A stretch of DNA of 64,000 nucleotides, taken from positions 32,001 through 96,000 of the IMG/VR virus record IMGVR_UViG_3300032216_001891. The stretch is one strand, 5' to 3'. Shown piece by piece: positions 1 to 64,000 of the stretch; within the stretch, counting starts at the first letter, position 1; every line of letters starts with the position of its first letter. The DNA comes from a virus (Duplodnaviria > Caudoviricetes). A program made the position numbers and the translations under genes. The notes under the pieces were generated by a model. That model was not told the DNA's origin, made no database searches, and saw only the letters and a program-made list of their open reading frames with translations.

Positions 1-2
1 GG

Positions 3-1184
3 ATCGTCTTCTTCGCTCTTCACTGCCAACTGTTGTTGCAAGCTGGCCACACTGGCTCTATGTTGCACAGCATCTTGTTCTTGGTCGTAAAATGTTGCAG
101 GTTCTGTGCCCAATTCACCCAATGCGGTTACGGCTTCTGTAAATGCTACTCGATCGTTAGTAAATGTAATCGAGTTTTCTTCAGCAATGCTGAGATCCTG
201 CCGTTTAGCCTCCAAGACCTGTACATGCTTTGCGTCGTGAAACTCCTGCCCACAGGTGTGACACTGATGGTCACGGAGTGTTGCAATTTCCTTTTGGAGT
301 TTTTCAATAGCCTTACCTTCACGTATTTGATCCTGTATGGCTCGTTGAAGATAGGACTGTATGTCACTGATGTCTTTCTTCTTTTGACGATACGCTGTAA
401 GTGCCCGATGTGCCCCGATTTCTTCATCAATATCAATTTCAAGTAACTGATCGAGAGCAGTTTCCAATCGCGAGATGTCTTCGTCATGCTTGTTTTTCCA
501 TAGTGTTTGTCTACGCTTTAAGTTTTCGATTTGTTCTTCGATACGCTTGTTAGCATCTCCCACAGCCTTGATACGATATTCTTCTTGTGTAATAGCATCC
601 TTGGTAGTTTTACTCAATTCTTTAAGCCTATCGGCTTTTTCGCTTAGTAATGTAATGCCCAGCAACTGTTCAATGATAGATCTTTGATCATTGGCACGCA
701 GGGCAAGAAATGGTTCTGTGTAAGTGTTGAGTGCCACAATGTGTTTGAACATGTCGTGCGTCATGCCCAGCATGCGTTCTATGTCGGCCTGGGTCTCTCT
801 CGAATCACCCTGAGCATCATCTGTGATTTCTCGTTCGGTATCTCCAACAAAGAAACGCATGACATTGGGTTTTCTGCCGCGTTCGATTCTGTAAGTTTCG
901 CCGTCTTTTTCAAAATCCACAGTCACCATCATGTTTTTTTGATTGGTTTTATTGATCAAGTTTTCTTTACGGATATTGGTCAGTGCGTTGCCGTACAAGG
1001 CATAACTGAGAGCATTGATGATAGTGGTCTTACCGGTACCGTTTCTAGCACCGGAATCGTCTCCGCCCAGGTCTAAGTTTTCGCCCAACACCAAGGTCAA
1101 GTCTCTTCGGTCAAAGTTCACGGCCTGGGTGCTGTTGCCCACACTCATGAAGTTCTTCACTGTTAAATCTTTTATCTTAAACAA
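3..1184 (-). CDS. gp46: Recombination endonuclease ATPase subunit (T4 gp46 / SbcC-Rad50-like), 3' end truncated by window edge
   Basis: Not in ORF track (runs off window). Manual translation from TTG at 1184: (M)FKIKDLTVKNFMSVGN...GARNGTGKTTIINALSYALYG (Walker A), coiled coil, zinc hook CHTC; directly downstream of gp47. Confidence 0.92.
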   Translation of the reverse strand, partial: MFKIKDLTVKNFMSVGNSTQAVNFDRRDLTLVLGENLDLGGDDSGARNGTGKTTIINALSYALYGNALTNIRKENLINKTNQKNMMVTVDFEKDGETYRIERGRKPNVMRFFVGDTEREITDDAQGDSRETQADIERMLGMTHDMFKHIVALNTYTEPFLALRANDQRSIIEQLLGITLLSEKADRLKELSKTTKDAITQEEYRIKAVGDANKRIEEQIENLKRRQTLWKNKHDEDISRLETALDQLLEIDIDEEIGAHRALTAYRQKKKDISDIQSYLQRAIQDQIREGKAIEKLQKEIATLRDHQCHTCGQEFHDAKHVQVLEAKRQDLSIAEENSITFTNDRVAFTEAVTALGELGTEPATFYDQEQDAVQHRASVASLQQQLAVKSEEDD

Positions 1185-1185
1185 A

Positions 1186-2205
1186 TTATAAATTCCTATA
1201 GATATCTAATAACAGATTTTTATTGAATTGTTCGCTTTCAATATTGCTCAACTGCCCAAAAACAATTTGATCCACACTTTCAAAATTGATGTTGCCGGCT
1301 ATTTCGTAATCGGTCAAGTCGGTTGCTTTGGCGGGAATCAGTGTGATTTCTCTAAGTTTGTAAGTATCGATGAATGTTTCTTTGATGAATGTGGCTTCTT
1401 CGTAGCTGATGTCGATGTCTAAATTAACTCTCACATGCATGTTAGGCTCCAGCATGGCTTCGGTGTTTTTCAGCACATCACTGAGTTGGAACACACGATA
1501 GCGAGGTTGATCGGGCCAAGAATGATACACCGGCGGCCGATCCCACTCCAGTATCATTAAGCCTCGATCATCGTCGCCGGCATCAGCATAGTTGTGCGGG
1601 AAACAGTTGCCCAAGTATGTGACATTGCCTCGAGTCTGTCGCTTGTGAAAATGTCCAGAATACACATGCTCAAATCCCGTCAAATCCGTTTTAGGATTTA
1701 CTTCACCGTGATCGGGCATGGCCACCATGGCATTCATCAAGTAGCCCGGCAGTTCAAAATGTCCAAACATGTACTTGCCGGACAATTTCTTTAGTCGTTT
1801 GTAGTCGTCGCCCACCAACCACGGAGCAATAGTAACATCGCCGATACTAGTCCAATCGTTACAAATATGGATGTTAGCCAAGTGTCGGGCCCACTCCACA
1901 CTTTGTACATCACGCTTGTCACGATAATATAAATCGTGATTGCCGGGAATAAAGAATGTTTGCGAAAAGTTTTCATTTAAATGCTCCAAGGCACGTAGGC
2001 TGTAGCCCAGTGTGAGAATATTGATGCTGGCTCGATTGTTGTGCCAGTCACCGGTAAAAATACAAGTTTCACAGCCCTCTGCACGAGCACGAGCAGTAGC
2101 CCATTTGACAAAATTAAGGCAGTCCTCGTTGTGCAAGGTGCTGTTGCTTTTCAAGCCAAAATGGATGTCGGTGAAAACTGCTGCTTTTTTAAATAAGTTG
2201 GTCAT
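1186..2205 (-). CDS. gp47: Recombination endonuclease nuclease subunit (T4 gp47 / SbcD-Mre11 metallophosphoesterase)
   Basis: Motifs DIHFG, GDWH, GNHD, GHFE, SGHFH; likely start MTNLFKK at 2205. Confidence 0.93.
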   Translation of the reverse strand: MTNLFKKAAVFTDIHFGLKSNSTLHNEDCLNFVKWATARARAEGCETCIFTGDWHNNRASINILTLGYSLRALEHLNENFSQTFFIPGNHDLYYRDKRDVQSVEWARHLANIHICNDWTSIGDVTIAPWLVGDDYKRLKKLSGKYMFGHFELPGYLMNAMVAMPDHGEVNPKTDLTGFEHVYSGHFHKRQTRGNVTYLGNCFPHNYADAGDDDRGLMILEWDRPPVYHSWPDQPRYRVFQLSDVLKNTEAMLEPNMHVRVNLDIDISYEEATFIKETFIDTYKLREITLIPAKATDLTDYEIAGNINFESVDQIVFGQLSNIESEQFNKNLLLDIYRNL

Positions 2206-2213
2206 ATAGTCAC

Positions 2214-2242
2214 AGTATAAACAGAAATTTGACAAAGATCAA
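2214..2242 (-). promoter_or_regulatory. Sigma70-like promoter for gp47-gp46
   Basis: Minus strand TTGATC-17 nt-TATACT; ATG 8 nt after the -10 box, no SD. Confidence 0.6.
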
Positions 2243-2249
2243 ATCTATT

Positions 2250-3125
2250 TTACTCGTCTGCACCGTGTCCCATGCCCGAACCCCAGTCGCCCTGACGTGT
2301 GTAACTGGGAGTTAATCCATTCATTTCCAATATGTCATCGCGAAGATTTTGGCTTCGCTTCTCAACATTGAGCACTCTGGTAAAACTATTAGTGATGGCA
2401 GCAGTGTAATAGGCAAACGGGTTGGCACTTTTTGATTCATCAAATTTCAATCCAATAGCACTCAATTGCAACAACGCTTCGCTACGCATTTCGTCATTGT
2501 AAGTGTAGCCTCGCCAATTGCTACGTGTGGCATAGCGTTCGCACAGTTTTACAAACATGTGTGCCAGCTTTGGAGTCATTTTTCCGTGATCCTTTGAAAA
2601 TTTACCAGTTTTCATGCCACCGGTCCAGTGGCTTTTGCCCACACACACAGCTTTGCCTTCTGCATCGATCTTCCAGTGTTGAAACGGTGGAAAATTCACT
2701 TTGACATATTTGTTGTATGTGGTGTCTAGTTCATCGTATTCGGTAATAAGCGGATCTTCTGTATCATTAATCTCCAATGCTGTCATGCGAGCCTTTTTAG
2801 TTTTAGCATCATCAAGTGGAATGTGATCCCAAGTCATGATACGAAAAACTACATCAGTGTCAGCAATGTCTCGAAGTTTAATTTCAAACTCATCCAGTTT
2901 TCTTTTGACACCGGTTTCAGCAACTGCGGCTTCGTGGGCCACGCGAGACAATCGCTCGGCACGCAATTTGCGAGCTTCCAAGGTGTTCTTTTTATTAATT
3001 TTTTCTACACCGGGCAGTATCATGTCGTATTCTTGATATTCTTGACGAGTATAACTGCAATAAGTGGTTTTACTTTTGTGTATCTCTTTGAGAATATCTT
3101 TGTTGTTGAGGTAATTTGATTTAAT
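2250..3125 (-). CDS. gp55: Late-transcription sigma factor (T4 gp55-like); probable ATT start at 3125
   Basis: NWRGYTYNDEM and FDESKSANPFAYYT motifs. The N-terminal NYLNNKDILKEI motif lies in frame upstream of the ORF-track ATG (3023); AGGAGA SD 6 nt before ATT. Confidence 0.88.
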   Translation of the reverse strand: MKSNYLNNKDILKEIHKSKTTYCSYTRQEYQEYDMILPGVEKINKKNTLEARKLRAERLSRVAHEAAVAETGVKRKLDEFEIKLRDIADTDVVFRIMTWDHIPLDDAKTKKARMTALEINDTEDPLITEYDELDTTYNKYVKVNFPPFQHWKIDAEGKAVCVGKSHWTGGMKTGKFSKDHGKMTPKLAHMFVKLCERYATRSNWRGYTYNDEMRSEALLQLSAIGLKFDESKSANPFAYYTAAITNSFTRVLNVEKRSQNLRDDILEMNGLTPSYTRQGDWGSGMGHGADE

Positions 3126-3164
3126 TTTAGTTCTCCTAAAGGCTGTCTCACGACAGGTTAGTGT

Positions 3165-3193
3165 ATACTAACACATTTACGCACAATGAACAA
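3165..3193 (-). promoter_or_regulatory. Sigma70-like promoter for gp55 overlapping a near-palindrome
   Basis: Minus strand TTGTTC-17 nt-TAGTAT with TGn extension; the -10 lies in GTTAGTGTATACTAAC (3157-3172). Confidence 0.5.
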
Positions 3194-3225
3194 CCACTTT
3201 TATAATAATAGCAGTTTATTTTGTT

Positions 3226-3233
3226 TATAAATA
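3226..3233 (+). promoter_or_regulatory. T4-type late promoter TATAAATA
   Basis: Exact T4 late consensus upstream of the first baseplate gene. Confidence 0.75.
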
Positions 3234-3260
3234 CTGTATAACTTAATTATCACTACACCT

Positions 3261-4172
3261 ATGCCAGCTCAATATTTCGACGACGGTTCCAGTATTCAAA
3301 CATTTGATGACGGCTCTACACTGAGTGTGGGCAACGACGGATTGCTATCCTCCAGTCCCAGTAGCGATGCTGTTACAGATAAAGGCTCGGCCTCCAGCTG
3401 GTGGGATATGAGCAGTATACGAAAACGAGCCGCGGGATTATTTTCCGGTGGAGCTCAAACCGACCGTGTAGTGACTGCACCACGAGTAAACACCTTGAGC
3501 CAAGGCCAAGCTCAACCCTTGGATTGGCGAGTACGCATCAGTTTATCGGGCAGGAGCTGGACTCCGTTGATGGACGATGCCGATTCATCACTATTGTCTC
3601 CCTTGACTAGAACAGCAGAAACAGGAGTTATTTTCCCCTATACCCCTGCAATAACTGTGGCACACAATGCTAGATATCAAGAACAAGCACTGACACACAG
3701 CAATTATAAAAATTATTTTTATGAAGGATCGGATGTGGCTGCCATCACCATTGCAGGAGATTTCACCGTGCAAACAGTAGATGAAGGACAATATCTATTG
3801 GCAGCTATATACTTTTTTAGAACCTGTACTAAAATGTTTTTTGGCAATGAACAAAATGCCGGGAACCCACCGCCTATAGTATTTTTAGATGGCTATGGCG
3901 ACTACTATTTTCCGCATGTGAGTTGCGTAGTTACAAACTTCACACACACCATGCCCGATAGTGTGGACTATTTAGAAATTCCTGTGGGATCTTCAGCCAC
4001 AGTGTTCCCTGGTACTAAACCTGCCGCCAACAAATTGGTGAGATTGCCCACAGCCAGTCAAATATCAGTAACAGTACAACCAGTGTACAGCAGAGCCAAT
4101 GTGTACAAAAACTTTACCTTGGGTAAATTTGCACAAGGTAAACTATTGTCCGGCAACGGAGGATTCCTATAA
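3261..4172 (+). CDS. Baseplate/tail-tube initiator-like protein (gp48/gp54-like position)
   Basis: FPYTP...ITIAGDF...PPPIVFLDGYG pattern of tube-fold baseplate proteins; precedes gp53. Confidence 0.6.
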   Translation: MPAQYFDDGSSIQTFDDGSTLSVGNDGLLSSSPSSDAVTDKGSASSWWDMSSIRKRAAGLFSGGAQTDRVVTAPRVNTLSQGQAQPLDWRVRISLSGRSWTPLMDDADSSLLSPLTRTAETGVIFPYTPAITVAHNARYQEQALTHSNYKNYFYEGSDVAAITIAGDFTVQTVDEGQYLLAAIYFFRTCTKMFFGNEQNAGNPPPIVFLDGYGDYYFPHVSCVVTNFTHTMPDSVDYLEIPVGSSATVFPGTKPAANKLVRLPTASQISVTVQPVYSRANVYKNFTLGKFAQGKLLSGNGGFL

Positions 4173-4477
4173 TGGTTGCACCTGCTTACAGTAAATTTAG
4201 CCCATATTTTGCTACTACGAGTTTTGGACAGTTTCTTGACATACTGGAACCGAGAACCATCACAGCTCTCAACGATGATGTGGTGTACACTATAGATGCA
4301 ATTTATCAATTTCGCCCCGACCTGTTGGCATTTGACTTGTACGGCGACAGTGCTTTGTGGTGGGTGTTTGCTGCTCGTAATCCCAATGTAATTGAAGATC
4401 CCCTGTTGGATTTTCGCGCCGGAGTAGTGATACAGATTCCCACCAAGTCTCAATTGACTGCAGATCTAGGTATTTAA
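4172..4477 (+). CDS. gp53: Baseplate wedge protein gp53-like (LysM-like)
   Basis: RPDLLAFDLYGDSALWWVFAARN...IQIP signature. Confidence 0.85.
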   Translation: MVAPAYSKFSPYFATTSFGQFLDILEPRTITALNDDVVYTIDAIYQFRPDLLAFDLYGDSALWWVFAARNPNVIEDPLLDFRAGVVIQIPTKSQLTADLGI

Positions 4478-4478
4478 T

Positions 4479-7283
4479 ATGCCCATAAGCAGATTAAATC
4501 CTGTGGTGTCAGAAATCAATGCTAGAGCCAGTTCTAAAACTGCCACCGACGCTGTGGTCAAAGACAATGTTCCTGTTTTTACCCAGAATCAATTGTATCA
4601 GCCTGTTGAAGTTGCTAGAACACAAAACACAGGTACCGCGGTTCCCGCGGGTACCACTGAATTAACCACAGAAGAGTCGGCTCGCATTGACCCTTACAAT
4701 CCCAATTCGTGGGGCAGTGAAGGCGCCGCAGTGCCGTATACTCCCAACCCGGCACAACAGTCCGCATCAAACCAGCCCACCAGCCGCGGTAATCAAGCCG
4801 GAGGAGTGTTGACTCCTGCAGACCAATCCTCAAAGAAAAACACTTCCAATGCCGACGCAGACACAGCGGTGAGTTATCAAGTCTCGGGCAATCGATTAAG
4901 TCAATACAACAATTACACCTACGGTTTAAGTCTACATGCACTTAGCCAAGAGGACTACAGACAGCTGAACAACGATCCAAAAAGTTTTGCCATAGGTAAA
5001 GAACGTACACTGATCAGTTCTGCCAGTAGACACCATGCCACTAGGAATCAGTTTTTTACTGATGATTTTTACTTTAATGATTTAAAGTTGAGCACTGTGA
5101 TTGGACTCAATGCCACCAGTAGATCCAGCAACGCAATTGAAATTTCTTTTACTATTATTGAGCCCTACGGTATGACGTTGATTAATAGATTACTGGATCT
5201 CAGTGAAACTACACTGCAAATAGAAAACTATTTGCAAATTCCCTACATATTGGAAATTGATTTTTTTGGGTACAACGACGCCGGCGACATTGAGAAAAAA
5301 ATTACAGAATTAAATAAAAAAATTCCCATTAAACTAACCAATATGAAAATGCGAGCCACTGTGCAAGGCACCGAATATCAAATCACAGCAGTGCCATTTA
5401 ACCACCAGGCCAATTTTTATAATACACAATCACTTAAAACCACAGTAGAAGTCACAGCCAGTACTGTGGGCGAGTATCTCAACGATCGAGGGGCAGATGT
5501 TGCAACTGTCAACTCCTCCAATTCTGTATACACTAATATTAAAAAAGACAACGAGAGAAAAGAAACAATGGCCAAAAACATGTCCGCTCCTCCAGAGCTG
5601 GATCCAGAGGCCTATGGAATCACTGTTGCTAAACCAAACAATGCCCAAGCAACCACAGCACTTGATAAAAATGGAGGATCAACCTCCGCAGGGTCCGAAA
5701 GCAGTTTAAATCTTGTGGTCAAAACAAATCGAGGATTTGCAGCTGCCTACAATGCTTGGTACAAAACACTGGTGACGAATCGAGATCCTGCTATCCTAGT
5801 GCCAGATGAAATCTTTTTTAACATCACCAGCGACAAAATAAAAAATGCCCGTGTGGTTCCAAACAAAAAACTCAATGTAAACAAAGAAGAAATGGACAGC
5901 AGCGAAGCAAGTAAAAAAGCTAATGAAACAAACAAAGGCACAGGCGGAACAACAGCAGTTATTGCGGGCCAAGGCTCCAGTCAAACATTTACTGTCAATG
6001 CTGGAACTTCAATCCAATCGGTTATAGAACAGGTGATCACCAACAGCGAATTTATTACTAACCAACTAAAGGCCGAGGGCAGTCAAGCCAAAGATTCGTC
6101 TATTCCAACCAGTGCTGATGCACTCAGCAAGGCCGTGGGCAATAAGGATATAAATTGGTTCAAGGTGGTGCCCAAAGTTGAACTGACTAAGTTTGACAGC
6201 GAACGCCAAGAGTGGGGTAAAAAAATAACATTTGTCATCAGCGAATACATACATTACAATACCAGTGATGACCGTGCACCAAAATCTCGCTTGCCCCGGC
6301 CGGTTAAAGATTATCAATATTTCTACACGGGAAAAAATCAAGATGTTATTTCCTTTGATTTGGATTTTAATACTTTATTTTACACTGCTATAAACTTGGA
6401 CAAAAACGCCAAGACTGTGTCGGCAATGACACCCAACTCCAATGATGCCAACAAAGACAAGGATTCATCAAACAAGTCAAAAAAAACAGGATATCAAAAT
6501 GTGCTGAATGCCACAAAACAACCGTTGAGTGCCGATAATCCCAATTCCAGCGGCAGTAATTTAACCACTGCTGCGGCACAAAAAAATACCAGTTTTAGAA
6601 GTAGCATTTACAATCAAATTGGCGGCGACATGTTGAATTTAAAATTAAACATCATGGGCGACCCAGATTTTATTAAACAGGATGACATACTGTATTCCAT
6701 TGGCACTGCAGGATATACTCCAAATCAACAATTTGTCAACGGCGACACCGGCAGTTTGGTAATGGATCGCGGGGTTATATTGTGTAATGTGACATTTCAC
6801 ACTCCCTCGGACATTGACGAGGCCACTGGAGGACTGAGTTTTTACCGAGGTAACAAAAACAGCAGTAGTTTCAGTGGGCTATATCAACTGATAAAAGTCA
6901 CCAGCGAATTTCGCAGTGGTAAATTTACCCAAACTCTAGAAGGTTTTAGACTGAGAAATCAGCCCGGCGACGGTAAAGAAGACAGTGCCAGTGATTCCCA
7001 AAGAAACAACGAACCCACCGCGCCAAAAAACCTTGGTGCTGTGGTACAGAAAGCTAACACAGTTATTATCGACAATGCAAAAAAAGAGCCCAACAAAGAA
7101 GCAGAAACTATTGCTGATGAAACATTTGAAACCCCACCAGTGGCCACTACAGAATTAAGAGATGCTCCCGAGTTAGACCCTGATGCATACGGATTACAAA
7201 CAGTGGTAGATACTGCACCCACAGTGGCAATTGGTGACAACTCGATCACCACTGGTGAATCAATAATAGGTTACTCTATATAA
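4479..7283 (+). CDS. Baseplate hub protein (gp27/gpD-like) with low-complexity insertions
   Basis: Lies between gp53 and gp5; FTIIEPYG, IMGDP, FSGLYQLIKVTSEF..GKFTQTL motifs. Confidence 0.6.
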   Translation: MPISRLNPVVSEINARASSKTATDAVVKDNVPVFTQNQLYQPVEVARTQNTGTAVPAGTTELTTEESARIDPYNPNSWGSEGAAVPYTPNPAQQSASNQPTSRGNQAGGVLTPADQSSKKNTSNADADTAVSYQVSGNRLSQYNNYTYGLSLHALSQEDYRQLNNDPKSFAIGKERTLISSASRHHATRNQFFTDDFYFNDLKLSTVIGLNATSRSSNAIEISFTIIEPYGMTLINRLLDLSETTLQIENYLQIPYILEIDFFGYNDAGDIEKKITELNKKIPIKLTNMKMRATVQGTEYQITAVPFNHQANFYNTQSLKTTVEVTASTVGEYLNDRGADVATVNSSNSVYTNIKKDNERKETMAKNMSAPPELDPEAYGITVAKPNNAQATTALDKNGGSTSAGSESSLNLVVKTNRGFAAAYNAWYKTLVTNRDPAILVPDEIFFNITSDKIKNARVVPNKKLNVNKEEMDSSEASKKANETNKGTGGTTAVIAGQGSSQTFTVNAGTSIQSVIEQVITNSEFITNQLKAEGSQAKDSSIPTSADALSKAVGNKDINWFKVVPKVELTKFDSERQEWGKKITFVISEYIHYNTSDDRAPKSRLPRPVKDYQYFYTGKNQDVISFDLDFNTLFYTAINLDKNAKTVSAMTPNSNDANKDKDSSNKSKKTGYQNVLNATKQPLSADNPNSSGSNLTTAAAQKNTSFRSSIYNQIGGDMLNLKLNIMGDPDFIKQDDILYSIGTAGYTPNQQFVNGDTGSLVMDRGVILCNVTFHTPSDIDEATGGLSFYRGNKNSSSFSGLYQLIKVTSEFRSGKFTQTLEGFRLRNQPGDGKEDSASDSQRNNEPTAPKNLGAVVQKANTVIIDNAKKEPNKEAETIADETFETPPVATTELRDAPELDPDAYGLQTVVDTAPTVAIGDNSITTGESIIGYSI

Positions 7284-7289
7284 CATCAA

Positions 7290-7297
7290 CTTAAATA
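7290..7297 (+). promoter_or_regulatory. Late promoter CTTAAATA
   Basis: TAAATA core 6 nt before the gp5 ATG, no SD. Confidence 0.6.
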
Positions 7298-7303
7298 CAC
7301 ATT

Positions 7304-10300
7304 ATGCCATTAGATAAAATAGCAGGAACCAAAATACCCAAATGGGCCACGAGAGAAGGTGTCTCGGGCATCAAGTTTGACACAGCCACATTCATGGGAG
7401 TGGTAAAGGACAACCGAGATCCCCGCAAACTGGGCAGATTACGAGTGTGGATTCCAGAATTTGGCCTAGGCGATCCCAGTGTAGAAACAGCATGGCAAAC
7501 AGTAAATTATGCCAGTCCGTTTTTTGGTGCAACATTTGTGGGAGATAAAACCACAAACAATCAATTTGAAACAACCAATCACACCTACGGCATGTGGATG
7601 GTACCCCCGGATGTTGGTAACCAAGTGCTGTGTACCTTTGTCAACGGAGACCCCGATCGTGGCTACTGGTTTGCTTGTGTCAACCCCACTATAGGGCATT
7701 ACATGGTTCCAGCCTTGGCCGGTGCTAGAAAAACCGACACCGAGTTGGCCAGTGCAGATTTAAAAAGCAGTTTGGTCACTGACGGTAGTCAAGTATTGCC
7801 GGTGGCAGAATACAACGAAAATCGCGACGATGCTTTTGCACCTGATGCTTATAATAACGCTAGGCCCATACACGAATTTCAAGCCAATGTACTGTTTCAA
7901 CAAGGCCTAGACCGAGATGCAGTTAGAGGAGCAATAAGCTCTAATAGCCAAAGAGAAAGTCCCAGTCATGTGTTTGGTATCAGTACTCCGGGACGAGCCT
8001 TGGGCAACGATCCCTCTGACGATCCTGAGTATGAGAAAAAACTAGCCAATGGCTCGATCAATATTCTTGACTACGAAGTCAAGGCTAGAAAAGGTGGTCA
8101 CACCTTTGTCATGGACGACGGTGATGTCACAGGAAATGATCAGTTGGTACGCATACGGTCATCTGCAGGACATCAGATCTTAATGAACGACACCGAAGGC
8201 ATCATGTTCATCATTAACTCCAGTGGCAGTAGCTGGATTGAGTTGAGTAAAAATGGCGACATGAACATCTATAACGGTGGTAGTTTCAGTGTTCGTGCTC
8301 AAGGAGATATAAATCTACGTGCAGACAAGAACGTCAATATCGAAGCCGGCAGTGCTTTGAATTTACGAGGTGGCACCTATGTCAACGCAGTCAGCGCCGA
8401 TATTAATATTTCGGCCACTAGTACCACCAACGTTCACGGAGCTAAAACCAATATTGGTGCCAGCGGCAAATTGATCGTGGGCGGTGGTGTAGTATCTGTG
8501 GGCTCTGACGGTGCCTTGGAGCTCAAAGGCGGCTCTGTGGCACTGGACACTGGCGGAGCCAACAATGCCGGGTCGGGAGTGAGTTTGCAAACTCGACAGT
8601 TTCCCGACACTAGTTACGATACTAAAACTCGACTATGGAACAGTGTAGCTGATCAGGCTGCCAGCATAGTGACAATATTTCCAGCACACCAACCTTGGGT
8701 TAAATCTTCTACACCTGGTGCTGGAACCGAAGCACCTATACAGATATTGCCAGTGAGTGTATGTCCACCTAGAACTGCCGCATCCCCTGGCGACTATATA
8801 TTACCCAAACCCAATGGAAATAAATTAGACCAGGGTAGAGTTGGCATGAATACTGCCAAAGGGTCAGCACCGTGGACCACAGACACAGCATTTTTAGAAA
8901 AAACCAAACAGGTGGCCTCTGCTGTGGGCTTTGCTAGTTATTTAGATTTGTTGGCGGCGATGATGTTGGAAACTATCTACACGTTTGATCCTAACATTAG
9001 GGGTGGATATAAAGACTTGTATGTGGGCCTGATTCAATTTGGGCCAGATGCAGCCAAAGAACAACGCACAACCACACAAGCCTTACAACAACTGAATCGA
9101 GTACAACAATTAGATAATGTTCAAACATATTTGTTAAATCGTAAACGAGAACGCAAGATAACTACTTTTAGACTCTGCGATGTCTATGCTTGTATAAACT
9201 GGCCGGCAGCAGCAGGTCAAGATCTTGGCTATATCTGTTATGGTGGAACCCAAGGTAATCCTGCTGGAAAAACTTATTCTGATCTTCAAGTCACTGCTTA
9301 TACCGCCAACAGTTTATTTGATACTGCTAAAAAAGGCTACATAACCTTGGGCGATTTCCAAACATACATGGAAGGGTATTTAACAAAAGTCAAACAAGCA
9401 CTAGCCAATGCTGGTGCAGTTGATCCCGCAGGAACACTACAATCCGGTTCGGGAATTAAAGTCACAGACAGTTCAGGAAATGCCATAGCTTCAGGATCTA
9501 AAACCACCAGTGCCAACACCGACGTCGGCATCAACAACGCATACGGTCGCACAGTATCATCCAGCTGTCCCAAAGATTGGTTAGGCAAGCAAGAAGTATA
9601 TAAATCTCCAACAGCCATCAGTAGCACAGCCCCCTTGTTGACCCAGGCCTACACTACTAATATGCATGCCGAACTGGGCTATTTTGAAAGCCAGTGGGAC
9701 TATGCCAGCACTGGTGGAAAAACCTCAACACCCGCAGGTGCAACTATTAACGTCGGCACCAAAGGTACAATATTGGTCATGGGCGACAGTATTGCTTATG
9801 GCACCGGCCAAGCACTACAGAAGAAATTGTCCGCAACCAGTGTCATGGCTCGAGTTGGCGACAACAGTACAACCATATTGTCCAATGCCAAAAATCCTCC
9901 AGCTCCGGCTGTGGGACGTGTAGGAACTTATCAAGATTATCAGTACGAAAATGATTGGGTAGGCAAGGTCAAAGTAGCAGTTATATCCTGTGGTAGTAAC
10001 GACATTGTCAAAGGTGTAGGCAACAAGGCACAGTTAATTGAGAACTTAAAAGCCATTAGATCTGCGTTACGAGCAGAAAAATACATTTGGATTTTACCCT
10101 ACGACAGCATAGCCTGCGGAGCCGTAACGCAAGTTGCCAACCTCACCGGCGATAAAACACTGTCTCTAACCGATTACTCTAGTGTTGATACACCACCACT
10201 ACACCCACAAGCCTACCCACCTGTAGCAGTTGCACTACAAAAAATGATAACCGAAATAACAGCTGGATCACCCGGCAGTGACACTACAGCCAAGGCCGCC

Positions 10301-11692
10301 ACACCGGGTGATGGCACAAGAATTGGCAAGTACCAAGTGGATGCTTACTTTTTGGCCGAAGCTGGATATATCAAACCCGATGCTATCAAACAATACGGCG
10401 CTCAAACACTGTCTAAAAATGAAAGTTGGACCGGCAAGGACAGCATACGCAGTCAAAAAGATTTCCTTGCTAATAAACAACTGCAAGATGATTTACAAAA
10501 TAAAGAATTTTTAACCAACTATAAAACACTAGTGTCTCTCAAAGGTATCAAACCCGAAGACGACATTTGCATGGCCGCCGGCATGTTATTTGTAGCACAC
10601 AAATATCGCAGTCCGCAACTGGCCACCGAGTGGCGCCAGACTGGTAAAGTAAAAACACCGCCCACAGTTTCTGGAGAAGCTGGTACTGCTGAAGAATACT
10701 TTAATCACGGTAGATATGCAATTGATGTGCTGAGTGCTCAAGCCATAACCGGCACCAGCAATGCCGCAGGCCCGATTGATCTCAGTATTGATCCCGACAC
10801 AGTGATGCAGTTTAGAGCCAGCGGAACACTGGGCGATCGAGCACACTTTGACGCATCTAATCCTGTACTGCGATCATCTACACTGCAAATGGCCAAGGCC
10901 TACAAGGAAAAGTACGGTAAAAAATTGCCAGTCAATACCTCTTATCGCAGTAATGAAGAACAGGCGGCATTGTATAACGCCTATGTTGCTAGAGGTAAAA
11001 CAGGAATACCTGCAGCACCTCCGGGATCAAGTCAACACAACTTTGGGCAGGCCATGGACATTCAACACGATGTATATGCACTTGACACAGAATTGGGTCT
11101 AGGCAAATACAATTTAAAAACCATCCCCAACGATTGGCCACATATACAAACAATCAACACCAAGGCCTCAGACGGCGACACAACACCTAAATCCAGTGCT
11201 CCGGGTGATCAGCTGGTGGTATTGATCACTGGTTTAGAATCGGCCGGCGAAGCGTACAAGACCGGGGTTCGAGCACTAGCTGCACAATTGACTGGAATGG
11301 GCGCCAGTGCAGAAGTGTTTAGTTGTACTAATATTGCCGGAGCCACAGCCTATGTCACAGCCAATCGTGGAACCAAGAAGGTAATATTAATTGGATTTAG
11401 TAAAGGTGCTGAAATAGTTAATCAAATGGCTGCTACAGGTATGAAAATAGATCTCATGGTGTGCATTGACGGATTCCCCACAGTGGGCATGCGTTTGGCC
11501 AATTTACCGTCAAATGTAGTACGAGCAGTAAATTACTATAATCCACGTAATTACGGTAATTCTGGTTACGGCAATCCTTATCCGGCTCCCCCGGCTGCCC
11601 CAAGAGTTACACACATAGCAAGCAGTGTCAATCATATGGCCATTGTGGCAGCTGTGTCAACTAACATAATCTCTGATGTGAAATCAGCGTAA
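7304..11692 (+). CDS. gp5: Baseplate central spike (gp5/VgrG-like) with C-terminal hydrolase domains
   Basis: OB-fold (DPRKLGRLRVWIP, PPDVGNQV), GHTFVMDD/GHQILM beta-helix, then lysozyme-like, SGNH, M15 peptidase and GxSxG motifs. Confidence 0.85.
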   Translation: MPLDKIAGTKIPKWATREGVSGIKFDTATFMGVVKDNRDPRKLGRLRVWIPEFGLGDPSVETAWQTVNYASPFFGATFVGDKTTNNQFETTNHTYGMWMVPPDVGNQVLCTFVNGDPDRGYWFACVNPTIGHYMVPALAGARKTDTELASADLKSSLVTDGSQVLPVAEYNENRDDAFAPDAYNNARPIHEFQANVLFQQGLDRDAVRGAISSNSQRESPSHVFGISTPGRALGNDPSDDPEYEKKLANGSINILDYEVKARKGGHTFVMDDGDVTGNDQLVRIRSSAGHQILMNDTEGIMFIINSSGSSWIELSKNGDMNIYNGGSFSVRAQGDINLRADKNVNIEAGSALNLRGGTYVNAVSADINISATSTTNVHGAKTNIGASGKLIVGGGVVSVGSDGALELKGGSVALDTGGANNAGSGVSLQTRQFPDTSYDTKTRLWNSVADQAASIVTIFPAHQPWVKSSTPGAGTEAPIQILPVSVCPPRTAASPGDYILPKPNGNKLDQGRVGMNTAKGSAPWTTDTAFLEKTKQVASAVGFASYLDLLAAMMLETIYTFDPNIRGGYKDLYVGLIQFGPDAAKEQRTTTQALQQLNRVQQLDNVQTYLLNRKRERKITTFRLCDVYACINWPAAAGQDLGYICYGGTQGNPAGKTYSDLQVTAYTANSLFDTAKKGYITLGDFQTYMEGYLTKVKQALANAGAVDPAGTLQSGSGIKVTDSSGNAIASGSKTTSANTDVGINNAYGRTVSSSCPKDWLGKQEVYKSPTAISSTAPLLTQAYTTNMHAELGYFESQWDYASTGGKTSTPAGATINVGTKGTILVMGDSIAYGTGQALQKKLSATSVMARVGDNSTTILSNAKNPPAPAVGRVGTYQDYQYENDWVGKVKVAVISCGSNDIVKGVGNKAQLIENLKAIRSALRAEKYIWILPYDSIACGAVTQVANLTGDKTLSLTDYSSVDTPPLHPQAYPPVAVALQKMITEITAGSPGSDTTAKAATPGDGTRIGKYQVDAYFLAEAGYIKPDAIKQYGAQTLSKNESWTGKDSIRSQKDFLANKQLQDDLQNKEFLTNYKTLVSLKGIKPEDDICMAAGMLFVAHKYRSPQLATEWRQTGKVKTPPTVSGEAGTAEEYFNHGRYAIDVLSAQAITGTSNAAGPIDLSIDPDTVMQFRASGTLGDRAHFDASNPVLRSSTLQMAKAYKEKYGKKLPVNTSYRSNEEQAALYNAYVARGKTGIPAAPPGSSQHNFGQAMDIQHDVYALDTELGLGKYNLKTIPNDWPHIQTINTKASDGDTTPKSSAPGDQLVVLITGLESAGEAYKTGVRALAAQLTGMGASAEVFSCTNIAGATAYVTANRGTKKVILIGFSKGAEIVNQMAATGMKIDLMVCIDGFPTVGMRLANLPSNVVRAVNYYNPRNYGNSGYGNPYPAPPAAPRVTHIASSVNHMAIVAAVSTNIISDVKSA

Positions 11693-11698
11693 TTTTAG

Positions 11699-11706
11699 AA
11701 TAAATA
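11699..11706 (+). promoter_or_regulatory. Late promoter AATAAATA
   Basis: 7 nt before the gp25 ATG, no SD. Confidence 0.65.
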
Positions 11707-11713
11707 CAATACT

Positions 11714-12091
11714 ATGACTACACTATACAAAGGATTCAGCACTGTCAACAGATACAAAAAGTTTCGTGTCACTGACATTGACTTGATCAAACAAGATCTA
11801 ATCAATCACTTTAATATTAAAAAAGGTGAAAAAGTCATGCAACCGGACTTTGGTACTATTATTTGGAGCCTGTTGTTTGAGCCCATGACTGCTACAGTAC
11901 GACAGGCCATCATCGACGATGTAAAAACTGTAGTTGGTTATGATCCGCGTACCAATTTACAAAACATCACCATTAATGAATATCAAAATGGCATACAAAT
12001 AATGGTAGATTTACTGTATATTCCCACCAATCAATTGACTGCATTGAACCTGCAGTTCGATTCTCGCACACAACGACTCACAGTAAGATAG
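11714..12091 (+). CDS. gp25: Baseplate wedge protein gp25-like
   Basis: KGEKVMQPDFGT..LLFEP..YDPR signature. Confidence 0.9.
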   Translation: MTTLYKGFSTVNRYKKFRVTDIDLIKQDLINHFNIKKGEKVMQPDFGTIIWSLLFEPMTATVRQAIIDDVKTVVGYDPRTNLQNITINEYQNGIQIMVDLLYIPTNQLTALNLQFDSRTQRLTVR

Positions 12092-12118
12092 CTAATAATA
12101 TACGTTGTTTTCGATTGT

Positions 12119-12126
12119 AATAAATA
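12119..12126 (+). promoter_or_regulatory. Late promoter AATAAATA
   Basis: Intergenic, 21 nt before the gp6 ATG; SD-like AAGGGA between. Confidence 0.65.
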
Positions 12127-12147
12127 CTCTATAAGGGATATTTACGC

Positions 12148-15100
12148 ATGTCTATCACTACACGTCAAACAAATTTATTGGTAAATCAGGACTGGACTAC
12201 CCTGTACCAAAGTTTTCAAAATGCCAACTTTCAAAGTTACGACTTTGAAACCATACGCAAAAGCATGATTGATTATTTACGTAACTACTACCCAGAAGAT
12301 TTCAATGATTTTACCGAAAGTTCAGAGTACATAGCACTGATTGACTTGATTGCTTTTTTAGGGCAGAGCCTAGCATTTAGAACAGATTTAAATGCACGTG
12401 AAAGTTTTTTTGACACAGCACAACGACGTGATAGCATTTTAAAATTGGCTAGCTTGATCAACTACAATGCCAAGCGTACAACACCGGCAGCAGGCTATTT
12501 AAAAATTGACAGCATCACCACAAGTGAGAGTGTGACCGACAGCAACGGATTGAATTTAGCCAACCTGTTGATCAATTGGAACGACACCACCAACGAGGAT
12601 TGGCAAGAGCAGTTTACTGCGGTATTTAATGCTGCTTTGATCAGCAATCAAAACATCGGCACTCCGGGTAACACACAAGACATCAACGGTATTTTAACCA
12701 GTGAATACAGCATTAACCTGTTGGGCGGTGTTATTCCCACCTACACTTTTAATGCTACAATAGAAGGTACAAGCACAGCATTCGAAGCGGTGAGTGCCAC
12801 ATCGGTGGGACAAAGTTATGTGTACGAAGCCAGTCCAGCACCCAGTGGTAGATTCAATATTTTGTATCAAAACGATAATCTTGGCAATGGCAGCAACAAC
12901 ACCGGTTACTTTGTTTATTTTAAACAGGGCACACTGAACAATTTAGTGCTAAATCTACAGCAAAGTTTACCCAACCGTGTGGTGAATGTCAATTACGACA
13001 ATATCAACAACACAGATGTTTGGCTATACAAACTAGACAACGCCGGAGTGCCCAGCTCCATATGGAGCAGTGTTCCTGCTGTGGCCGGCATCAATATCAT
13101 TTACAATCAAAGCACCAGTCGTAACCTATATCAAATCAACACAAGAGCCAATGATCAAATTGACTTGGTATTTGGTGATGGTAGTTTTGCCAATATTCCA
13201 CAAGGCAATTTTCAATTATTTTATCGAGTCAGCAACGGATTAAATTACAAAATTACCCCAGACGAAATGCAAAATATTGTAATTGCAATAAACTATGTCA
13301 GCAAAAACAACCGAGTAGAAACACTCACCATGCGTGCCAGTCTATACTACACTGTCACTAATGCTGCCACAAGAGAGTTGATTGATGATATTCGTGTGAA
13401 AGCACCACAGCAGTACTATACACAAAATAGAATGATCACCGGTGAAGACTATAATCTTTTCCCTTATACCAACTTCAGCAGTATTTTAAAAGTCAAGGCA
13501 GTGAACAGAACCAGTTCTGGCATCAGTAGATATCTAGATGTGCTGGATGTCACAGGCAAATATTCCAGCACCAATATGTTTGGCACCGACGGATGGTTAT
13601 ATCAACAAAATTCTGTACCCAGTTCAACGTTTAGTTTTACATCAACTAATGACATAAACAACGTAATTTATAACACAGTAATACCTATTTTAAACAGTAC
13701 TGAAGTCAAGCATTTTTATTATGCCAACTACACAAGATATGCTCCAGCGTCCACAACCACGTGGACTCAAGCCACTGCTGATTCTGGAAGCAGCTCCGGC
13801 TACTTGGTGAATGGCACTGTGATACAAAATGTAGGATATGTAACCAATACTAACTTTAAATACATCACCACCGGGGCACTATTAAAATTTACAGCCGGTA
13901 CAGGCAACTATTTTAACGCACAGAACATAATAGTATCGGGCACTCCTGTATACGCAAACGATAAAAAATACATTTGGTCATTGGTGTCCTCGGTCACCAA
14001 CAGCAACACACTGCAAATAACACAAAATATTCCCACTGGTGCTGTGCTTGAAAGTATTATTCCTGTATTTAAAAATGATCTCAGCAACTTGACTTTTGTC
14101 AACACCATGGTTAATTTGATAAAAAGTTATAAAAACTTTGGGATTAGATACGATGTGCCCGCACAGACTTGGAAGATTATTGCACCGGCTGATTTGAACA
14201 CCACCACTGCGTTTAGCCTGACCAATACTGGTAGCACCACGGGAACTGGATTAGACAGCAGTTGGATAATAGCATTTGCTTATAACGGGGTCAACTATAA
14301 TCTAGCTCATCGTAACTTAAAATATGTATTTGAAAGTTTAGAACAAACACGTTTCTACTTTGATAAAAAAGTAAAAGTATTTGACAGCAAGTCGGGATCA
14401 ACTGTGATTGACCAAGTTTCAATATTAAAAAACAACACAGCACCCGATAGTTTAACCGCAACACTGGGGCAGGATCAACGCTGGTATATTTACGACAATG
14501 TCATTACCGCCGACGGAAGAATCGACTATACACAGGTATTGGTTACCTTTAGTGCTGTTAATAACGATGGTGTTCCTGATGATCCGGATATTTTTAGCAA
14601 CATAGCCAATACCACACCCAGTGGACGATACGTATTTTTCCAACAAGTCACTGATGCCAACACCAATGCTGGGAATTTTTTAACAGCGGCTCCGGTAGAC
14701 AACACATCGATAGTAACAATATACACAACTCAAAGTGCTATATTAGCCAATCAAAATTTATATGTCAACGGGCAAGTATTTTATGCCACCAGTGAAAACA
14801 AATTTTATGTATTGTCAATATCTGTTGCAGGAACACGTACACTTGCACAGTCTACCAGTTACATAGCTGAAATTGGTAGACAAAATTTGAATTTCCAATA
14901 TAGACACAACAGTCCAAACACACATCGTGTAGATCCCAGTCCAAATAATATCATGGACCTGTACTTATTGACTGCATCATATACCTCGGACTACACAGCA
15001 TGGATACGTGACACCACTGATACTCTCACTGAGCCAGCATTGCCCACCAATGAAGAATTAAAATTAGCCTATGGTTCTGGTGCCACCAGCTTGGAAAATT

Positions 15101-15537
15101 ACAAAGCACTCAGTGACACAATTATTTACAATCCTGGTAGATATAAACCAGTATTCGGTGCCAAGGCCAACCCCTCCTTGCAAGCCACATTTAAAGTGGT
15201 TAAAAATCCAAATTTAATCATTAGCGACAACGATGTAATCAGCGGAGTAGTTGTTGCAATCAATACTTATTTTGACACAGCCAATTGGAACTTTGGTGAA
15301 ACCTTTTATTTCAGTGAATTGGCCACTTATTTACACAACGCATTGGCACCAAATGTAGCCAGCATTATTATTGTACCCGCCAGTACTGAGTTGGCATTTG
15401 GCGGACTCATGCAGATCAACGCCAATCCAGATGAAATTATTGTAAGCTGTGCCACAGCCGATAATATACAAATCATCAGTGCTATAACTGCTGCACAAAT
15501 TAATCAGACCTTGGCCGGGTCAAACATCATCGTATAA
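12148..15537 (+). CDS. gp6: Baseplate wedge protein gp6-like
   Basis: DFETIRKSMIDYL, FDTAQRRDSI, FGDG, QNRMITGEDY motifs; follows gp25. Confidence 0.88.
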   Translation: MSITTRQTNLLVNQDWTTLYQSFQNANFQSYDFETIRKSMIDYLRNYYPEDFNDFTESSEYIALIDLIAFLGQSLAFRTDLNARESFFDTAQRRDSILKLASLINYNAKRTTPAAGYLKIDSITTSESVTDSNGLNLANLLINWNDTTNEDWQEQFTAVFNAALISNQNIGTPGNTQDINGILTSEYSINLLGGVIPTYTFNATIEGTSTAFEAVSATSVGQSYVYEASPAPSGRFNILYQNDNLGNGSNNTGYFVYFKQGTLNNLVLNLQQSLPNRVVNVNYDNINNTDVWLYKLDNAGVPSSIWSSVPAVAGINIIYNQSTSRNLYQINTRANDQIDLVFGDGSFANIPQGNFQLFYRVSNGLNYKITPDEMQNIVIAINYVSKNNRVETLTMRASLYYTVTNAATRELIDDIRVKAPQQYYTQNRMITGEDYNLFPYTNFSSILKVKAVNRTSSGISRYLDVLDVTGKYSSTNMFGTDGWLYQQNSVPSSTFSFTSTNDINNVIYNTVIPILNSTEVKHFYYANYTRYAPASTTTWTQATADSGSSSGYLVNGTVIQNVGYVTNTNFKYITTGALLKFTAGTGNYFNAQNIIVSGTPVYANDKKYIWSLVSSVTNSNTLQITQNIPTGAVLESIIPVFKNDLSNLTFVNTMVNLIKSYKNFGIRYDVPAQTWKIIAPADLNTTTAFSLTNTGSTTGTGLDSSWIIAFAYNGVNYNLAHRNLKYVFESLEQTRFYFDKKVKVFDSKSGSTVIDQVSILKNNTAPDSLTATLGQDQRWYIYDNVITADGRIDYTQVLVTFSAVNNDGVPDDPDIFSNIANTTPSGRYVFFQQVTDANTNAGNFLTAAPVDNTSIVTIYTTQSAILANQNLYVNGQVFYATSENKFYVLSISVAGTRTLAQSTSYIAEIGRQNLNFQYRHNSPNTHRVDPSPNNIMDLYLLTASYTSDYTAWIRDTTDTLTEPALPTNEELKLAYGSGATSLENYKALSDTIIYNPGRYKPVFGAKANPSLQATFKVVKNPNLIISDNDVISGVVVAINTYFDTANWNFGETFYFSELATYLHNALAPNVASIIIVPASTELAFGGLMQINANPDEIIVSCATADNIQIISAITAAQINQTLAGSNIIV

Positions 15538-15549
15538 TTGGGAACAGCA

Positions 15550-18500
15550 ATGGCATCAATAAAAACTGCAAATTTTTTACCAGAAGTATTTAGAACGGAC
15601 AACAATCGTAAATTCTTGGGTGCCACCTTAGATCAATTGGTGACCCCACCGGATTTAAGAAAAGTCAATGCCTATGTAGGACGTAAATTTGCACCCACGT
15701 ATCAAAACTCCAATAACTACCAGCCCGAAAGCAGTGGCTTAAGACAGAATTATCAGTTGGAACCCAGTGTGGTTGTTAAAAACAAAACTGGTACAGTTGA
15801 TTTTTTCAGCAGTTACATCGATTTAATTAATCAAATTGCCTACAGTGGTGGTATAACCGACGATCACAGCAGACTATTTGCCACCGAAACCTACAGCTTC
15901 GATGGTTTATTTGATTTTGACAAATTTGTAAATTTTAATCAATACTATTGGCTCACCAACGGGCCTGCAACAGTTGACGTGTTTGGTGCCGGAGTTGATC
16001 AAACTCAAACTTTCACAGTGACAAGAGATGCCGGCACTGGATCTTATCACTTTTCTGGATCAGGCACGGCAAAGAATCCAGCACTGCGTTTGGCACGTGG
16101 CGGTACTTATAAATTTGTAGTGAATCAACCCGGATACCCTTTTTGGATTCAAAGTTCCGCGGGCACATCGGGGTTAAAAAATAATCAAAGCAATCTAAGC
16201 AGCAGAGATATACTGGGAATAGAAAACAATGGCACAGATGTGGGCACAGTTACATTTCGAGTCCCACAAGCCACAGCACAAGATTATTATGTTTATATGA
16301 AGTATCCCAACGACGACATAGTATCGGGCACTGTTGATGCATCAACCGAATTACACTACAGTCAAATTCAAGGTGCCACTCTCAGTCAACTCACAGCACT
16401 GGGTGGACTTGATGGGGTACGCTCACAGTTGTTGGGTAAAACTTTTATTTTTATCAATCAAGACATTGACGACTTGTACTGGACTGCCGGAGGCCTCACA
16501 ATACCAAGAGCCACACGTAGAAATGTTTGGCAAATCCAAGCGGTTGATCCATTGGCTGCTGATCCAGTTATTAATTTGATATCTGTTACCAATGTACTAA
16601 AAAATCAAAAAATTTATGTATCTAGTGGTCAAAACTATGCGGAATATAGTTTTTATTTAGACCTACAATTTTTAACATACAAACAAATTCCAAACATCAC
16701 AGCACCCCTTGATACAATATATTATCAAGACGGAGCAAGTGCCGGCTATGTTGGGCAACTTAATTTGGTCAACATCAACGACAATACATTGAAAGTAGAT
16801 GATGATATTGTTGGCAAATCAGATTATACCAGTCCCAACGGTGTTGTATTCACTAACGGCTTAAAAATTCAGTTTGATGCCAGTGCTGTTCCTGCCACTT
16901 ATGCCAACAGAACATACTATGTTGAGGGAGTAGGAACTGCAATACAATTATTACCGGAAACAGATTTTGTAACACCTGAACCTTATGCTGTCAATGGTAT
17001 TGCATCTCCGGATTATATCACAATCAATCGAGCCAGTCAAGATTTAAATCCTTGGACACGTAGTAACCGTTGGTTTCATATCGACGTTATCAAAGCTGCG
17101 GCTGAATATAACAATGATGTTCCTGTTTTTGATCAAAATGTTAGAGCCAATCGTCCTATAATCGAATTTGAAGCCGATCTACAGCTTTATAATTTTGGTC
17201 GTGTAGCAAAGACTCCGGTGGATATATTTGATTTGACTACAACTGATGCACGTAACACAGTAGAACTCAGTACAACGTTCCAATTAAACGGTGTTTCTTT
17301 ACAAAACGGGCAACGTGTAATCTTTGCCAATGATTTTGATCCCACAGTGAGAAATCAAATATTCATTATCAGTATTTCTGAAATCAATCAAACACCTGTG
17401 GTTACTCTAAGCCCAGCAGAGGACAGTGTAATCAGCACTTTCAATAACTTAATTGTGTTACAGGGCAACAACCGTGGTGTAGAATACTGGTTTGACGGTA
17501 GTGACTGGATTGTTGGACAGCAAAAAACTGGAGTGAATCAAACTCCCATGTTTGATGTGTATGATAACAACGGCATCAGTATTGGCGATACAGATTTGTA
17601 TCCGTTATCTACTTTTGCCACTGCTACTAATAATCTTGGCACGGTAGTGGGCGGAACAAAAATCTTTTCATACCGTACGGGCACTGGGGTTAATGATCAA
17701 ATTCTAGGGTTCCCTTTAAGTTATAGAACATTTAATCAAGTTGGGGATATACAGTTCAACAATGATTTTGATACAGATGTATTTTCGTATACACTTGCTT
17801 CAACAGCAACAACAGAAAATATACATTCCTTGGGGACACTGAGAAAAAATTCTGGACTGGTGAATGGTACGGCAAGAAACACATGGACCAAAGTTGTTGA
17901 GCCCAGTCGTCAATATCAAATAATATCCGGAGTATACAACGGAGTAAATCGTTACTTTGAAATAGACATACGACCCGAGGCTAGAAATACAATACCATAT
18001 TTTAAGGTATTTAAAAACTTTACTGAATTGACCACTGCACAGTTTCAAGTGGTATCGGCCGGTGTTAAACTGTATGTGAAAATAACTGATCCTGATCTAG
18101 TCACTGACGATAAAATAGATATTCTAATTTACAGCAAAACAGTCAGTGCCTTGGGACACTATCAAGTGCCCGATAATCTCAATTTCAACACAGAAAATGC
18201 TAACTTTGCCAGTTTAACTTTGGGTCAATTGCGTAATCATTTAGTAACACTGGTGTCCAATAGCAATCAAGTTACGGGATCGGCATTTGGCGACAACAAT
18301 CTTAGAGATAGGCCTATCAAAGCCCAAGGCGGAAATATTTTACAAAATGCCGGCCCGGTGTTGTACAGTGAATTATTTTTAGTTGATCCTGAAATTAATT
18401 TCTTAAAAGGGCTGGAGCTGGCAAGACACAACTACGGTAGGATTAAAAATAAAATACTTGAATCGGCCATCAAATTAAAAAATATAAACACCGATGATAT

Positions 18501-21500
18501 TCCCGGCATGTTGGACGCTATACTGTTGACCATTAACGGAGTAAAAAACAATTCGTTTCCTTGGTACTACAGTGATATGGTTCCTTATGGCCCGTTAAAA
18601 AACACCATCACTTACAAAGTGATTGAAGCAGAACAAACTGATTATGAAATAACAAATATATTTGTTGACACCAAGTTGAGTAATCAATCAGTATTGGTGT
18701 ATGTCAACAATGTTCAATTAACCAAAGGCACGGACTATGTATTTGATACTACCCGTGCTGGAATCACATTTAAAACTGCATTGGCGGTGGATGATGTCAT
18801 TACAATTAACGAATACAGCAACACAGACGGAAACTATATTCCTGATACTCCTACCAAGTTGGGATTATATCCTAAATTTACTCCTAAGATATATCTAGAT
18901 GAAACTTACGTCACGCCCATTAATGTAATACAAGGACATGATGGTAGTGTAACTCCAGCGTTCAACGATTTTAGAGATCAGTTACTGTTGGAATTTGAAT
19001 TACGCATTTACAATAATATTAAAATTGACACCACATTGGTCAGTGACAATATCTATAACACAGTTCCTGGTAAATTCCGCGAAACCGATTATAGTCTTGC
19101 GGAGTTTACACGGTTATTGAGTAAAAGTTTTTTACAATGGGTCGGGGCCAACAGGGTCGATTTTACCAGTAACACGTATTTTGTTGGCGACGATCCGTTT
19201 ACGTGGAACTTTGCTAGATTCGTAGACACAGTCAACGGAGAAGCGTTGCCGGGAACTTGGCGTGCCATTTATCAATATTTTTACGACACTGTAGCTCCCA
19301 ATACAGCGCCGTGGGAAATGTTGGGCTTTAGTGAAGAACCCGAGTGGTGGGAAACACGTTATGGAGTTGCACCCTACACCGGGGGAAATTTAGTAATGTG
19401 GGGCGATTTAGAAGTTGGTTACGTATGGAACAACGGTGACAGTTACACCGACACAAGATTTGCACGTCCGGGACTGTTGAGTATTATACCTGTGGACGAA
19501 AACGGCAATCTACGTAACCCAGCACAATTTTTAGTAAAGTCTTTCAACAGCAACCAAGCCAACGGTAGTTATGCAGTGGGCCAACAGGGCCCAGTGGAAA
19601 CAGCTTGGAGACGTAGCAGTGATTATCCTTATGCTGTGCAAGAAGCCATTGCTCTAGCCAAGCCGGGATATTTCTTTGGTACACTGATGGATGTCACTAG
19701 ATATTACAAAAATACAACTCTAGATCAATATACATTGAGCGATAGTTTACAACGTATCACTCCGGGGGCAATTCACATCAACGGTGAGAGTTCGGGCTCA
19801 GGCAACTATCGAGTTGCGGGATACATAAACTGGATTGCCGATTACCTACGTAGCCAAGGCATAGAACCAGTGAGCAAAATTACTGGATACTTGGACTTGG
19901 TTACTGTGCAATTGGCCTATAAAATGGCCGGATACAGTGATAAATCATTTTTACAAGTATTGGCCGAACAAGCCAGCCCCACCAGCACCACTAACAGTGT
20001 GGTAATTCCAGCAGAAAACTACACACTGGAATTGTATAAATCAACACCGGTGAAAACAGTCACCTACAGTGCAGTTATAGTAGAAAAAAGCGAAAACGGA
20101 TATACCGTGAGTGGATACGACACTGGTAATCCTTACTTTACAATTATTCCCAGTCTAGCCAATAATAATGCTTATCCCATAACAGTGCTAAACGACACTG
20201 GCATAGTGTATCAAGACTATCAAAAATACAAGATCACTGTGCCTTACGGATTTGAGTTTACCAATAAACAACAAGTGGTGGATTTTTTAATCAGTTATGA
20301 AAGATACTTGGTTGGTAGTGGATTTGTATTTGCTGATAAAGATCCCAACTTGGAAACACAGCGAGACTTTAAACTCAGTGTTCAAGAATTTTTAGCATGG
20401 AGTCAGCAAGGGTGGGCAGTGGGCACTGTTATGATATTGAGTCCGGTGTTGAATCACTTGACTGTAAACAACACCCAAGGAGTTATTGATAAAATAGAAA
20501 ATGCACCATTGCAATCTAGAATTTTAGATCCTGAATTTAATTTTATCAAGTACAACGAACTCACAGTGTCAAGAACCGACAACGTATTCACATTGACTGC
20601 TATATCTGGTCGCACCATAGCGTTGGCTGTGTTGGATGTAGTAGAATACGAACATGTGTTAATTTTTGACAATGTTACAGTGTTTAATGATGTAATTTAT
20701 GCACCAAAGTTGGGCAACAGACAATACAGATTAAAGCTAGTGGGACAAAAAACTGGTGCATGGACCGGTGCTCTTAATCCTCCTGGCTTTGTATACAACA
20801 GTGCCGCAGTGGACGCATGGCAACCTGGAGTTGATTATTTGTTGGGTAGTTTGGTGGTATACAAAAATACCTATTATACCAATACACAGAATTTAACAGC
20901 CACCACAACATTTGTGCCCGCACAGTGGAAACGCCTTGCTAAGAATCAAATTCAAACAGGGTTATTGCCAAATTTCAGTTACAACGCTGGAAAATCATTG
21001 AGATATAATAATTTCAATGACCCAGAATTACAAGGCGACTTTGCTAACTTTGTGGGTAACGAAGTGGGATTTACCCCTAGACAATACTTGACAAACTTTG
21101 GTATTGATACTCCCACACAGGCTAAATTTTATCAAGGGTTTATTAGACAAAAAGGCACACTGAATTCTGTCACAGCATTTACTGCGGCGGGATTCAACGG
21201 TGTAAGCAGCACAGTCAACTTGTATGAAGATTGGGCCATGCGTGTGGGAGAATTTGGTGCATTGAATAACAATAGATATGTTGAACTAATACTCAGCGAG
21301 GGTGTGTTCACGGGCGAGCCCGCTGTGTTTAATTTTTTAAACAACGGAGCTACAACCACTGACAACATCGTTGCTGTTTATCCCGATGACATATACCGGT
21401 CCAGCAAGGGTTACTCTCCTGCAATTTTTAAAGATAGAGACAACTCTAGTTTTTATGAAAATGATTTATTAACTGCTGGATATGTCAATGTTGCCGATGT

Positions 21501-24500
21501 AGATGCACAGATATTTAATATACAAGCATACGGACAACTCAATTCACAATTGGCCAATGTGGCTCCGGGTTACAAAATCTGGGCTGCACGAGACAACATC
21601 ACCACCAGTTGGCAAGTATATCGCGTAAACGAAACTAATGTACTGGTAAATTCAGTGTTCTATAATGTAGATTACACTGTTACAGTAACCACAACCCGAG
21701 CTCATGGTTCAGTTCGTGGTGATTATGTTGTGATCAAAGGATTTGACGGCCGAGTGGATGGGTTTTATCAAGTCTCGTCTGTGGTTGACAATTATAGGTT
21801 CAACATAATCATTGATGTCAACAGTTACCCGGTGCTGAAATCTGCAGGAACCATCACAGGATTGGGTGTTTTGTACCGATTACAATCACTGAGAATAAAA
21901 ACAGCCACAGACTTGAACGCCATCACTCCGTTGAATCAATGGCAGGATGGAGATAAATTATGGGTTGACCAAGATCAAAACACCGCGGGTTGGGTGGTAT
22001 ACAACAAGTCTACACCTTGGGTCACATCCAACGCCAGTGTGACGTCCAATCCTCTCAGTATGCAGTTAGATGCCAACAGTTACATCAGTAATTCAGGATT
22101 TGGTACAGTGTCGACTATAAATCAGACTGGTACATTTGCAGCAGCCAGTATGCCTAATTTAGGTAAGGGCAATGTAATTGCATTTGTCTCTAATATCTCC
22201 AATGGTTATAACTTTACCATGGTGGCTAATCTTGGTGCTCCAGTGGCCAACAGTGTGAGTTTATTTGGTGCCAGTTTAGATTCTGCTGGTAATTTATTAT
22301 ACGTTGGCAATCCCGGCAACGGAAGCACAGAGTATGGTAGAACGCATATCCATAAATTTGATGCTACTGGTACTCCTACTGTAAACACTACTGCTGTTAT
22401 TACTGCCCTCCTACAAGCGTCGGTTGATATTGAACCTGCAAAGACTTTATTTAAAACAACAACAGTTGGTGGAAGGCCACTAGGCGACATTAACAATTCT
22501 GGGACACTATCTCCATTGGATGCCTTGTACTATGGCCAATGGGATGCAGGAACCAACACAGATCCAGGGCAAATTTCTTGGATTACAGGAACGTTAAATC
22601 CATACATATTAGCAAACCCCACCAATTATGGGGCATATCTTAATTACTTCTTTACTTTATCACAAACATTATCGAGCCCATTCACCGGTAATATCGGAGA
22701 TCAATTTGGCTACAGTGTAAGTGCCAGTAGTGATAGTGCTTGGTTATATGTTGGCGCTCCCGGTGCCGGCAATGTGTATGTGTATCATGCCAATGCCAAC
22801 GGTTATTACAGTTATGCCAACACCATTACAGGTAATAGTTATGTCACTTCAGGCAATGCTATATTGGCACGATTTGGCCTTGTAGTTAACACCACCTCCG
22901 AGGGCGATTACACTGCCGTTGGTGCTCCAGGCGAAACTGTCGCAGGCGTATCATCGGCTGGTGCAGTTTATACGTTTAATCGCAGTCAAGAATCATTTGT
23001 TGCCACAGGCAATACAGCATATTATCCACAGTACCCGATCACTGCCAGCACCTTATTGGTAACAGTCAACGGTAATGTTGTAACCACAGGTTACACCAGT
23101 AACAGCAGTGCTGTGACATTTACAGCAGCTCCGGTGGTGGGTACAACAATCACTGTCGACACCAACAAGATACAATTGGTAAAAAAATTAACAGAAACTA
23201 TACCCGGCAGTGGAAATCAATTTGGAACAGTGGTACACATAGCCGGTAATGATGCAGATGTATATGCATCCAGCCCTGGTTATAACGAAGTGGGATACCA
23301 CAGTGGTGTTGTTTATAGATTTGCCAACTACGGTGCCAATTACGGCACAGCCACTGGCAATGTATACGATCCAGTAGTCACTGTGGGCGATAACCTGTAT
23401 ATTAACGGACGACTGGTGACATTTGGAGCCAACGCCACAGGTAGTCTTGTGGGCAATTTGCAATCCATTGTGGCTAATATTAATTCGGCCAATATACCAG
23501 GGATCACCGCAACAGCACAGGATTATGGATTGTTGACTCTAACTAGTAATGTAGCAATACCATACAAAAAATTATTGATTACCCCGGGCACAGGAACAGC
23601 GTTGGCTAATATTGGACTCGATGTTTACACTAATGTTCAATCTATCAAGCACCCTGGTGCTGCCGATGTTAACTCTTTTGGTAGTCAACTTACATCCAGT
23701 GTGGATAGTACCAATTTAATAATCAGTGCTAGTCGAGGGCAAACTAACACAGCAATGACTTTTGATCAAATGCTGACTCGGTTTGATGCAGAAGCTACAT
23801 CATTCAGCGACACACAAGCAGGTTCTGGGGTAGTATACATTTATGGATTGGTTGAAGGATCGTTAACTTCAAGTACATTGGATCAGTATGTATTGGTACA
23901 ACAGTTACAAAACAATGCAGTAAGTTCCAATGATCAATTGGGCAGTGGATTGTCGATGAATGTCGACACAATATTGGTTGGGGCTCCCGGAGACAGCAAT
24001 CATCTAACTACTGATTCAGTGAGCCAAGCATTGACCAGTATTCCCAATGCTGGCACCTACTACACATACAAAAACATCAGCGGTAATGTGGGATGGGACA
24101 TCATCAGCAGTGAACAACCTCGTGTGGACATTGACAGTATTACTAGAATGTACATATACAACAATGTCACTGATACACTATTGACAAACTTTGATCATAT
24201 TGATCCAGTCAAGGGCAAGTTACTGGGCATTGCCGAACAAGACCTAGACTATATCACTGCATACGACCCGGCTGTTTACAATGCCGGCGGTGGGCCCGAA
24301 GCTGGCCCCCTAGGCGGAGCCAGCCCTGACTTTCACTGGGGCGCTGCACAGGTTGGAAAAACTTGGTGGGACACCAGCTTGGTTCGGTATGTTGATTACG
24401 AACAAGGAAATTTAACCTATCGTGCCAATCACTGGGGCGAGATGTTCCCGGGCAGTACAGTGCAAGTATGCGAGTGGGTAGAGAGTTCTGTTGTACCTGA

Positions 24501-27500
24501 CCAATACACCGGCAGTGGTGTACCTCTTTATACAGAATTTCAATCTTATGTTGAAGAAAACTACGTAGATACAGCAACCAAAGTTGTACGCACTAGATAT
24601 TACTTTTGGGTCAAAGATAAAACCACTGTAGAAACAAATTCAACAAGACGAAACAGTGTTAAAATTTTACAAGAAATTATTGCCAACCCCACTGCTCAAT
24701 CGGTACCCTATGCTGCAGTACTACGCAACGATGCTGTGGCTTTATATAATATTGGTGACTACTTAACTGGTGCCGGCAACACAGTGGTGTTTCACGCTGA
24801 TACAGATGCACTCACTAATACCAACATTATACACAACGAATGGCAACTGGTTCAAGAAGGCAACAGCAATAGTTTAATACCTGATAGAATTGTTGAAAAA
24901 ATGATCGACAGTCTAGCCGGAGTGGACCGGTATGGAAATACAATTCCCGCAGTAAATTTATCCCCACAGACACGTATTGGATTAGACTTTACACAAACTG
25001 TGTTTGTGGACAGAATGCTGGCCTTGAAAAACTTTGTCGAGTATGTCAATAATGTAATGATTCAACATCCTATTGTAGAACAACGCAACATCAATAATTT
25101 ATATAGTGCTGAAGCCCAGCCCGACATCACTGAGTATGATCTTGCTATTGCCTCCCGTGCCGAATTGGACTACATCAACACTGCAACTTTATTATCAAAT
25201 TACACTGTGTTAGTAATCGCTGACGAAACACAAAACGAATTATGGACTATGCACACATGGACCGGAACAGCATGGTCCACTGTTCGCACTCAAAGTTATT
25301 ATACTCCGTTTTACTGGAGTTTTGCTGACTGGTACGACAGCACCTACAACTCCAGTGACACCATAAAATATTCGGCCAACACCTATGCCGATTTAGCTTC
25401 TCTAACCCCAACCGTTAATGATTCGGCTCGAGTGGCCAACAGAGGCAATGGTGAATTTGCTGTTTATCGTTATAACGGTACGATGTGGGATTTAGTAGGA
25501 CTTGAAAATGGCACTGTTCAATTCGACAGCACATTGTATACCAGTGCAGTGGCCGGCAACGAGATCAGAATACTATTTGAAACTGTGCGTGATGATATTT
25601 TTGTCGACACACTGATTGGTAACTTTAACGGATTGTTCTTTTATTTGATCAACTACATTCTAACCGAACAAAAATCTGTGGATTGGATATTTAAAACCAG
25701 CTTTGTTACAGTGTTACATCAACTAAAAAAATTAGAACAATTCCCAGCGTATATTCAAGACAACCAAACATACTATGAGAATTACATCAACGAGGTCAAA
25801 CCGTATAGAACCAGCATACGTGAATATTTGATTAATTATCAAGGCAGTGATGCGTTTTCTGGAGACATTACAGACTTTGATATACCAGCAACTTATATTG
25901 CCAACATCAACGCTTATCGTAGTCCAGATGGCAGTTTACCGTCAGACAGCTACAGTTTAACTACATTACCTCAATATAGCCAGTGGAATAACAATCACAG
26001 TTACAGTATCAATGCAGTTACAGTGAGTAACTCGGGTGCTAACTACTACACAACTCCCACAATTACAGTGATCGGTGGTGGTGGTACAGGTGCCACTGTA
26101 GAGGCAGTACTTGATGTAGTCAGCAACACTATTGCTAGATTTGATGTTGTTAATGCAGGATCGGGATATACTTCTACACCCACAATACAAATCAATGGAT
26201 CGGGCATAAACGCTGCTGGTTATCCAAAATTAGTGTCTGAGCAATACATCACCAGTGTGCCCTTACAAACTATAACTCTTGTGGGCAACGCTGTTGTTTA
26301 TGTAGGCAACATTATTACACAGCCCCTCACAGGTGCATCGGGGGTAGCCTACACAGCATCTACCGGCAACATTATTACTTTGAAAGATGTTGTTGGTACA
26401 TTTGTCAGCAACCAATGGTTATTTAGCGACTCTAGTAATTTATCGATACGCCCGGGAGTTGCCACAGTGTCAATGAAGTTGACCGGCAATCTTTCTGCTT
26501 ATACAGGCAATATTATTACCCAACCCGCCAGCGGTGCTCGAGCAGAGGTATATTCCGACTCCTCAGGAAAAGTCGTATCACTGTGGAACTACTCGGGAAC
26601 TTTTATTGGTAACGCATATCTATATAGAAATGGCTCAAATCTCAATGTTAGGCCCGCATACTACACTGTTTCATCAGTTCCACTCGCTGTTCCTTATACC
26701 ACTTTTGTTGATCAAAGTTACAATAAAGTTAGAACATTTACCACGCACGTAAAATTTGATAGAACCTCATATTCCAGCAATATTTCAGCATGGAAACCCA
26801 ACATCACTGTGACAGCAAATTCACGTGTGAGCTATCAAGGCAGTGCATACCAGGCCAATTCTACAGTGTACAGCAGTGCAACACTTAAATTAACTGCCAA
26901 CGTTTCGGCCAATGTGGGCGACTATATCACACAGAGCAACAACTCCACAGCCAATGCTAGAATCATTTCAATTGCCAGCAACAGTTTAATCACAGTGGCC
27001 AATTTGAGTGGTAATTTTATAAGACGTACAGGTAATATTGTAATTAATGGAGTCACTTCTATTGCTGCACCAATATCGGTTACAAATATATTTGACTATG
27101 GAAAGTATTCATTATTAGCAACTGCCAATTTAACCAATGCCAGCGATCGAATTACTGCTGCTTATCAACCTGGCTCGGGCATGCCAAGTTTAGACCTAGC
27201 ACAGTTAATGTCGGGAATAGAGTATCCGGGTGTACAAGTACAGGGTGTAAAATTTGGAGCTACAACTTCAAATATTTCATCTAACGTACTGTATTATTAC
27301 AGCAGTACTTCAACCTTGTATAGTTCCAATTTGGCCTTGATTGATTTTACCATGTATGGGCTACAACCTAAATTACCCGTATCTGTTGTTAATAACGATA
27401 CCGGATTTAGAAGTAATGTTACTATATTAAATATCACTCCAGGATCAATATTTTTAGTTGGATCGATGCCCGACATCACACTGGGCTCCAACGTCAGCAT

Positions 27501-28443
27501 AGTCTACTACGACTACAATGACCCTGCATATTTAGACACCAATATACAGAGTTTTTATAATGACTCAGCATTGGGTACTAGACCCGAGGACATCAATGTT
27601 GATGGTGGCAGATACTACGATACCTATAGTAGTCATGCTCCTGAAGAACTAGTACCGGGCATAACATTTGATAGTTTAAACATGGCAGTGTATACACAAA
27701 TTGGGGCAGCCAACGTTGGGTATCGTATAGTTCACAACATGAATACCAATGCTGCTAGTACAGATATTAGTTATTGGCCGCAGTACTATGCTATCCGCTC
27801 GGTGGAAACTTCTCCGGTGCTGACGGCAAACTTGAACTTAACCGACACCGATATATATGTAAGTAATGCAGGATTATTACAAACACCAGATGCCGCGTAT
27901 GCAGTACCGGGAGTAATTTACATAAACGGCGAAAAAATTGTATATTACACTGTTGATATTTACAACAATGTATTGGGACAGATACGTCGTGCAGTGGATG
28001 GTACCGGAGCACCTGCCGTGCATCCTGCGGGATCTCTAGTCAGTGATGCATCGGCACACTATCGGTTACCATCGTCTAGCACTGGCAGTGCCAACGTGCA
28101 TTTGAGCAGTTGGTTAAACTTGAGCACAAGTTCTTACCCGCAAGAATTTTTAACATTGTCCGCAAATGCCACTGTGTTTGCAGGAAATACTGTTACTCAA
28201 TTTGCAACCGGGGCGTCGGGTATAGTAGCAGCCAACAGTACTGGAACTACAATCGCACTATGGGCGGCCAATATCACTGGAACATTCTCTGCTAATATCT
28301 CAGCCAACACTTATGTTTATAGAAATGGCTCTAATTTAAGTGCTAAAACCACAGGCATTTCGTACACAGTGGTTGACGGATCTGGGTTGGCGGGTAGTAG
28401 TACGACTCAAGCGGAGTTTATCAAAAGCCATCAAACCCAATAA
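15550..28443 (+). CDS. Giant (~4300 aa) virion structural/baseplate protein (gp7-like position) with beta-propeller and dockerin-like insert
   Basis: Uninterrupted ORF after gp6; FLPEVFRT N-terminus, KPYRTSIR, GxxYxxTPTI repeats, FG-GAP-like repeats. Confidence 0.7.
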   Translation: MASIKTANFLPEVFRTDNNRKFLGATLDQLVTPPDLRKVNAYVGRKFAPTYQNSNNYQPESSGLRQNYQLEPSVVVKNKTGTVDFFSSYIDLINQIAYSGGITDDHSRLFATETYSFDGLFDFDKFVNFNQYYWLTNGPATVDVFGAGVDQTQTFTVTRDAGTGSYHFSGSGTAKNPALRLARGGTYKFVVNQPGYPFWIQSSAGTSGLKNNQSNLSSRDILGIENNGTDVGTVTFRVPQATAQDYYVYMKYPNDDIVSGTVDASTELHYSQIQGATLSQLTALGGLDGVRSQLLGKTFIFINQDIDDLYWTAGGLTIPRATRRNVWQIQAVDPLAADPVINLISVTNVLKNQKIYVSSGQNYAEYSFYLDLQFLTYKQIPNITAPLDTIYYQDGASAGYVGQLNLVNINDNTLKVDDDIVGKSDYTSPNGVVFTNGLKIQFDASAVPATYANRTYYVEGVGTAIQLLPETDFVTPEPYAVNGIASPDYITINRASQDLNPWTRSNRWFHIDVIKAAAEYNNDVPVFDQNVRANRPIIEFEADLQLYNFGRVAKTPVDIFDLTTTDARNTVELSTTFQLNGVSLQNGQRVIFANDFDPTVRNQIFIISISEINQTPVVTLSPAEDSVISTFNNLIVLQGNNRGVEYWFDGSDWIVGQQKTGVNQTPMFDVYDNNGISIGDTDLYPLSTFATATNNLGTVVGGTKIFSYRTGTGVNDQILGFPLSYRTFNQVGDIQFNNDFDTDVFSYTLASTATTENIHSLGTLRKNSGLVNGTARNTWTKVVEPSRQYQIISGVYNGVNRYFEIDIRPEARNTIPYFKVFKNFTELTTAQFQVVSAGVKLYVKITDPDLVTDDKIDILIYSKTVSALGHYQVPDNLNFNTENANFASLTLGQLRNHLVTLVSNSNQVTGSAFGDNNLRDRPIKAQGGNILQNAGPVLYSELFLVDPEINFLKGLELARHNYGRIKNKILESAIKLKNINTDDIPGMLDAILLTINGVKNNSFPWYYSDMVPYGPLKNTITYKVIEAEQTDYEITNIFVDTKLSNQSVLVYVNNVQLTKGTDYVFDTTRAGITFKTALAVDDVITINEYSNTDGNYIPDTPTKLGLYPKFTPKIYLDETYVTPINVIQGHDGSVTPAFNDFRDQLLLEFELRIYNNIKIDTTLVSDNIYNTVPGKFRETDYSLAEFTRLLSKSFLQWVGANRVDFTSNTYFVGDDPFTWNFARFVDTVNGEALPGTWRAIYQYFYDTVAPNTAPWEMLGFSEEPEWWETRYGVAPYTGGNLVMWGDLEVGYVWNNGDSYTDTRFARPGLLSIIPVDENGNLRNPAQFLVKSFNSNQANGSYAVGQQGPVETAWRRSSDYPYAVQEAIALAKPGYFFGTLMDVTRYYKNTTLDQYTLSDSLQRITPGAIHINGESSGSGNYRVAGYINWIADYLRSQGIEPVSKITGYLDLVTVQLAYKMAGYSDKSFLQVLAEQASPTSTTNSVVIPAENYTLELYKSTPVKTVTYSAVIVEKSENGYTVSGYDTGNPYFTIIPSLANNNAYPITVLNDTGIVYQDYQKYKITVPYGFEFTNKQQVVDFLISYERYLVGSGFVFADKDPNLETQRDFKLSVQEFLAWSQQGWAVGTVMILSPVLNHLTVNNTQGVIDKIENAPLQSRILDPEFNFIKYNELTVSRTDNVFTLTAISGRTIALAVLDVVEYEHVLIFDNVTVFNDVIYAPKLGNRQYRLKLVGQKTGAWTGALNPPGFVYNSAAVDAWQPGVDYLLGSLVVYKNTYYTNTQNLTATTTFVPAQWKRLAKNQIQTGLLPNFSYNAGKSLRYNNFNDPELQGDFANFVGNEVGFTPRQYLTNFGIDTPTQAKFYQGFIRQKGTLNSVTAFTAAGFNGVSSTVNLYEDWAMRVGEFGALNNNRYVELILSEGVFTGEPAVFNFLNNGATTTDNIVAVYPDDIYRSSKGYSPAIFKDRDNSSFYENDLLTAGYVNVADVDAQIFNIQAYGQLNSQLANVAPGYKIWAARDNITTSWQVYRVNETNVLVNSVFYNVDYTVTVTTTRAHGSVRGDYVVIKGFDGRVDGFYQVSSVVDNYRFNIIIDVNSYPVLKSAGTITGLGVLYRLQSLRIKTATDLNAITPLNQWQDGDKLWVDQDQNTAGWVVYNKSTPWVTSNASVTSNPLSMQLDANSYISNSGFGTVSTINQTGTFAAASMPNLGKGNVIAFVSNISNGYNFTMVANLGAPVANSVSLFGASLDSAGNLLYVGNPGNGSTEYGRTHIHKFDATGTPTVNTTAVITALLQASVDIEPAKTLFKTTTVGGRPLGDINNSGTLSPLDALYYGQWDAGTNTDPGQISWITGTLNPYILANPTNYGAYLNYFFTLSQTLSSPFTGNIGDQFGYSVSASSDSAWLYVGAPGAGNVYVYHANANGYYSYANTITGNSYVTSGNAILARFGLVVNTTSEGDYTAVGAPGETVAGVSSAGAVYTFNRSQESFVATGNTAYYPQYPITASTLLVTVNGNVVTTGYTSNSSAVTFTAAPVVGTTITVDTNKIQLVKKLTETIPGSGNQFGTVVHIAGNDADVYASSPGYNEVGYHSGVVYRFANYGANYGTATGNVYDPVVTVGDNLYINGRLVTFGANATGSLVGNLQSIVANINSANIPGITATAQDYGLLTLTSNVAIPYKKLLITPGTGTALANIGLDVYTNVQSIKHPGAADVNSFGSQLTSSVDSTNLIISASRGQTNTAMTFDQMLTRFDAEATSFSDTQAGSGVVYIYGLVEGSLTSSTLDQYVLVQQLQNNAVSSNDQLGSGLSMNVDTILVGAPGDSNHLTTDSVSQALTSIPNAGTYYTYKNISGNVGWDIISSEQPRVDIDSITRMYIYNNVTDTLLTNFDHIDPVKGKLLGIAEQDLDYITAYDPAVYNAGGGPEAGPLGGASPDFHWGAAQVGKTWWDTSLVRYVDYEQGNLTYRANHWGEMFPGSTVQVCEWVESSVVPDQYTGSGVPLYTEFQSYVEENYVDTATKVVRTRYYFWVKDKTTVETNSTRRNSVKILQEIIANPTAQSVPYAAVLRNDAVALYNIGDYLTGAGNTVVFHADTDALTNTNIIHNEWQLVQEGNSNSLIPDRIVEKMIDSLAGVDRYGNTIPAVNLSPQTRIGLDFTQTVFVDRMLALKNFVEYVNNVMIQHPIVEQRNINNLYSAEAQPDITEYDLAIASRAELDYINTATLLSNYTVLVIADETQNELWTMHTWTGTAWSTVRTQSYYTPFYWSFADWYDSTYNSSDTIKYSANTYADLASLTPTVNDSARVANRGNGEFAVYRYNGTMWDLVGLENGTVQFDSTLYTSAVAGNEIRILFETVRDDIFVDTLIGNFNGLFFYLINYILTEQKSVDWIFKTSFVTVLHQLKKLEQFPAYIQDNQTYYENYINEVKPYRTSIREYLINYQGSDAFSGDITDFDIPATYIANINAYRSPDGSLPSDSYSLTTLPQYSQWNNNHSYSINAVTVSNSGANYYTTPTITVIGGGGTGATVEAVLDVVSNTIARFDVVNAGSGYTSTPTIQINGSGINAAGYPKLVSEQYITSVPLQTITLVGNAVVYVGNIITQPLTGASGVAYTASTGNIITLKDVVGTFVSNQWLFSDSSNLSIRPGVATVSMKLTGNLSAYTGNIITQPASGARAEVYSDSSGKVVSLWNYSGTFIGNAYLYRNGSNLNVRPAYYTVSSVPLAVPYTTFVDQSYNKVRTFTTHVKFDRTSYSSNISAWKPNITVTANSRVSYQGSAYQANSTVYSSATLKLTANVSANVGDYITQSNNSTANARIISIASNSLITVANLSGNFIRRTGNIVINGVTSIAAPISVTNIFDYGKYSLLATANLTNASDRITAAYQPGSGMPSLDLAQLMSGIEYPGVQVQGVKFGATTSNISSNVLYYYSSTSTLYSSNLALIDFTMYGLQPKLPVSVVNNDTGFRSNVTILNITPGSIFLVGSMPDITLGSNVSIVYYDYNDPAYLDTNIQSFYNDSALGTRPEDINVDGGRYYDTYSSHAPEELVPGITFDSLNMAVYTQIGAANVGYRIVHNMNTNAASTDISYWPQYYAIRSVETSPVLTANLNLTDTDIYVSNAGLLQTPDAAYAVPGVIYINGEKIVYYTVDIYNNVLGQIRRAVDGTGAPAVHPAGSLVSDASAHYRLPSSSTGSANVHLSSWLNLSTSSYPQEFLTLSANATVFAGNTVTQFATGASGIVAANSTGTTIALWAANITGTFSANISANTYVYRNGSNLSAKTTGISYTVVDGSGLAGSSTTQAEFIKSHQTQ

Positions 28444-28476
28444 ATATAAGAATACAGTTTTGTGGTGACAAAAAGC

Positions 28477-28484
28477 AATAAATA
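28477..28484 (+). promoter_or_regulatory. Late promoter AATAAATA (second copy at 28439-28446)
   Basis: Two TAAATA boxes upstream of the 28507 ATG. Confidence 0.55.
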
Positions 28485-28506
28485 TATAGATATAATTAGG
28501 TACACT

Positions 28507-29199
28507 ATGACAGACACAACTCAACACTCCCAAACCCCAAAACCCGAGCCTAGACCAGATGATGTGGGCGGAATATATGTTCGCGGACATATTAAAATTT
28601 TTGATCCAACGACTCAAGAAGTTTTAGTAGATAAATCAAACGCTATACACTACGAAAACATCAGTCAAGCCATTGCCTACTGTTTGGCCAATAAAAATGG
28701 CACAAACGGTAATTTCATCTATGAAATGCGATTTGGCAACGGTGGATCCAGTATTGATCCAACCGGGGTCATTACATACTTGCCGCCCAATACCACTACA
28801 CAAAACAGTAACCTGTACAATCCCACTTACAGTAAAATTGTTGATGACACAACCAGTGCAAACCTAGACCCCACAAGAAATTACATACAAATTCGTCATG
28901 TTCCCGGCACAGTTTACACAGATATATTGGTGAGTTGCTTGCTAGACTACGGTGAACCAGCGGGGCAAAGTGCATTTGACAACAGTCAAACACTAGCAGA
29001 TACATACACATTTGATGAATTGGGACTGGTGGGACGGGATCCCACTGGCACAGTTGATGTATCGGGCAGTGGAACATTCACCTCCGACGCCGGACCCCTG
29101 TTGACTCATGTGATCTTTCATCCTGTACAAAAAGCACTGAATAGATTGATTCAAGTTGACTATACAGTGAGAATACAAACCTTGACAAATTTAAGCTAG
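28507..29199 (+). CDS. Virion/baseplate structural protein
   Basis: FDELGL...LLTHVIFHPVQK...YTVRI C-terminus typical of baseplate/fibre-attachment proteins; position in the module. Confidence 0.55.
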   Translation: MTDTTQHSQTPKPEPRPDDVGGIYVRGHIKIFDPTTQEVLVDKSNAIHYENISQAIAYCLANKNGTNGNFIYEMRFGNGGSSIDPTGVITYLPPNTTTQNSNLYNPTYSKIVDDTTSANLDPTRNYIQIRHVPGTVYTDILVSCLLDYGEPAGQSAFDNSQTLADTYTFDELGLVGRDPTGTVDVSGSGTFTSDAGPLLTHVIFHPVQKALNRLIQVDYTVRIQTLTNLS

Positions 29200-29207
29200 G
29201 ATAAACA

Positions 29208-31199
29208 ATGAGCTATACTATTACCCAAACTGATGGAACAATAATATTACAGTTGCCCGATGGCACTGCTGATGGGCCAGACGTTAATCCTGGGTTGAAC
29301 AGAACTGACATCAACTTAATTGGCAAAAATTACGCCACCTATGGGTTGATACAAAATGAAAATTTTATAAAATTATTACAAAATTTTTCCTATGATACTC
29401 CGCCGTTGAATCCGTTAATTGGACAACTGTGGTATGATACATCTGATAGTTTTTTAAAAGTATATTCGGGTAGCGTATGGTCGGCAGTGAGTCCATTGAC
29501 AGTGGGCGACACCGCACCGTCGCCCGCAGTCACGGGTGCAGAATGGTGGGACACTGTAAATTATCAACTTAAAATGTTCAATGGCAGCAACTGGACCACC
29601 ATTGGTCCAGGTTATAGTTATTTAGATGGTATTTCTGGTGCCATAGTTGAATCTATATTAGACACTCTCAGTGCAACTCACGTTGTAATTAAAATGTACA
29701 TCAAAGGTGTAGTAACCAGTATCATCAGCAATGATGCGGCATTTACTCCGGCAGTGGCCTTGACCGGGTTCTCCACAATACAAACTGGTATCAACATGAG
29801 CACTGCTTGTTCGGGTATCTTTATTGGAACAGCAACCAACAGTCAAAATTTAGGCAACATTGCTCCTGCCAACTATGCAAGAAATGACATCACTTCGGTG
29901 TTTGCAGCAAACCTATACATTGGGGGCGGCAATCTTACATTTAAGTCAGCCACCAGTGGTGCCGCCTCCATCAGCAACCCGGTATTGAACGCCAATGTCA
30001 CTGTATACAACAATGTTGGCGGCGTAACGACACCAACATTAAATATCAATGGGGCAAATGGGTTGATAACAGTGGTGGGTGATCCTGTTTCTGCCAAAGG
30101 CGTCGCAACAAAGAACTATGTTGACAACAATATAGCCACAGCAGTGGCTCCACTGGCACCGTTGGATAGCCCGGTGTTGACGGGAACTCCAACTGCAACT
30201 ACAACTTTGATCACCGACAATAGCACTAGAATAGCAACCACAGCATTTACTCAGGCTACTATTGCAGATAGTTTACTTATTCTTTCACAATACGCAAGAA
30301 ACGACGTCAATTCCTCTTTTGCAGCCAATATCAACATTGGTGGAGGTAGATTGGTATTTAACTCGGCTGTTGGTAGTGCTTCCATCAGCAACACAGTATT
30401 GAACGCCAATGTTATTATATACAGCAATGTTGGTGGGACTAGTACACCAACACTAACTATTAATGGATCAACTGGATTAATCACAGTAGTGGGTGACCCC
30501 ACTACTAATTTTGGAGTAGCAACAAAAAAATATGTTGACGACAGCATAGGCACAGCAGTGGCTCCACTGGCACCGTTGGATAGCCCGGTGTTGACGGGAA
30601 CTCCAACTGCAACTACACCCGCAACTGTCAATGACAGCACTAGAATAGCAACCACAGCATTTACAAAAGCTGCCATTACAGACAGTTTAACCATTCTTTC
30701 CCAATACGCAAGAAACGACATTGATTCCTCTTTTGCAGCTAATATCAACATTGGTGGAGGTAAATTGACATTTAAATCAACTCCGAGCGGGATCGCTTCT
30801 ATTAATAATACTGTATTGAATGCCGGAGTTACTGTGTACAACAATGTTGGTGGGACTAGTACACCAACACTAACCATCAACGGATCAACCGGATTAATCA
30901 CAGTAGTGGGCAACCCCACCACTGAGTATGGAGTCGCAACAAAGAAATATGTTGACGATGGCATAAACAACGCAGTATCTCCATTAGCTCCAAAACTAGA
31001 TCCCTCGTTGACAGGAATTCCACTATCGACTACACCCGCAACTTCTGACGACAGCACTAGAATAGCAACCACAGCGTTTACAAAAGCTGCCATTGCTGCC
31101 AGTACACTGTCGCTATGGCAAGGCAGTCACCAATTTGTCAGCACTGTTACTCCCACAGCGTTAGATGGTGCAGTGGGAGATTTTTGGTTCCAAATCTAA
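29208..31199 (+). CDS. Tail fibre protein with three tandem ~138-aa repeats
   Basis: N-terminal LIGKNY..YG..QNENF.KLL.NF anchor, GQLWYD repeats, ATKxYVD and SPVLTGTPTA fibre motifs. Confidence 0.78.
   Translation: MSYTITQTDGTIILQLPDGTADGPDVNPGLNRTDINLIGKNYATYGLIQNENFIKLLQNFSYDTPPLNPLIGQLWYDTSDSFLKVYSGSVWSAVSPLTVGDTAPSPAVTGAEWWDTVNYQLKMFNGSNWTTIGPGYSYLDGISGAIVESILDTLSATHVVIKMYIKGVVTSIISNDAAFTPAVALTGFSTIQTGINMSTACSGIFIGTATNSQNLGNIAPANYARNDITSVFAANLYIGGGNLTFKSATSGAASISNPVLNANVTVYNNVGGVTTPTLNINGANGLITVVGDPVSAKGVATKNYVDNNIATAVAPLAPLDSPVLTGTPTATTTLITDNSTRIATTAFTQATIADSLLILSQYARNDVNSSFAANINIGGGRLVFNSAVGSASISNTVLNANVIIYSNVGGTSTPTLTINGSTGLITVVGDPTTNFGVATKKYVDDSIGTAVAPLAPLDSPVLTGTPTATTPATVNDSTRIATTAFTKAAITDSLTILSQYARNDIDSSFAANINIGGGKLTFKSTPSGIASINNTVLNAGVTVYNNVGGTSTPTLTINGSTGLITVVGNPTTEYGVATKKYVDDGINNAVSPLAPKLDPSLTGIPLSTTPATSDDSTRIATTAFTKAAIAASTLSLWQGSHQFVSTVTPTALDGAVGDFWFQI
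29874..31100 (+). repeat. Three intragenic tandem repeats (417/414 nt period)
   Basis: Units start at YARND codons 29874, 30291 and 30705; 67-bp identical block at 30137-30203 and 30551-30617. Confidence 0.9.
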
Positions 31200-31202
31200 C
31201 CT

Positions 31203-33161
31203 ATGACCTATTTACCATACGGACTAACTAGAATCAAACAAGGTTCCACATGGAAGCCCTTAAGAAGCCTTTGGTATAAAAACTCTGCGGGCACCTGGAC
31301 GCCAGTAAAAACAGCATGGACCAAAAGATCTGATGGAGTATGGGAAAGAATTTATCCTACACCCGCCGGTGTCAACACTGTGACCACTGCTCCTATTGCA
31401 GTAGAAGTATACCAAAATTGGTATCCGGCTGTAAAATTTATAGATTTTGTCAATACCGGCGATAGAGCGTTGACCATTGCCAATGTTGTTGCTTACGACG
31501 GTGCAAAAACCAGCACCACGTTGACCCTATCGGGCATGAACGGTGGTGTACCTTATACCATGGGCGTTGGTGGCACCGGATATCTCGAGGCTAAAATTTA
31601 TGGTACTGTGCTGGGAACCAGCACAGGTAATATCACCTTTGTCAACGATGTTGGGTATTTTGGTTCTGATGGTAATGTTGCTTACTGGCCCGGCAATCGA
31701 ACTGTGATTCCCATTACCACCACAGTATTGCCCGGTTATAGCGATATCACTACTAATCCCGGTGCTGGTAAAGAGTACATCTACTACCAAGGTAAGTCTT
31801 ACTCGGGTCTATGGAACATTGAACTCACCAACATCGGTCAAGGTGCCAATCTTGTAGTGTCCAGCGTCACATCTGGCGGCTACATAGGAGTTGATAATTT
31901 TGCTGGTACTATTGGCTTTAATCCCAACAGTGTCAGCGTGCCTATTACCCTTGCCAATTTAAAAGCTGGTACATACCAAGATCAAATTGTTGTCAATAGC
32001 AACGCACGTGACAAAAATACATACGCTGTTCCGGTTACTCTTACTGTAAGGGCTGCTCACGGTGAGCAGACCTTTCTTGCACCTGGCCTACATTCTTGGA
32101 CTGTGCCCGAGGGAGTATTAAGTATCAATGTTTGGGCATTGGGCGGTGGCGGGGGCGGTGGCGGTAATGACGCCTATGCCGGACATGCTGGATATACAGG
32201 ACATTTGATCTACGGACCTCTGAATGTGGTACCCGGAGACGTTTTGACATTTTATGTCGGTGGCGGCGGACAAGGCGGATATATGAGCTATAGTTCTCCC
32301 GTGGGCAGTGGGCCCGGGGGACAAGGTGGTAGCACATACGATGGCGGTGGTGGTGGTAATGCTGGGCCAATTGGTAGAAGTGGTGGTGGTGGCGGTGGTG
32401 GTGCTGCCACTGTTATATTAAAAAATGGATCGCTTGTGGCTGTGGCTGCAGGCGGCGGTGGTGGTGGTGGCGGTGGACGGAGCAGTGCCGGAAGAGGCAG
32501 ATCCGGATACAGTTCAAGCGGTAGTACTGCAGGTAGTGCAGGACAAGGCCACCCCTGGGATGGCGGCGGAGGCGGCGGCGGCGGTGGTGGATACTTGGGC
32601 GGTTCTGGTGGTGGATTGCCGGGCGGAGACGAAGGTGCTTATTCCGGCAGCGATGGTGCTGACTTAGTGCCCGGCGGATGGGGTCAATCGGGACAAAGTG
32701 GAGACAGTGGCTGGTATGCCACCGGTAATCAAGCACCGGGTTTTTGGAACAATTTCTTATCAACCTACGGTATATGGATTGGTGGCATCAGTGATGCTAC
32801 TACATTGAGTTATAGCACTACTTTAAATTTCCCACAGTCGGGATCTTACACCTTTAATTTATCGATTGACAATCTAGGTGATTTAACAGTGGACGGAGTT
32901 TCAATGGTAACCAGCGGTCTCGATGATAGAGAAGGATGGAGAAGTGTCAGTTCTGAATCAGTTTACATCTCTGCCGGAAGCCATACTGTGACTGTGACTG
33001 GTACCAATGATGGGGGCCCTGGCGGCATCGCAGCTCAAATCATAAATCCCAACGGTACAGAATTATGGAATACCCTGAGAGCATTAGATACCGGCACCAA
33101 TTACAACGGTGGTGCAACTGCGGCATCAAGTAGCGGTGGTTATATATACTTTTCGTGGTAA
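31203..33161 (+). CDS. Putative fibre-tip adhesin: Trp-rich N-terminus, Ig-like domains, Gly-rich domain, PA14-like domain
   Basis: WKP..WYK..WTPVK.AW; polyG runs; FPQSGSYTFNLSIDN...AGSHTVTV. Confidence 0.65.
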   Translation: MTYLPYGLTRIKQGSTWKPLRSLWYKNSAGTWTPVKTAWTKRSDGVWERIYPTPAGVNTVTTAPIAVEVYQNWYPAVKFIDFVNTGDRALTIANVVAYDGAKTSTTLTLSGMNGGVPYTMGVGGTGYLEAKIYGTVLGTSTGNITFVNDVGYFGSDGNVAYWPGNRTVIPITTTVLPGYSDITTNPGAGKEYIYYQGKSYSGLWNIELTNIGQGANLVVSSVTSGGYIGVDNFAGTIGFNPNSVSVPITLANLKAGTYQDQIVVNSNARDKNTYAVPVTLTVRAAHGEQTFLAPGLHSWTVPEGVLSINVWALGGGGGGGGNDAYAGHAGYTGHLIYGPLNVVPGDVLTFYVGGGGQGGYMSYSSPVGSGPGGQGGSTYDGGGGGNAGPIGRSGGGGGGGAATVILKNGSLVAVAAGGGGGGGGGRSSAGRGRSGYSSSGSTAGSAGQGHPWDGGGGGGGGGGYLGGSGGGLPGGDEGAYSGSDGADLVPGGWGQSGQSGDSGWYATGNQAPGFWNNFLSTYGIWIGGISDATTLSYSTTLNFPQSGSYTFNLSIDNLGDLTVDGVSMVTSGLDDREGWRSVSSESVYISAGSHTVTVTGTNDGGPGGIAAQIINPNGTELWNTLRALDTGTNYNGGATAASSSGGYIYFSW

Positions 33162-33164
33162 ATA
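33157..33164 (+). promoter_or_regulatory. Late promoter GGTAAATA overlapping a stop codon
   Basis: TAAATA core 21 nt before the 33186 ATG. Confidence 0.5.
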
Positions 33165-33185
33165 ACAATAATATGGAAATTTTCT

Positions 33186-34571
33186 ATGGCGTATAGTCTA
33201 AAAAAAACAAACGGTTCTACTCTACTAAACTTAGCTGATGGTGTAGCCAACGGCCCAGACGTTGATGTCAACACTGCGGTTGCCAGTGTTAATTTAATTG
33301 GAAAAAACAAATCCAGTTATGGTTTTTATTTAAACGAAAATTTCATAAAACTATTAGAAAATTTTGCCTACAGTATTGCTCCTGTTAGCCCAATCACAGG
33401 ACAAATTTGGTGGGACACCACCAATTCTGTGTTAAAAGTTTACAACGGCACAGCATGGAAAGAAATAGCACATTCGGCCTCGGGCAGTACCAGTCCAAGC
33501 AATGCTATTTCTGGTGATCTTTGGTGGAATTCCACAGCCAGCACATTGAATGTATACAGTGGAAGCTCTTGGATCACCATTGGTCCAGCTATTCCTCCAG
33601 GTGCAGCTGTGACACAATTCATAAACAATGCTTTGACAGACCCGCTGGCAGCGATACATAATGTGGGCAATGTTGTTGTCAACAACAAACTTGCAGCAGT
33701 GGTCAGCACAGAGTCAACCGCATTCACTGTGTCAACACCAGTATTGGGGCAAACTACAATAGCACCAGGATTTATTATAGATAAAAATCTTGTTGTTGGT
33801 GGCAACATTTCCAGCACCGGTATTTCCAGTTTGTCGACTATTAATGCCACCACTGTCAACGCCAGTACCGTAAATGCTGCTACAATTGGTAACTCGGGCG
33901 CCACACTAACGGGTACAATAAGCACTGCAAGTCAAACCAACATTACATCACTTGGTACATTGTCCGGACTAACCATAGCCGGTGATCTCCGCAGTTACCG
34001 TACTCCTGGAACAACGGGTGTGGTATATTTGTCAAGCAGCAATTCCTACTACTTGTATTGGGATGGCACAAACTACAACATGCCCGGCGGTAATTGGTTA
34101 CCCAGTGCTGCTGGCACTTATAATTTGGGTAGTCCCACACAATATTTCAATACACTATACGGTAAATCAACTTCAGCACTATACGCTGACTTGGCAGAAA
34201 GATTTGCAGCAGATCAACCCATGTCGCCTGGTACTGTAGTGGCATTGGGCGGGACCGCGGAAATCACAGTGGAGGATCAAGAATTAAGCGAAACTGTGTT
34301 TGGGGTCATAAGTACTCAAGCAGCTTATTTAATGAATGCCACAGCAGGAACAGACGCGACTCATCCCGCTGTAGCGGTGCAAGGTCGGGTGCCTGTTCAA
34401 GTCACAGGCATAATACACAAGGGTGACAGATTGGTTTCGGCTGGAAATGGTCGAGCACGTGCTGGTGCACGTGATGAAATTACCGCATGGAACGTCATAG
34501 GCCGTGCATTGGTTGACAAACTGGATTTGGGCCCGGGCGTTATTGAAGCTATAGTACAATTAAATTCGTAA
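33186..34571 (+). CDS. Second tail fibre; N-terminus paralogous to 29208, C-terminal intramolecular-chaperone (peptidase G2-like) domain
   Basis: LIGKN..YG..LNENF.KLLENF; YADLAERF...PGTVV...GRVPVQV...KGDRLVS. Confidence 0.72.
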   Translation: MAYSLKKTNGSTLLNLADGVANGPDVDVNTAVASVNLIGKNKSSYGFYLNENFIKLLENFAYSIAPVSPITGQIWWDTTNSVLKVYNGTAWKEIAHSASGSTSPSNAISGDLWWNSTASTLNVYSGSSWITIGPAIPPGAAVTQFINNALTDPLAAIHNVGNVVVNNKLAAVVSTESTAFTVSTPVLGQTTIAPGFIIDKNLVVGGNISSTGISSLSTINATTVNASTVNAATIGNSGATLTGTISTASQTNITSLGTLSGLTIAGDLRSYRTPGTTGVVYLSSSNSYYLYWDGTNYNMPGGNWLPSAAGTYNLGSPTQYFNTLYGKSTSALYADLAERFAADQPMSPGTVVALGGTAEITVEDQELSETVFGVISTQAAYLMNATAGTDATHPAVAVQGRVPVQVTGIIHKGDRLVSAGNGRARAGARDEITAWNVIGRALVDKLDLGPGVIEAIVQLNS

Positions 34572-34580
34572 GGAATAAAA

Positions 34581-35480
34581 ATGACGTATGCATCGGGCGG
34601 CTTGATTCAAGCCGCAGATTATAATAACTTTATAAATGGCTCAAATCAGTTAAACACTGTTTGGAGCACTGGATCGGGAGCTGTTGGCTATGGTCAAACT
34701 GCACTATCCACTGTGTCGGCCGGCGGTGTAGTGACAGCTGCTCAGTGGGCTTCCTTGATCAACACATTGAACAATGTTAGAATACATCAAACTGCATCAG
34801 GTTCGGGCATCAGTGCCACAACTGCTGGCTCTCGCATAGACTATTTAAGTACCCTTGCTTCACAAATCAACTCGGCATACTCCAGTGCAGCCTCGTACTA
34901 TGCACAAGGAACCACTATAACTGGATCAACATTTAGTCTAGCGGTTTCAAGTACCACAGGTGTTAATACCTATGTGGATCGTACTGTATCTTTTGCTACT
35001 ACTCAAGCTGCTAGATATTTTTTCAATGCCGGCGGACAACTGACTCTGGTAGTAGGCACCAACACCAGTAATGGATCGGGCTCCAGTTCAAGTTTGGCAA
35101 GATTAATCACAGGATTGGGCGGAGTCACAGTGAGAAACACCACCAACACCGGCAGGTCGGGTACAGGTATTACATTAAACACCAATAATACTGCGTTTGG
35201 ATATAGAAATATTGTCTACGCAACCAATACCCCTATTATACAGGTAACAGATACAGGCGCGGCCTACACAGCCGATGCTGCGTCAATTGGCTTGTATACC
35301 AACAGCAATGACACTACCTCGGGTGCAAATGGATACCAAGTTAATTTTAGAATTGCCTATTATGTGGCAGACCACACTTGGGACGACACAATAAGTTTGA
35401 ATCTCACCAGTAGAGTGGATATTACTCCTCCAGAATCCACATATTTAACCAATGTGTGGGGCACTCCCACTATAGGCTAA
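34581..35480 (+). CDS. Virion structural protein
   Basis: Ser/Thr/Gly-rich, GYGQ and ARYFFNAGG motifs; AAGGA SD; last gene of the tail module. Confidence 0.55.
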   Translation: MTYASGGLIQAADYNNFINGSNQLNTVWSTGSGAVGYGQTALSTVSAGGVVTAAQWASLINTLNNVRIHQTASGSGISATTAGSRIDYLSTLASQINSAYSSAASYYAQGTTITGSTFSLAVSSTTGVNTYVDRTVSFATTQAARYFFNAGGQLTLVVGTNTSNGSGSSSSLARLITGLGGVTVRNTTNTGRSGTGITLNTNNTAFGYRNIVYATNTPIIQVTDTGAAYTADAASIGLYTNSNDTTSGANGYQVNFRIAYYVADHTWDDTISLNLTSRVDITPPESTYLTNVWGTPTIG

Positions 35481-35498
35481 TCGGATCAACCAAAAGTA

Positions 35499-35527
35499 TT
35501 GATTCCTTTGGCTTTTTCTGCTATAAT
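35499..35527 (+). promoter_or_regulatory. Sigma70-like promoter at head of the modification cluster
   Basis: TTGATT-17 nt-TATAAT with TGn extension; ATG 6 nt downstream of the -10. Confidence 0.75.
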
Positions 35528-35533
35528 TTCACT

Positions 35534-35881
35534 ATGAATGAAATTGAAAAACTCACCAGCGAAGTTCGTCGAGCAACTGACTATCAAATCAATAGGCAAA
35601 TTTTACGTGAAAAGATCTTAACTGATCTGCATGTACCATTCAATGGTGGGCTATTTTTGGTAACACAGGAATTAATTGCTTTTGTGTATGCCTGGCAGGG
35701 CACACAGGACATTTGGCCGTGGGACGGAGGTCAAGACATGTATATTGAAGATGTTTATCACAATCCCATACACATCGCCGATCGTAAAGAATTTTATAAA
35801 ATTATTTGCCAACACTATCAACAAGTGATGAACACATGGCACCAACAACATGCACACCTTAAAAAAATACGAAAAATCTAG
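35534..35881 (+). CDS. Hypothetical protein
   Basis: MNEIEKL start; overlaps the next gene. Confidence 0.65.
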   Translation: MNEIEKLTSEVRRATDYQINRQILREKILTDLHVPFNGGLFLVTQELIAFVYAWQGTQDIWPWDGGQDMYIEDVYHNPIHIADRKEFYKIICQHYQQVMNTWHQQHAHLKKIRKI

Positions 35882-36674
35882 AGGAGTAGTGGTATTTGCA
35901 TTCAACACTGCTACAGTGGATTATGTTGCCATAGCAGATTGCTCTAGTAGATTAACTACACAGCATTTACAGTTGCCCATTACACTGATCACTGACCACT
36001 CTGCTGACCCCAAATTTGCATACGATGAAATCATAAGAATTGATGCCATTGCCGGCAATGTTCGCAACGACTTGAACAATCGTTCAGTGGAATGGCGTAA
36101 TTTTGGTAGATACCTGGCATACCAACTATCGCCCTATGATGAAACTGTGTTGTTGGATACCGATTATCTAGTGCTGGACCACAGCATATCAAAACTGTGG
36201 AGTACAGAATTTGATTACCAATTGATGCATGTGAATAGAACAGCAAAGGGCATAGACGCCAGCGTCATGGGAGTGAATTCTTTGCCATTTGTTTGGGCCA
36301 CTGTGGTGCTATTTAGACGCAGTGAACGTGCTAGACTGTTTTTTGATTTAATCGGACGTGTACAAAGAAACTATTCTTACTACAAACAGTTGTACAGTAT
36401 ACACGAGACAAGTTATAGAAATGATTATGCTTTTGCCATAGCCAATATAATATTGAACGGGTACACAGTGAATGCATTGCAAGGCATTCCTTGGAGCATG
36501 TTCACAGTGGATGAGAAGATAGAACGGATGACGCTGGCGGATTCGCAAATTAGAATTCACCACCGAGACTACGCAATAGTTGTACCTCGCAGTAATATAC
36601 ATGTCATGGATAAAGAATATTTACAAAGCGATGATTTTCAACAACTAGTGGAGACTGTGTGTGAGTCGGCATAA
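35850..36674 (+). CDS. Glycosyltransferase, GT-A fold (GT8-like)
   Basis: LSPYDETVLLDTDYLV DxD motif; RNDYAF. Confidence 0.7.
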   Translation: MHTLKKYEKSRGVVVFAFNTATVDYVAIADCSSRLTTQHLQLPITLITDHSADPKFAYDEIIRIDAIAGNVRNDLNNRSVEWRNFGRYLAYQLSPYDETVLLDTDYLVLDHSISKLWSTEFDYQLMHVNRTAKGIDASVMGVNSLPFVWATVVLFRRSERARLFFDLIGRVQRNYSYYKQLYSIHETSYRNDYAFAIANIILNGYTVNALQGIPWSMFTVDEKIERMTLADSQIRIHHRDYAIVVPRSNIHVMDKEYLQSDDFQQLVETVCESA

Positions 36675-37512
36675 AGAACAGCAGGGATTCGTTACCTTTG
36701 CACAAAATACACAAGATGTAAATTACCTAGAACTGGCCTACCTACAGTGCTTGAATGTCAAGGCCACACAAAAGAACAACAGTTATGCTGTCATAGTGGA
36801 TGCTAAAACTCGTGCTCTAGTAGAAGACCGTCACTGCAACACTTTTGATTACATTGTTGAGCTGCCACAGGATTACGATGAGGTCTACGGCAACGGAAAA
36901 TTTGCCAATGAGTGCCAAGTGTTTACTCTTACTCCGTTTAAAGAAACTGTCAAGTTGGAAAGCGATCTGTTGTTTACACGAAGCATAGATCACTGGTGGA
37001 CCGCATTTAGATTACGCGATGTTTGTCTCAGCACCGGTGCTAAAAACTATCGCGGCATAATATCTGGTGTAAGAAAATATCGACAGTTGTTTGATGAAAA
37101 TAATTTACCCGATGTGTACAACGGCTTGATGTATTTTAGATATTCAAGACAGGCCGCAGATTTTTTCAACACAGCTCAATTAATTTCACAGCATTGGGAA
37201 TTTTATCAAGAGCAATTGAAGAACTGCAACGATGAAACCCCCAGCACAGATGTGATATACGCCATTGCCGCATTGACAGTGGGCACAGACTCTGTCACCA
37301 TGCCCACCATGGACTTTATAAATTTTGTACACATGAAGTCGGGCTTCAACGGCTGGAGTGACGCACAAAGTTGGTTAGACACAGTGGTGCATGAACGTGA
37401 CGGAGATGTTGTACGTATTAATAATTTGAATCAATATCATCCTGTACACTATCATGACAAAACCTACGCTACTAGAGAGTTAACAGAATATTATGAATCA
37501 AGAAGAACGTGA
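36661..37512 (+). CDS. Glycosyltransferase, GT-A fold (GT8-like), paralog of previous gene
   Basis: LTPFKETVKLESDLLF (ExD), YNGLMYF, STDVIYA, FVHMK. Confidence 0.68.
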   Translation: MSRHKEQQGFVTFAQNTQDVNYLELAYLQCLNVKATQKNNSYAVIVDAKTRALVEDRHCNTFDYIVELPQDYDEVYGNGKFANECQVFTLTPFKETVKLESDLLFTRSIDHWWTAFRLRDVCLSTGAKNYRGIISGVRKYRQLFDENNLPDVYNGLMYFRYSRQAADFFNTAQLISQHWEFYQEQLKNCNDETPSTDVIYAIAALTVGTDSVTMPTMDFINFVHMKSGFNGWSDAQSWLDTVVHERDGDVVRINNLNQYHPVHYHDKTYATRELTEYYESRRT

Positions 37513-37852
37513 TTTTTGGGCGGAAGTCGAAAGTTTAATCTGCCCTGCTCCTGCGGTTGAAATTGAATATAGATTGCACTACAACGAATCAGGTGAGATC
37601 GTCATGTGCAGCATGGTGGATCATCCCGAAACCTCTGCCCACGTTGTGGTATCAAAAGACGAATACGAACGTTACTTTGATTATTGTGTAGTCAAAGGGC
37701 AATTGACAAAGATAGACAAAAGTGCCAGCTATAGTGTAAAATTAACTAAATCCACTGCCGGCAGCCGGACAGTGAAAAACCACGCTGGCATTGTTTTAGA
37801 GCCGGGCGAATCCTACACAGAAACAGAATATTATGACCACAGAAATCATTGA
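37493..37852 (+). CDS. Hypothetical protein
   Basis: 119-aa ORF overlapping both neighbours. Confidence 0.6.
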   Translation: MNQEERDFWAEVESLICPAPAVEIEYRLHYNESGEIVMCSMVDHPETSAHVVVSKDEYERYFDYCVVKGQLTKIDKSASYSVKLTKSTAGSRTVKNHAGIVLEPGESYTETEYYDHRNH

Positions 37853-38735
37853 TGTTGCAGATTTAGACTGCATTTTTTTAACCTATGATGAGCCCAACCG
37901 AGAAATCAATTGGATTCGAATCCAAAACATGATACCATGGGCAAAACGAGTGGACGGAGTCAAGGGATCAGATGCAGCACACAAGGCCGCTGCTAGAGCC
38001 AGCGATACTGATCGTTTTATATTAATTGACGGCGACAACATTCCCGATCCTGATTTTTTTAATTTACAGTTGGCACTCAACGATGCCAATCGAGACTGTG
38101 TATTTAGATGGCGGGCTAGAAATCACATCAATGGACTCATGTACGGCAACGGTGGCGTCAGCTGTTGGACACAAGAGTTTGTGGAGACTATGTGTACACA
38201 CGAGGCCACTGATGGTGCCGCAGAAAATGATGTGGAGTTTTGTTTTTACCCCAATTATTGGGCTATGTCGGACTGCTATTCAACCACTTACCCCAATGCC
38301 TCACCATTTCAAGCATGGCGAGCTGGATTTCGTGAAGGTGTTAAAATGTGCTTGGATCGTGGTGCCAAACCCAGCTTGCAAGAATTTGAACGCCGGGTAC
38401 ACAATCGTAACTATGATCATTTGTGCATATGGCAAACGGTAGGCCTTGATGTTGACAACGGTTTTTATAGTATATTGGGTGCTAGAACAGGTACTTACAT
38501 GACCATGCTGACCGATTGGGATTATAAAAAAGTGCAGGATTTTTCTGTATTAGAAAAAATTTGGGAAAACAACAGCAAGGAAGATCAAGATGCTGATCGT
38601 TGCAGTGAACTAGGAGACATACTACGTCGCAAATTGGGATTGCCTATTGTAGACCTGTCGGCAGAGGCCAGCAGATTCTTTAAACATCATTACAAATCGC
38701 AGTTTAAAAATTTGGGACCAATGGTTCGTGAATAA
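37833..38735 (+). CDS. Glycosyltransferase-like protein, GT-A fold
   Basis: RVDGVKGSDAAHKAAA..FILIDGDN (DxD), AWRAGFRE; similar to the C-terminal domain of 53949. Confidence 0.65.
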   Translation: MTTEIIDVADLDCIFLTYDEPNREINWIRIQNMIPWAKRVDGVKGSDAAHKAAARASDTDRFILIDGDNIPDPDFFNLQLALNDANRDCVFRWRARNHINGLMYGNGGVSCWTQEFVETMCTHEATDGAAENDVEFCFYPNYWAMSDCYSTTYPNASPFQAWRAGFREGVKMCLDRGAKPSLQEFERRVHNRNYDHLCIWQTVGLDVDNGFYSILGARTGTYMTMLTDWDYKKVQDFSVLEKIWENNSKEDQDADRCSELGDILRRKLGLPIVDLSAEASRFFKHHYKSQFKNLGPMVRE

Positions 38736-39408
38736 ACCTACTGTAATTGCTTTTTATCCTGGAGCCGGGGGTAATCGTTATCTTAGATATCTTACAGGTA
38801 AAGAATACCTAACCCCTGATATAACATATGATAATAAGTTCACAGATCAAAAATTTGAATTTAGGTATCTATTAGAAAAAGTAAAAGTAAATCAAGAATT
38901 TATACTAACACATTGTTTAAATTATTCTCACATCAATGAACAGTTAAATCCTAAAAAAGTAATTATGATAAATTCTGATTTTAAAAAAAGTCTAAGAAGA
39001 GAGTGGTGGTTGAATGGTAATAACTTATACAAACAAAAAGTACAATTAGTAAATCAAGATTGTATGTTGACTACTTATAATAATATTAAAGATCCAAATT
39101 GGCCTAATATTTTGACAGTTGAGGACATGCTTCCTGACCATAAAAAAGAAACAATGGAAAAGATGTCAAAATACAATGTACCAGAAGAATTAAATTCTGC
39201 TTGGGCAACTGTCAGCTGGCATCATGCATACTATGAAAAATATCCAGTTGAGTTGGGATACGCTGAAATTGCCAATGATCAAGAATTTGTAAATTTTATG
39301 GAATATGAATTAAACAAATATGATAATGAATACTTTAATTTTAGTTGGGATATATTTAATCGGTATGGACCAAACGCAACTATAAACGAGTTATATCTTG
39401 ACAAATAA
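38728..39408 (+). CDS. AT-rich hypothetical protein, possibly sulfotransferase-like P-loop
   Basis: N-terminal IAFYPGAGGNRY loop; YNNIKDPNWP motif; visibly low GC. Confidence 0.5.
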   Translation: MNKPTVIAFYPGAGGNRYLRYLTGKEYLTPDITYDNKFTDQKFEFRYLLEKVKVNQEFILTHCLNYSHINEQLNPKKVIMINSDFKKSLRREWWLNGNNLYKQKVQLVNQDCMLTTYNNIKDPNWPNILTVEDMLPDHKKETMEKMSKYNVPEELNSAWATVSWHHAYYEKYPVELGYAEIANDQEFVNFMEYELNKYDNEYFNFSWDIFNRYGPNATINELYLDK

Positions 39409-40786
39409 AAGTGATTTTATGTCTGCTGCGGAGCAGATGCAAGCAAAACTTGGCAACTCACTCTGCTTGGCCAAATGGCAACAGGTGAGTCTACATCTTC
39501 CCACCGGTCTCAACAATTCATGTTACCATCCTCCCTTGCATCCAATAGATGCCTCGGTGTTACAAGATAATCCCAGTGCATTACACAACACCGAGTATAA
39601 AAAATCTCAACGCATCATCATGTTGAAAAATGAAAAACCCAGTGAATGCAGTTATTGTTGGAACATAGAAGCACATGGGCAATTGAGCGATAGACATTAT
39701 CGTTCCAGCGAACCCTGGGCCGTAGAACATTACGAAGCAATCAAAAACTCTCGAGGAGACGAAGATGTTGTACCTAGTTATGTGGAAGTTAATTTTAATC
39801 ATGCCTGCAACTTGGCTTGTAGTTATTGTAGCCCCCAATTCAGTAGCACCTGGCAAGCTGAGGTTGATCGGTGGGGCGGTTTCCCTACTAGTCGTGTCCA
39901 TAATGATCCTAGCCACTTTGTGGGTCGTAATAGACCTATACCAGCTAGTCAAGATAATCCTTACGTAGATGCATTTTGGCGTTGGTGGCCAGAACTGTAT
40001 CCCAAACTGCGACACTTTAGAATGACCGGTGGTGAACCACTAATGGATCGGAACACTTATCGAGTGTTTGATTATGTGTTGGCCATGCCAAAACCCGATT
40101 TGCATTTAAATGTCACCAGCAACTTCAGTGTGGAACCGGTGCTGTTTGAACGATATTTGGGCTATGTAAAACAGTTATGTACAACACAGATAGAACATTT
40201 CATGCAGTATGTCAGCTTGGATTCTGGCAACATCAAACATGCAGAATATATCCGACACGGGTTGAATATGAATCGACTACATGAATATGTCAACAGATAC
40301 TTGACAGAAGTTCCCTATCGCAACAGTCTAACATTCATCATCACCATGAATAATTTAACTGTGCTGGGTCTACAACGTCAACTGCAATGGATACTGGATT
40401 TAAGAAAACGTCACAGTACCACATACCAACGTGTTTGGTTTGATACTCCCTTGCTACGTACACCCACATGGCAAAGTTTACAAATACTGCCACCGGTGTA
40501 TGTGGGTGTGTTAGAACGTGTGGCTGACTGGATGGAACTGCGTTTAGAAACAGCAGAAGATCCATTTCACGGATTCAAAGATTACGAAGTACAACGCCTA
40601 CGCAGAGACATAGCATGGATGCAGGAAGGTTGCAAGTTGGACCCCGACTATGTTAAACTGCAACGTGCAGACTTTTATCGTTTCTTCAACGAGCACGACA
40701 AAAGACGTCAAACAGATTTTTTAACTACTTTTCCCGAAATGCGTGAATTTTGGAAAGAATGCGAATACCATGCCAAAAATACATAA
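39398..40786 (+). CDS. Radical SAM enzyme with N-terminal twitch-like domain (1)
   Basis: CNLACSYC, GGEP; N-terminal CLAKW..SCYH..CSYC. Confidence 0.88.
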   Translation: MTNKSDFMSAAEQMQAKLGNSLCLAKWQQVSLHLPTGLNNSCYHPPLHPIDASVLQDNPSALHNTEYKKSQRIIMLKNEKPSECSYCWNIEAHGQLSDRHYRSSEPWAVEHYEAIKNSRGDEDVVPSYVEVNFNHACNLACSYCSPQFSSTWQAEVDRWGGFPTSRVHNDPSHFVGRNRPIPASQDNPYVDAFWRWWPELYPKLRHFRMTGGEPLMDRNTYRVFDYVLAMPKPDLHLNVTSNFSVEPVLFERYLGYVKQLCTTQIEHFMQYVSLDSGNIKHAEYIRHGLNMNRLHEYVNRYLTEVPYRNSLTFIITMNNLTVLGLQRQLQWILDLRKRHSTTYQRVWFDTPLLRTPTWQSLQILPPVYVGVLERVADWMELRLETAEDPFHGFKDYEVQRLRRDIAWMQEGCKLDPDYVKLQRADFYRFFNEHDKRRQTDFLTTFPEMREFWKECEYHAKNT

Positions 40787-42125
40787 AGAAACAGATTTAG
40801 AATATCGACGCAGAGTAATTGACATCAAGAGTGAAAGCTTCTGCGGCGCGAAATGGTACAACGCCACTGTATGGCTGGGATCGGGTCAAACCACCAGTTG
40901 TCACCATCCCTTGCCACATCAAATAGACATCAACGAGATTCGTACAAACCCCAAAGCCATACACAACACACAAAAGAAAAAAATGGAACGCGAACAGATG
41001 CAACGCGGAGAACGGCCCGCCGGTTGCGAGTACTGTTGGAAAATAGAAGACATTGGAAGAGACAACATAAGTGATAGAGTTTACAAAACAGTTATATATT
41101 CAGACAAGGACTTAAGAGATGCATTCGCTCAGCCAGCCAGCACAGATGTGGATTTACAAACGCTTGAAATCGCTTTTGATCGCACATGCAATTTTGGGTG
41201 TAGTTACTGTAACCCTGCTTTCAGCAGCACTTGGGTTAAAGATATCAACTCCTTGGGTGCTTATACCGGTCTCGTTTCAGACGGCAGGAATCATTTTACT
41301 CATAATCATGCAAGTAGTCAGCTTTATCAATTTGGTGAGCGTAATCCTTACGTTGAAGCGTTCTTTGCATGGTGGGAATCAAGTCTCCACAGCACACTAC
41401 AGGAGCTTCGACTAACTGGAGGAGAACCTCTAATGAGTGCAGAAACTTGGAGATTGCTGGATTGGTTTAAACACAATAATGCGAATCCGGCAATGCGGCT
41501 TGCAATCAATAGCAACTTGGGCGCCAAACAGGAGTTAATAGATAGATTAATTGCAGCAACACAACATATTGAACATTTTCATTTGTACACCAGTAATGAA
41601 AGCATGGGTACACAAAGTGAATACATCAGAGACGGGCTGGTGTGGGACACGTGGATCAACACAGTGGATCGAGTATTGACCAATGGTAAAATAGAAGGAT
41701 TTCACATGATGTGTACCATCAATGCCCTGTGCCTAGATAGCCTTGACAGTTTCTTGGAGTGTTGCATGAACTGGAAACGCAAATATGGTGCTGACTTCCC
41801 CACCTTCTCACTAAATATATTGCGATTTCCAAGCTTTCAGAGCGCCTTGGTATTGCCGGACAGCATACGCAAGCAATATCAATCAAAGTTACAAACATGG
41901 CTAAATGCAAACACAGGGGATCCGTTACTGCATCAATTCGAAATCAATCAAGTACAGCGTTTGATAGATTATTTAGATGTAGTCAAAACTCCGCATGCGG
42001 GTGCAGCAGAGCAATCGGTATTACAACAAGACTTTAAACAATTTTACACACAATATGATCAACGCAGAAATAAAAACTTTGCAGAGACATTTCCCGACCT
42101 AGCAAAATGGTATAACTCACTATAA
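40770..42125 (+). CDS. Radical SAM enzyme with N-terminal twitch-like domain (2)
   Basis: CNFGCSYC, GGEP; CGAKW..SCHH..CEYC. Confidence 0.88.
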   Translation: MPKIHKETDLEYRRRVIDIKSESFCGAKWYNATVWLGSGQTTSCHHPLPHQIDINEIRTNPKAIHNTQKKKMEREQMQRGERPAGCEYCWKIEDIGRDNISDRVYKTVIYSDKDLRDAFAQPASTDVDLQTLEIAFDRTCNFGCSYCNPAFSSTWVKDINSLGAYTGLVSDGRNHFTHNHASSQLYQFGERNPYVEAFFAWWESSLHSTLQELRLTGGEPLMSAETWRLLDWFKHNNANPAMRLAINSNLGAKQELIDRLIAATQHIEHFHLYTSNESMGTQSEYIRDGLVWDTWINTVDRVLTNGKIEGFHMMCTINALCLDSLDSFLECCMNWKRKYGADFPTFSLNILRFPSFQSALVLPDSIRKQYQSKLQTWLNANTGDPLLHQFEINQVQRLIDYLDVVKTPHAGAAEQSVLQQDFKQFYTQYDQRRNKNFAETFPDLAKWYNSL

Positions 42126-43441
42126 TGGCAGATAACATAGAAGACTACTACAAAGATTACAATTACGGTGCACGTAAGCCGGTGTATATCAAAGAAGAAG
42201 CGTTACGCACAGATCAACTTGATAGACTGGTCAAGAGCAATGAGTTTTGTATGATTCCTTGGATACACATGCATGCTTTTCCCGATGGACGTGCCTATCC
42301 CTGTTGTTTAAGTGAGCCCGGACATCCCATTGGAAATCTTAAAACTCAAACCATGCGAGAGATTTGGAATGATGCACCGCTAAAACAAATGCGAGTCAAC
42401 ATGCTGAACAACACGCCGTCAAAAGAATGTACTAAATGTTACGAGCAAGAAAACAGTCGCTTGTTCAGCATGAGAGAAAGTGCCAACAAAAACTTTGGTC
42501 ACCACATTGGCCTAGTGGACAACACCCTGCCGGACGGTTCTTACGAAGATTTCAAACTGCGTTACTACGATATTCGCTTCAGCAACCTTTGCAATTTTGC
42601 ATGCAGAACCTGTGGTGGAATCTTCAGCAGTAACTGGTACAAAGACGAAAAAGCTGCAGGATGGGATCCCAAGCATCCACAGATAATGTATGCAGGCCGA
42701 GACAAGGGCGACATGTGGCAACAGATGCAAGAACACATTCCACATCTTGAACAGATCTATTGGGCCGGCGGCGAACCCTTGATCATGGAAGAGCACTGGA
42801 AAGTACTAGATGAGTTGGTTCGTCGTGAAATGTTTCATGTACGATTAATTTATAACACCAACTTCAGCGAACTTAAATTCAAAGGTCGAGACGTACTTGA
42901 AATGTGGAAACTGTTTGATTGTGTCAGTGTAGGAGCCAGTCTTGATGGCAGTTATGCTAGAGGAGAATACATACGTAAAGGTCAAGTGTGGAAAGAAACT
43001 GTAGAGAATCGTGAACGCATGTTGGCAATATGTCCCAATGTAGATTTTTATGTATCCAGTACTGTCAGCATGATGAATGTGTTGCATATCACAGACTTTC
43101 ACAGAGAGTGGGCGGATCTAGGTTTGTTACGTCCGATGGATTGGAATATTAATATACTGCAACACCCACATCGCTACAGAGTAGATGTACTGCCCAAACA
43201 TTTAAAACAACAGGCACAAGACAAAATTGAAGAACATCTGGCGTGGTTACGTCCCTTGGATACATTGTCTCGTGCCACATCGGGTTACGAGGGTGTTGTT
43301 AACTTTATGATGCAACAGGACAGCACACATGAACTAAAGAGTTTTTTCCATACAAACGATATTATTGATCGTGTACGCAATGAAGATTTTTTTAAAATAT
43401 TTCCGGAACTAAATGACATTCAGCAATACAAAACTACCTAG
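42125..43441 (+). CDS. Radical SAM enzyme with N-terminal twitch-like domain (3)
   Basis: CNFACRTC, GGEP; CMIPW..PCC..CTKC. Confidence 0.88.
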   Translation: MADNIEDYYKDYNYGARKPVYIKEEALRTDQLDRLVKSNEFCMIPWIHMHAFPDGRAYPCCLSEPGHPIGNLKTQTMREIWNDAPLKQMRVNMLNNTPSKECTKCYEQENSRLFSMRESANKNFGHHIGLVDNTLPDGSYEDFKLRYYDIRFSNLCNFACRTCGGIFSSNWYKDEKAAGWDPKHPQIMYAGRDKGDMWQQMQEHIPHLEQIYWAGGEPLIMEEHWKVLDELVRREMFHVRLIYNTNFSELKFKGRDVLEMWKLFDCVSVGASLDGSYARGEYIRKGQVWKETVENRERMLAICPNVDFYVSSTVSMMNVLHITDFHREWADLGLLRPMDWNINILQHPHRYRVDVLPKHLKQQAQDKIEEHLAWLRPLDTLSRATSGYEGVVNFMMQQDSTHELKSFFHTNDIIDRVRNEDFFKIFPELNDIQQYKTT

Positions 43442-44648
43442 TACCATATGTATGTTACCTTGGATCAGCGTGGAAGCCAGTCCCATGGGCACAGTGCGAC
43501 CTTGCTGTTTAGCACACGATGAGATCCCAGATGAGCACGGAGTCAAATACGATTTAAACAAGACCGATCTAGAGACTGTGTATAAAAGCCGATATATGCA
43601 GGAGTTACGTCAGCAATTTCGTGCAGGAGAAAAGCCTGCCACCTGTACACGATGCTGGGACGAAGAAGTTGCGGGCCGAGCTAGTAAAAGAATGCACACA
43701 CAGGTTCGATTAAAAGAAATGTATCCGCAAGTGGACTGGGCTAATGACGACCCTGATCAACTTTGGTTTGTTGATTTGAAACTGGGAAACATTTGTAATC
43801 TCAAATGTCGTATTTGCGGCTCGTGGAGTAGCAGCAAATGGGCCGAAGAAGAAATGGCATACTTGCCTGCCTCTGTAGATAAAAAATCACACATAGCCTA
43901 TACATGGTTACGACAAGGTGCATGGCCACGTAAGACAGAAACGTTCTGGGACAACATGCGAGAATTATTGCCCAACATACGGTATATAGAATTCACCGGT
44001 GGCGAACCCTGGTTAATCCAAGAACATTTTGATCTTTTAAAGTATGCAGTGTTGCGTGGACACAGCAAGAATATTGATCTACACTACAACACCAATGCCA
44101 CACAAGACCCCTCACAAGAACATTTTAATTTATGGGACGAGTTTGGCCGTGTGGATATTGCGTTTAGTATTGACAATGTTGGAGATAGATTTGAATATGA
44201 ACGCTACGGGGCAAAGTGGGATCAAGCAAATGCAATAGTTGACAAAATACATCGTTTTAGAACATTTCGCCACGGTGCTATTACTACACAGTTATGTTTC
44301 ACTATTAATATACAGAATGTTTACTATCTAGATGAGCTACTTGCTTGGGCCGACACAAAAAGGTTTGGCAGTGTATACTTTAACATGTTGCACAGTCCCA
44401 ACCATATGAGCATACAGAATATGACACCAGCCGCACGGGAATTAGTGTTGAATAAACTCAAAACAACCTTCTGGACTACGGACAAATACCAACAAGAAAT
44501 TGACAGTGTGATTCGATTTATTGAACTGGGCACAGGTAGTGATGGTGCAGAGTTTTTAAGACAGATGCAACAGACCGATGCGTATCGCAAGCAATGCTTT
44601 ACAGATACACATGAAGAAATAGCCAAGGCCATGGGATATGAAACCTAA
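43413..44648 (+). CDS. Radical SAM enzyme with N-terminal twitch-like domain (4)
   Basis: CNLKCRIC, GGEP; CMLPW..PCC..CTRC. Confidence 0.88.
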   Translation: MTFSNTKLPSTICMLPWISVEASPMGTVRPCCLAHDEIPDEHGVKYDLNKTDLETVYKSRYMQELRQQFRAGEKPATCTRCWDEEVAGRASKRMHTQVRLKEMYPQVDWANDDPDQLWFVDLKLGNICNLKCRICGSWSSSKWAEEEMAYLPASVDKKSHIAYTWLRQGAWPRKTETFWDNMRELLPNIRYIEFTGGEPWLIQEHFDLLKYAVLRGHSKNIDLHYNTNATQDPSQEHFNLWDEFGRVDIAFSIDNVGDRFEYERYGAKWDQANAIVDKIHRFRTFRHGAITTQLCFTINIQNVYYLDELLAWADTKRFGSVYFNMLHSPNHMSIQNMTPAARELVLNKLKTTFWTTDKYQQEIDSVIRFIELGTGSDGAEFLRQMQQTDAYRKQCFTDTHEEIAKAMGYET

Positions 44649-45621
44649 ACTTGTAGTTTTTTCTGGCAACAATAATCTAACAGTTCCCCAAGTGGAGCAA
44701 AATATTACTGAATCGTTTGACTTAGAGTTCTACGATCCCTTGGTCAATTATGATAAATTGTCCACAGTGTTTGCAGTAAATCAATTTCAATACCACAGCA
44801 ATAAAACATCTGTGGATGCCTTGATCAATGACGGGTACAAATTTGTATTTGAAAATCTACACGAACCCAATCCAATATTGACAGAATTTATAAATTATCC
44901 CAATATATTGTTTATGTTTGCATCGATCAACTGCAAAGTGCAGGGTGTTAATATGGTGCCTGTGCCTTTGTATTTTTGGTATTGCGAAAGCAAATCGTGG
45001 TCAGGCATGGTGCTAGATTATCGTACTCTTGAGCGACAACATCAATTTGAAAAAAAGTTTCTGCTCATGATGAATTATGCAAAAACTTTTAGAAATCAAA
45101 TATACAATAAATTTGCCGATATATTAGATCAATCACTACACAGTTATGTTGGCCAAGGCATAAGACTGCATGGAGACGTAGATTGCAACACACTGCATTG
45201 GGACAGGTATATCAATCCCGACTGGTACAATAAAACACAATTCTCCGCAGTGGTAGAAACTTGGATGCACACGGAACCAGGGGATATTTTTATAACAGAA
45301 AAATCAATGAAACCTTTTGCACTGAAACATCCTTTTATAAGCCTAAGCTGTAAAAATACCGTTGCTTTACTAAAACAAAGTGGTTTTGAAAGTTTTGAAA
45401 ATTTATTTGATGAGTCGTATGATGCTGTGGATTTGTATACCGACAGAATAGACAGTGTTTACCATCAAATACAATCTTATCAATCATTCAAAACCGACTA
45501 TGACACTGTTACAAAACAAAAACTAGAACATAATTACAATTGGTTTTACAACAGCCAAGAAGTGGATCTTAGGTATAAATCAGAAGTAATAAACCCAATA
45601 CTGGAATTTATAAATGCATAA
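44638..45621 (+). CDS. Glycosyltransferase-like protein (GT-B; ITEK motif reminiscent of GT10)
   Basis: VVET..FITEKSMKPF..HPF..GFESF..FDESYD; paralog of 52835. Confidence 0.5.
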   Translation: MKPKLVVFSGNNNLTVPQVEQNITESFDLEFYDPLVNYDKLSTVFAVNQFQYHSNKTSVDALINDGYKFVFENLHEPNPILTEFINYPNILFMFASINCKVQGVNMVPVPLYFWYCESKSWSGMVLDYRTLERQHQFEKKFLLMMNYAKTFRNQIYNKFADILDQSLHSYVGQGIRLHGDVDCNTLHWDRYINPDWYNKTQFSAVVETWMHTEPGDIFITEKSMKPFALKHPFISLSCKNTVALLKQSGFESFENLFDESYDAVDLYTDRIDSVYHQIQSYQSFKTDYDTVTKQKLEHNYNWFYNSQEVDLRYKSEVINPILEFINA

Positions 45622-46903
45622 ACCCAATACCTTGTGCATGGCCGCTTGGTGCCACACTTATCTAAGTCCGCAAACAGAGAGAAGAATGTGCTGTGCATCA
45701 AGAGAACCAGCACAGAACTTTGAGCAGTACATAGACACCGCCGCTGGCACAGGTGAGTATCGACCCATTACTTTAGACGAACACTGGAACAGTGATCACA
45801 TGCGGAGTGTGAGACGTAGAATGATGGCGGGAGAAACCTTGCCCGAGTGTGCGGTATGTAACGATCAACTGCTCAACACTGATGTTTACCGCAGTTATTT
45901 CAACAACATGTTTGGCCATAAGTATGAATATGCAATGGCAAACACAGATGCCGAAGGATATACAACTGTAAAGCCGGTGTCGTGGGATTATAGATTCAGT
46001 AATCTTTGTAATTTTAAATGTCGTATGTGTGGTGATATGTTGTCAAGTGCGTGGGAAACAGAACAACGCCAACACAACATGATTGACTACACAAATACAA
46101 AAAACAATTGGATGCGACCCGAAGTTAAACAACAAATTACTCAGTTTCAAGACACACAGATTGAAGCAGAATTCAGTGAGGCAGTGGAACAGCATAGAAT
46201 AGAAGAAGTATATTGGGTAGGTGGCGAACCGTTGATGTATGAACAGCATTGGCGGTATATGAAAAGAATAATAGAACTGGGAGACGGTAAAAATGTTTAC
46301 GCTAGATACAATACAAATCTCAGTAGGATTGATTATCGTGGTGTTAATCTCTATCGGGACATACTGTCTGGGCTACGTGACTGGCAAATCTGTGCAAGCA
46401 TCGATGGCACGGGAAGAATTGGAGAGTATATTAGAACAGGTCTTGATTTTACTCAGTGGCTTGAGAACATCCGCCAAGGAATTGCGATCCAACGTCATAG
46501 CCGCCAAATCCGTTTGGACTTCACTCTTACTACACCAGGACTCTTTGAAGTACAAGCGATACAAAAACTCGCGGAAGAACTAGGAGTAGAGGTATTAGCC
46601 AAAGTGGTTTTCAGTTTCACCCCTGATATTGTCATGAGCCCGTTGGCCTTACCCCGAGAGCTGTTGCATCCGTGGGTGGACGAAATCATCTCTGGTTTGA
46701 AGCCTGGTGCTTTGAAGGATATACTGGTACAACTGAAAAACCGGCCCACCTTTGCGGAACAATGGCCCCTTGAATATTCTGCAGGACTCAAACGGGGGAA
46801 AAATCGTATAGAAACTCTTGAATCTATCCGACGAGACGTGTATACTATGAAAGATATACTGGCAGAACGACCTGCGGTATTGACATGGTGGAATTCAATA
46901 TGA
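45614..46903 (+). CDS. Radical SAM enzyme with N-terminal twitch-like domain (5)
   Basis: CNFKCRMC, GGEP; CMAAW..MCC..CAVC. Confidence 0.88.
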   Translation: MHKPNTLCMAAWCHTYLSPQTERRMCCASREPAQNFEQYIDTAAGTGEYRPITLDEHWNSDHMRSVRRRMMAGETLPECAVCNDQLLNTDVYRSYFNNMFGHKYEYAMANTDAEGYTTVKPVSWDYRFSNLCNFKCRMCGDMLSSAWETEQRQHNMIDYTNTKNNWMRPEVKQQITQFQDTQIEAEFSEAVEQHRIEEVYWVGGEPLMYEQHWRYMKRIIELGDGKNVYARYNTNLSRIDYRGVNLYRDILSGLRDWQICASIDGTGRIGEYIRTGLDFTQWLENIRQGIAIQRHSRQIRLDFTLTTPGLFEVQAIQKLAEELGVEVLAKVVFSFTPDIVMSPLALPRELLHPWVDEIISGLKPGALKDILVQLKNRPTFAEQWPLEYSAGLKRGKNRIETLESIRRDVYTMKDILAERPAVLTWWNSI

Positions 46904-47109
46904 TAACAGTAACGGTGCCTTATACACGAGACATAGTACTATATTCAGACATGCAAATATGGGCAATAGACCATTGCTCAAGTTTTTTAACATGTAATTT
47001 CATACACGACGAATTAGATAGAACCAATTGGCACACTGAGTTTCAGTTCTGTGACGAGGGTGAAGCGGCTTGGTTCAAATTAAAATGGGCAGGTTTAATC
47101 AATGAGTAA
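46900..47109 (+). CDS. Small hypothetical protein
   Basis: ATGA overlap with the upstream stop; ends AAWFKLKW. Confidence 0.55.
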   Translation: MITVTVPYTRDIVLYSDMQIWAIDHCSSFLTCNFIHDELDRTNWHTEFQFCDEGEAAWFKLKWAGLINE

Positions 47110-48181
47110 AGTTCAAATAGTACTACGCAATCCCCTACGCCATCAAGAACAGATAGACTACACCATTGTTGCCAATGACACTGAACTGGCACAGGATTGG
47201 ATTTCAGCTTTGAAACTGTTGCTACAGAGTGGAAAACTGCTGGAGAAGAATTTTTGCTTCATGGGCTTTCCCCGCACTGCTAGAAACTTGGATTATTTGT
47301 GCGGAGAATTAAATCAACATGTAACAACAATTAACAATTTTTTCTTTGACTATCAAATTGCAGAAACATACACGCCCGACACAGTGCGTGGACATGACTA
47401 TGCTGAAAATGGCATCAACCATGCAGTAATGAATACTTTACACAATCACTTTGAGCGATTGCAAGGCACAGTTGATGATCTAAGCACCTATTACCGAAAC
47501 GCAAATTATGACGTCAAGTATGCTATACGTCAGTTAAACAATCTTTGTCACGAAATGGAAGGTTTGATACTGAGTCAGCGTAAGCTGGCCACAGCACCCT
47601 ACTGGGTACGTCCCAGTCAGATCACCACATTCCTAAATGCCGACAGATACGATTTAAAGGATACTCACAGAACGGGATTTGTCACCAACGGATATGATCG
47701 AATATTGGGCGGTGTATACATGCACTGGACACAGATAGGTAAAACATTATTTGAGGTTTTCCGAGACGAATCGGCTCCACGATTAACAGCAGCAGTGTGT
47801 GAAGCTGTTACTGAATTACAATACTATTCAGGCGAGTTTGACGTAGAGTGGGGCAATGATATTGTACGCAACAGTGGGCATCCTTGGCACGACAAAGAGC
47901 AAAGTCATTTTGAGGCTTGGTTAATTGAAAATGGACGCGATCCCAAAGATCCCAAACTCAGTCTAGGATACTTGCCCTTGGGACAAGTAGACCTACGCAG
48001 TAGTTTTGGAACTGCTAAAAGTTCAGAAGTATGGGAAATATTATCAGCACACTTGGACATCTATCGTATAGAAGTCGACGGGGTATCACAGACATTTGAC
48101 TACTGCTGGAGTGATGCCAATTACCAACAACAGCAAATCAACATGATGAGGCCGGGGTATGATTATAGTAGCCGGGGATAG
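47102..48181 (+). CDS. Hypothetical protein
   Basis: 359-aa ORF in the operon; LHNHFE and LCHEME His/Glu motifs. Confidence 0.65.
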   Translation: MSKVQIVLRNPLRHQEQIDYTIVANDTELAQDWISALKLLLQSGKLLEKNFCFMGFPRTARNLDYLCGELNQHVTTINNFFFDYQIAETYTPDTVRGHDYAENGINHAVMNTLHNHFERLQGTVDDLSTYYRNANYDVKYAIRQLNNLCHEMEGLILSQRKLATAPYWVRPSQITTFLNADRYDLKDTHRTGFVTNGYDRILGGVYMHWTQIGKTLFEVFRDESAPRLTAAVCEAVTELQYYSGEFDVEWGNDIVRNSGHPWHDKEQSHFEAWLIENGRDPKDPKLSLGYLPLGQVDLRSSFGTAKSSEVWEILSAHLDIYRIEVDGVSQTFDYCWSDANYQQQQINMMRPGYDYSSRG

Positions 48182-48929
48182 TTTTGTGTATGGTAGCGAG
48201 TTAAAAGATGCTACAAAAACATTCCCCAAAATATTAGCACAGCAGTACGAGGATATATCTTGGCCCGGATATGCCAATGACAGCATAGCACGAACTACAA
48301 TAGAACGTTGCGAACAGGGCGGAGTCACAGGTGTGATTGTGAGTTGGACATTTCCGGGAAGATACGAATTTAGATTCGCATACAATACCAAACAAATAAA
48401 AAGTCCTTGGTATAGTATTAATGCATGGACAATAAAAGAAAATATAAAAGAAATTGAAGAAGAATTTATCACCAAGAATCAAAATATTCTTAATGCACAA
48501 ATAGATACCATTAATCGTGCAAGACAAACTGGTGTGGCTGAATTCGCTGATGCTTTTTACAAACACGTTGGTTCCACTGAATATTGGGAAATATACAGTA
48601 GTCTCAAAGAAATTGTATATCTGCAAAACTATCTTAAAATAAAATTAATACCTTTTATGTTTACCTGTGCTGATACTATATTATTTTATCATGCAACTAA
48701 ACCAGACAGTGTACTTGATAGTTTGTTTTATCAAATTGATTTTGATCATTGGTTTTTATTTCCTCCAGCAACTGAACCGCAAAACACCACAACACCAAGA
48801 GGTTTTTACCAGTGGGCCATAGAGAATAAATATCCAGTGGGTACCACACATCCACTAGAGTCAGCACATCAAGCAGCAGCCAACTTAATACAGGAGAAAT
48901 TCAATGAATTGGTTACGAAATTTATATAA
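48159..48929 (+). CDS. SGNH/GDSL hydrolase-like protein
   Basis: AGDSFVYG block I; C-terminal THPLESAH. Confidence 0.7.
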   Translation: MIIVAGDSFVYGSELKDATKTFPKILAQQYEDISWPGYANDSIARTTIERCEQGGVTGVIVSWTFPGRYEFRFAYNTKQIKSPWYSINAWTIKENIKEIEEEFITKNQNILNAQIDTINRARQTGVAEFADAFYKHVGSTEYWEIYSSLKEIVYLQNYLKIKLIPFMFTCADTILFYHATKPDSVLDSLFYQIDFDHWFLFPPATEPQNTTTPRGFYQWAIENKYPVGTTHPLESAHQAAANLIQEKFNELVTKFI

Positions 48930-49005
48930 CAGATTTGTATTAGAACGACGCTATCGCAAAAAACTCAAAGAGTTGCGTCGAAGAGATCCTTTTATTTACA
49001 AATGA
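48904..49005 (+). CDS. 33-aa basic peptide, SxtK/DUF5989-like ends
   Basis: MNWLRNLYNRFVLERRYRKKLKELRRRDPFIYK; AGGAGA SD at 48892; ATGA overlap with the next gene; below the ORF-track cut-off. Confidence 0.7.
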   Translation: MNWLRNLYNRFVLERRYRKKLKELRRRDPFIYK

Positions 49006-49670
49006 TCAAAAGTATACTAGCAGTGGGTGACAGTTTTACCTACGGTGATGAATTAACAACCACAGATGATGCTTATCCTTATCTTTTGGGGGGAAAGATC
49101 AACGCTCGAGTTGACAATCAAGCACGTCCGGGATCGGGTAACACTCGCATGATTAGAACTGTGATTGATCATGTGTCTCGTAACTGTCCCATGAATATTG
49201 ATTTGGCCGATTTGATCATCATAGGTTGGACCAGCCCGGGACGCATGGAATTTGCAGATGCCAGTGGTATCTTTGACGTATGGCCCGGGTACCCCGGACA
49301 CACATTTGATCGCGAAGGGCAACTGTGGCGACTGGAATTGATAGACTATGTAAATAAACACCATGATCCTCGGTATTTGTACCAACAATATTTGTTAAAT
49401 GTTATTATGTTACAGACTTTTTTAAAAAGTCACAATCAACGCTATGTCATGTTAACCACGGTGAGTAACGAATATTATCACAATACTTGTTATTCACAAT
49501 TCACACATCTAACACAATTAATAGACCCGGAGCATTATTTAGGATGGCCCCAACAGGGCATGGCCGAGTGGACACAGGGCTGTGCCCGCGGACCCAGAGG
49601 TCATTTTTTAGAAGAGGGTCACCAACGAATAGCAGAGAGAATATACAAACATGTCAATTCTTGGAATTAG
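49002..49670 (+). CDS. SGNH/GDSL hydrolase-like protein
   Basis: VGDSFTYG, PGSGN, GHFLEEGH. Confidence 0.72.
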   Translation: MIKSILAVGDSFTYGDELTTTDDAYPYLLGGKINARVDNQARPGSGNTRMIRTVIDHVSRNCPMNIDLADLIIIGWTSPGRMEFADASGIFDVWPGYPGHTFDREGQLWRLELIDYVNKHHDPRYLYQQYLLNVIMLQTFLKSHNQRYVMLTTVSNEYYHNTCYSQFTHLTQLIDPEHYLGWPQQGMAEWTQGCARGPRGHFLEEGHQRIAERIYKHVNSWN

Positions 49671-51126
49671 TGCCGGCTTTCACGATGCCTCAGTGGCAGT
49701 GGTTGATACTGCGGGCGAGATTCTGTTTGCTGCTCACAGTGAACGCTACAGTAAAATAAAAAACGACGCTGACATACACTGTGACTTGATATCCGAGTTG
49801 GCTCAGTGGAACATTGATCACATTGCCTACTACGAACGCCCGTGGTTAAAACAACTACGACAGTTGTATTCGGGTCAAGGTATAGAATGGAACAAACTAA
49901 CAACACGGCAAATACTTGATCAACAACTGCAAGGGTCTTTTGGTCAAGTCTCGGTCAGCACACACAGTCATCATTTGAGCCATGCAGCCGGCGGATTTCA
50001 AACCAGCCAGTTTGATCGTGCCACTGTAGTGGTGATTGATGCAGTGGGCGAATGGGACACAGCATCCATATGGCGGGCCGAATATAAAAATGGTCAAGCA
50101 CAATATCACAAATTATGGAGTCAGCGATATCCGCACAGCATAGGATTATTTTACACCGCCGCCACAGCCGAAGTGGGACTGCGACCCATGGAGGACGAAT
50201 ACATACTCATGGGCATGAGTGCATATGGCCAAGCCGCAGCCTCATCAGAAATGAAACAACAGCTGATCCTAGACACTTATGCAGTTAAATTTAAAGAAAA
50301 TCTCCACACCGGGTTACCTTCAAGTTATGTAGACTATTATGATCGAGAAGATATAGCTGCATCTGCACAGGTGGTTTGTGAAGATCTAGTATATGCAGTA
50401 ATGCATCGTGCCAAAAGTTTTGACTGGAGCGGAAATCTAGTGTATACTGGTGGTGTAGCACTCAACTGTTTGGCAAATAGACGTTTAGGAGATTATTTTG
50501 ATAACATTTGGATTATGCCTTGTCCCGGTGATGCTGGTAGCAGCCTGGGTGCGGTTGCTCTTAAATTTGGGAAAAGACTACACTGGCGTGATGCTTACTT
50601 GGGCCATGATATTCCTGGTGCTTATCCCGTTGATGCCGTTGTTGATCATTTGTGCAACAACAGCATCGTTGGTGTGGCTAGTGGTCGAGCGGAATTTGGA
50701 CCGCGGGCATTAGGCAATAGAAGTTTGTTGGCCGACCCTAGAGGTCAAGACATAAAGGATCGAGTAAATGCAATCAAACAGAGACAAAGATTTAGACCGT
50801 TCGCTCCGGTTGTTTTGGAGGAACACTGTAGTGAATATTTTGATATCCCTCGCGGCTGGAGTGACACTAGGTATATGCAACTCGTCGGCAGTTGTAGGAG
50901 GCCTGACCTATATCCTGCTATTACCCATGTTGACGGTACTAGCCGTATACAGACTGTGCCACGAGACGGATCGGGAATCAGAAGAGTGTTAGAAGCATGG
51001 TATCAACGCACCGGTTGTCCCATGTTGCTCAACACCAGTTTAAACATACGTGGTGAACCCATGGTAAACGATCGACTGGATGCCGATCGATTTGAGCAAT
51101 CATATTCGGTAAAGGTATGCTCGTGA
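49651..51126 (+). CDS. O-carbamoyltransferase (NodU/CmcH/TobZ family)
   Basis: GFHDAS, HHLSHA, DAVGE, GGVALN, GPRALGNRS, FRPFAP, NTSLN. Confidence 0.92.
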   Translation: MSILGISAGFHDASVAVVDTAGEILFAAHSERYSKIKNDADIHCDLISELAQWNIDHIAYYERPWLKQLRQLYSGQGIEWNKLTTRQILDQQLQGSFGQVSVSTHSHHLSHAAGGFQTSQFDRATVVVIDAVGEWDTASIWRAEYKNGQAQYHKLWSQRYPHSIGLFYTAATAEVGLRPMEDEYILMGMSAYGQAAASSEMKQQLILDTYAVKFKENLHTGLPSSYVDYYDREDIAASAQVVCEDLVYAVMHRAKSFDWSGNLVYTGGVALNCLANRRLGDYFDNIWIMPCPGDAGSSLGAVALKFGKRLHWRDAYLGHDIPGAYPVDAVVDHLCNNSIVGVASGRAEFGPRALGNRSLLADPRGQDIKDRVNAIKQRQRFRPFAPVVLEEHCSEYFDIPRGWSDTRYMQLVGSCRRPDLYPAITHVDGTSRIQTVPRDGSGIRRVLEAWYQRTGCPMLLNTSLNIRGEPMVNDRLDADRFEQSYSVKVCS

Positions 51127-51806
51127 AAATTTTTACAGGCGCCAGCTGGGCTGTGGGGGAATTCGGAGTCAACGGTTTGTCTGGGCCCGGAATAATGCAA
51201 TACACTGCAATGCATGATCAAGTTGTAAATTTGTGCAAGGGAGCCTCGTCAAGTTATAGTCAAATAATAGAATTAAATAAGTTTTTAACTAGGTTCAGAA
51301 TTCAACCCAAGGATGATAGTGTTTATTGGTTAGTGCATAGTCCCTTGGTTGGTGTGCCTTTGCAACCGCAGCATCTGGGTCAACAGGGACTTGCGGCATC
51401 GATAGAAAAACTATTGATCGATCAGTTGTTGCATGCCAACGCCATAGCTGAAAAATATAAAATTACTATAAATTTAATTGGAGCCGCATGCGATTTAGAT
51501 TCAATCAACATTGATCAATTTAAAAATTTAAACATGTTGGTTCCCAGCTGGGGAAAATTGCTTGATGAATCTTATCCCTCGGCAATATTTTCTCATCAGA
51601 GCGATGAATTTGCTCGATTAAAAATACAATTGGAAAAAGAAAGACCGGATCTAATATCCGAATACGAACGTATTTCGGGCATGGCGTTTAGAAAAAGAAA
51701 ATTCATGCTGACTCGACCGGATAAATTTGCAAGTTTTCACCCCACCAGTCGGTCGCATCGACAGTTGAGAGACCACTTGTTCCCCGAATGGGCACACATA
51801 TTTTAA
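51117..51806 (+). CDS. Divergent SGNH-like protein
   Basis: GASWAVG block-I variant; C-terminal FHPTSRSH. Confidence 0.5.
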   Translation: MLVKIFTGASWAVGEFGVNGLSGPGIMQYTAMHDQVVNLCKGASSSYSQIIELNKFLTRFRIQPKDDSVYWLVHSPLVGVPLQPQHLGQQGLAASIEKLLIDQLLHANAIAEKYKITINLIGAACDLDSINIDQFKNLNMLVPSWGKLLDESYPSAIFSHQSDEFARLKIQLEKERPDLISEYERISGMAFRKRKFMLTRPDKFASFHPTSRSHRQLRDHLFPEWAHIF

Positions 51807-51814
51807 AGGACCCT

Positions 51815-52654
51815 ATGACACAAAGAATATTAATAATGGGCCTGCCGGGTGCAGGCAAAACCACACTGGCTGGTGCACTTAAAAAATACCTTGAAAAAAA
51901 TGGAACAATCAGTTACAGCCGTGCCCTAACAGAACCATTTGATTATACCGAGTGCCAAGTTAATTGGTTCAACGCCGATGATGTGCGTCGCAAGTACAAC
52001 GACTGGGATTTCAGCAATGATGGTCGCATACGACAAAGTCTGCGTATGTTTCAGTTCAGTATGGAATCGGGCGGCGACTACGTGATCTGTGACTTTGTAG
52101 CACCACTAGTGGCGCAACGCAACAACTTCAACGCCGACTGGACCATATGGGTAGACACTATTCGTGAAGGCAGATATGCTGACACCAATGCCATTTTCCA
52201 AGAACCCGAAGTGTACGATTTTCGTATCACCGAACAATCAGCAGAAAAATGGGCCGAGTTTATTGGCAGTCATATCATTGAGAATCGTCGTCGCCCACAG
52301 TGGGATCCTAAAAAAGAAACTGTACAGATGCTGGGCCGTTGGCAACCTTGGCATGCAGGACACCGTGCATTATTTGAAAGATTGATACAACGCACAGGGC
52401 AAGTTGATATTCAAGTACGTGATGTACAGGGATGGCAAGACAGCAATCCTTTCAGTTTTTTTGATGTTGTGCGTTTCATTGAACGAGATCTAGAACCCCT
52501 GTATCAAGGACAGTTTAACATTAGACTAGTGCCCAACATTGTACATATTGGCTGGGGCCGTGGGGTGGGATACACCTCGGGGGAAGAAACATTTGATGCC
52601 AGTATTACTGACATTTCGGCTACTAAAATAAGAAAAGAATTGGGATTAAAATGA
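51815..52654 (+). CDS. Adenylylsulfate-kinase-like domain fused to an HxGH nucleotidyltransferase
   Basis: GLPGAGKTT, NADDVR, DFS.DGR, DFVAP; C-terminal GRWQPWHAGH...ISATKIR; AAGGA SD. Confidence 0.75.
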   Translation: MTQRILIMGLPGAGKTTLAGALKKYLEKNGTISYSRALTEPFDYTECQVNWFNADDVRRKYNDWDFSNDGRIRQSLRMFQFSMESGGDYVICDFVAPLVAQRNNFNADWTIWVDTIREGRYADTNAIFQEPEVYDFRITEQSAEKWAEFIGSHIIENRRRPQWDPKKETVQMLGRWQPWHAGHRALFERLIQRTGQVDIQVRDVQGWQDSNPFSFFDVVRFIERDLEPLYQGQFNIRLVPNIVHIGWGRGVGYTSGEETFDASITDISATKIRKELGLK

Positions 52655-52857
52655 GCGACACTGCTGTTCGCAGCCTAGCCAAAGCTGTCAGTTGGAGAGT
52701 AACTGGAACTGTTGATACATTTCTTATCAGTTGGTTGATCACCGGTGAAGTGCTGTTGGCATCGGGCATAGCACTGACTGAAATAATCACCAAGATATTT
52801 TTATTTTGGGCACACGAGCGAGTGTGGAATCGCGTTACTTGGGGACAGCAAGACTAA
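52651..52857 (+). CDS. Small membrane protein, DUF2061-like
   Basis: RSLAKAVSWR...HERVW pattern. Confidence 0.75.
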   Translation: MSDTAVRSLAKAVSWRVTGTVDTFLISWLITGEVLLASGIALTEIITKIFLFWAHERVWNRVTWGQQD

Positions 52858-53950
52858 GATTAGTCTCCAACTCCTGCCAGCAGTGATTTAAAAACTCACT
52901 GCTGTAAAATAAATTGTAGTTGTGATTTAATACAGGAGTCATTTCTCTCAACATCATTTCAAGATCTCGATCGCTGTATCCGCAAATTTCTTCAATTACA
53001 TCCGCCACAGCAGTCATGCGTAGAATGGGATCTTCTATATCATCGTAACGTTCATCAAACCAACGACCAAATGTTCTGAAACCGTAACTGCGTAGGTACT
53101 CCAAGTTGTGTGCCGGCCCCACTAGCACAAATGGCATGCGGCTGACAATGGGTTTAAATATTTTTTCAGTTAAATGACATTTGCGATCCCAGTAACAAGT
53201 TTCTGTAACCACATAAACAAAACTTTCCTGTGTTTGTTCCACAGCACTTAATACAAAACTGTGATTGGGTATTGACTCGTGGTCTTGATAATCCACACGC
53301 AATGGCAACTGAACTCTGTCAATGTTGGCGATAGCTCGTTCTGCAAGAGCCGGGCATACGAATGTTGAATTTCTCAAGTTTTCTTGATACGTGCCACCGT
53401 CGGGACAGACATCGTTGTAACTTACATATCCGCACCCAAGTATATCGCGTTCCGCTAGTTCGCCAATCAATAAACTGCGGTACACTCGGGCGCCACTGGT
53501 TAGTCGATTAAATGTGATGTATTTTTTCTTTAACTTTCTTTGTTCGGGTGCAATTAATTGAGAGTTGTAATGATAGCCGCGAAACCAATCGTTTGCAGCA
53601 AAAGCATGATGAAAATAATAAACAACAGGGCAACTGTATCGTTCTTGTATTAGATCCACCGAGTTGGAATTTTTTTCGGTTGTAACCAATATAAACTCAT
53701 TGCCATGTAAAAAATTGTTGCATACGTGATCAAACAAGGGATAATTAAATTCTCCCAGTATGGGTTCTTGATCATAAAATACAAATAGTGGCCCACGTTT
53801 TCCTGGATAATGACTCATGTTGTTCATTAAGAATTCAAAATTTTCTGGCTGAGTTGATCCATAAGGTATTAGGTAAAGTAGTCTTGGATCTGTTACAATA
53901 GTGTTTAAATACGAAAAAATATTTTCGTAATGACTGTGGATATTATACAT
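52835..53950 (-). CDS. Glycosyltransferase-like protein (ITEK-motif family)
   Basis: VVTET..HLTEKIFKPI..PF..LRSYGFRTF..FDERYD. Confidence 0.55.
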   Translation of the reverse strand: MYNIHSHYENIFSYLNTIVTDPRLLYLIPYGSTQPENFEFLMNNMSHYPGKRGPLFVFYDQEPILGEFNYPLFDHVCNNFLHGNEFILVTTEKNSNSVDLIQERYSCPVVYYFHHAFAANDWFRGYHYNSQLIAPEQRKLKKKYITFNRLTSGARVYRSLLIGELAERDILGCGYVSYNDVCPDGGTYQENLRNSTFVCPALAERAIANIDRVQLPLRVDYQDHESIPNHSFVLSAVEQTQESFVYVVTETCYWDRKCHLTEKIFKPIVSRMPFVLVGPAHNLEYLRSYGFRTFGRWFDERYDDIEDPILRMTAVADVIEEICGYSDRDLEMMLREMTPVLNHNYNLFYSSEFLNHCWQELETNLSLAVPK

Positions 53951-56900
53951 GTTTGATGTTTTTTATTGGGGAACTAAACCCGGTTTATTTGCTTTTGAAC
54001 AGCCTGCTGACAATTTAGATCATGCGGCTACCTTGTCACGAACAGGGCACTACTGGTATATTTATGGGGACAATGACTACACAGGATTTGATTTTGATTA
54101 TCAACCAGCGCCGTGGGAAAGTCAACACATACATGTTTGGCCCAGTCAATGGCAAAGAAACGGTGGAGTGTATCTAGCCAATCAAAACACAGTACACTGT
54201 AGAGAGTGGCATTTTAGGACTGAACAACAGGTGAGGAGACGACCCAACAGAGACTTATGGATCATACCCAGCAACACAGATGTCACAGCGTTTGATTTTT
54301 CGTGGCACCCCGATCCACTAGAGCCCGACTATGAATATCATTTCCCCACACAACACCAACCAGCCGGAGGTCCTGTGTATCAAGGATCAGCTGGTATAAA
54401 ATTATCACAAGATCAAACAGCTCGTGCTGTGCAGTTAATGGAACACTGGCATGTACCCCTTAATATTGATTCTGCTCAATTTGATTTTTCGTGGCACCCC
54501 AATCCACTGGACCCTGCTTATATCTATCAGTTTGCCACTCAGTGGTATGAAGAAGGTGGCCCAGTGTATACAGTTACCGGAGCCACTGAAGTCAAGTACA
54601 TGGATGAGCCTAGATCGCAGATAAACTCCAGCCGAGATAACTGGACAATACTGCATCCTATAATCGAAGACCGCTTTGATTGGAGTTGGCGTCCGCACCC
54701 AAAAGATCCTCCTTACACGTATGTGTTTGGTAATCAGTGGCACAGTCCCGAACGCATGCCCACAGTGGAATATCATGTCCCTGGAGCCACAGAACGCAAA
54801 TACATGAGCATGGTGGCCACCTTGGCACCTGATAAAACACATTGGAAATGTCTCGAGCATATTCAAGGTTTTGATTACAGCTGGGTGCCGGATCCGCTAG
54901 AGCCGCCTTATCGATATGTGTTTGGTAACCAGCATTGGCCTGCCACCATCATGCCCACGTTGACCTACACTGTGCCTGGAGCAACACAAGAAAAGTTTGT
55001 CGATGCTCCTGCGGCTCGATTGGCAGGAGGCATGGAGAACTGGAAAATATTTGAAGACATTGACCATGACCTATGGGACTGGACCTGGCGACCCAACCCG
55101 CGAGATCCTCCGTACACGTATGTATTTGGCAATCAATGGAATCCGCCCGAATACAAAGTTAGTGTACAGTACGAAGTAGAAGGTGCAACCGAACGCAAAT
55201 ACATGGAGTCGCGTACACAGCGGTTACCGCAACCGGAACAATTCAAAAACAAGTTACCAATAGACCAATTTGATTATTCATGGGAACCCAATCCGTTTGA
55301 CCCTCCATTCACCTATGTGTTTGGCAATCAATGGAACCAAGCCAGCCTAGAGCCCACAGTGGAATATCATGTCCCTGGAGCCACAGAAATAAAATACATT
55401 GATGATTTGGTGGCAACGGTGGCACCGTTGATGACCAATTGGGAGATACTTGACGATGTTAAACAGTTTGATTACAGCTGGCGTCCAAATCCCTTTGACC
55501 CACCTTACCGATATGTATTTGGTAACCAGTGGATGGCTCCCGAACAACGCCCTGCTGTGTGTTATGTTGCACCGGGGGCTGAAGAAATAAAATACATGGA
55601 TGAACCCAAGGCACAGCGACACGGCGACCCTGATAGGTTTGATACACATTACGATTGTGAATTTGACTACAGTTGGGAACCGGATCCGGGATCACCTCCT
55701 TACCGATATGTATTTGGTAACCAGTGGTATCCCGCCGAGATCATGCCCACAGTGGAGTATGCAGTGGCTGGAGCTACTGAACGCAAGTTTATGAGCGAGC
55801 CGCGGGCTAGATTGCTACCCTCAAGCGGCAACTGGATAACACACTGTGTGGCTGACTTTGATTATTCGTGGCAACCGGAACCCAAGAGCCCGCTGTATAT
55901 ATTTGTGTTTGGTAACCAACATTGGCCTGCACAAAAGATGCCCACTGTGGAATATCATATGCCCGGTGCAACTGAACGCAAATACATGGACCGGCCCAGG
56001 GCAGTTCTCGTACCCGATAAACAGTTATGGGGCATACCAGAGGAAGTCGATGAAAACAATATTGACTTTAGTTGGGTTCCCGATCCCGGCAATCCTCCTT
56101 ACATTTATCACTTTGGTACTGAGTTCCAAATGAGTGTGGGATTGACCTACACTGTGCCCGGAGCGACCGAGCCCAAGTTTGAAGGCGAAATACCACGTTT
56201 GGTCAAAGAACACGCAGCAATTGATGTGCTGGATATATTCTTTATTGATCGCAACAATGCCACAGCACAGTCACGCTTTGATCGATTAAAAAACCTCTAT
56301 CCTAAAATACAAAAAGTTCGCTTTGCTAATGACATGATGGCAACAATACAACGCTGTATCACCAAAGCTCGCACAAGTAAATTTTGGGTCATTAGTAGCG
56401 AATATAATTATGACCAATTTGATTTTACATGGCATGCTGAGCCGTGGCAAGGTTACATGACGCATGTGTTTCCAAGTCAGCATCAAAAGTGGAGCGACAC
56501 CTACTTGATCAACAAGTGGGAATTTGAGCGTCACAGCACTTGGGCCAAGTCCTTGGAAGAATTCCCCAACTTGAACTTTGTCAAAGATCAAACGGTAAAC
56601 AAGTCTGAGAATAGATATAATATTTACTATGTTGATCATGGCAACCAAGTCAGTCAGCATCAATACGATTACCTACGCAGTGATGTTGTTACCGATGTCG
56701 ACATCATCAAGACACGTTTTGTTGACAGCTACTTGGAAACATTCAAACGCATCATGTCCACAGCCGAAACTGAGTATGTTTGGATCATCAACAGCATTTG
56801 CGATTACACCTGCGGATTTGACTTTACTTGGGAACCGGAACCGTGGCAACGTGAGATGATACATGTATTCCCCAGTGACGCACAAAAGCGTGGCGATACA

Positions 56901-57974
56901 TTTCGTATACATGTGGAATCATTTAAACAACAAATGATTGAACTAGAACTGCTGGATTGGTTCCGCGTGATCAACTATGTTGAAGATCACGCAGTGCCTC
57001 GTTTTTCAATACCGGTACACTATTATGAATCGGACGATTTGGTCACTGAAATAAAAAACTACCAATTCCAAACTCCGTACGTGTTATTTACTAACCAAAA
57101 AGATATACAAATTGAAAGTTCAGAATGCTTGTGGAGTCCCCAAGACCGTGCAGTAGCCAGGTGTAGCCGGTCCGGTGCTACTGTGTTAGTACCCCGTGAC
57201 ATTAAGGTGGATTTGAAGTCACAAATCTACGATTATCCCTACATCAAGGACTCGGTTTATAGGATTAACGACTACTTTATTAACAAATTTCATCCGGGGT
57301 TAGATATCGTATACATTAGTAACGGAGAACCCGACGAACTACGTTGGTATGAACATTTATGCTACATGAGCAACACCACTGACATAGAATGGGTGCGTGG
57401 TGTCAACGGTAGAACAGCCGCCTATCAAGAAGCTGCACGTAGAAGCCGCACACCTTGGTTCTTTGCTGTGTTTGCCAAATTGGAAGTTTTAGGCAACGAG
57501 TTCCCTTGGTTTGATTGGATGCCGGACTATTTCCAAGAACCCAAACACTATATCTTCAACAGCCGTAATCCTGTGAATGGCTTGGAATATGGTCACCAAG
57601 GTGTAATAGCATATAACAAGAGATTGGTATTAGAGAATAATGCTCCAGGAATTGACTTTACCTTGAGTCAACCACATGAATCAGTTCCCATACTGTCTGG
57701 TGTAGCACACTTCAATCAAGATGCTTGGATGACTTGGAGGACTGCGTTCCGCGAAGTGGTCAAACTCAAACATTTCATGGCGGTAGAACCCACAGTGGAA
57801 ACAGAACATAGATTAAACACTTGGCTGACCGTGGCCGAAGGCAATTATGCTGAATACTGTTTGGCCGGTGCCCGGGATGCTGTGGGGTATTACAATGAAG
57901 TTGCGGGAGATTATGAACTACTAAAACTGAGTTTTGACTGGGCCTGGCTGAAACAACGTTTTGACAATAAATAA
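53949..57974 (+). CDS. 1341-aa repeat protein with several degenerate GT-A-like domains
   Basis: Ten FDYSWxPxP..PPYxYVFGNQW..PGATExK repeats; C-terminal domain resembles 37833 (NPVNGLEYG, TWRTAFRE). Confidence 0.65.
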   Translation: MFDVFYWGTKPGLFAFEQPADNLDHAATLSRTGHYWYIYGDNDYTGFDFDYQPAPWESQHIHVWPSQWQRNGGVYLANQNTVHCREWHFRTEQQVRRRPNRDLWIIPSNTDVTAFDFSWHPDPLEPDYEYHFPTQHQPAGGPVYQGSAGIKLSQDQTARAVQLMEHWHVPLNIDSAQFDFSWHPNPLDPAYIYQFATQWYEEGGPVYTVTGATEVKYMDEPRSQINSSRDNWTILHPIIEDRFDWSWRPHPKDPPYTYVFGNQWHSPERMPTVEYHVPGATERKYMSMVATLAPDKTHWKCLEHIQGFDYSWVPDPLEPPYRYVFGNQHWPATIMPTLTYTVPGATQEKFVDAPAARLAGGMENWKIFEDIDHDLWDWTWRPNPRDPPYTYVFGNQWNPPEYKVSVQYEVEGATERKYMESRTQRLPQPEQFKNKLPIDQFDYSWEPNPFDPPFTYVFGNQWNQASLEPTVEYHVPGATEIKYIDDLVATVAPLMTNWEILDDVKQFDYSWRPNPFDPPYRYVFGNQWMAPEQRPAVCYVAPGAEEIKYMDEPKAQRHGDPDRFDTHYDCEFDYSWEPDPGSPPYRYVFGNQWYPAEIMPTVEYAVAGATERKFMSEPRARLLPSSGNWITHCVADFDYSWQPEPKSPLYIFVFGNQHWPAQKMPTVEYHMPGATERKYMDRPRAVLVPDKQLWGIPEEVDENNIDFSWVPDPGNPPYIYHFGTEFQMSVGLTYTVPGATEPKFEGEIPRLVKEHAAIDVLDIFFIDRNNATAQSRFDRLKNLYPKIQKVRFANDMMATIQRCITKARTSKFWVISSEYNYDQFDFTWHAEPWQGYMTHVFPSQHQKWSDTYLINKWEFERHSTWAKSLEEFPNLNFVKDQTVNKSENRYNIYYVDHGNQVSQHQYDYLRSDVVTDVDIIKTRFVDSYLETFKRIMSTAETEYVWIINSICDYTCGFDFTWEPEPWQREMIHVFPSDAQKRGDTFRIHVESFKQQMIELELLDWFRVINYVEDHAVPRFSIPVHYYESDDLVTEIKNYQFQTPYVLFTNQKDIQIESSECLWSPQDRAVARCSRSGATVLVPRDIKVDLKSQIYDYPYIKDSVYRINDYFINKFHPGLDIVYISNGEPDELRWYEHLCYMSNTTDIEWVRGVNGRTAAYQEAARRSRTPWFFAVFAKLEVLGNEFPWFDWMPDYFQEPKHYIFNSRNPVNGLEYGHQGVIAYNKRLVLENNAPGIDFTLSQPHESVPILSGVAHFNQDAWMTWRTAFREVVKLKHFMAVEPTVETEHRLNTWLTVAEGNYAEYCLAGARDAVGYYNEVAGDYELLKLSFDWAWLKQRFDNK
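54240..56190 (+). repeat. Ten intragenic ~200-nt repeats
   Basis: Protein-level repeats; identical DNA blocks 54758-54794 = 55352-55388 and 55503-55532 = 55698-55727. Confidence 0.85.
57966..57973 (+). promoter_or_regulatory. Late promoter AATAAATA
   Basis: 5 nt before ATG 57979. Confidence 0.55.
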
Positions 57975-57978
57975 TAAT

Positions 57979-58647
57979 ATGAGATCCAGTGAATTTATAA
58001 CATCCAACAGAGTAGCAGATTTAACTCCTGCTCAATTTAAACGTGTCTTTGAAAGTATTATTGACCCTAATATTATACTAGAAGCAGACATTCCGCCGCA
58101 GGCTGCCCAACAGGTTAAACAGGCATCTGGGTCAACTCTACAAGCTATTATGTCTCAACCAGCGGCCGCTGTACAAAACTTTGATGCAAAAATAGATCAA
58201 CTAGAAAAACAGGCCTCTGCTAAATTTGGCCCACAAGTGATGCAACATATAAGAAACTACCGACGCTGGGCTAAAAGAAATCCATTGACGCAGGCCGCAA
58301 TTTTAGCTGCTGTTAGTGTTGTAGTAAGTTTAGTAGCTCCTGAAGGTGCCGCTGGCGTGGCAATTACTGCCATTGCTGCAGGGTTTTTGCAAACAGTTGA
58401 TGAATTGGTATTGGGTAAAAAAGCCAGCGAAGCAGTTTCACGCGGAGTAGAAACCGGCGCTGTAGTTGGAGGTATAGGTACTTTTCTAAATTGGGCTGCA
58501 GATACAGAACTGGTAAAAAGTGCCGCACATTGGTTTGGTGATGTAGTTGGCGATGTAGCAAGGAATACTCACGCAGTCAAAGCAGTTGCTAAGGTAGGAG
58601 TTAATGCTCTTGCCAATCGAGTGCAAAGTCCTTTTACTTCGTATTAA
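57979..58647 (+). CDS. Hypothetical protein with hydrophobic helices; possible internal head protein
   Basis: Starts MRSSEFI; Ala/Val-rich hydrophobic segments. Confidence 0.6.
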   Translation: MRSSEFITSNRVADLTPAQFKRVFESIIDPNIILEADIPPQAAQQVKQASGSTLQAIMSQPAAAVQNFDAKIDQLEKQASAKFGPQVMQHIRNYRRWAKRNPLTQAAILAAVSVVVSLVAPEGAAGVAITAIAAGFLQTVDELVLGKKASEAVSRGVETGAVVGGIGTFLNWAADTELVKSAAHWFGDVVGDVARNTHAVKAVAKVGVNALANRVQSPFTSY

Positions 58648-58659
58648 CGCAAATACTAG

Positions 58660-59004
58660 ATGCGTATAAATGAAATTTCCGTACCTCAATATAAAGAAAT
58701 AGAATTTGTCTGTGCCAATGCCGAGCATCCTGACGCTACAGATCCCGCTGTACAACGAAAACTGTATAGAGAATTACAAAAAATCCCCGGAGTAATACCT
58801 TTATATCAAGATTGGACCGATTACAGTGAAGGTCAATATAGTTTAAGTGCTATATATAAAGACCGTGCTGTTCGTGGTAAAATTTTATCACTGGCTCGGC
58901 AGTTGGGCGTTGATGTTGACTTGGAACAAACAGTGGATGGGGACTATGTTGATCGTGCCTTAACAGGTAGTCACGAAGGACAAATTAACGCAAGTAATTC
59001 TTAA
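58660..59004 (+). CDS. Hypothetical protein; possible internal head protein
   Basis: Starts MRINEI; CAAATA box just upstream. Confidence 0.55.
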   Translation: MRINEISVPQYKEIEFVCANAEHPDATDPAVQRKLYRELQKIPGVIPLYQDWTDYSEGQYSLSAIYKDRAVRGKILSLARQLGVDVDLEQTVDGDYVDRALTGSHEGQINASNS

Positions 59005-60091
59005 CGCTATTAGCGACCCGTTCAACTTCTAAATCGGTGAGTTCAGGATAAATCGGTAGGCTGATTGCTTCTCTCGAAAACGCTGTAGATTCTCTAAACA
59101 ATTCTCTAGCATAGTCAATATAGTCATAGCCTACGGGCAATTCAAACAAGGGCGTGTCATAATGGAAACGTGAGTCAATTTCACAACTCTGTAAGTAATC
59201 ACGCAGGCCATGACGTTCACTCAGCCGTATTACAAATTTACTCCAAGCCGAAGTTACGTGTTCTCCGGGTAATACTACATCTACATATTCAGCGAGTTCT
59301 TGTGTGTAGTATTCGGCGATCTCCTGTCTACGTGTCTGCCAAGCATCAAAATATTTGAGTTTGACCAACATCTGAGTTGCATCGCTTTCGCTCATTTTAC
59401 TGTTGGTGCCAAATCCTTGATGCCCCATGTGCTTGCCATTGTCACGCAGGTCCATTACATCTTCATACATGACTTGACTGTCGGTGAGTACCATGCCACC
59501 CGATCCGTAGTTGTTTAGATTCTTAGTGGGATCAAAACTCAACACACTGATGTCACCGAGACTGCCCGAGGGTTGATCCTTGTACCTGGCACCAAAACTC
59601 TGTGCAGCATCTTCTATCACACGTATGTTGCTGTTGAAAAACTCTGTTTGCAGTCTAAATCTATCATAGTCTACAACATGCCCAAACAGGTTGGCATACA
59701 TGATACAGTTAACACCAGCTCCGGTTAGGGCCATGTCCATGCTTTCTAAATCTATTAGTGCTGCATCATCAGTGTCGCAAAACACCGGAGTATTGCCGGT
59801 ATACAGCACCGAGTTAATAGTGGCTGCAAAACTCAAGGTGGGAATTAACACACGAGATTCCTGTGGCAATGTCACTTGTTGTGCAAAAATCAATCCCTGT
59901 GTGGCACTGTTCACTGCAACTGCATATTCTCGACCACATCGACGGGCTATGGCTGTTTCAAACTGTTGAGTACATTCACCATCCAACACCTGCCCGGATC
60001 GGTACACTTGATCCACGGCATCAAGTATCTCTTCACGCAGAGTCAAGTATTGACGATCAACGCCGAAGAAGGGTATCTGTGATCCACTCAT
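58985..60091 (-). CDS. DegT/DnrJ/EryC1/StrS PLP-dependent sugar aminotransferase
   Basis: AVNSATQGL, IEDAAQSFG, SFDPTKNL (PLP Lys), GGM, SLPIYP. Confidence 0.92.
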   Translation of the reverse strand: MSGSQIPFFGVDRQYLTLREEILDAVDQVYRSGQVLDGECTQQFETAIARRCGREYAVAVNSATQGLIFAQQVTLPQESRVLIPTLSFAATINSVLYTGNTPVFCDTDDAALIDLESMDMALTGAGVNCIMYANLFGHVVDYDRFRLQTEFFNSNIRVIEDAAQSFGARYKDQPSGSLGDISVLSFDPTKNLNNYGSGGMVLTDSQVMYEDVMDLRDNGKHMGHQGFGTNSKMSESDATQMLVKLKYFDAWQTRRQEIAEYYTQELAEYVDVVLPGEHVTSAWSKFVIRLSERHGLRDYLQSCEIDSRFHYDTPLFELPVGYDYIDYARELFRESTAFSREAISLPIYPELTDLEVERVANSVKNYLR

Positions 60092-61013
60092 GATATTTTT
60101 TAAATCCTGACTCAATGTCTGTGGTGCCACGATAACCAAAGTCTTCGCCAGCACGTATGTTACTTAATGTTCCTCTTGATGGGAATCTAGGATTGGCATC
60201 GACAATTTTTATTCTGCCACCACCGGCTATGGCGACAGCCAATTCAGCAGCCTCTACCAAACTTCTGGCCTCACCTCTAGTTATGTTGTATGTTCTACCA
60301 CTGCTGTTGAAATTGACAGCGGCACGTACAATACCCTCCACTACATCATCCACATAGGTGAAATCCAAACGTTCTCTAGCACCACACACAGTTAATTCTT
60401 CATTGCGTATGGCCGAGAGCAAGAATCTACTTACAACTCTATCAACAACATCATGCGGGCCATACACAGCACTGGGCCGAATCACAACATGGTCAATGCC
60501 AGCTGTTCTACAAAGATCACGTGTGAGTGTTTCACCAGCGAGTTTTAATATTCCGTAGATGCCGCGTGGTCGGCACTGCATATCTTCATAGGCCAAGGGA
60601 GCAAAGTCACCGTACACCATACTGCTACTGATATAGACAAATCTACGCAAGCGAACCTGTTCACTGGCACGTAGTAGATTTATCAAGCCCTGTGTCAGCA
60701 CTTGACTGCCTTCAGTGGGATTCAAATCCACGGCCTTGGCTCGAGGATATGCTGCACAGTGTATAACCACATCCGGGCGACATTCTTCAAACGCAGTTAC
60801 GACATAATTGTAGTTTCTAATGTCTACATTGTGTATGCTCTGTGTTTGAATACGATCAAGACGTTGTTGATGTAGGGGAGTTAATTCTGATTCAGGTATA
60901 ATACCATAGTTGGTGAAGTTGTCCAGCACACAGACTTCATGTCCTTGCTGTTCCAATAGTCGTACTATGTTGTGTCCAATAAATCCAGCACCGCCGGTTA
61001 CTAGAAATTTCAT
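60057..61013 (-). CDS. NAD-dependent NDP-sugar epimerase/dehydratase
   Basis: TGGAGFIG, SSSMVYG, YGILK, DFTYVDD. Confidence 0.92.
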   Translation of the reverse strand: MKFLVTGGAGFIGHNIVRLLEQQGHEVCVLDNFTNYGIIPESELTPLHQQRLDRIQTQSIHNVDIRNYNYVVTAFEECRPDVVIHCAAYPRAKAVDLNPTEGSQVLTQGLINLLRASEQVRLRRFVYISSSMVYGDFAPLAYEDMQCRPRGIYGILKLAGETLTRDLCRTAGIDHVVIRPSAVYGPHDVVDRVVSRFLLSAIRNEELTVCGARERLDFTYVDDVVEGIVRAAVNFNSSGRTYNITRGEARSLVEAAELAVAIAGGGRIKIVDANPRFPSRGTLSNIRAGEDFGYRGTTDIESGFKKYHEWITDTLLRR

Positions 61014-61687
61014 TGTACAAATTCACCAGCCATGGGAAATATTTCTGCAATGACACCGGCACAGGCACGAGCAATCTCTTGATGCTCCAGTTGTGTACCA
61101 TTGGCACTGCGAAGTTCTATGTAGTGAATCCAACTACGCAAGGTGCCGTTCATGTAGAGTCTACTCACTGTATTACCCTCGGGCAACACAGCACGGGCCT
61201 GTTCTTTGGCAATGCCGTTGCGTACAGCCCATGTGTAAGTTTCTCGAGCTAGGTCAATCACAGCCTGTTGTCGTTCCTGCCAAGTTTCTCGAAGAATTTG
61301 ATTTGACACAGAGTCTTCCAGCTCAATACTGTTTTGACGATTTTTAGTATCTTGTAAACGTGCTTGTCTTGTAACAAAACTTAAATCTTGTGTGGGATCT
61401 GCATAGCGTTGACTAAACTCTTGGAAACTAAAACTTCTATGACGCAACATCTGTCTTGCAATGTCTCTAGTAGTGGTAATTTCCAAACAGGCCGACACCA
61501 TTTCCAATGGACTCCAGTGTTGATGTTTGACCAAGTATCTAATTAATCGTTCACTGGTTTCAGTATTGATTTGATTTGATGGATTACTGACTCTTGCACA
61601 GAACGCTACCAGTTCCTGTACGTTGTTTACCTCAGACTCCAGCATGTCTTGGCTGGGAGCAGAATAACTTATTAATTTAACTTGCAT
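61010..61687 (-). CDS. thyX: FAD-dependent thymidylate synthase
   Basis: HWSPLE, RQMLRHRSFSFQEFSQRY, EQARAVLP. Confidence 0.95.
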   Translation of the reverse strand: MQVKLISYSAPSQDMLESEVNNVQELVAFCARVSNPSNQINTETSERLIRYLVKHQHWSPLEMVSACLEITTTRDIARQMLRHRSFSFQEFSQRYADPTQDLSFVTRQARLQDTKNRQNSIELEDSVSNQILRETWQERQQAVIDLARETYTWAVRNGIAKEQARAVLPEGNTVSRLYMNGTLRSWIHYIELRSANGTQLEHQEIARACAGVIAEIFPMAGEFVQ

Positions 61688-62189
61688 GTTTATGTTGTCG
61701 TTTAAAAATTGGTGTATATTTTACCAGTGTGGATCGAAAATCGGCAGCTACTTCTGCCCTAACAGGAACAAATCCTGCCAAGAAGGTTTTAAGTTCCATT
61801 CTAGTATCTATTTTAAATGAACCACGAACATGTGTCAAGTAAACACTATCCAAAATATTAACACAGCCAGCAATCAATTCGGGACCGCCTGCCAGCCATA
61901 TGATCCTGGTGGGGTTTTCCTGTTCCAACTTGAGCACAGCCTCACAGATATCTCCTGCCACAGTGCCCGCGGTGTTGATGTGGTGATGTGTGGCCACATA
62001 CACCATACGTCCCACAAAAGGTTTAGGTATCACAGGATCGTCCCAAGTGTGTCGTCCCATCACCACCACGTGGTTTTGGGTCAGTCGTGTGAACGAGTCA
62101 AGATTGTGTGTGGTGTTGGGCCATGGTCTAGTGCCATTGACGCCCATGCCGCCATAGTAATCCGCGGCAAATAGTGCATTGATAGTCAT
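61677..62189 (-). CDS. Dihydrofolate reductase-like protein (degenerate)
   Basis: GMG.NG..PW, VVMGRHTW, GR, AGG, YLT; Asn at the catalytic Asp position. Confidence 0.8.
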   Translation of the reverse strand: MTINALFAADYYGGMGVNGTRPWPNTTHNLDSFTRLTQNHVVVMGRHTWDDPVIPKPFVGRMVYVATHHHINTAGTVAGDICEAVLKLEQENPTRIIWLAGGPELIAGCVNILDSVYLTHVRGSFKIDTRMELKTFLAGFVPVRAEVAADFRSTLVKYTPIFKRQHKHAS

Positions 62190-62192
62190 TGA

Positions 62193-62543
62193 TTATAAAT
62201 TTTTAAGTAAGTTGTCAGTGATGGGTTGTACTGCTTGAGCAACATGATCTACACTGATGAAAAAGTCGACATTTTTTATAATGTCTTCCAAGGATTCTAG
62301 TCGCTCGTTGATGCGTTGTTCTAAATCTTCTGGTGCCGCACCCTCGGCCAGTAGTTCTTGTATGTCAATATCTACTTGGGTGCCGTCTATTAGGTTAACA
62401 GTGATTGCACGGAGTACAGATACTGGAGCCTGAGCTTTTTCAACTTCGGCCAGTATCTGTCGCCATTTGTCACGTTGTGTAATAGTTAATTTAAGCCGTT
62501 TGTTTTTTCGCGGGAGCTTTTTTGGCTTTGGTTGGTTTGACAT
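62193..62543 (-). CDS. Hypothetical protein
   Basis: 116-aa ORF in the minus-strand run. Confidence 0.6.
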   Translation of the reverse strand: MSNQPKPKKLPRKNKRLKLTITQRDKWRQILAEVEKAQAPVSVLRAITVNLIDGTQVDIDIQELLAEGAAPEDLEQRINERLESLEDIIKNVDFFISVDHVAQAVQPITDNLLKNL

Positions 62544-63171
62544 TGTTTACGGGTGTAGTGAATTCAGCAGCTTCAAGTTCTAATCTCTCTGCTTCTTTTA
62601 ATAAAGTCTGTGCGTCTAATTTCATTTTAGCGGCTTGAGCAATTCTTTGACTTGCAATCTGCTCGTCAGTTAGTACATCGCCAATAGTAGCTGTGCTGAC
62701 TGTGGCGGGCTGACTGCGACTTGCTGGGCTTACACCTACTTCTCTTGGTTCACGACGTCCGGTCATTCCGGCATTGGCATCTAAATCTGCCAATTTTTTA
62801 ATAGCTTCTTCACCTTGTGCCATTTCGTTTAGGATTTTGTTTAATTCGTCTAAACGAACTGTGCTCTTGGCATTGGGAGTGATAATGACTTGATTGGTGT
62901 TGACTTTCTTTAAAAGCCCTTGGGTATGCAGAGCTTCTAGACAGTTACGTCCATCAGCCAATACATGACGGAATAATGCATCGGCCAATTCTGTACTGTT
63001 TTGTCCCACTGGACTTTCCAACACTTTCATTACATCATCGTGAATCATCTGTGGCAATGTGTCGCTGTAAATCACCAGGCACATGTGATCATCGCCAGGA
63101 ATCTGACGATATGCTAGTACAATTCTTTTTCCATTGTGTTTACCAATGTGCTTGAGTACGCCTTGTGCCAT
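62491..63171 (-). CDS. Hypothetical protein
   Basis: 226-aa ORF with AGGAGA SD; coiled-coil and basic C-terminus. Confidence 0.72.
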   Translation of the reverse strand: MAQGVLKHIGKHNGKRIVLAYRQIPGDDHMCLVIYSDTLPQMIHDDVMKVLESPVGQNSTELADALFRHVLADGRNCLEALHTQGLLKKVNTNQVIITPNAKSTVRLDELNKILNEMAQGEEAIKKLADLDANAGMTGRREPREVGVSPASRSQPATVSTATIGDVLTDEQIASQRIAQAAKMKLDAQTLLKEAERLELEAAEFTTPVNNVKPTKAKKAPAKKQTA

Positions 63172-63173
63172 GA

Positions 63174-63413
63174 TTATTCTCCTTGTGGTTGGTCAGCTGT
63201 ATCTGCTGGGGGTGTTGCACCAACGCCTTGAGCTTGTAAAAATGCAGATAACCGATCATGTAAACCGCCGACTACGGCCATTTCGTCTGCACGTATAGCA
63301 CCGCGTTGTGCTGTTACTTGAATAGTTTGTAAAGCCAGGCTAAGATCGCTTAGTGTCAACTGCGGTGCAGGTGCGTTCTCTGGGGCTTGTGGTTGTTGTA
63401 ATTCGTCTGACAT
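63174..63413 (-). CDS. Small hypothetical protein
   Basis: GGAGA SD; upstream TAAATA box. Confidence 0.7.
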   Translation of the reverse strand: MSDELQQPQAPENAPAPQLTLSDLSLALQTIQVTAQRGAIRADEMAVVGGLHDRLSAFLQAQGVGATPPADTADQPQGE

Positions 63414-63444
63414 GTTTTTCTCCGTTTAAATAATTAACTACAGT

Positions 63445-63452
63445 TATTTAAC
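63445..63452 (-). promoter_or_regulatory. Late promoter GTTAAATA
   Basis: TAAATA core in the intergenic gap upstream of 63413. Confidence 0.5.
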
Positions 63453-63479
63453 CAGGTCAGTATGCCACGGAAAAATTTT

Positions 63480-63770
63480 TTAGAACGGGCGTTGGTCGTG
63501 GTTAACAGTGGACAACACCAATGCAAAGTAACTGGCCTCTCCGGCAGTTTCAAAGGCGGCTCTTTTTGAAAAACCCACGCCCAAGGTGACTTCTTTTGGC
63601 AGTACATCTCCAAAGTAAAATCTACCATCAAGATTTGCCCAAATCCAGTCTGTGATGTCTTTGTCATCCACCAAGCACTCGAAATCCACTGGTGTAAAGT
63701 GTGGCGGACAGTGGGCCAACTGTCGTAGCCCAAACACTGCCAGGGGATTGGCATCGTTGAGTTTAAGCAA
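63480..63770 (-). CDS. Hypothetical protein
   Basis: Likely TTG start overlapping the upstream stop; NPLAVFGLR..CPPHF. Confidence 0.55.
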   Translation of the reverse strand: MLKLNDANPLAVFGLRQLAHCPPHFTPVDFECLVDDKDITDWIWANLDGRFYFGDVLPKEVTLGVGFSKRAAFETAGEASYFALVLSTVNHDQRPF

Positions 63771-64000
63771 TTCCCGCGGCCTTTTTCGCACGTTCAGTGA
63801 TGGCTTGATTCAAGCGTTCTTGTGTAACATCACTGACTTCACCAGTGACCACAGTGATATTTGGTTCATCTGGTTGCGGATACTCCACTGTGATTTTATT
63901 CTTCAATGCTGAATCTGCATCCAATCTAAATCCACCAATGATGTGCCACTGTGACGATGCTTCGGCAATTTCTGTGGCTCTAACCAAATCTTCCAAACGC
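63763..64000 (-). CDS. Hypothetical protein, 5' end probably outside the window
   Basis: Frame open to the window edge. Confidence 0.45.
   Translation of the reverse strand, partial: RLEDLVRATEIAEASSQWHIIGGFRLDADSALKNKITVEYPQPDEPNITVVTGEVSDVTQERLNQAITERAKKAAGIA

Follow-up and report, generated by a model that had tools for sequence, protein, structure and literature searches.

The late sigma factor gene and its start region

The window (the whole stretch of 64,000 nucleotides that was analysed) comes from an IMG/VR virus record of 154.5 kb and about 44% completeness, and carries on its minus strand, at 2250–3125, a gene whose product is, to judge from its profile and structure matches, a T4 gp55-type late sigma factor. 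In minus-strand order, an in-frame TAG stop codon (3170–3168) is followed by a gap of 30 nt, the putative ribosome-binding site AGGAGA (3137–3132), the spacer ACTAAA, and an ATT codon (3125–3123), after which come the codons AAA TCA AAT TAC CTC AAC AAC AAA, with the frame running open until the stop at 2252–2250. ATG, GTG, and TTG are absent in this frame from 3167 to 3026, the first of them being the ATG at 3025–3023, which opens the sequence MILPG. It was in the initial annotation where this start-less stretch, with its Shine–Dalgarno site and ATT, was first described, and the minus-strand reading and translation returned exactly the same coordinates, as well as the same N-terminal extension of 34 codons from the ATT at 3125 to the ATG at 3025. 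The features of the locus, with the evidence for each, are the following:

2250–3125, minus strand: sigma coding sequence, 291 codons from the ATT, with an insert of about 150 residues relative to T4 gp55 (translation, PHROG and PDB matches, homologue coverage)
3123–3125, minus strand: ATT, proposed initiation codon (AUU) (aligned to the ATG/GTG/TTG of relatives; recurrence in IMG/VR and metagenomes)
3126–3128, minus strand: AAA immediately 5' of the start codon, within AAA-ATT-AAA (AAA at −3 to −1 is commoner at AUU/AUC loci)
3132–3137, minus strand: Shine–Dalgarno AGGAGA, 6 nt ahead of the ATT (anti-SD duplex of −7.3 kcal/mol)
3143–3156, minus strand: small leader hairpin CTGTC-GTGA-GACAG with a GNRA loop, a 14-nt insert (alignment, minimum-energy fold)
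3165–3173, minus strand: putative extended −10 TGTTAGTAT, containing the in-frame TAG at 3170–3168 (conservation and spacing)
3188–3193, minus strand: −35-like TTGTTC (TTGACA/TTGACC in relatives), 17 nt 5' of the −10 (alignment)
3023–3025, minus strand: internal ATG, Met35, used by automatic gene calls, a non-conserved start (Ile or Leu in relatives; no ribosome-binding site ahead)

With its −7.3 kcal/mol, the AGGAGA site ranks in the strongest 11% or so of the crude gene starts of this genome.

Identity of the gene product

The 291-residue product matched PHROG 12791, “sigma factor for late transcription”, over residues 2–280 (E 8e-77), PHROG 234, “late sigma transcription factor” (E 8e-23), and chain F of PDB 7d7c, which is T4 gp55 itself (E 8e-5). 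In the latter alignment, sigma residues 192–257 correspond to gp55 48–115, a region-2-like core, and residues 2–21 correspond to gp55 7–26, where chain F reads KYNYVNNKELLQAI; the N-terminal gp55 motif cited in the initial annotation is therefore real, and it aligns with the extended protein. The stretch NYLNNKDIL, at sigma residues 4–12, aligns with gp55 9–17 and fits the helix motif N-Y-x-N-N-K-(D/E)-(L/I)-L. Homologues of 36–44% identity, annotated as late sigma factors, were found in PA5oct, Rak2-like phages, Atu_ph07, Phosso, and a Vibrio giant phage, with the query covered from residue 1–2, and the five named-phage homologues inspected all have an ATG start a few codons 5' of the NY-x-NNK motif. 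An SbcD/gp47-type nuclease gene adjoins the sigma gene in most of these phages, as it does in the window. The Pfam search of the sigma protein gave no match, and megablast of the sigma region against GenBank phages gave no close DNA match, the best protein identity being 44%; the clade of this gene is without a cultured member. The AlphaFold2 model, built on a 30-sequence alignment, was poor (mean pLDDT 55, core region below 50) and did not show how the N-terminal helix packs.

Two further observations concern this gene and its neighbour. An insert of about 150 residues (approximately residues 23–175; 2600–3060, minus strand) separates the N-terminal helix of gp55 from the region-2-like core, is common to the PA5oct, Rak2-like, and Atu_ph07 homologues, and holds the sole moderately confident regions of the AlphaFold2 model, in blocks at pLDDT 70–90. 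Next after the sigma gene comes the gp47/SbcD-type nuclease gene (1186–2235, minus strand), an order also seen in PA5oct, Munch, Atu_ph07, and the Vibrio phage; its longest frame opens at the TTG at 2235, but the conserved phosphoesterase motif begins shortly after an internal ATG (M-T-N-L-F-K-K), and this ATG is the likelier start of the nuclease.

Evidence for translation from the AUU codon

Relatives of the sigma factor mostly begin with M-K-H-N-Y-L-N-N-K, their ATG standing at the codon aligned with the ATT of the window, and with so many homologues having an ATG at this exact codon, the position of the start is fixed. Among 80 IMG/VR loci taken by similarity whatever their start codon, the 46-member clade that includes the window (SH-aLRT 100) has, at this codon (the third ahead of the Asn of NYLNN), ATG in 28, ATT in 9, GTG in 8, and TTG in 1. 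The orthologues are thus not uniform in having ATG there, and a large minority of them carries ATT or ATC. The nearest relative, P0001, which is 88% identical and was independently assembled from two samples, has ATT too, as does P0007, on a 346-kb contig; the ATT also stands in L225 and in L087 and L088, which are independent assemblies from two samples. At some loci, such as L023/L118 and L232, a stop lies only one or two codons 5' of the ATT (one codon in L023), while at L048 it lies four codons ahead, with no canonical start in between.

Residues 4–16, 18–19, 22–23, and 33–34 are invariant among 30 metagenomic homologues of 71–84% identity, this being the best-conserved stretch of the protein, and the 33 codons 3' of the ATT show 10 synonymous and only 2 non-synonymous codon differences from the nearest relative, a pattern that points to strong purifying selection on the N-terminal 34 residues. 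Given that the 34 extension codons are the most conserved part of this gp55-type sigma factor, they must be translated, and the gene almost certainly begins at the AUU at 3125–3123 behind a strong ribosome-binding site. The proposal of an AUU start is therefore strongly supported by the alignment of this codon with the ATG, GTG, or TTG of the homologues, by approximately 75 distinct relatives with ATT or ATC, and by the conserved extension. Translation from the ATG at 3025–3023, which would yield a 257-residue protein and leave the upstream 34 codons untranslated, is very improbable: no canonical start precedes this ATG in the frame, and P0002, the database protein, is called from it, but it has no ribosome-binding site ahead, its Met35 is replaced by Ile or Leu in relatives, and the stretch that it would skip is the most conserved segment of the family, matches the T4 gp55 N-terminal helix, and has mostly synonymous substitutions. 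An ATG-to-ATT sequencing or assembly error, or a recoding event in which translation would begin at an out-of-frame GTG (3151–3149) and shift frame before 3116, is extremely improbable because, even though the record is a single metagenome assembly and the GTG-started frame of 43 codons overlaps the region, the ATT is present in the independent assemblies of other samples (L087, L088, and L225), in 66 distinct contexts, and in 113 metagenome stretches, while the GTG has no ribosome-binding site, lies in the loop of a 14-nt insert absent from most ATT relatives, and has no slippery site to join the two frames.

Distribution of the AUU and AUC starts

A pattern scan of IMG/VR for ATH at the start codon returned 114 stretches with 81 distinct contexts, namely 66 with ATT, 9 with ATC, and 6 with ATA, and nearly all the ATT and ATC contexts were without a nearby in-frame canonical start. 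All six ATA contexts have a canonical start upstream, an ATG 2–4 codons away in five and a GTG 8 codons away in the sixth, and therefore ATA was never seen as a start. In the metagenome collection, scanned with a pattern of GGAG, 5–9 nt, ATY, AAR, and NYLNN codons, the whole GGAG-spacer-ATY module was present in 113 stretches, which derive from many lake, marine, and soil-type samples. The comparison of upstream DNA from orthologues, which the initial annotation had put forward as a check, shows that ATT or ATC recurs, almost always together with a Shine–Dalgarno site of the GGAG type.

On a 199-tip tree, AUU/AUC and canonical starts interchanged at least 12 times, and the clades in which all starts are AUU/AUC include one of 18 members, extending to 72% protein identity, and one of 6, extending to 52%; we suggest keeping in mind that ATT loci were sought deliberately and ATG loci merely sampled, so that frequencies and switch rates are biased. 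The third base of the start codon changed 15 times on this tree vs. 57–84 times at four-fold sites, and we rejected this slow change as proof of selection for ATT, given that fewer changes are allowed at this base and that ATT loci were sampled on purpose.

Within the 154.5-kb record, the sigma gene is the sole case: only 1 of its 107 GGAG-N5–9-AT(T/C) sites opens at least 100 codons without an in-frame upstream canonical start, which is far beyond chance, and no other long frame of the record has a long start-less leader holding a ribosome-binding site and an ATT. A general use of rare starts across the 154.5-kb record was not found. A different arrangement was observed at locus L283 (IMGVR_UViG_3300031857_003799), where ATT-AAA-GTA-AAT comes right after an in-frame TAA and without a ribosome-binding site (+1.6 kcal/mol); translation there is either coupled to the upstream gene or begins by another start arrangement.

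Start codon and strength of the ribosome-binding site

In the near clade, all nine ATT loci have a GGAG core 6–7 nt ahead of the ATT, with −7.3 to −9.0 kcal/mol against the anti-SD, whereas 33 of the 34 other loci have an AAGGA-type site of about −5.6 kcal/mol, the exception being the ATG locus L007 (Mann–Whitney p 3e-6). More widely, a strong site (−7 kcal/mol or lower) was found at 72 of 74 AUU/AUC loci (97% for ATT and 88% for ATC, over all distinct contexts), compared with 23% of canonical (ATG) loci and 11% of the ATG/GTG/TTG loci of equal N-terminal length. Across the AUU/AUC loci, the GGAG core sits 6–8 nt 5' of the start codon, and AAA directly precedes the codon at 60 of 75, vs. 10 of 119 ATG loci. 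The dependence is one-way, with AUU/AUC accompanied by a strong site and canonical starts by either type. The loci combining ATG with a strong ribosome-binding site were also considered as recent revertants from ATT, and this idea was unsupported, since, apart from L007, they are placed in other subclades. By raw counts, the link between codon and ribosome-binding site is strong; with ancestry allowed for, it is weaker and borderline, given that, in 8 phylogenetically independent pairs, the strength of the site follows the codon in approximately 5.7, opposes it in 0.3, and is unchanged in 2 (median p 0.06).

These results bear on the proposal of the initial annotation that the master switch for late genes is translationally throttled, which holds only in part, because the AUU/AUC versions nearly always come with the stronger GGAG and the preceding AAA. 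The reinforced GGAG site and the AAA look like a compensation that restores output, not like a device to hold output low. Throttling would therefore be at best partial, given that the reinforced ribosome-binding site argues for selection keeping the output of sigma factor adequate.

Putative promoter, leader, and hairpin

An element TTGACA-N17-TGnTAGTAT is conserved in ten aligned relatives, with GTTAGTAT nearly invariant among them, and the version of the window consists of TTGTTC (3193–3188) and TGTTAGTAT (3173–3165), this −35 being too degenerate for the promoter consensus scan. The element resembles a sigma70-like promoter with an extended −10, which would fit early transcription by the host polymerase. 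Since the TAG sits inside the −10 box, the mRNA would start near 3158 and have a leader of only about 30 nt, with no other start available 5' of the ATT. The 14-nt hairpin insert (3156–3143) is common only to the window and its closest relatives in the alignment, and the minimum-energy fold predicts a hairpin CTGTC-GNRA-GACAG, with the remainder of the initiation region open. We rejected the hairpin as an obligatory partner of AUU, given that a hairpin next to the ribosome-binding site occurs in a minority of relatives and is just weakly enriched at AUU/AUC loci, that leader folding is only slightly stronger at AUU/AUC loci (−4.3 vs. −3.3 kcal/mol) and that part of it comes from the promoter palindrome.

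Additional elements were observed around this promoter. An inverted repeat GTTAG-N6-CTAAC (3157–3172, minus strand) spans the −10 box and is kept in many relatives, GTTAGTATGTGCTAAC being one of its forms; a DNA-binding regulator could use it as an operator, or it could be a feature of the start site. Upstream of the −35, the sequence TGCTATTATTATA is conserved (3201–3213, minus strand), and another site resembling a promoter, with its end at 3202, came out of the consensus scan. More distant relatives have TGCTATTATAT, approximately 25 nt ahead of the ATG, as their sole promoter-like element. Two promoters may therefore serve the sigma gene.

A late sigma factor of the T4 gp55 type is expected to direct RNA polymerase to late promoters of the TATAAATA type, acting with the sliding clamp and a co-activator like gp33. 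On the plus strand, TATAAATACT (3226–3235) lies 28 nt before a divergent virion-protein gene (ATG at 3261) and matches the T4 late-promoter consensus, and its plus-strand core ATAAATA is invariant in relatives. The full TATAAATA occurs only once in 64 kb, while TAAATACT, which is shorter, and CTAAATAC rank with the 8-mers whose enrichment ahead of open reading frames is highest, and of the 12 copies of TAAATACT in the genome, 6 lie at such a place. This phage may therefore use a shortened form of the late promoter.

Proposed mechanism and the question of IF3

We consider it highly probable, from the comparative evidence, that the sigma gene is AUU-initiated from a short leader in which a strong ribosome-binding site offsets a weak codon. 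In this scheme, the conserved sigma70-like promoter would give the sigma mRNA its leader of about 30 nt, which would present AGGAGA 6 nt before the AUU in an unstructured, A-rich context. The start codon of the family has switched repeatedly among AUG, GUG, UUG, AUU, and AUC, and since the AUU/AUC versions depend on the reinforced GGAG, the weak start codon would be paired with a strong docking site. The AUU would lower intrinsic initiation and raise its sensitivity to IF3, temperature, and nutrient state, so that the net dose of sigma factor would be set by the compensated initiation region as a whole. This setting matters for the timing of infection, given that virion genes have this sigma factor as their master switch.

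The initial annotation went further in suggesting a response to IF3 status, and in that case the AUU would work as a regulatory sensor, with initiation of the late sigma factor gated by the host IF3-to-ribosome ratio, temperature, or ppGpp, and with the early-to-late switch following host physiology. Such a role would add to the AUU start without replacing it, and we regard it as unlikely. It draws on the fact that AUU and AUC are the codons of the IF3 autoregulation of infC, on the finding that only ATT and ATC, and never ATA, were seen as starts, on the persistence of AUU/AUC-only clades up to 18 members (72% identity) and 6 members (52%), and on the restriction of the rare start to the sigma gene in the 154.5-kb record. 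According to work with E. coli extracts (PMC5499595), AUU was a less efficient initiator than AUG, and extra IF3, low temperature, poor medium, and ppGpp depressed the AUU mRNA more strongly than the others. Against a sensor, the reinforced ribosome-binding site points to selection for a sufficient output and not for a restrained one; sister lineages thrive with ATG or GTG; the 15 third-base changes vs. 57–84 at four-fold sites, taken from a biased sample, are no proof that ATT is actively kept; and the IF3_C search found no IF3 gene in the record or in five relatives, three of which are 90–98% complete. A RegA-type repressor (PF01818) was likewise not matched in the record or in the near-complete relatives, in a weak test with uninformative controls. 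That AUU/AUC plus a strong ribosome-binding site on the late sigma mRNA serves in a clade of freshwater giant phages as a physiological gate on the early-to-late switch, responding to the IF3-to-ribosome ratio, ppGpp, or temperature, is quite unlikely, in our opinion; if true, the AUU gate would tie virion production to the state of the host. With the compensated AUU initiation of the sigma gene as the preferred reading, a regulatory role may be what preserves the codon, or the AUU may be close to neutral once compensated.

Consequences for database annotation

The public call for the gene of the window (P0002, 257 aa) is truncated to the internal Met35, the database protein of P0001 starts at a GTG directly 3' of the promoter −10 box, and P0007 was called from a GTG abutting the ribosome-binding site. 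Together with P0086, these calls for AUU-started members are either truncated to an internal Met or extended to a spurious upstream GTG or ATG, and some of the spurious upstream starts overlap or adjoin the promoter or the ribosome-binding site. Because automatic callers truncate or over-extend the sigma gene in this way, its N-termini in the databases are often wrong and unreliable in public protein sets.

Comparison with known systems

The phage sigma factor resembles T4 gp55 in that the N-terminal NY-x-NNK-E/D-L helix and the region-2-like core (gp55 48–115) align, and in that its gene adjoins gp47/gp46-type nuclease genes, according to the annotation of PA5oct and other giant phages. It differs in having about 150 extra residues between helix and core, with Pfam silent, and in that the PDB protein (7d7c/7d7d chain F) begins with Met, whereas the phage sigma gene begins at AUU, as the evidence above almost certainly indicates. 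We found no paper in the literature on an AUU-started gp55 homologue. [quoted passage not shown]

The classic AUU-initiated bacterial genes are infC (IF3) and pcnB of E. coli, and in infC the AUU is followed by AAA. The phage sigma gene shares with them an AUU start (AUC in some infC) on a gene of essential or regulatory function and a rare codon that is retained within lineages, and its AUU is followed by AAA, as in infC. In contrast to infC, some close relatives of the phage sigma factor have AUG or GUG in place of this codon, and, given that the product is a sigma factor and not IF3, there is no built-in autoregulatory loop. In summary, this is a well-populated new case of AUU starts, in the gp55 family, and not a new mechanism.

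Follow-up and report, generated by a model that had tools for sequence, protein, structure and literature searches.

The ORF at 7304–11692 of the window, which is the whole 64,000-nucleotide stretch of DNA analysed here, encodes the central spike of an uncultured freshwater jumbo myophage. Its features are listed in Table 1. The N-terminus has a PF04717 OB domain match above the cut-off (E 2.7e-8), and residues 31–408 are covered by phrog_13211, 'baseplate hub subunit and tail lysozyme' (E 1e-35). The spike gene is followed on its 3' side by a gp25-like wedge gene (11714–12091) and then a gp6-like wedge gene (12148–15537), and five related contigs share this order, as does a sixth according to its gene table. 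The features of a gp5/gpV/VgrG-like spike, an OB fold with a beta-helix in baseplate gene surroundings, are present.

Table 1. Spike gene of the window and the domains of its product; aa, residues of the spike ORF.
Feature	Position	Strand	Characteristics
Central spike / baseplate hub protein gene	7304..11692	+	Single ORF, 1462 aa
OB fold and beta-helix, N-terminal	7304..8743	+	aa 1–480; PF04717, phrog_13211; dN/dS 0.06–0.08
First SLT-like domain, uninterrupted	8861..9508	+	aa 520–735; E-T at 556–557, GLIQF at 575; phrog_196, phrog_4928
N-flank of split lysozyme-like domain	9629..9706	+	aa 776–801; helix ends in invariant Glu795-Ser796 (codons 9686–9691)
N-side linker	9707..9769	+	aa 802–822; pLDDT < 50 at segment residues 42–46
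Nested SGNH esterase domain	9770..10258	+	aa 823–985; Ser829 (9788–9790), Gly852, Asn899, Asp962, His967 (10202–10204)
C-side linker	10259..10312	+	aa 986–1003; low complexity, fast evolving; pLDDT < 50 at segment residues 227–238
C-flank of split lysozyme-like domain	10313..10738	+	aa 1004–1145; GKYQ strand, WTGKD, helical lobe
VanY / M15-type peptidase domain	10847..11206	+	aa 1182–1301; PF02557 E 4.7e-8, above cut-off; phrog_2649 endolysin
Alpha/beta-hydrolase-like domain, C-terminal	11321..11689	+	aa 1340–1462; GFSKG at 1364; weak BAAT_C match

The first SLT-like domain has an ESM Atlas feature score of 0.95, and 28 of its 30 ESM Atlas matches are clusters with PF01464 (SLT) in a third to half of their members. 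Its counterpart in the ortholog P0010 matches Pfam SLT with an E of 3e-4, slightly under the gathering score. The BAAT_C match of the C-terminal domain has an E of 4.6e-4 and 20.7 bits against a cut-off of 20.9.

The second lysozyme-like domain is split. Within the single ORF, the segment ELGYFESQWDY (aa 790–800, nt 9671–9703) is separated from RIGKYQ at aa 1006 (nt 10319), with its GKYQ strand at aa 1008, and from WTGKD at aa 1042 (nt 10427). Between Y800 and R1006 there are 205 residues, close to the 210 or so noted in the first-pass annotation of the sequence, which also held that such segments normally lie close together. The window spike and 78 homologs were aligned for loop length, counting residues from the Ser of FES to the Gly of GKYQ. 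The spacing is 12–14 residues in 65 proteins, 17 in one, 22–27 in seven, and 205–218 in six, these being the window spike and P0004–P0008; the aligned set thus supplies 73 orthologs lacking the insert. The short spacing in most orthologs against the long spacing in six indicates a true domain insertion, rather than the chance pairing of two motifs. E26, L27, E31 and S32 of the N-flank (segment numbering) are invariant among 20 aligned sequences, and Glu795-Ser796, GKYQ and 40 more flank positions show no variation whether or not the insert is present.

The split domain has no match in Pfam, SLT included, or NCBIfam, and the profile of its family found no solved lysozyme among the solved structures. 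Comparison with the spike's own SLT-like domain by hhalign was not significant (probability 0.4, E 0.15); the sole alignment sets E-S over E-T and GKYQ over GLIQ. The C-flank is covered at aa 1008–1140 by phrog_27932, 'baseplate hub subunit and tail lysozyme', and its homologs include the gp5 proteins of T4-like phages of Rhizobium, Agrobacterium and Ochrobactrum.

The fold test was run on the insert-free domain of the ortholog P0022 (aa 734–930), which is modelled as one compact domain (pLDDT 94.8, pTM 0.89). Its best 15 VIA-align rows (Z 8.0–11.2, 118–148 residues aligned, almost all covering 1–195) include one goose-type lysozyme and 11 lytic transglycosylases; three further lysozyme-superfamily members, a GH124 cellulase, leech destabilase and a chitinase of lysozyme fold, make up the rest. 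Examples are 7lam (Z 11.2, rmsd 3.1) and phiKZ gp144 (Z 10.0). The best Foldseek matches are MltE and gp144, with probabilities of 0.94–1.0 and E about 8e-3. As modelled, the uninterrupted ortholog domain has the GH23-type fold seen in lytic transglycosylases and goose lysozyme. In the AlphaFold model of the window segment the N-flank has a pLDDT of 84–92 and the C-flank 92–98, and Glu795-Ser796, with the putative catalytic Glu, terminate model helix 17–32. All helices, strands and isolated bridges of this model are in register with the insert-free ortholog, at an offset of -10 upstream of the insert and +187 downstream, bridge 39 of the segment being 49 of the ortholog. This in-register secondary structure suggests that the split copy keeps the GH23-like fold, with its two flanks probably in contact, and structure prediction thus favours the earlier proposal that the flanks fold as one domain.

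The insert contains SGNH blocks I, II, III and V when compared with 36 subfamily sequences, in 34–36 of which G827-D828-S829, G852, G897-S-N899-D900 and H967-P968 are conserved. The subfamily profile matches aa 815–979 of the spike. The SGNH Ser, Gly, Asn and His are kept in all six carriers. Asp962 is conserved as well; in five of the six it is at His-5, two residues beyond the canonical D-x-x-H, because of a Pro-Pro insertion, while P0007 has the canonical spacing. The domain is modelled with a pLDDT of 90–98, and stretches below 50 flank it at about aa 806–810 and 991–1002. VIA-align identifies a three-layer alpha/beta/alpha fold, matching 1yzf (Z 15.5, rmsd 4.2, 153 aligned), the OatA C-terminal domain 6vjp (Z 15.3, rmsd 2.4, 138 aligned) and 4rsh (Z 15.0), and all 35 Foldseek matches at E <= 1e-3 are SGNH enzymes or SGNH-based designs. 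The initial description of a complete SGNH domain between flexible linkers is therefore upheld, and the nested esterase is apparently active. With Pfam Lipase_GDSL_2 the domain scores 21.8 bits (E 2.9e-4), below the cut-off of 32.9, and the single sequence found none of the solved structures, while the subfamily profile reaches solved SGNH enzymes at E 1e-6. The missed Pfam family and the profile result together mark it as a divergent SGNH member.

A specific kinship with Ape1 is not supported. The profile E values are 0.06 to Ape1 4k3u and 0.18 to 8gld, whereas lipases and TesA give stronger profile matches, with E values of 5e-5 to 4e-3 for TesA-type lipid esterases. The VIA-align Z of Ape1 is 12.5–12.9, and by fold or profile the domain matches acetyl-xylan esterases, OatA and TesA at least as well. 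Fold and profile searches cannot tell Ape1 apart from other SGNH esterases and transferases.

The flanks have the lowest dN/dS values of the spike, 0.02–0.04 for the N-flank and 0.03–0.06 for the C-flank, and the SGNH domain has 0.10–0.12. The SGNH domain and both flanks are under purifying selection. The N-side linker is also conserved (0.04–0.09), and the C-side linker has 0.31–0.37. The six carriers, which are 61–88% identical to one another, fall in an eight-member clade supported at 99%. Their monophyly is not rejected by the AU test (p 0.58), the constrained tree scoring better, and the distribution of the insert is compatible with a single gain. The same SGNH subfamily is present un-nested in 12 other orthologous spikes, right after the lysozyme-like domain in P0016 and, in 11, beyond the M15 peptidase at the very C-terminal end. 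In other phage spikes it is in tandem ahead of the lysozyme-like domain (P0087 and P0120) or ahead of a GH24 lysozyme (P0191 and P0208).

MurNAc C-6 O-acetylation inhibits lytic transglycosylases as well as lysozymes, and the SGNH enzyme Ape1, whose gene lies beside patA-patB, is an esterase of O-acetyl-peptidoglycan (PMC6174289). Among 48 representatives of the SGNH subfamily, the partner domains are PG_binding_1 (8), LysM (8), Phage_lysozyme2 (6) and spike OB folds (4), and more rarely GH24 lysozyme (2), glucosaminidase (1) and GH19 (1). A bacterial LysM-SGNH homolog shares 31% identity with the window SGNH (E 2e-22). It belongs to a conserved cluster with the order glucosaminidase, GDSL, DHHW, MBOAT, glucosaminidase, LysM-SGNH, then SLT where the contig extends, found at 8 of the 10 closest genome loci (Limnohabitans, Comamonadaceae, Polaromonas), the other two being cut on that side; at least its MBOAT-DHHW core is on three metagenome contigs. 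The transferase beside the bacterial homologs is DHHW with MBOAT, not of the DUF459/PatB family. In the sole MBOAT-DHHW pair to have been characterised, the acetylated polymer is a secondary cell-wall polysaccharide and not peptidoglycan (PMC9487903), therefore the bacterial context points to wall glycan, but not specifically to peptidoglycan. From these fusions and this gene context, cell-wall O-acetyl esterase is the best-supported function of the insert. Peptidoglycan, rather than another acetylated envelope glycan, may be its substrate.

It is somewhat probable that the nested SGNH domain is a wall de-O-acetylase placed by a single insertion in a GH23-like spike domain, with both partners intact and delivered together. 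The module would have entered, once, the beta-hairpin directly after the catalytic Glu-Ser helix of a divergent GH23-like domain, either a lysozyme or a lytic transglycosylase. Both partners would be intact, the flanks still forming a lysozyme-like fold and the insert having all of its SGNH catalytic blocks. Upon tail contraction, the chain of enzymes after the OB fold and beta-helix would presumably reach the periplasm. The esterase would most likely strip O-acetyl from cell-wall glycan, namely the 6-O-acetyl-MurNAc of peptidoglycan, and the wall, once deacetylated, could be opened by the M15 peptidase and the two glycan-cleaving domains of the spike, if the domains cooperate in this way. Two flexible tethers may keep the nested esterase within reach of the cleft. 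Nesting is one of three placements of the SGNH module in the spike family, which suggests that the likely point of the arrangement is co-delivery and not a composite active site.

The first-pass annotation had set the esterase next to the glycosidase active site. Probable activity on acetylated wall glycan is the part of this proposal that is supported. The adjacency does not follow: the window model has a pTM of 0.62 and long disordered linkers, so that the orientation of the domains is predicted with little confidence, and where the two sites lie relative to each other is conjectural. In addition, the 12 orthologous spikes with un-nested SGNH indicate that nesting is not required for any cooperation of the domains. 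These same observations suit a different reading, in which the nesting has no mechanistic meaning, the SGNH module of a shuffled enzyme array having landed in a permissive surface hairpin where it works as it does when appended. The tandem arrangements are consistent with this, as are the 22–27-residue expansions that the same hairpin tolerates in another clade. Module exchange is likewise evident in the spike, with domain 2 of the window differing from L007 at dN 0.40 and from L009 at dN 0.09. However, the nested form has outlasted the divergence of its carriers under purifying selection, and its N-side linker is conserved. This reading has appreciable plausibility, short of being the expected one, and it is compatible with de-O-acetylation and co-delivery rather than the opposite of them.

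It is rather unlikely that the SGNH domain instead acts on an ester met before the peptidoglycan, such as the O-acetyl groups carried by capsule or LPS O-antigen, or the acyl esters found in lipids or lipoproteins of the outer membrane. The characterised phage SGNH domains are tail-fibre surface-polysaccharide deacetylases, G7C gp63.1 (4qnl) matching at Z 11.6, and the tailspike LPS deacetylases have been reviewed (PMC5380687). Being after the beta-helix, the enzyme array may sit at the tip that first meets the outer membrane. The profile matches to TesA-type lipid esterases, the possible alpha/beta hydrolase at the end of the spike and the non-peptidoglycan wall polymer of the characterised DHHW enzyme can also be read this way. 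Nevertheless, the fusion partners of the subfamily are overwhelmingly peptidoglycan-binding or peptidoglycan-cleaving, the bacterial members carry LysM themselves and have SLT and glucosaminidase genes as neighbours, and the other identifiable domains of the spike are all peptidoglycan enzymes. That the insertion killed the lysozyme-like domain, leaving the flanks as scaffold, or that the SGNH is a non-catalytic binding module is very improbable: the cleft could be disturbed by some 200 residues inserted six to ten residues past the catalytic Glu, the uninterrupted SLT-like domain could make the split one dispensable and the SGNH Asp-His spacing is non-canonical, but the invariant flank positions, the spike's minimum dN/dS in the flanks (0.02–0.06), the SGNH residues kept in every carrier at dN/dS 0.11 and the high confidence with which both parts are modelled all argue against it.

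The nested layout appears undescribed, though it is assembled from familiar parts. Ape1 (Neisseria, Campylobacter; 4k3u, 8gld) is like the nested domain in its SGNH fold and catalytic blocks, and in the proposed role of clearing the way for lytic transglycosylases by removing 6-O-acetyl groups. The location of ape1 beside patA-patB is similar to that of the bacterial SGNH homologs beside an MBOAT and SGNH-type transferase pair. A specific sequence kinship is not supported, and the Z scores of Ape1 are lower than those of many unrelated SGNH enzymes. Ape1 is a free periplasmic enzyme with a carbohydrate-binding module inserted into its SGNH domain (PMC9487903), whereas the window SGNH is compact, is itself the guest domain and is carried on the virion.

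T4 gp5 and 'evolved' VgrG proteins share with the window spike a puncturing OB fold and beta-helix that take a peptidoglycan-cleaving domain into the periplasm. In T4 gp5 this is a single GH24 lysozyme that follows the OB fold and precedes the helix, whereas spikes of the window type have up to five enzyme domains after the helix, as in VgrG effector extensions, with a GH23-like fold and one domain nested. The gp5-like proteins of Rhizobium, Sinorhizobium, Agrobacterium and Ochrobactrum phages (phiM9 gp069, OLIVR5 gp144, ORM_20) belong to the same lysozyme-like sequence family. They are 33–37% identical to the window C-flank and have in common with the window E-S-S-G-x-Y, then G-x-Y/W-Q, then W-T-G-K/R. 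Their domain is uninterrupted, with about 15 residues from E-S to G-x-Y/W-Q, is located before the beta-helix and is without SGNH. The GH23 enzymes (Slt70, MltE, MltC, Cj0843c, phiKZ gp144) match the fold of the whole uninterrupted ortholog domain at Z 8–11, and in both a Glu-Ser closes the first long helix and is followed by a small beta-sheet with G-x-x-Q, but there is no match at the sequence level to Pfam SLT or solved structures.

The Gp44 (Tal) protein of Staphylococcus phage phi11 is a virion-associated lysin made of an endopeptidase and an SGNH hydrolase, and is like the window spike in degrading the wall from the virion and in pairing a peptidoglycan hydrolase with an SGNH domain whose substrate is unproven (PMC5380687); likened here by description only, it differs in being from a siphovirus of a Gram-positive host and in having its domains in tandem. 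G7C gp63.1 and the other tail-fibre SGNH deacetylases are also virion SGNH enzymes acting on acetylated envelope glycan. These are receptor-modifying fibres directed at O-antigen or capsule, whereas the window SGNH is located on the central spike amid peptidoglycan enzymes.

The central spike or baseplate hub protein is encoded by one long open reading frame. The OB domain PF04717 is found in its N-terminus (E 2.7e-8), phrog_13211, 'baseplate hub subunit and tail lysozyme', matches aa 31–408 (E 1e-35), and weak beta-helix matches reach approximately aa 480. Directly 3' of the gene are two baseplate wedge subunit genes, gp25-like and then gp6-like; an ORF of 4301 aa is located immediately after the gp6-like gene. 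The IMG/VR virus record is 154,554 bases and is estimated to be 44% complete. The baseplate proteins of the window share 25–37% identity with their counterparts in Rak2, 121Q, PA5oct and Atu_ph07-type jumbo phages, and metagenome contigs with spike homologs reach 366 kb, which indicates an uncultured jumbo myophage. A megablast search of the spike gene against phage records returned no match.

Features of the spike gene and related loci
Feature	Residues (aa)	Position	Strand	Remarks
Central spike/baseplate hub gene		window 7304–11692	+	one long ORF, 1462 aa
SLT-like domain, uninterrupted	520–735	window 8861–9508		E-T then GLIQF
Split lysozyme-like domain with SGNH insert	776–1145
Loop between SGNH blocks II and III	865–887	window 9896–9964
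VanY/M15 peptidase				PF02557, E 4.7e-8; after the split lysozyme-like domain
Alpha/beta-hydrolase-like tail	1340–1462	window 11321–11689		weak support; G-F-S-K-G motif
ORF of 4301 aa		window 15538–28443	+
Weak second SGNH-segment match		G000:C1:96535–96786	−	same phage record
Uninterrupted domain of ortholog P0022	734–930	L006:5190–5780
Metagenome protein P0095		L011:517–3879		1120 aa; SGNH at aa 823–960
Limnohabitans sp. T6-20 cluster		L020:2194–9828		glucosaminidase / 572-aa GDSL protein / DHHW / MBOAT / glucosaminidase / LysM-SGNH / SLT

The SLT-like domain that follows the beta-helix has an ESM Atlas feature score of 0.95 for SLT clusters, and its counterpart in the ortholog P0010 matches Pfam SLT (E 3e-4). 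In the ortholog P0011 this slot is occupied by a GH24 lysozyme. The dN of the window SLT-like domain is 0.40–0.43 against the related loci L007 and L008, but only 0.09 against L009, the opposite of the kinship order for the remainder of the spike, where L007 and L008 are closest and L009 is distant. This suggests that the domain is a mosaic module recently exchanged between phages. The C-terminal domain is a borderline match to the alpha/beta-hydrolase BAAT_C (20.7 bits, cut-off 20.9) and may represent an additional esterase or lipase at the end of the spike. It is present in P0009 and in the proteins with a nested SGNH domain and, judged from protein length, is missing in most orthologs.

The first-pass annotation proposed that an SGNH domain is nested between the ELGYFES and RIGKYQ motifs of a lysozyme-like domain, which start at aa 790 and aa 1006. 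The spacing in homologs and the two folds bear this out, and the nesting is real and well supported. A search confined to aa 765–1160 identified 78 homologous spike proteins. Only five of these cover the whole segment, being 62–89% identical, while the rest cover just 36–47% or so of it; in most of the latter the junction is approximately ...AELGYFESQFDYSMVSEDGTRIGKYQVDA... and the insert is absent. The FES Ser and the GKYQ Gly are separated by 12–14 residues in 65 proteins, demonstrating that orthologs without the insert exist, by 17 in one, by 22–27 in seven and by 205–218 in the six carriers of a nested SGNH (the window spike and P0004–P0008). The SGNH domain enters at the first beta-hairpin's turn, 6–10 residues past the presumed catalytic Glu. 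The same hairpin contains the expansions of 22–27 residues (P0012, P0013, P0015, P0017, P0018, P0019 and P0049); these orthologs belong to another branch, six of the seven being in one well-supported clade. The hairpin that received the SGNH domain seems to be an insertion hotspot.

The fold-search lists for the window model are filled by SGNH matches and are uninformative for the flanks, therefore the uninterrupted domain of the insert-free ortholog P0022 was folded separately. The model is a single compact domain (pLDDT 94.8, pTM 0.89). Its top 15 VIA-align rows are 11 lytic transglycosylases, one goose-type lysozyme, a lysozyme-fold chitinase, a leech destabilase and a GH124 cellulase (Z 8.0–11.2, 118–148 residues aligned, almost all over residues 1–195). 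Foldseek gives a similar list (MltE, phiKZ gp144, goose lysozymes, MltC and MltF), with weak matches of E 8e-3 or above. At the sequence level the lysozyme-like domain has no match to Pfam SLT, its family profile has two chance-level rows only against solved structures, and phmmer with the segment found no match to solved structures. Likewise, an NCBIfam search gave nothing meaningful, and hhalign of the family against the spike's own SLT-like domain was not significant. The lysozyme-like domain is a divergent family, recognised by its fold, by the Glu-Ser pair closing the first long helix and by annotation context.

The window segment aa 765–1160 was folded on an alignment of which the two parts were checked by eye, giving a mean pLDDT of 87.3, with disorder only in the two linkers (aa 802–822 and 986–1003) and at the C-terminal end. 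All of the secondary-structure elements of P0022 recur in register in this model, shifted by −10 on the N-side of the insert and by +187 on its C-side. The isolated beta-bridge just past the E-S helix is kept (residue 49 in the ortholog, 39 in the window segment), as are two short strands past the insert (ortholog 55–56 and 61–62, window segment 242–243 and 248–249). The helix of the N-flank (aa 776–801) has a pLDDT of 84–92. Between carriers and non-carriers 44 flank positions are invariant, including E790, E795, S796 and the G-K-Y of GKYQ, and dN/dS is the lowest in the whole protein at the flanks (0.02–0.04 for the N-flank and 0.03–0.06 for the C-flank, aa 1004–1145). This indirect but consistent evidence suggests that the window flanks still form a lysozyme-like domain of the ortholog type. 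The proposal that they fold as one domain agrees with the compactness of the ortholog and with the register of the window elements, from which we infer that the two flanks are in contact.

The insert itself has an SGNH fold, with VIA-align matches to 1yzf (Z 15.5, rmsd 4.2, 153 aligned), the OatA C-terminal domain (Z 15.3, rmsd 2.4, 138 aligned), PatB (Z 13.2) and Ape1 (Z 12.5–12.9); Foldseek concurs. The subfamily profile matches solved SGNH enzymes (E 1e-6), although the window domain alone is under the Pfam gathering score (21.8 versus 32.9 bits). Gly827-Asp-Ser829, Gly852, Gly897-x-Asn899-Asp900 and His967-Pro are kept in essentially all of the 36 subfamily sequences examined. Asp962 is also conserved; a Pro-Pro insertion in five of the six carriers places it five, rather than three, residues ahead of the His, with P0007 retaining the D-G-L-H spacing. 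For three pairs with unsaturated dS the dN/dS of the SGNH domain is 0.10–0.12, compared to 0.31–0.37 for the C-side linker. The OatA C-terminal domain as top structural match raises an acetyltransferase reading, OatA- or PatB-like, which is unlikely, as the domain has the block III Asn and neither a virion nor the periplasm would be expected to supply an acetyl donor. Between blocks II and III the nested copies contain a loop of about 20 residues, specific to their lineage and modelled as a beta-hairpin (AVGRV / QDYQY). Within it, GRVGTYQ was considered as a duplicated target site, however the 5/11 match to TRIGKYQ is not conserved in P0006 and P0008 and is probably due to chance.

In the tree of flank columns the six carriers belong to an eight-member clade (99% support) along with P0009 and P0010, which are without the insert. 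With the carriers constrained to monophyly the likelihood improves, and this constraint is not rejected (AU p 0.58). A single gain of the insert would be the simplest reading of these sequences. The insert HMM identified un-nested copies of the SGNH subfamily in 12 further orthologous spikes, immediately after the lysozyme-like domain in P0016 and as the terminal domain, past the M15 peptidase, in the other eleven. In the differently built spikes P0087 and P0120 the SGNH is in tandem ahead of a complete lysozyme-like domain, and in P0191 and P0208 it is upstream of a GH24 lysozyme. The module is therefore mobile, and nesting is one of at least three positions that it takes. The claim that nesting brings the esterase to the glycosidase active site is unsupported, and is also made unnecessary by the un-nested variants. 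The nested SGNH is mostly about 36–41% identical to the C-terminal copies of the spike family (31–35% for three) and 40–44% identical to its closest other relatives, therefore it was not recently copied from any relative compared. Beyond the carrier clade, the closest SGNH (44% identity) is in P0095, a protein that is encoded on a 4-kb contig and is also a weak match to GNAT acetyltransferase and DUF6886. A second, weak SGNH-segment match (E 3e-4, with 36% identity over 91 residues) is located in a 147-aa open frame about 535 bases past the window end.

Peptidoglycan O-acetylation is well known to give protection from lysozymes, and it also controls the lytic transglycosylases of bacteria. Fusion partners in a set of 48 SGNH-subfamily cluster representatives are PG_binding_1 and LysM (8 representatives each), Phage_lysozyme2 (6), spike OB folds (4), GH24 lysozyme (2), and Glucosaminidase and GH19 (1 each). 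These partners and the bacterial gene context, two independent kinds of evidence, point to the cell wall as the target. MurNAc C-6 O-acetylation blocks lysozymes and lytic transglycosylases alike (PMC6174289). The phage SGNH is most economically read as a putative wall-glycan de-O-acetylase, which would strip acetyl groups and so clear the way for the glycan-cleaving domains of the spike. This function, put forward in the first-pass annotation, is reasonable given the fusions and the bacterial context, yet unproven. Fold and profile comparison of the insert do not distinguish Ape1 from acetyl-xylan esterases, TesA and OatA, and the substrate may be some other acetylated polymer. Peptidoglycan is the likeliest substrate on the basis of the LysM, PG_binding_1, SLT and lysozyme partners.

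The bacterial members of the subfamily are LysM-SGNH proteins of approximately 330–360 aa. That of Limnohabitans sp. T6-20 has 31% identity with the window SGNH over the full domain (E 2e-22) and is part of a gene cluster with a DHHW protein (E 1e-57) and an MBOAT protein (E 8e-27), which mnmA adjoins. This cluster is found in 8 of the 10 closest genome loci, from Limnohabitans, Comamonadaceae MAGs and Polaromonas and down to 46% identity, the other 2 being cut on that side; at least the MBOAT-DHHW core is beside the SGNH gene on three metagenome contigs. The loci assigned to the cluster are L020, L019, L021–L024, L026, L028, L012 and L014. In L. parvus II-B4 (L023) the LysM-SGNH frame is apparently in two ORFs. 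An MBOAT protein with an SGNH-type transferase is established wall-glycan O-acetylation machinery (PMC6174289, PMC9487903). PatA-PatB acetylates peptidoglycan, with the esterase gene ape1 adjoining (PMC6174289), and the DHHW-family PatA1-PatB1 acts on a secondary wall polymer in Bacillus (PMC9487903). By analogy, the Comamonadaceae cluster looks like a module for wall-glycan O-acetylation and de-O-acetylation. It resembles patA-patB-ape1, except that in this Gram-negative setting the transferase is of the DHHW family.

Phage peptidoglycan de-O-acetylases may form a family, with a host cluster that matches it. The cluster of MBOAT-DHHW, LysM-SGNH, SLT and glucosaminidase genes suggests that abundant freshwater bacteria of the Limnohabitans type have a system for wall O-acetylation. 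A broader reading, doubtful when taken as a whole, is that the SGNH domains of this subfamily on spikes are phage peptidoglycan O-acetylesterases, a widespread and as yet uncharacterised response of phages to O-acetylated walls, recruited at least five times beside or inside lysozyme domains; that their cellular relatives mark an unrecognised MBOAT-DHHW cluster that O-acetylates and de-O-acetylates peptidoglycan in freshwater Comamonadaceae (Limnohabitans and relatives); and that the nested form is a tethered two-step machine coupling de-acetylation and glycan cleavage on the same strand. If the nested esterase does de-O-acetylate peptidoglycan, the spike would show a phage route through modified walls and would be a natural design for bifunctional lysins, with esterase and glycosidase in one fold, against lysozyme-resistant bacteria. 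The spike is also a clean natural case of a domain-in-domain insertion tolerated within a few positions of a catalytic residue, and orthologs with the insert, without it and with the SGNH module elsewhere provide a comparison set.

Neither a phage peptidoglycan O-acetylesterase nor an SGNH nested in a lysozyme-like fold was found described in the literature searched, the coverage of which is incomplete, making this absence of evidence only. Tail-fibre SGNH deacetylases acting on O-antigen and capsule are known. The spike protein is classed with the multi-domain virion-associated wall hydrolases, a known kind of protein. Virion-associated lysins with two lytic domains have been described, and phi11 Gp44 joins an endopeptidase to an SGNH domain whose function is unproven (PMC5380687). 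The gp5 proteins of the T4-like phages of Rhizobium, Sinorhizobium, Agrobacterium and Ochrobactrum belong to the same lysozyme-like family, reading K-E-S-S-G-x-Y, then G-x-Y/W-Q, then W-T-G-K/R, and in these the domain is uninterrupted.

Follow-up and report, generated by a model that had tools for sequence, protein, structure and literature searches.

Virus-encoded soluble glycosyltransferases (GTs), together with an amino-sugar supply of the SDR and DegT type, glycosylate the Mimivirus fibril and mycobacteriophage capsids and tails; we know of no radical SAM enzyme, carbamoyltransferase or partner peptide in these systems. Mycofactocin derives from the C-terminal Val-Tyr of MftA, a GT2 enzyme then glycosylating it, and SPASM/twitch radical SAM enzymes are classic peptide maturases. 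Known substrates of the TobZ/NodU/CmcH/HypF family are sugars, antibiotics or HypE, whose C-terminal residue is carbamoylated by HypF, a relative of the carbamoyltransferases; to our knowledge, no member has a dedicated 33-aa partner peptide. Known thymidine hypermodification pathways use a P-loop kinase and radical SAM enzymes. A 2020 paper on pelagimyophages and cyanomyophages described a hypervariable, non-syntenic "host recognition cluster" of these large myophages, in which GT genes, mostly of GT8, and radical SAM cassettes are interspersed with the tail-fibre genes or follow them; its authors favoured, as a proposal, O-chain modification (PMC7029224).

The window was a 64,000-nt stretch (bases 32001–96000) of a 154.5-kb IMG/VR phage fragment with a CheckV completeness of 44%. 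Baseplate hub/lysozyme, baseplate wedge and tail-fibre proteins were assigned upstream by PHROGs, indicating that a block of genes at 35.5–61.0 kb indeed followed the fibres. As shown in Table 1, the enzyme families named in an earlier note on this DNA were present in the block, and the genes overlapped head to tail. The order of ~18 genes was kept in 80 related IMG/VR loci at 47–91% identity, the fixed order running from the fibre genes through a 1341-aa protein, and DegT and SDR genes followed the block in all five near-complete relatives (genomes of 320–354 kb). Ralstonia phage RsoM2USA, a distant relative but the nearest cultured one of this clade of ~320–355 kb phages, kept the order in two pieces: beside its fibre genes, a GT module that includes a single radical SAM gene and, elsewhere in the genome, a radical SAM–SGNH–peptide–SGNH–carbamoyltransferase unit. 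Thus the synteny survey proposed in the earlier note showed co-occurrence across relatives, and the 80 loci indicated that the cluster was more than chance. No membrane-spanning stretch was found in any conserved protein of the block, in agreement with the reported lack of a flippase- or polymerase-like membrane protein and supporting a cytoplasmic multi-enzyme pathway with sugar-handling enzymes. Family libraries, the PDB and literature searches yielded no characterised phage pathway of such composition, as had been stated. A heavily edited sugar decoration is the most likely product of the block.

Table 1. Features of the block, with positions in the window
Feature	Position	Strand	Basis or remark
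Sigma-70-type promoter-like site, TTGATT-N17-TATAAT	35499–35527	+	6 nt before ATG at 35534
First gene of block, ~115 aa, no known family	35534–35881	+	in 66 loci and RsoM2USA
GT8-like GT-A protein, DTD motif	35850–36674	+	homologue of the 36661 family
GT8-like (glycogenin-like) GT-A protein, NGLMYF motif	36661–37512	+	PDB profile match, marginal
Small conserved protein, 119 aa	37493–37852	+	in 67 loci; no family match
GT2-like protein, invariant DGD (D66-G67-D68)	37833–38735	+	weak GT2 matches
Accessory gene	38728–39408	+	absent from 80/80 relatives
Radical SAM 1, N-terminal twitch	39398–40786	+	NF033640, 289.5 bits
Radical SAM 2, N-terminal twitch	40743–42125	+	NF033640, 312.9 bits; 51% identical to RsoM2USA ORF202
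Radical SAM 3, N-terminal twitch/SPASM	42125–43441	+	NF033640, 401.3 bits
Radical SAM 4, N-terminal twitch	43413–44648	+	NF033640, 334.1 bits
Accessory paralogue of GT-B protein (C-terminal part)	44638–45621	+	BLASTP 1.8e-9 to 52835–53950
Radical SAM 5, N-terminal twitch	45614–46903	+	NF033640, 282.8 bits
Cyclophilin-like barrel, helical insert of ~105 residues	47102–48181	+	model pLDDT 87.6
SGNH-like protein (GDS block I)	48159–48929	+	paralogue of 49002–49670; invariant G6-D7-S8
Overlooked 33-aa gene, basic helix then invariant C-terminal DPFIYK	48904–49005	+	AGGAGA 7 nt upstream
SGNH/GDSL-type protein, GDS	49002–49670	+	PDB profile: GDSL lipolytic protein, E 4.7e-5
Carbamoyltransferase, TobZ/NodU/CmcH type	49651–51126	+	Pfam N and C domains above cut-off
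Accessory gene, GAS in place of GDS	51117–51806	+	no family match; in 3/80 relatives only
APS-kinase-like P-loop kinase and NMNAT-like HxGH nucleotidyltransferase fusion	51788–52654	+	Pfam, PDB profile
GT-B fold glycosyltransferase	52835–53950	-	model pLDDT 88.9; Foldseek
1341-aa protein, tandem repeats and C-terminal GT2-like domain	53949–57974	+	paralogy
DegT/DnrJ/EryC1 aminotransferase	58985–60154	-	Pfam 2.3e-76
Extended SDR, GalE-like NDP-sugar epimerase/oxidoreductase	60057–61013	-	Pfam Epimerase 8e-48

The five radical SAM assignments were firm: against NCBIfam NF033640 (N_Twi_rSAM, cut-off 170 bits) the proteins scored 282–401 bits, and all retained four N-terminal Cys, CX3CX2C and GGEP. 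In the third, SPASM residues 42–106 preceded the radical SAM core (151–326). Each gene had its own orthologue in the 80 loci (median identity 61–74%) whereas the paralogues were only ~22–31% alike, indicating that the five genes are old and non-redundant. An analogy with aminoglycoside pathways and BtrN, drawn earlier, holds for the superfamily but not for the family, since NF033640 is a separate family with its twitch domain at the N-terminus. This is a catalogued family for which we know of no reaction or substrate. The bacterial members found were either single or paired, and their contexts were mixed; on a Bacteriovoracaceae chromosome, two of them had genes for an ABC-2 exporter and for two PMT_2 (GT-C) proteins as neighbours.

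Six GT-like proteins had been counted, and one call, the GT-B protein, stood by its fold: all 34 Foldseek PDB matches at E ≤ 1e-3 were GT-B enzymes, T4 beta-glucosyltransferase included. The other five, called from marginal profile matches or paralogy, were below curated thresholds. The NGLMYF protein profile matched glycogenin-1 (GT8) marginally (E 1.4e-3, residues 2–111) in the PDB; the profile of the DTD protein had no PDB match and aligned with the NGLMYF family by hhalign (probability 97.8%, E 8e-13). The GT2-like protein, encoded by the most conserved non-radical-SAM gene of the block, had weak Glyco_tranf_2_3 matches at the DxD region in 13 of 25 orthologues (best 1.3e-4), and among its Atlas neighbours, at a score of 0.99, was a viral cluster that bears the name "Glycosyltransferase 2-like". 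A paralogue of it, with the DGD replaced, formed the C-terminus of the 1341-aa protein, following 10 tandem repeats of ~65 aa (FDxSWxPxP...YxFGNQ) and two variant motif copies; no Pfam, PDB or Atlas match was found for the 1341-aa protein. The accessory GT-B paralogue was absent between radical SAM genes 4 and 5 in loci L009, L016, L032 and others. The protein encoded next to radical SAM 5 was rejected as a GT, its model being cyclophilin-like: Foldseek found no PDB match, VIA-align matched many cyclophilins (Z 7–8.6, ~130–145 aligned residues), and the top Atlas match was a PPIase (TM 0.55).

The kinase/nucleotidyltransferase fusion matched Pfam APS_kinase (29 bits, cut-off 21.1) and, by PDB profile, APS kinase (1e-4) and NMNAT (2.5e-5), and it carried the motifs GLPGAGKTT, NADDVRR, WQPWHAGH and ISATKIR. 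In some relatives the halves were separate genes or in reversed order. The fusion named in the earlier note was thus supported, with its second half NMNAT-like and not sulfurylase-like; there was no ATP sulfurylase or sulfotransferase in the block, which leaves the suggested sulfation unsupported. The cluster also lacked the usual RmlA/GlmU kind of sugar-1-phosphate nucleotidyltransferase. The DegT assignment was firm, its best NCBIfam match being PseC, below the cut-off of that model; relatives aligned from ~residue 21–26, which places the probable true start close to 60091. The SDR carried GGAGFIG, SSSMVYGD and YGILK. Of the two activities named for it, the epimerase fits (GalE-like SSSMVYGD) and the dehydratase does not, the Asp-Glu pair of 4,6-dehydratases being absent. 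Further along the minus strand, ThyX and DHFR came next.

Two of three reported SGNH proteins were retained and the GAS-containing one was dropped. The GDSL-type protein also matched DUF6071 (2.1e-5) and Lipase_GDSL_2 (0.0094); a PDB profile search with its SGNH-like paralogue found nothing. The carbamoyltransferase was firm (Carbam_trans_N 1.6e-36, Carbam_trans_C 2.8e-48), and an identity as NodU orthologue was rejected (127 bits against the NodU equivalog model, cut-off 1000).

The 33-aa peptide gene was found in 72 of the 80 loci, a single one of which deviated from this length, and RsoM2USA also carried it (31 aa). Residues W3, E14, Y17, R18, L21 and D28–Y32 were invariant, and codons varied synonymously while the amino acids were fixed (Pro29 used all four codons); judged by its sequence, the gene is real. 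Among loci retrieved by the peptide tail alone, a carbamoyltransferase gene lay downstream in 58 of 63 (≤30 nt away in 39), and a radical SAM gene was present in only 12 of 44 longer peptide–carbamoyltransferase loci, suggesting that the job of this pair may be independent of the rest of the block. The DPFIYK peptide was absent beside the carbamoyltransferases of the cultured cyanophages and pelagiphages checked. Complex modelling predicted that the peptide docks into the carbamoyltransferase, with a median score of 0.71 versus 0.00 for the best control. Of 80 solved complexes, 58 attained that mark, as did 2 of 110 mismatched pairs; a pass would fit a substrate, a small subunit and a tether alike. 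One of three runs scored 0.00; contact agreement between runs was at least 45% and partner pLDDT at least 51, and the predicted contacts included peptide residues 29–33 and 9–24 and enzyme residues 10–11 and 131–132. As an obligate neighbour of the carbamoyltransferase, to which it is predicted to bind, the peptide is a second candidate acceptor. A few longer variants had a hydrophobic N-terminus.

Of 57 distinct relatives, 35 had a promoter-like site matching at least 10 of 12 positions at the corresponding location, versus 2.5% of control segments, and several relatives had a terminator-like hairpin between the last fibre gene and this site. An ATAAATA box preceded the structural genes, and the block head had a host-type sigma-70 site instead. 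The listed ORF of the first gene starts at GTG 35456; relatives aligned from ~residue 20–29. With its own strong sigma-70-type promoter, the block is more than a continuation of the fibre operon, and this separation weakens the positional argument for a virion target. Virion proteins, put forward earlier as the most plausible target, are ones that we infer from position only.

These results favour, at somewhat better than even confidence, a self-contained cytoplasmic pathway which assembles and edits a sugar-containing product on a phage-encoded acceptor; we infer all of its chemical steps, and the acceptor. The promoter-like site would head this pathway. The SDR and DegT aminotransferase would supply an NDP-amino-sugar, and the fusion protein a nucleotide-activated donor, possibly 3′-phosphorylated by analogy with PAPS and CoA synthases. 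Four to six soluble GTs (GT8-like, GT2-like and GT-B) would build the chain without a lipid carrier, and each of the five radical SAM enzymes might make one C-H-activating edit. The carbamoyltransferase and two SGNH-like proteins, together with the 33-aa peptide, may act as a tailoring sub-module that finishes or primes the product. As acceptor, the peptide could serve through its invariant Tyr-Lys tail, or else a virion protein, for instance one of the adjacent fibres. The block enzymes were 60–75% identical across relatives from many metagenome projects (judged by IMG/VR record numbers), and a conserved phage-encoded acceptor would fit this better than variable host glycans.

A possible reading, clearly less probable, makes the 33-aa peptide the true substrate and centre of a RiPP-like pathway, and it overlaps with the first: radical SAM, SGNH and carbamoyltransferase enzymes would modify the DPFIYK tail and GTs would then glycosylate it, yielding a glycopeptide or, once cleaved, a small molecule or cofactor, with mycofactocin as the model. 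The invariant tail under purifying selection, the predicted docking, the tight linkage of the peptide and carbamoyltransferase genes, and the separation of the peptide-containing unit from the GT module in RsoM2USA are consistent with this, as are the precedents of HypF–HypE for C-terminal carbamoylation of a partner protein and of SPASM/twitch peptide maturases. The cyclophilin fold binds X-Pro peptides, and the cyclophilin-like protein is encoded two genes upstream of this peptide with its invariant Asp-Pro. However, we found neither a RiPP recognition element nor a leader peptidase or exporter, no peptide substrate is known to us for the N-terminal-twitch family, most peptide–carbamoyltransferase pairs had no nearby radical SAM gene, and the DegT, SDR and six GT-like genes exceed the usual needs of peptide decoration.

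It is unlikely that, early in infection, the enzymes modify lipid-linked precursors of the host O-antigen or capsule on the inner side of the membrane, using the host flippase and polymerase, so that an altered surface would block superinfection. Such remodelling was proposed for the GT8 genes of the pelagimyophage cluster (PMC7029224), that reading being itself a proposal. The host-type promoter-like site, differing from the box of the structural genes, and the exporter and PMT_2 neighbours of the Bacteriovoracaceae enzymes also point this way, and the hydrophobic N-terminus of the longer peptides could tether the carbamoyltransferase to the membrane; but the conserved set has no membrane protein, and identity was high clade-wide whereas host surface glycans would be expected to vary fast. 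Decoration of a modified base of the phage genome by the GTs, kinase and radical SAM enzymes is very improbable: the T4 match was one of 34 generic GT-B matches, the block had no DNA-binding, glycosylase, TGT-like or hydroxymethylase gene, and the product of the adjacent ThyX (beside DHFR) is ordinary dTMP, despite the precedent for a P-loop kinase with radical SAM enzymes in thymidine hypermodification.

The preferred reading, a sugar decoration on a phage-encoded acceptor, has partial counterparts in known systems. Virion-glycosylation systems share soluble GTs and the SDR/DegT pair with the block, in whose clade such decoration of virions is putative. Mycofactocin biosynthesis (MftA-F) likewise combines a short peptide, whose C-terminal tail contains Tyr, with a GT2 glycosyltransferase and a radical SAM enzyme of the SPASM type; however, the block lacks an MftB-like recognition protein, peptidase and flavoenzyme, its auxiliary cluster domain is N-terminal, and the mycofactocin radical SAM model scored only 17–20 bits (cut-off 265). 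The carbamoyltransferase shares the two-domain Kae1-like and YrdC-like architecture of TobZ/NodU/CmcH and HypF, above Pfam cut-offs, and the predicted docking of the peptide tail would parallel HypF–HypE, where the C-terminal residue of the partner is carbamoylated. Within NF033640, the five proteins have the common twitch and core motifs and score well above the cut-off, but here a phage carries five members, separated by ancient divergence, in one fixed row. Pelagibacter phage Mosig encodes in a row an ArnB-like aminotransferase, a MoaA-like radical SAM protein, a carbamoyltransferase and a methyltransferase. The pelagimyophages and cyanomyophages are T4-like and smaller (140–250 kb) than this clade, and as in their host recognition cluster, GT and radical SAM genes are found here at tail-fibre genes; however, that island is non-syntenic (PMC7029224), whereas the block is strongly syntenic across 80 loci.

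The synteny survey proposed in the earlier note was made in IMG/VR with one radical SAM protein of the block (the 35.5–61.0 kb enzyme cluster) as query, and the gene order was shared by all 80 related loci obtained (47–91% identity, contigs up to 354 kb). Throughout these loci, fibre genes were followed by a set of five leading genes, then the five radical SAM genes, the 47102 gene, two SGNH-like genes and the genes of the carbamoyltransferase, the kinase/nucleotidyltransferase (NTase) fusion, a predicted GT-B protein (minus strand) and a repeat protein; the genes at 38728–39408, 44638–45621, 51117–51806 and 57961–59004 were accessory and variably present. The DegT–SDR pair lay just past the block in five near-complete relatives (92–100%, 320–354 kb). 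The 154.5-kb IMG/VR phage fragment, of which the window is bases 32001–96000, was estimated to be 44% complete, so the full genome would be ~350 kb. As had been read from the sequence, the block (from 35.5 kb) lay directly behind a PHROGs tail-fibre gene and comprised overlapping genes, ~22 on the plus strand in head-to-tail order. On the minus strand were one block gene and two more beyond the 1341-aa protein, then ThyX and DHFR genes directly after the SDR gene, so that this minus-strand unit combines nucleotide metabolism and amino-sugar genes. A single 4301-aa ORF (15538–28443) was seen with the baseplate wedge gene on one side and the fibre genes on the other. A 74-aa ORF (46885–47109) in the gap after the fifth radical SAM gene was found in no relative and was rejected.

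Features of the window discussed in the text (E-values and bit scores as obtained)
Feature	Position	Strand	Evidence
Baseplate hub/lysozyme	7304–11692		PHROGs
Baseplate wedge	12148–15537		PHROGs
Tail-fibre proteins	29208–31199 and 33186–34571		PHROGs
Sigma-70-type site	35499–35527		TTGATT-N17-TATAAT, 6 nt ahead of ATG at 35534
Five N_Twi_rSAM radical SAM genes	39398–40786, 40743–42125, 42125–43441, 43413–44648, 45614–46903		NF033640: 289.5, 312.9, 401.3, 334.1, 282.8 bits (curated cut-off 170)
Cyclophilin-like candidate	47102–48181
SGNH-like genes	48159–48929 and 49002–49670
33-aa peptide gene	48904–49005	+	Between SGNH genes; AGGAGA 7 nt upstream
Carbamoyltransferase	49651–51126		Carbam_trans_N 126.9 bits (cut-off 24), Carbam_trans_C 164.1 bits (cut-off 27)
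Kinase/NTase fusion	51788–52654		Pfam APS_kinase 29 bits (cut-off 21.1)
Predicted GT-B protein	52835–53950	−	Model pLDDT 88.9
1341-aa repeat protein	53949–57974
DegT aminotransferase	58985–60154	−	PF01041 257.8 bits (cut-off 19.8)
SDR protein	60057–61013	−
ThyX and DHFR	61010–62189	−	5.9e-42 and 3.8e-15

A match of at least 10 of 12 positions to the sigma-70-type promoter was present at the equivalent place in 35 of 57 distinct relatives, compared with 2.5% of control segments. In nine of these 35, the −10 box and the ATG were separated by exactly 6 nt, a spacing which suggests that the first gene of the block may be leaderless. In several relatives a hairpin and T-run lay between the last fibre gene and the block promoter, and the upstream structural genes, unlike the block, were preceded by ATAAATA boxes. 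From the promoter, the hairpins and this contrast, the block is likely transcribed as a unit of its own by a host-type polymerase, which weakens the argument from position alone for action on the fibres. One sub-clade (loci L007, L008, L014, L065, L069 and L075) had a consensus promoter inside an inverted repeat (GGTGTAGAGTAGTATAAT...TACTATCTACACC) about 25–60 nt before the first block gene; this repeat may serve as an operator or form a hairpin at the 5′ end. A generic promoter and terminator scan across the block gave nothing above shuffles. A candidate late promoter for the peptide gene (ATAAATA at 48826) was rejected because it is part of the upstream gene's conserved E-N-K-Y codons and is lost where the Lys codon is AAG.

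The five twitch radical SAM enzymes counted in the earlier note were all recovered above the curated cut-off. Alignment of 16 paralogues and orthologues revealed invariant C42, C61, C102 and C105, then C156, C160 and C163 and G215-G216-E217-P218; the motif set of NF033640 (four N-terminal Cys, CX3CX2C, GGEP) was present, and by Pfam a SPASM/twitch domain preceded the Radical_SAM core. The proteins did not fit the BtrN type, since the twitch is N-terminal, not C-terminal, and no BtrN-type family was among the Pfam and NCBIfam matches. The paralogues were mutually 22–31% identical, and each had its own orthologue across the 80 loci (median identity 61–74%). A literature search on the function of N-terminal-twitch radical SAM proteins found nothing relevant. 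The family also occurred in genuine bacterial chromosomes (Bacteriovoracaceae, Hyphomicrobiales and Bacteroidota). In a Bacteriovoracaceae chromosome (858-kb contig, L105:5900–14200), two divergently transcribed N_Twi_rSAM genes had an ABC-2 type exporter pair and two PMT_2 (GT-C) genes as neighbours, a surface-glycan setting in which the family may have its cellular home; no common theme was seen among the three other bacterial loci. MAG contigs labelled Rickettsiales, Haliscomenobacter, Legionellales and Polynucleobacter carried several phage-block genes at about 50% identity and probably come from phages, having been assigned to the wrong bins (L094, L098, L171, L172, L136, L141 and L173). 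Several high-identity MAG matches held the complete phage block and are likewise probably mis-binned.

Among the other enzymes, the assignments of the carbamoyltransferase to the TobZ/NodU/CmcH type and of the DegT aminotransferase were borne out, the former by both Pfam domains and the latter by a score far over the cut-off. The carbamoyltransferase was rejected as a NodU equivalog (NF041651, 127.4 bits vs cut-off 1000); the DegT protein contained LSFDPTKNL (SxxxxK PLP-lysine context) and reached no specific equivalog. For the proposed NDP-sugar epimerase/dehydratase, the SDR protein passed Pfam and carried SSSMVYGD, as in GalE-type epimerases, then YGILK, but it failed as an RmlB-type 4,6-dehydratase, with no Asp-Glu pair (TDEVYG) and 110.6 bits against the TIGR01181 cut-off of 365; its motifs point to an epimerase or oxidoreductase and away from a 4,6-dehydratase. 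Two of three proposed SGNH proteins were supported as SGNH-like: the 48159 and 49002 families (each named after the start of its gene) both had an invariant GDS and later an invariant Asn and His. The 49002 family matched a GDSL protein in PDB (4.7e-5), the 48159 family had no PDB match, and Pfam scores were below cut-off. The third, 51117–51806, was backed neither by its sequence nor by its presence in relatives.

The proposed APS-kinase/NTase fusion passed Pfam APS_kinase but missed the apsK equivalog (24.7 vs 138.7 bits), and its NTase half was NMNAT-like. In PDB its profile found APS kinase at 1e-4 and NMN adenylyltransferase at 2.5e-5, and a P-loop, NADDVRR, HxGH (WQPWHAGH) and ISATKIR were present. 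The suggestion of sulfation was not sustained, given the NMNAT-like half and no sulfurylase or sulfotransferase match in the block; the precedent of PAPS and CoA synthases suggests a nucleotide-activated donor, perhaps 3′-phosphorylated, as the likelier product of the fusion. In some relatives (L016:17898–18703 and L053:17736–18553) kinase and NTase were separate adjacent genes, with the NTase first in L016.

None of the glycosyltransferase (GT)-like proteins reached a curated threshold, so each was checked singly; the earlier count of six was fair, but support was uneven, one being a GT-B enzyme by predicted fold and the others resting on marginal matches or paralogy. All 34 Foldseek matches (E ≤ 1e-3) of the modelled 52835 protein were GT-B enzymes, and a GT-B glycosyltransferase fold is predicted for it, with no CAZy family assignable. 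The 44638–45621 protein, absent from several relatives, shares the C-terminal part of the 52835 protein. The 36661 family, a candidate for GT8 (glycogenin/LgtC type), matched glycogenin marginally in a PDB profile search (1.4e-3, over just 110 residues) and had ESD where a DxD would be expected. Its homologue, the 35850 family (hhalign 97.8%), had a DTD motif and no PDB match of its own profile; neither protein had a Pfam match. The 37833 family had an invariant DGD and Pfam GT2 matches in 13 of 25 members (best 1.3e-4), all under the 27-bit cut-off and around the DGD only; one of its Atlas neighbours was a viral cluster named GT2-like. At its C-terminus the 1341-aa protein carried a paralogue of 37833 in which the DGD is replaced. 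An overall relationship between the 37833 and 36661 families was rejected (hhalign probability 3%, the NGLMY motif alone in common).

The core gene 47102 was discarded as a GT, as its model (pLDDT 87.6) had no Foldseek PDB match; its best structural neighbours were cyclophilins at a middling Z of 7–8.6, a lead to a cyclophilin-like protein and not proof of the fold. PDB profile searches with the 37833, 52835 and 47102 families gave chance-level rows only, and ten unassigned proteins had no PHROGs match. The 1341-aa protein contained 10 tandem repeats of ~65 aa (FD[FYW]SWxPxPxxPPYxYVFGNQW...PTVEYHVPGATExKYM) and, further on, two variant copies (FDFTWxxEPWQ...HVFPSQ), both with a short Rossmann-like stretch ahead of them; the repeat motif was absent elsewhere in the 154-kb record and had no Pfam, PDB or Atlas match.

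A search for conserved small ORFs singled out the 33-aa peptide gene, which was found in 72 of the 80 loci, with a single one departing from 33 aa; the peptide ended in DPFIY plus Lys, rarely Arg or His. Its codons varied while its residues were fixed; Pro29 used all four codons and the leucines five or six. A homologue in Ralstonia phage RsoM2USA, 31 aa long with a DPFIYK end and missing from the annotation (MG752970.1 125894–125986; L085:25895–25987, minus strand), sat in the 108-nt gap from ORF200 to ORF201. DNA encoding KRDPFIYK followed by a stop was found in at least 120 viral stretches. Among the matches listed, a carbamoyltransferase gene followed on the same strand in 58 of 63 peptide loci that had 1 kb or more of sequence downstream (31–68% identical to that of the window, and starting at most 30 nt from the peptide stop in 39), and an NF033640 radical SAM gene occurred in only 12 of 44 longer loci. 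Beyond the clade (IMG/VR loci L174–L253), the peptides were 33–51 aa with very different N-termini, a few of them sufficiently hydrophobic to cross a membrane; all variants shared ...(K/R)(K/R)L.EL(K/R)KRDPFIYK, usually with the carbamoyltransferase gene directly after. A tblastn search of cultured phages with the 33-aa peptide gave no match at that database size, and a motif search beside four cultured cyanophage or pelagiphage carbamoyltransferases found no DPFIYK peptide.

Structure prediction of the peptide with the carbamoyltransferase gave a median of 0.71 (runs 0.00, 0.71 and 0.74), and the best control gave 0.00. A score of 0.71 was attained for 58 of 80 solved complexes and for 2 of 110 mismatched pairs, counts that are only rough here because our own alignments were used. 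Contact agreement between runs was at least 45%, and partner pLDDT at least 51. Contacts included helix 9–24 and tail 29–33 of the peptide and residues 10–11, 131–132, 161–180 and 207–223 of the enzyme, of which 10–11 and 131–132 presumably lie at the Kae1-like acceptor site, by analogy with TobZ. The prediction supports binding of the peptide to the carbamoyltransferase, as substrate or as subunit alike.

The most economical explanation, and one we consider somewhat better than evenly balanced, is that the block encodes a cytoplasmic pathway building and editing a glycoconjugate whose acceptor is conserved and encoded by the phage. The conjugate would be assembled and edited in the cytoplasm without a lipid carrier; no conserved block protein had a membrane-spanning stretch, in agreement with the earlier remark that flippase- or polymerase-like membrane proteins are missing. 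An overlapping and less probable reading takes the peptide as the scaffold of the pathway. That its Tyr-Lys tail is primer or scaffold of the whole pathway, giving a glycopeptide or a derived small molecule, seems rather doubtful; the carbamoyltransferase, SGNH proteins, five radical SAM enzymes and glycogenin-like GTs would then yield a carbamoylated, radically edited product on the tail. No RiPP recognition-element or peptidase family matched in the block, and its proteins were far below the cut-off of the mycofactocin radical SAM model; a peptide is present. If the tail does act in this way, the phage would make a glycoconjugate primed by a peptide, a type so far undescribed, with the first substrates for the uncharacterised N-terminal-twitch radical SAM family. 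Remodelling of the host surface, put forward for a similar pelagimyophage island (PMC7029224), is improbable for the block, where the promoter type favours it but membrane proteins are absent and conservation across the clade is high. DNA as the modified target is very unlikely.

As virus-encoded glycan machinery next to fibre genes, the block is of a known kind. When phages encode the glycosylation of particles or of hosts, this influences host range, immune recognition and superinfection. The composition of the block, with five radical SAM enzymes of an unstudied family, a peptide–carbamoyltransferase pair, a candidate cyclophilin-like protein and a tandem-repeat protein, is without a characterised counterpart, and a literature search for this enzyme combination in jumbo phages found nothing relevant. 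It is among the largest and best-conserved unexplained enzyme sets of environmental jumbo phages, and since five members belong to a radical SAM family with no assigned reaction, its product would define new enzymology. The peptide–carbamoyltransferase pair is far commoner than the operon and is a small, directly testable unit.

The sole cultured relative found was RsoM2USA, and DNA similarity to cultured phages was restricted to a 150-nt match to it. Its homologues of block genes, all annotated as hypothetical, formed two separate sub-modules, one a GT module with one radical SAM gene adjoining fibre and sheath genes, the other a radical SAM, two SGNH and a carbamoyltransferase gene. These genes go unmentioned in the RsoM2USA paper, and none of their products is among the ten virion bands that it describes. 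Because this cultured phage carries reduced forms of both sub-modules, the question is open to bench test now. In the cultured Pelagibacter phage Mosig (MT647606.1 65020–69063), genes of an ArnB-like aminotransferase, a MoaA-like radical SAM protein, a carbamoyltransferase and a methyltransferase are consecutive; this row, which has no DPFIYK peptide, resembles the tailoring module on a smaller scale.
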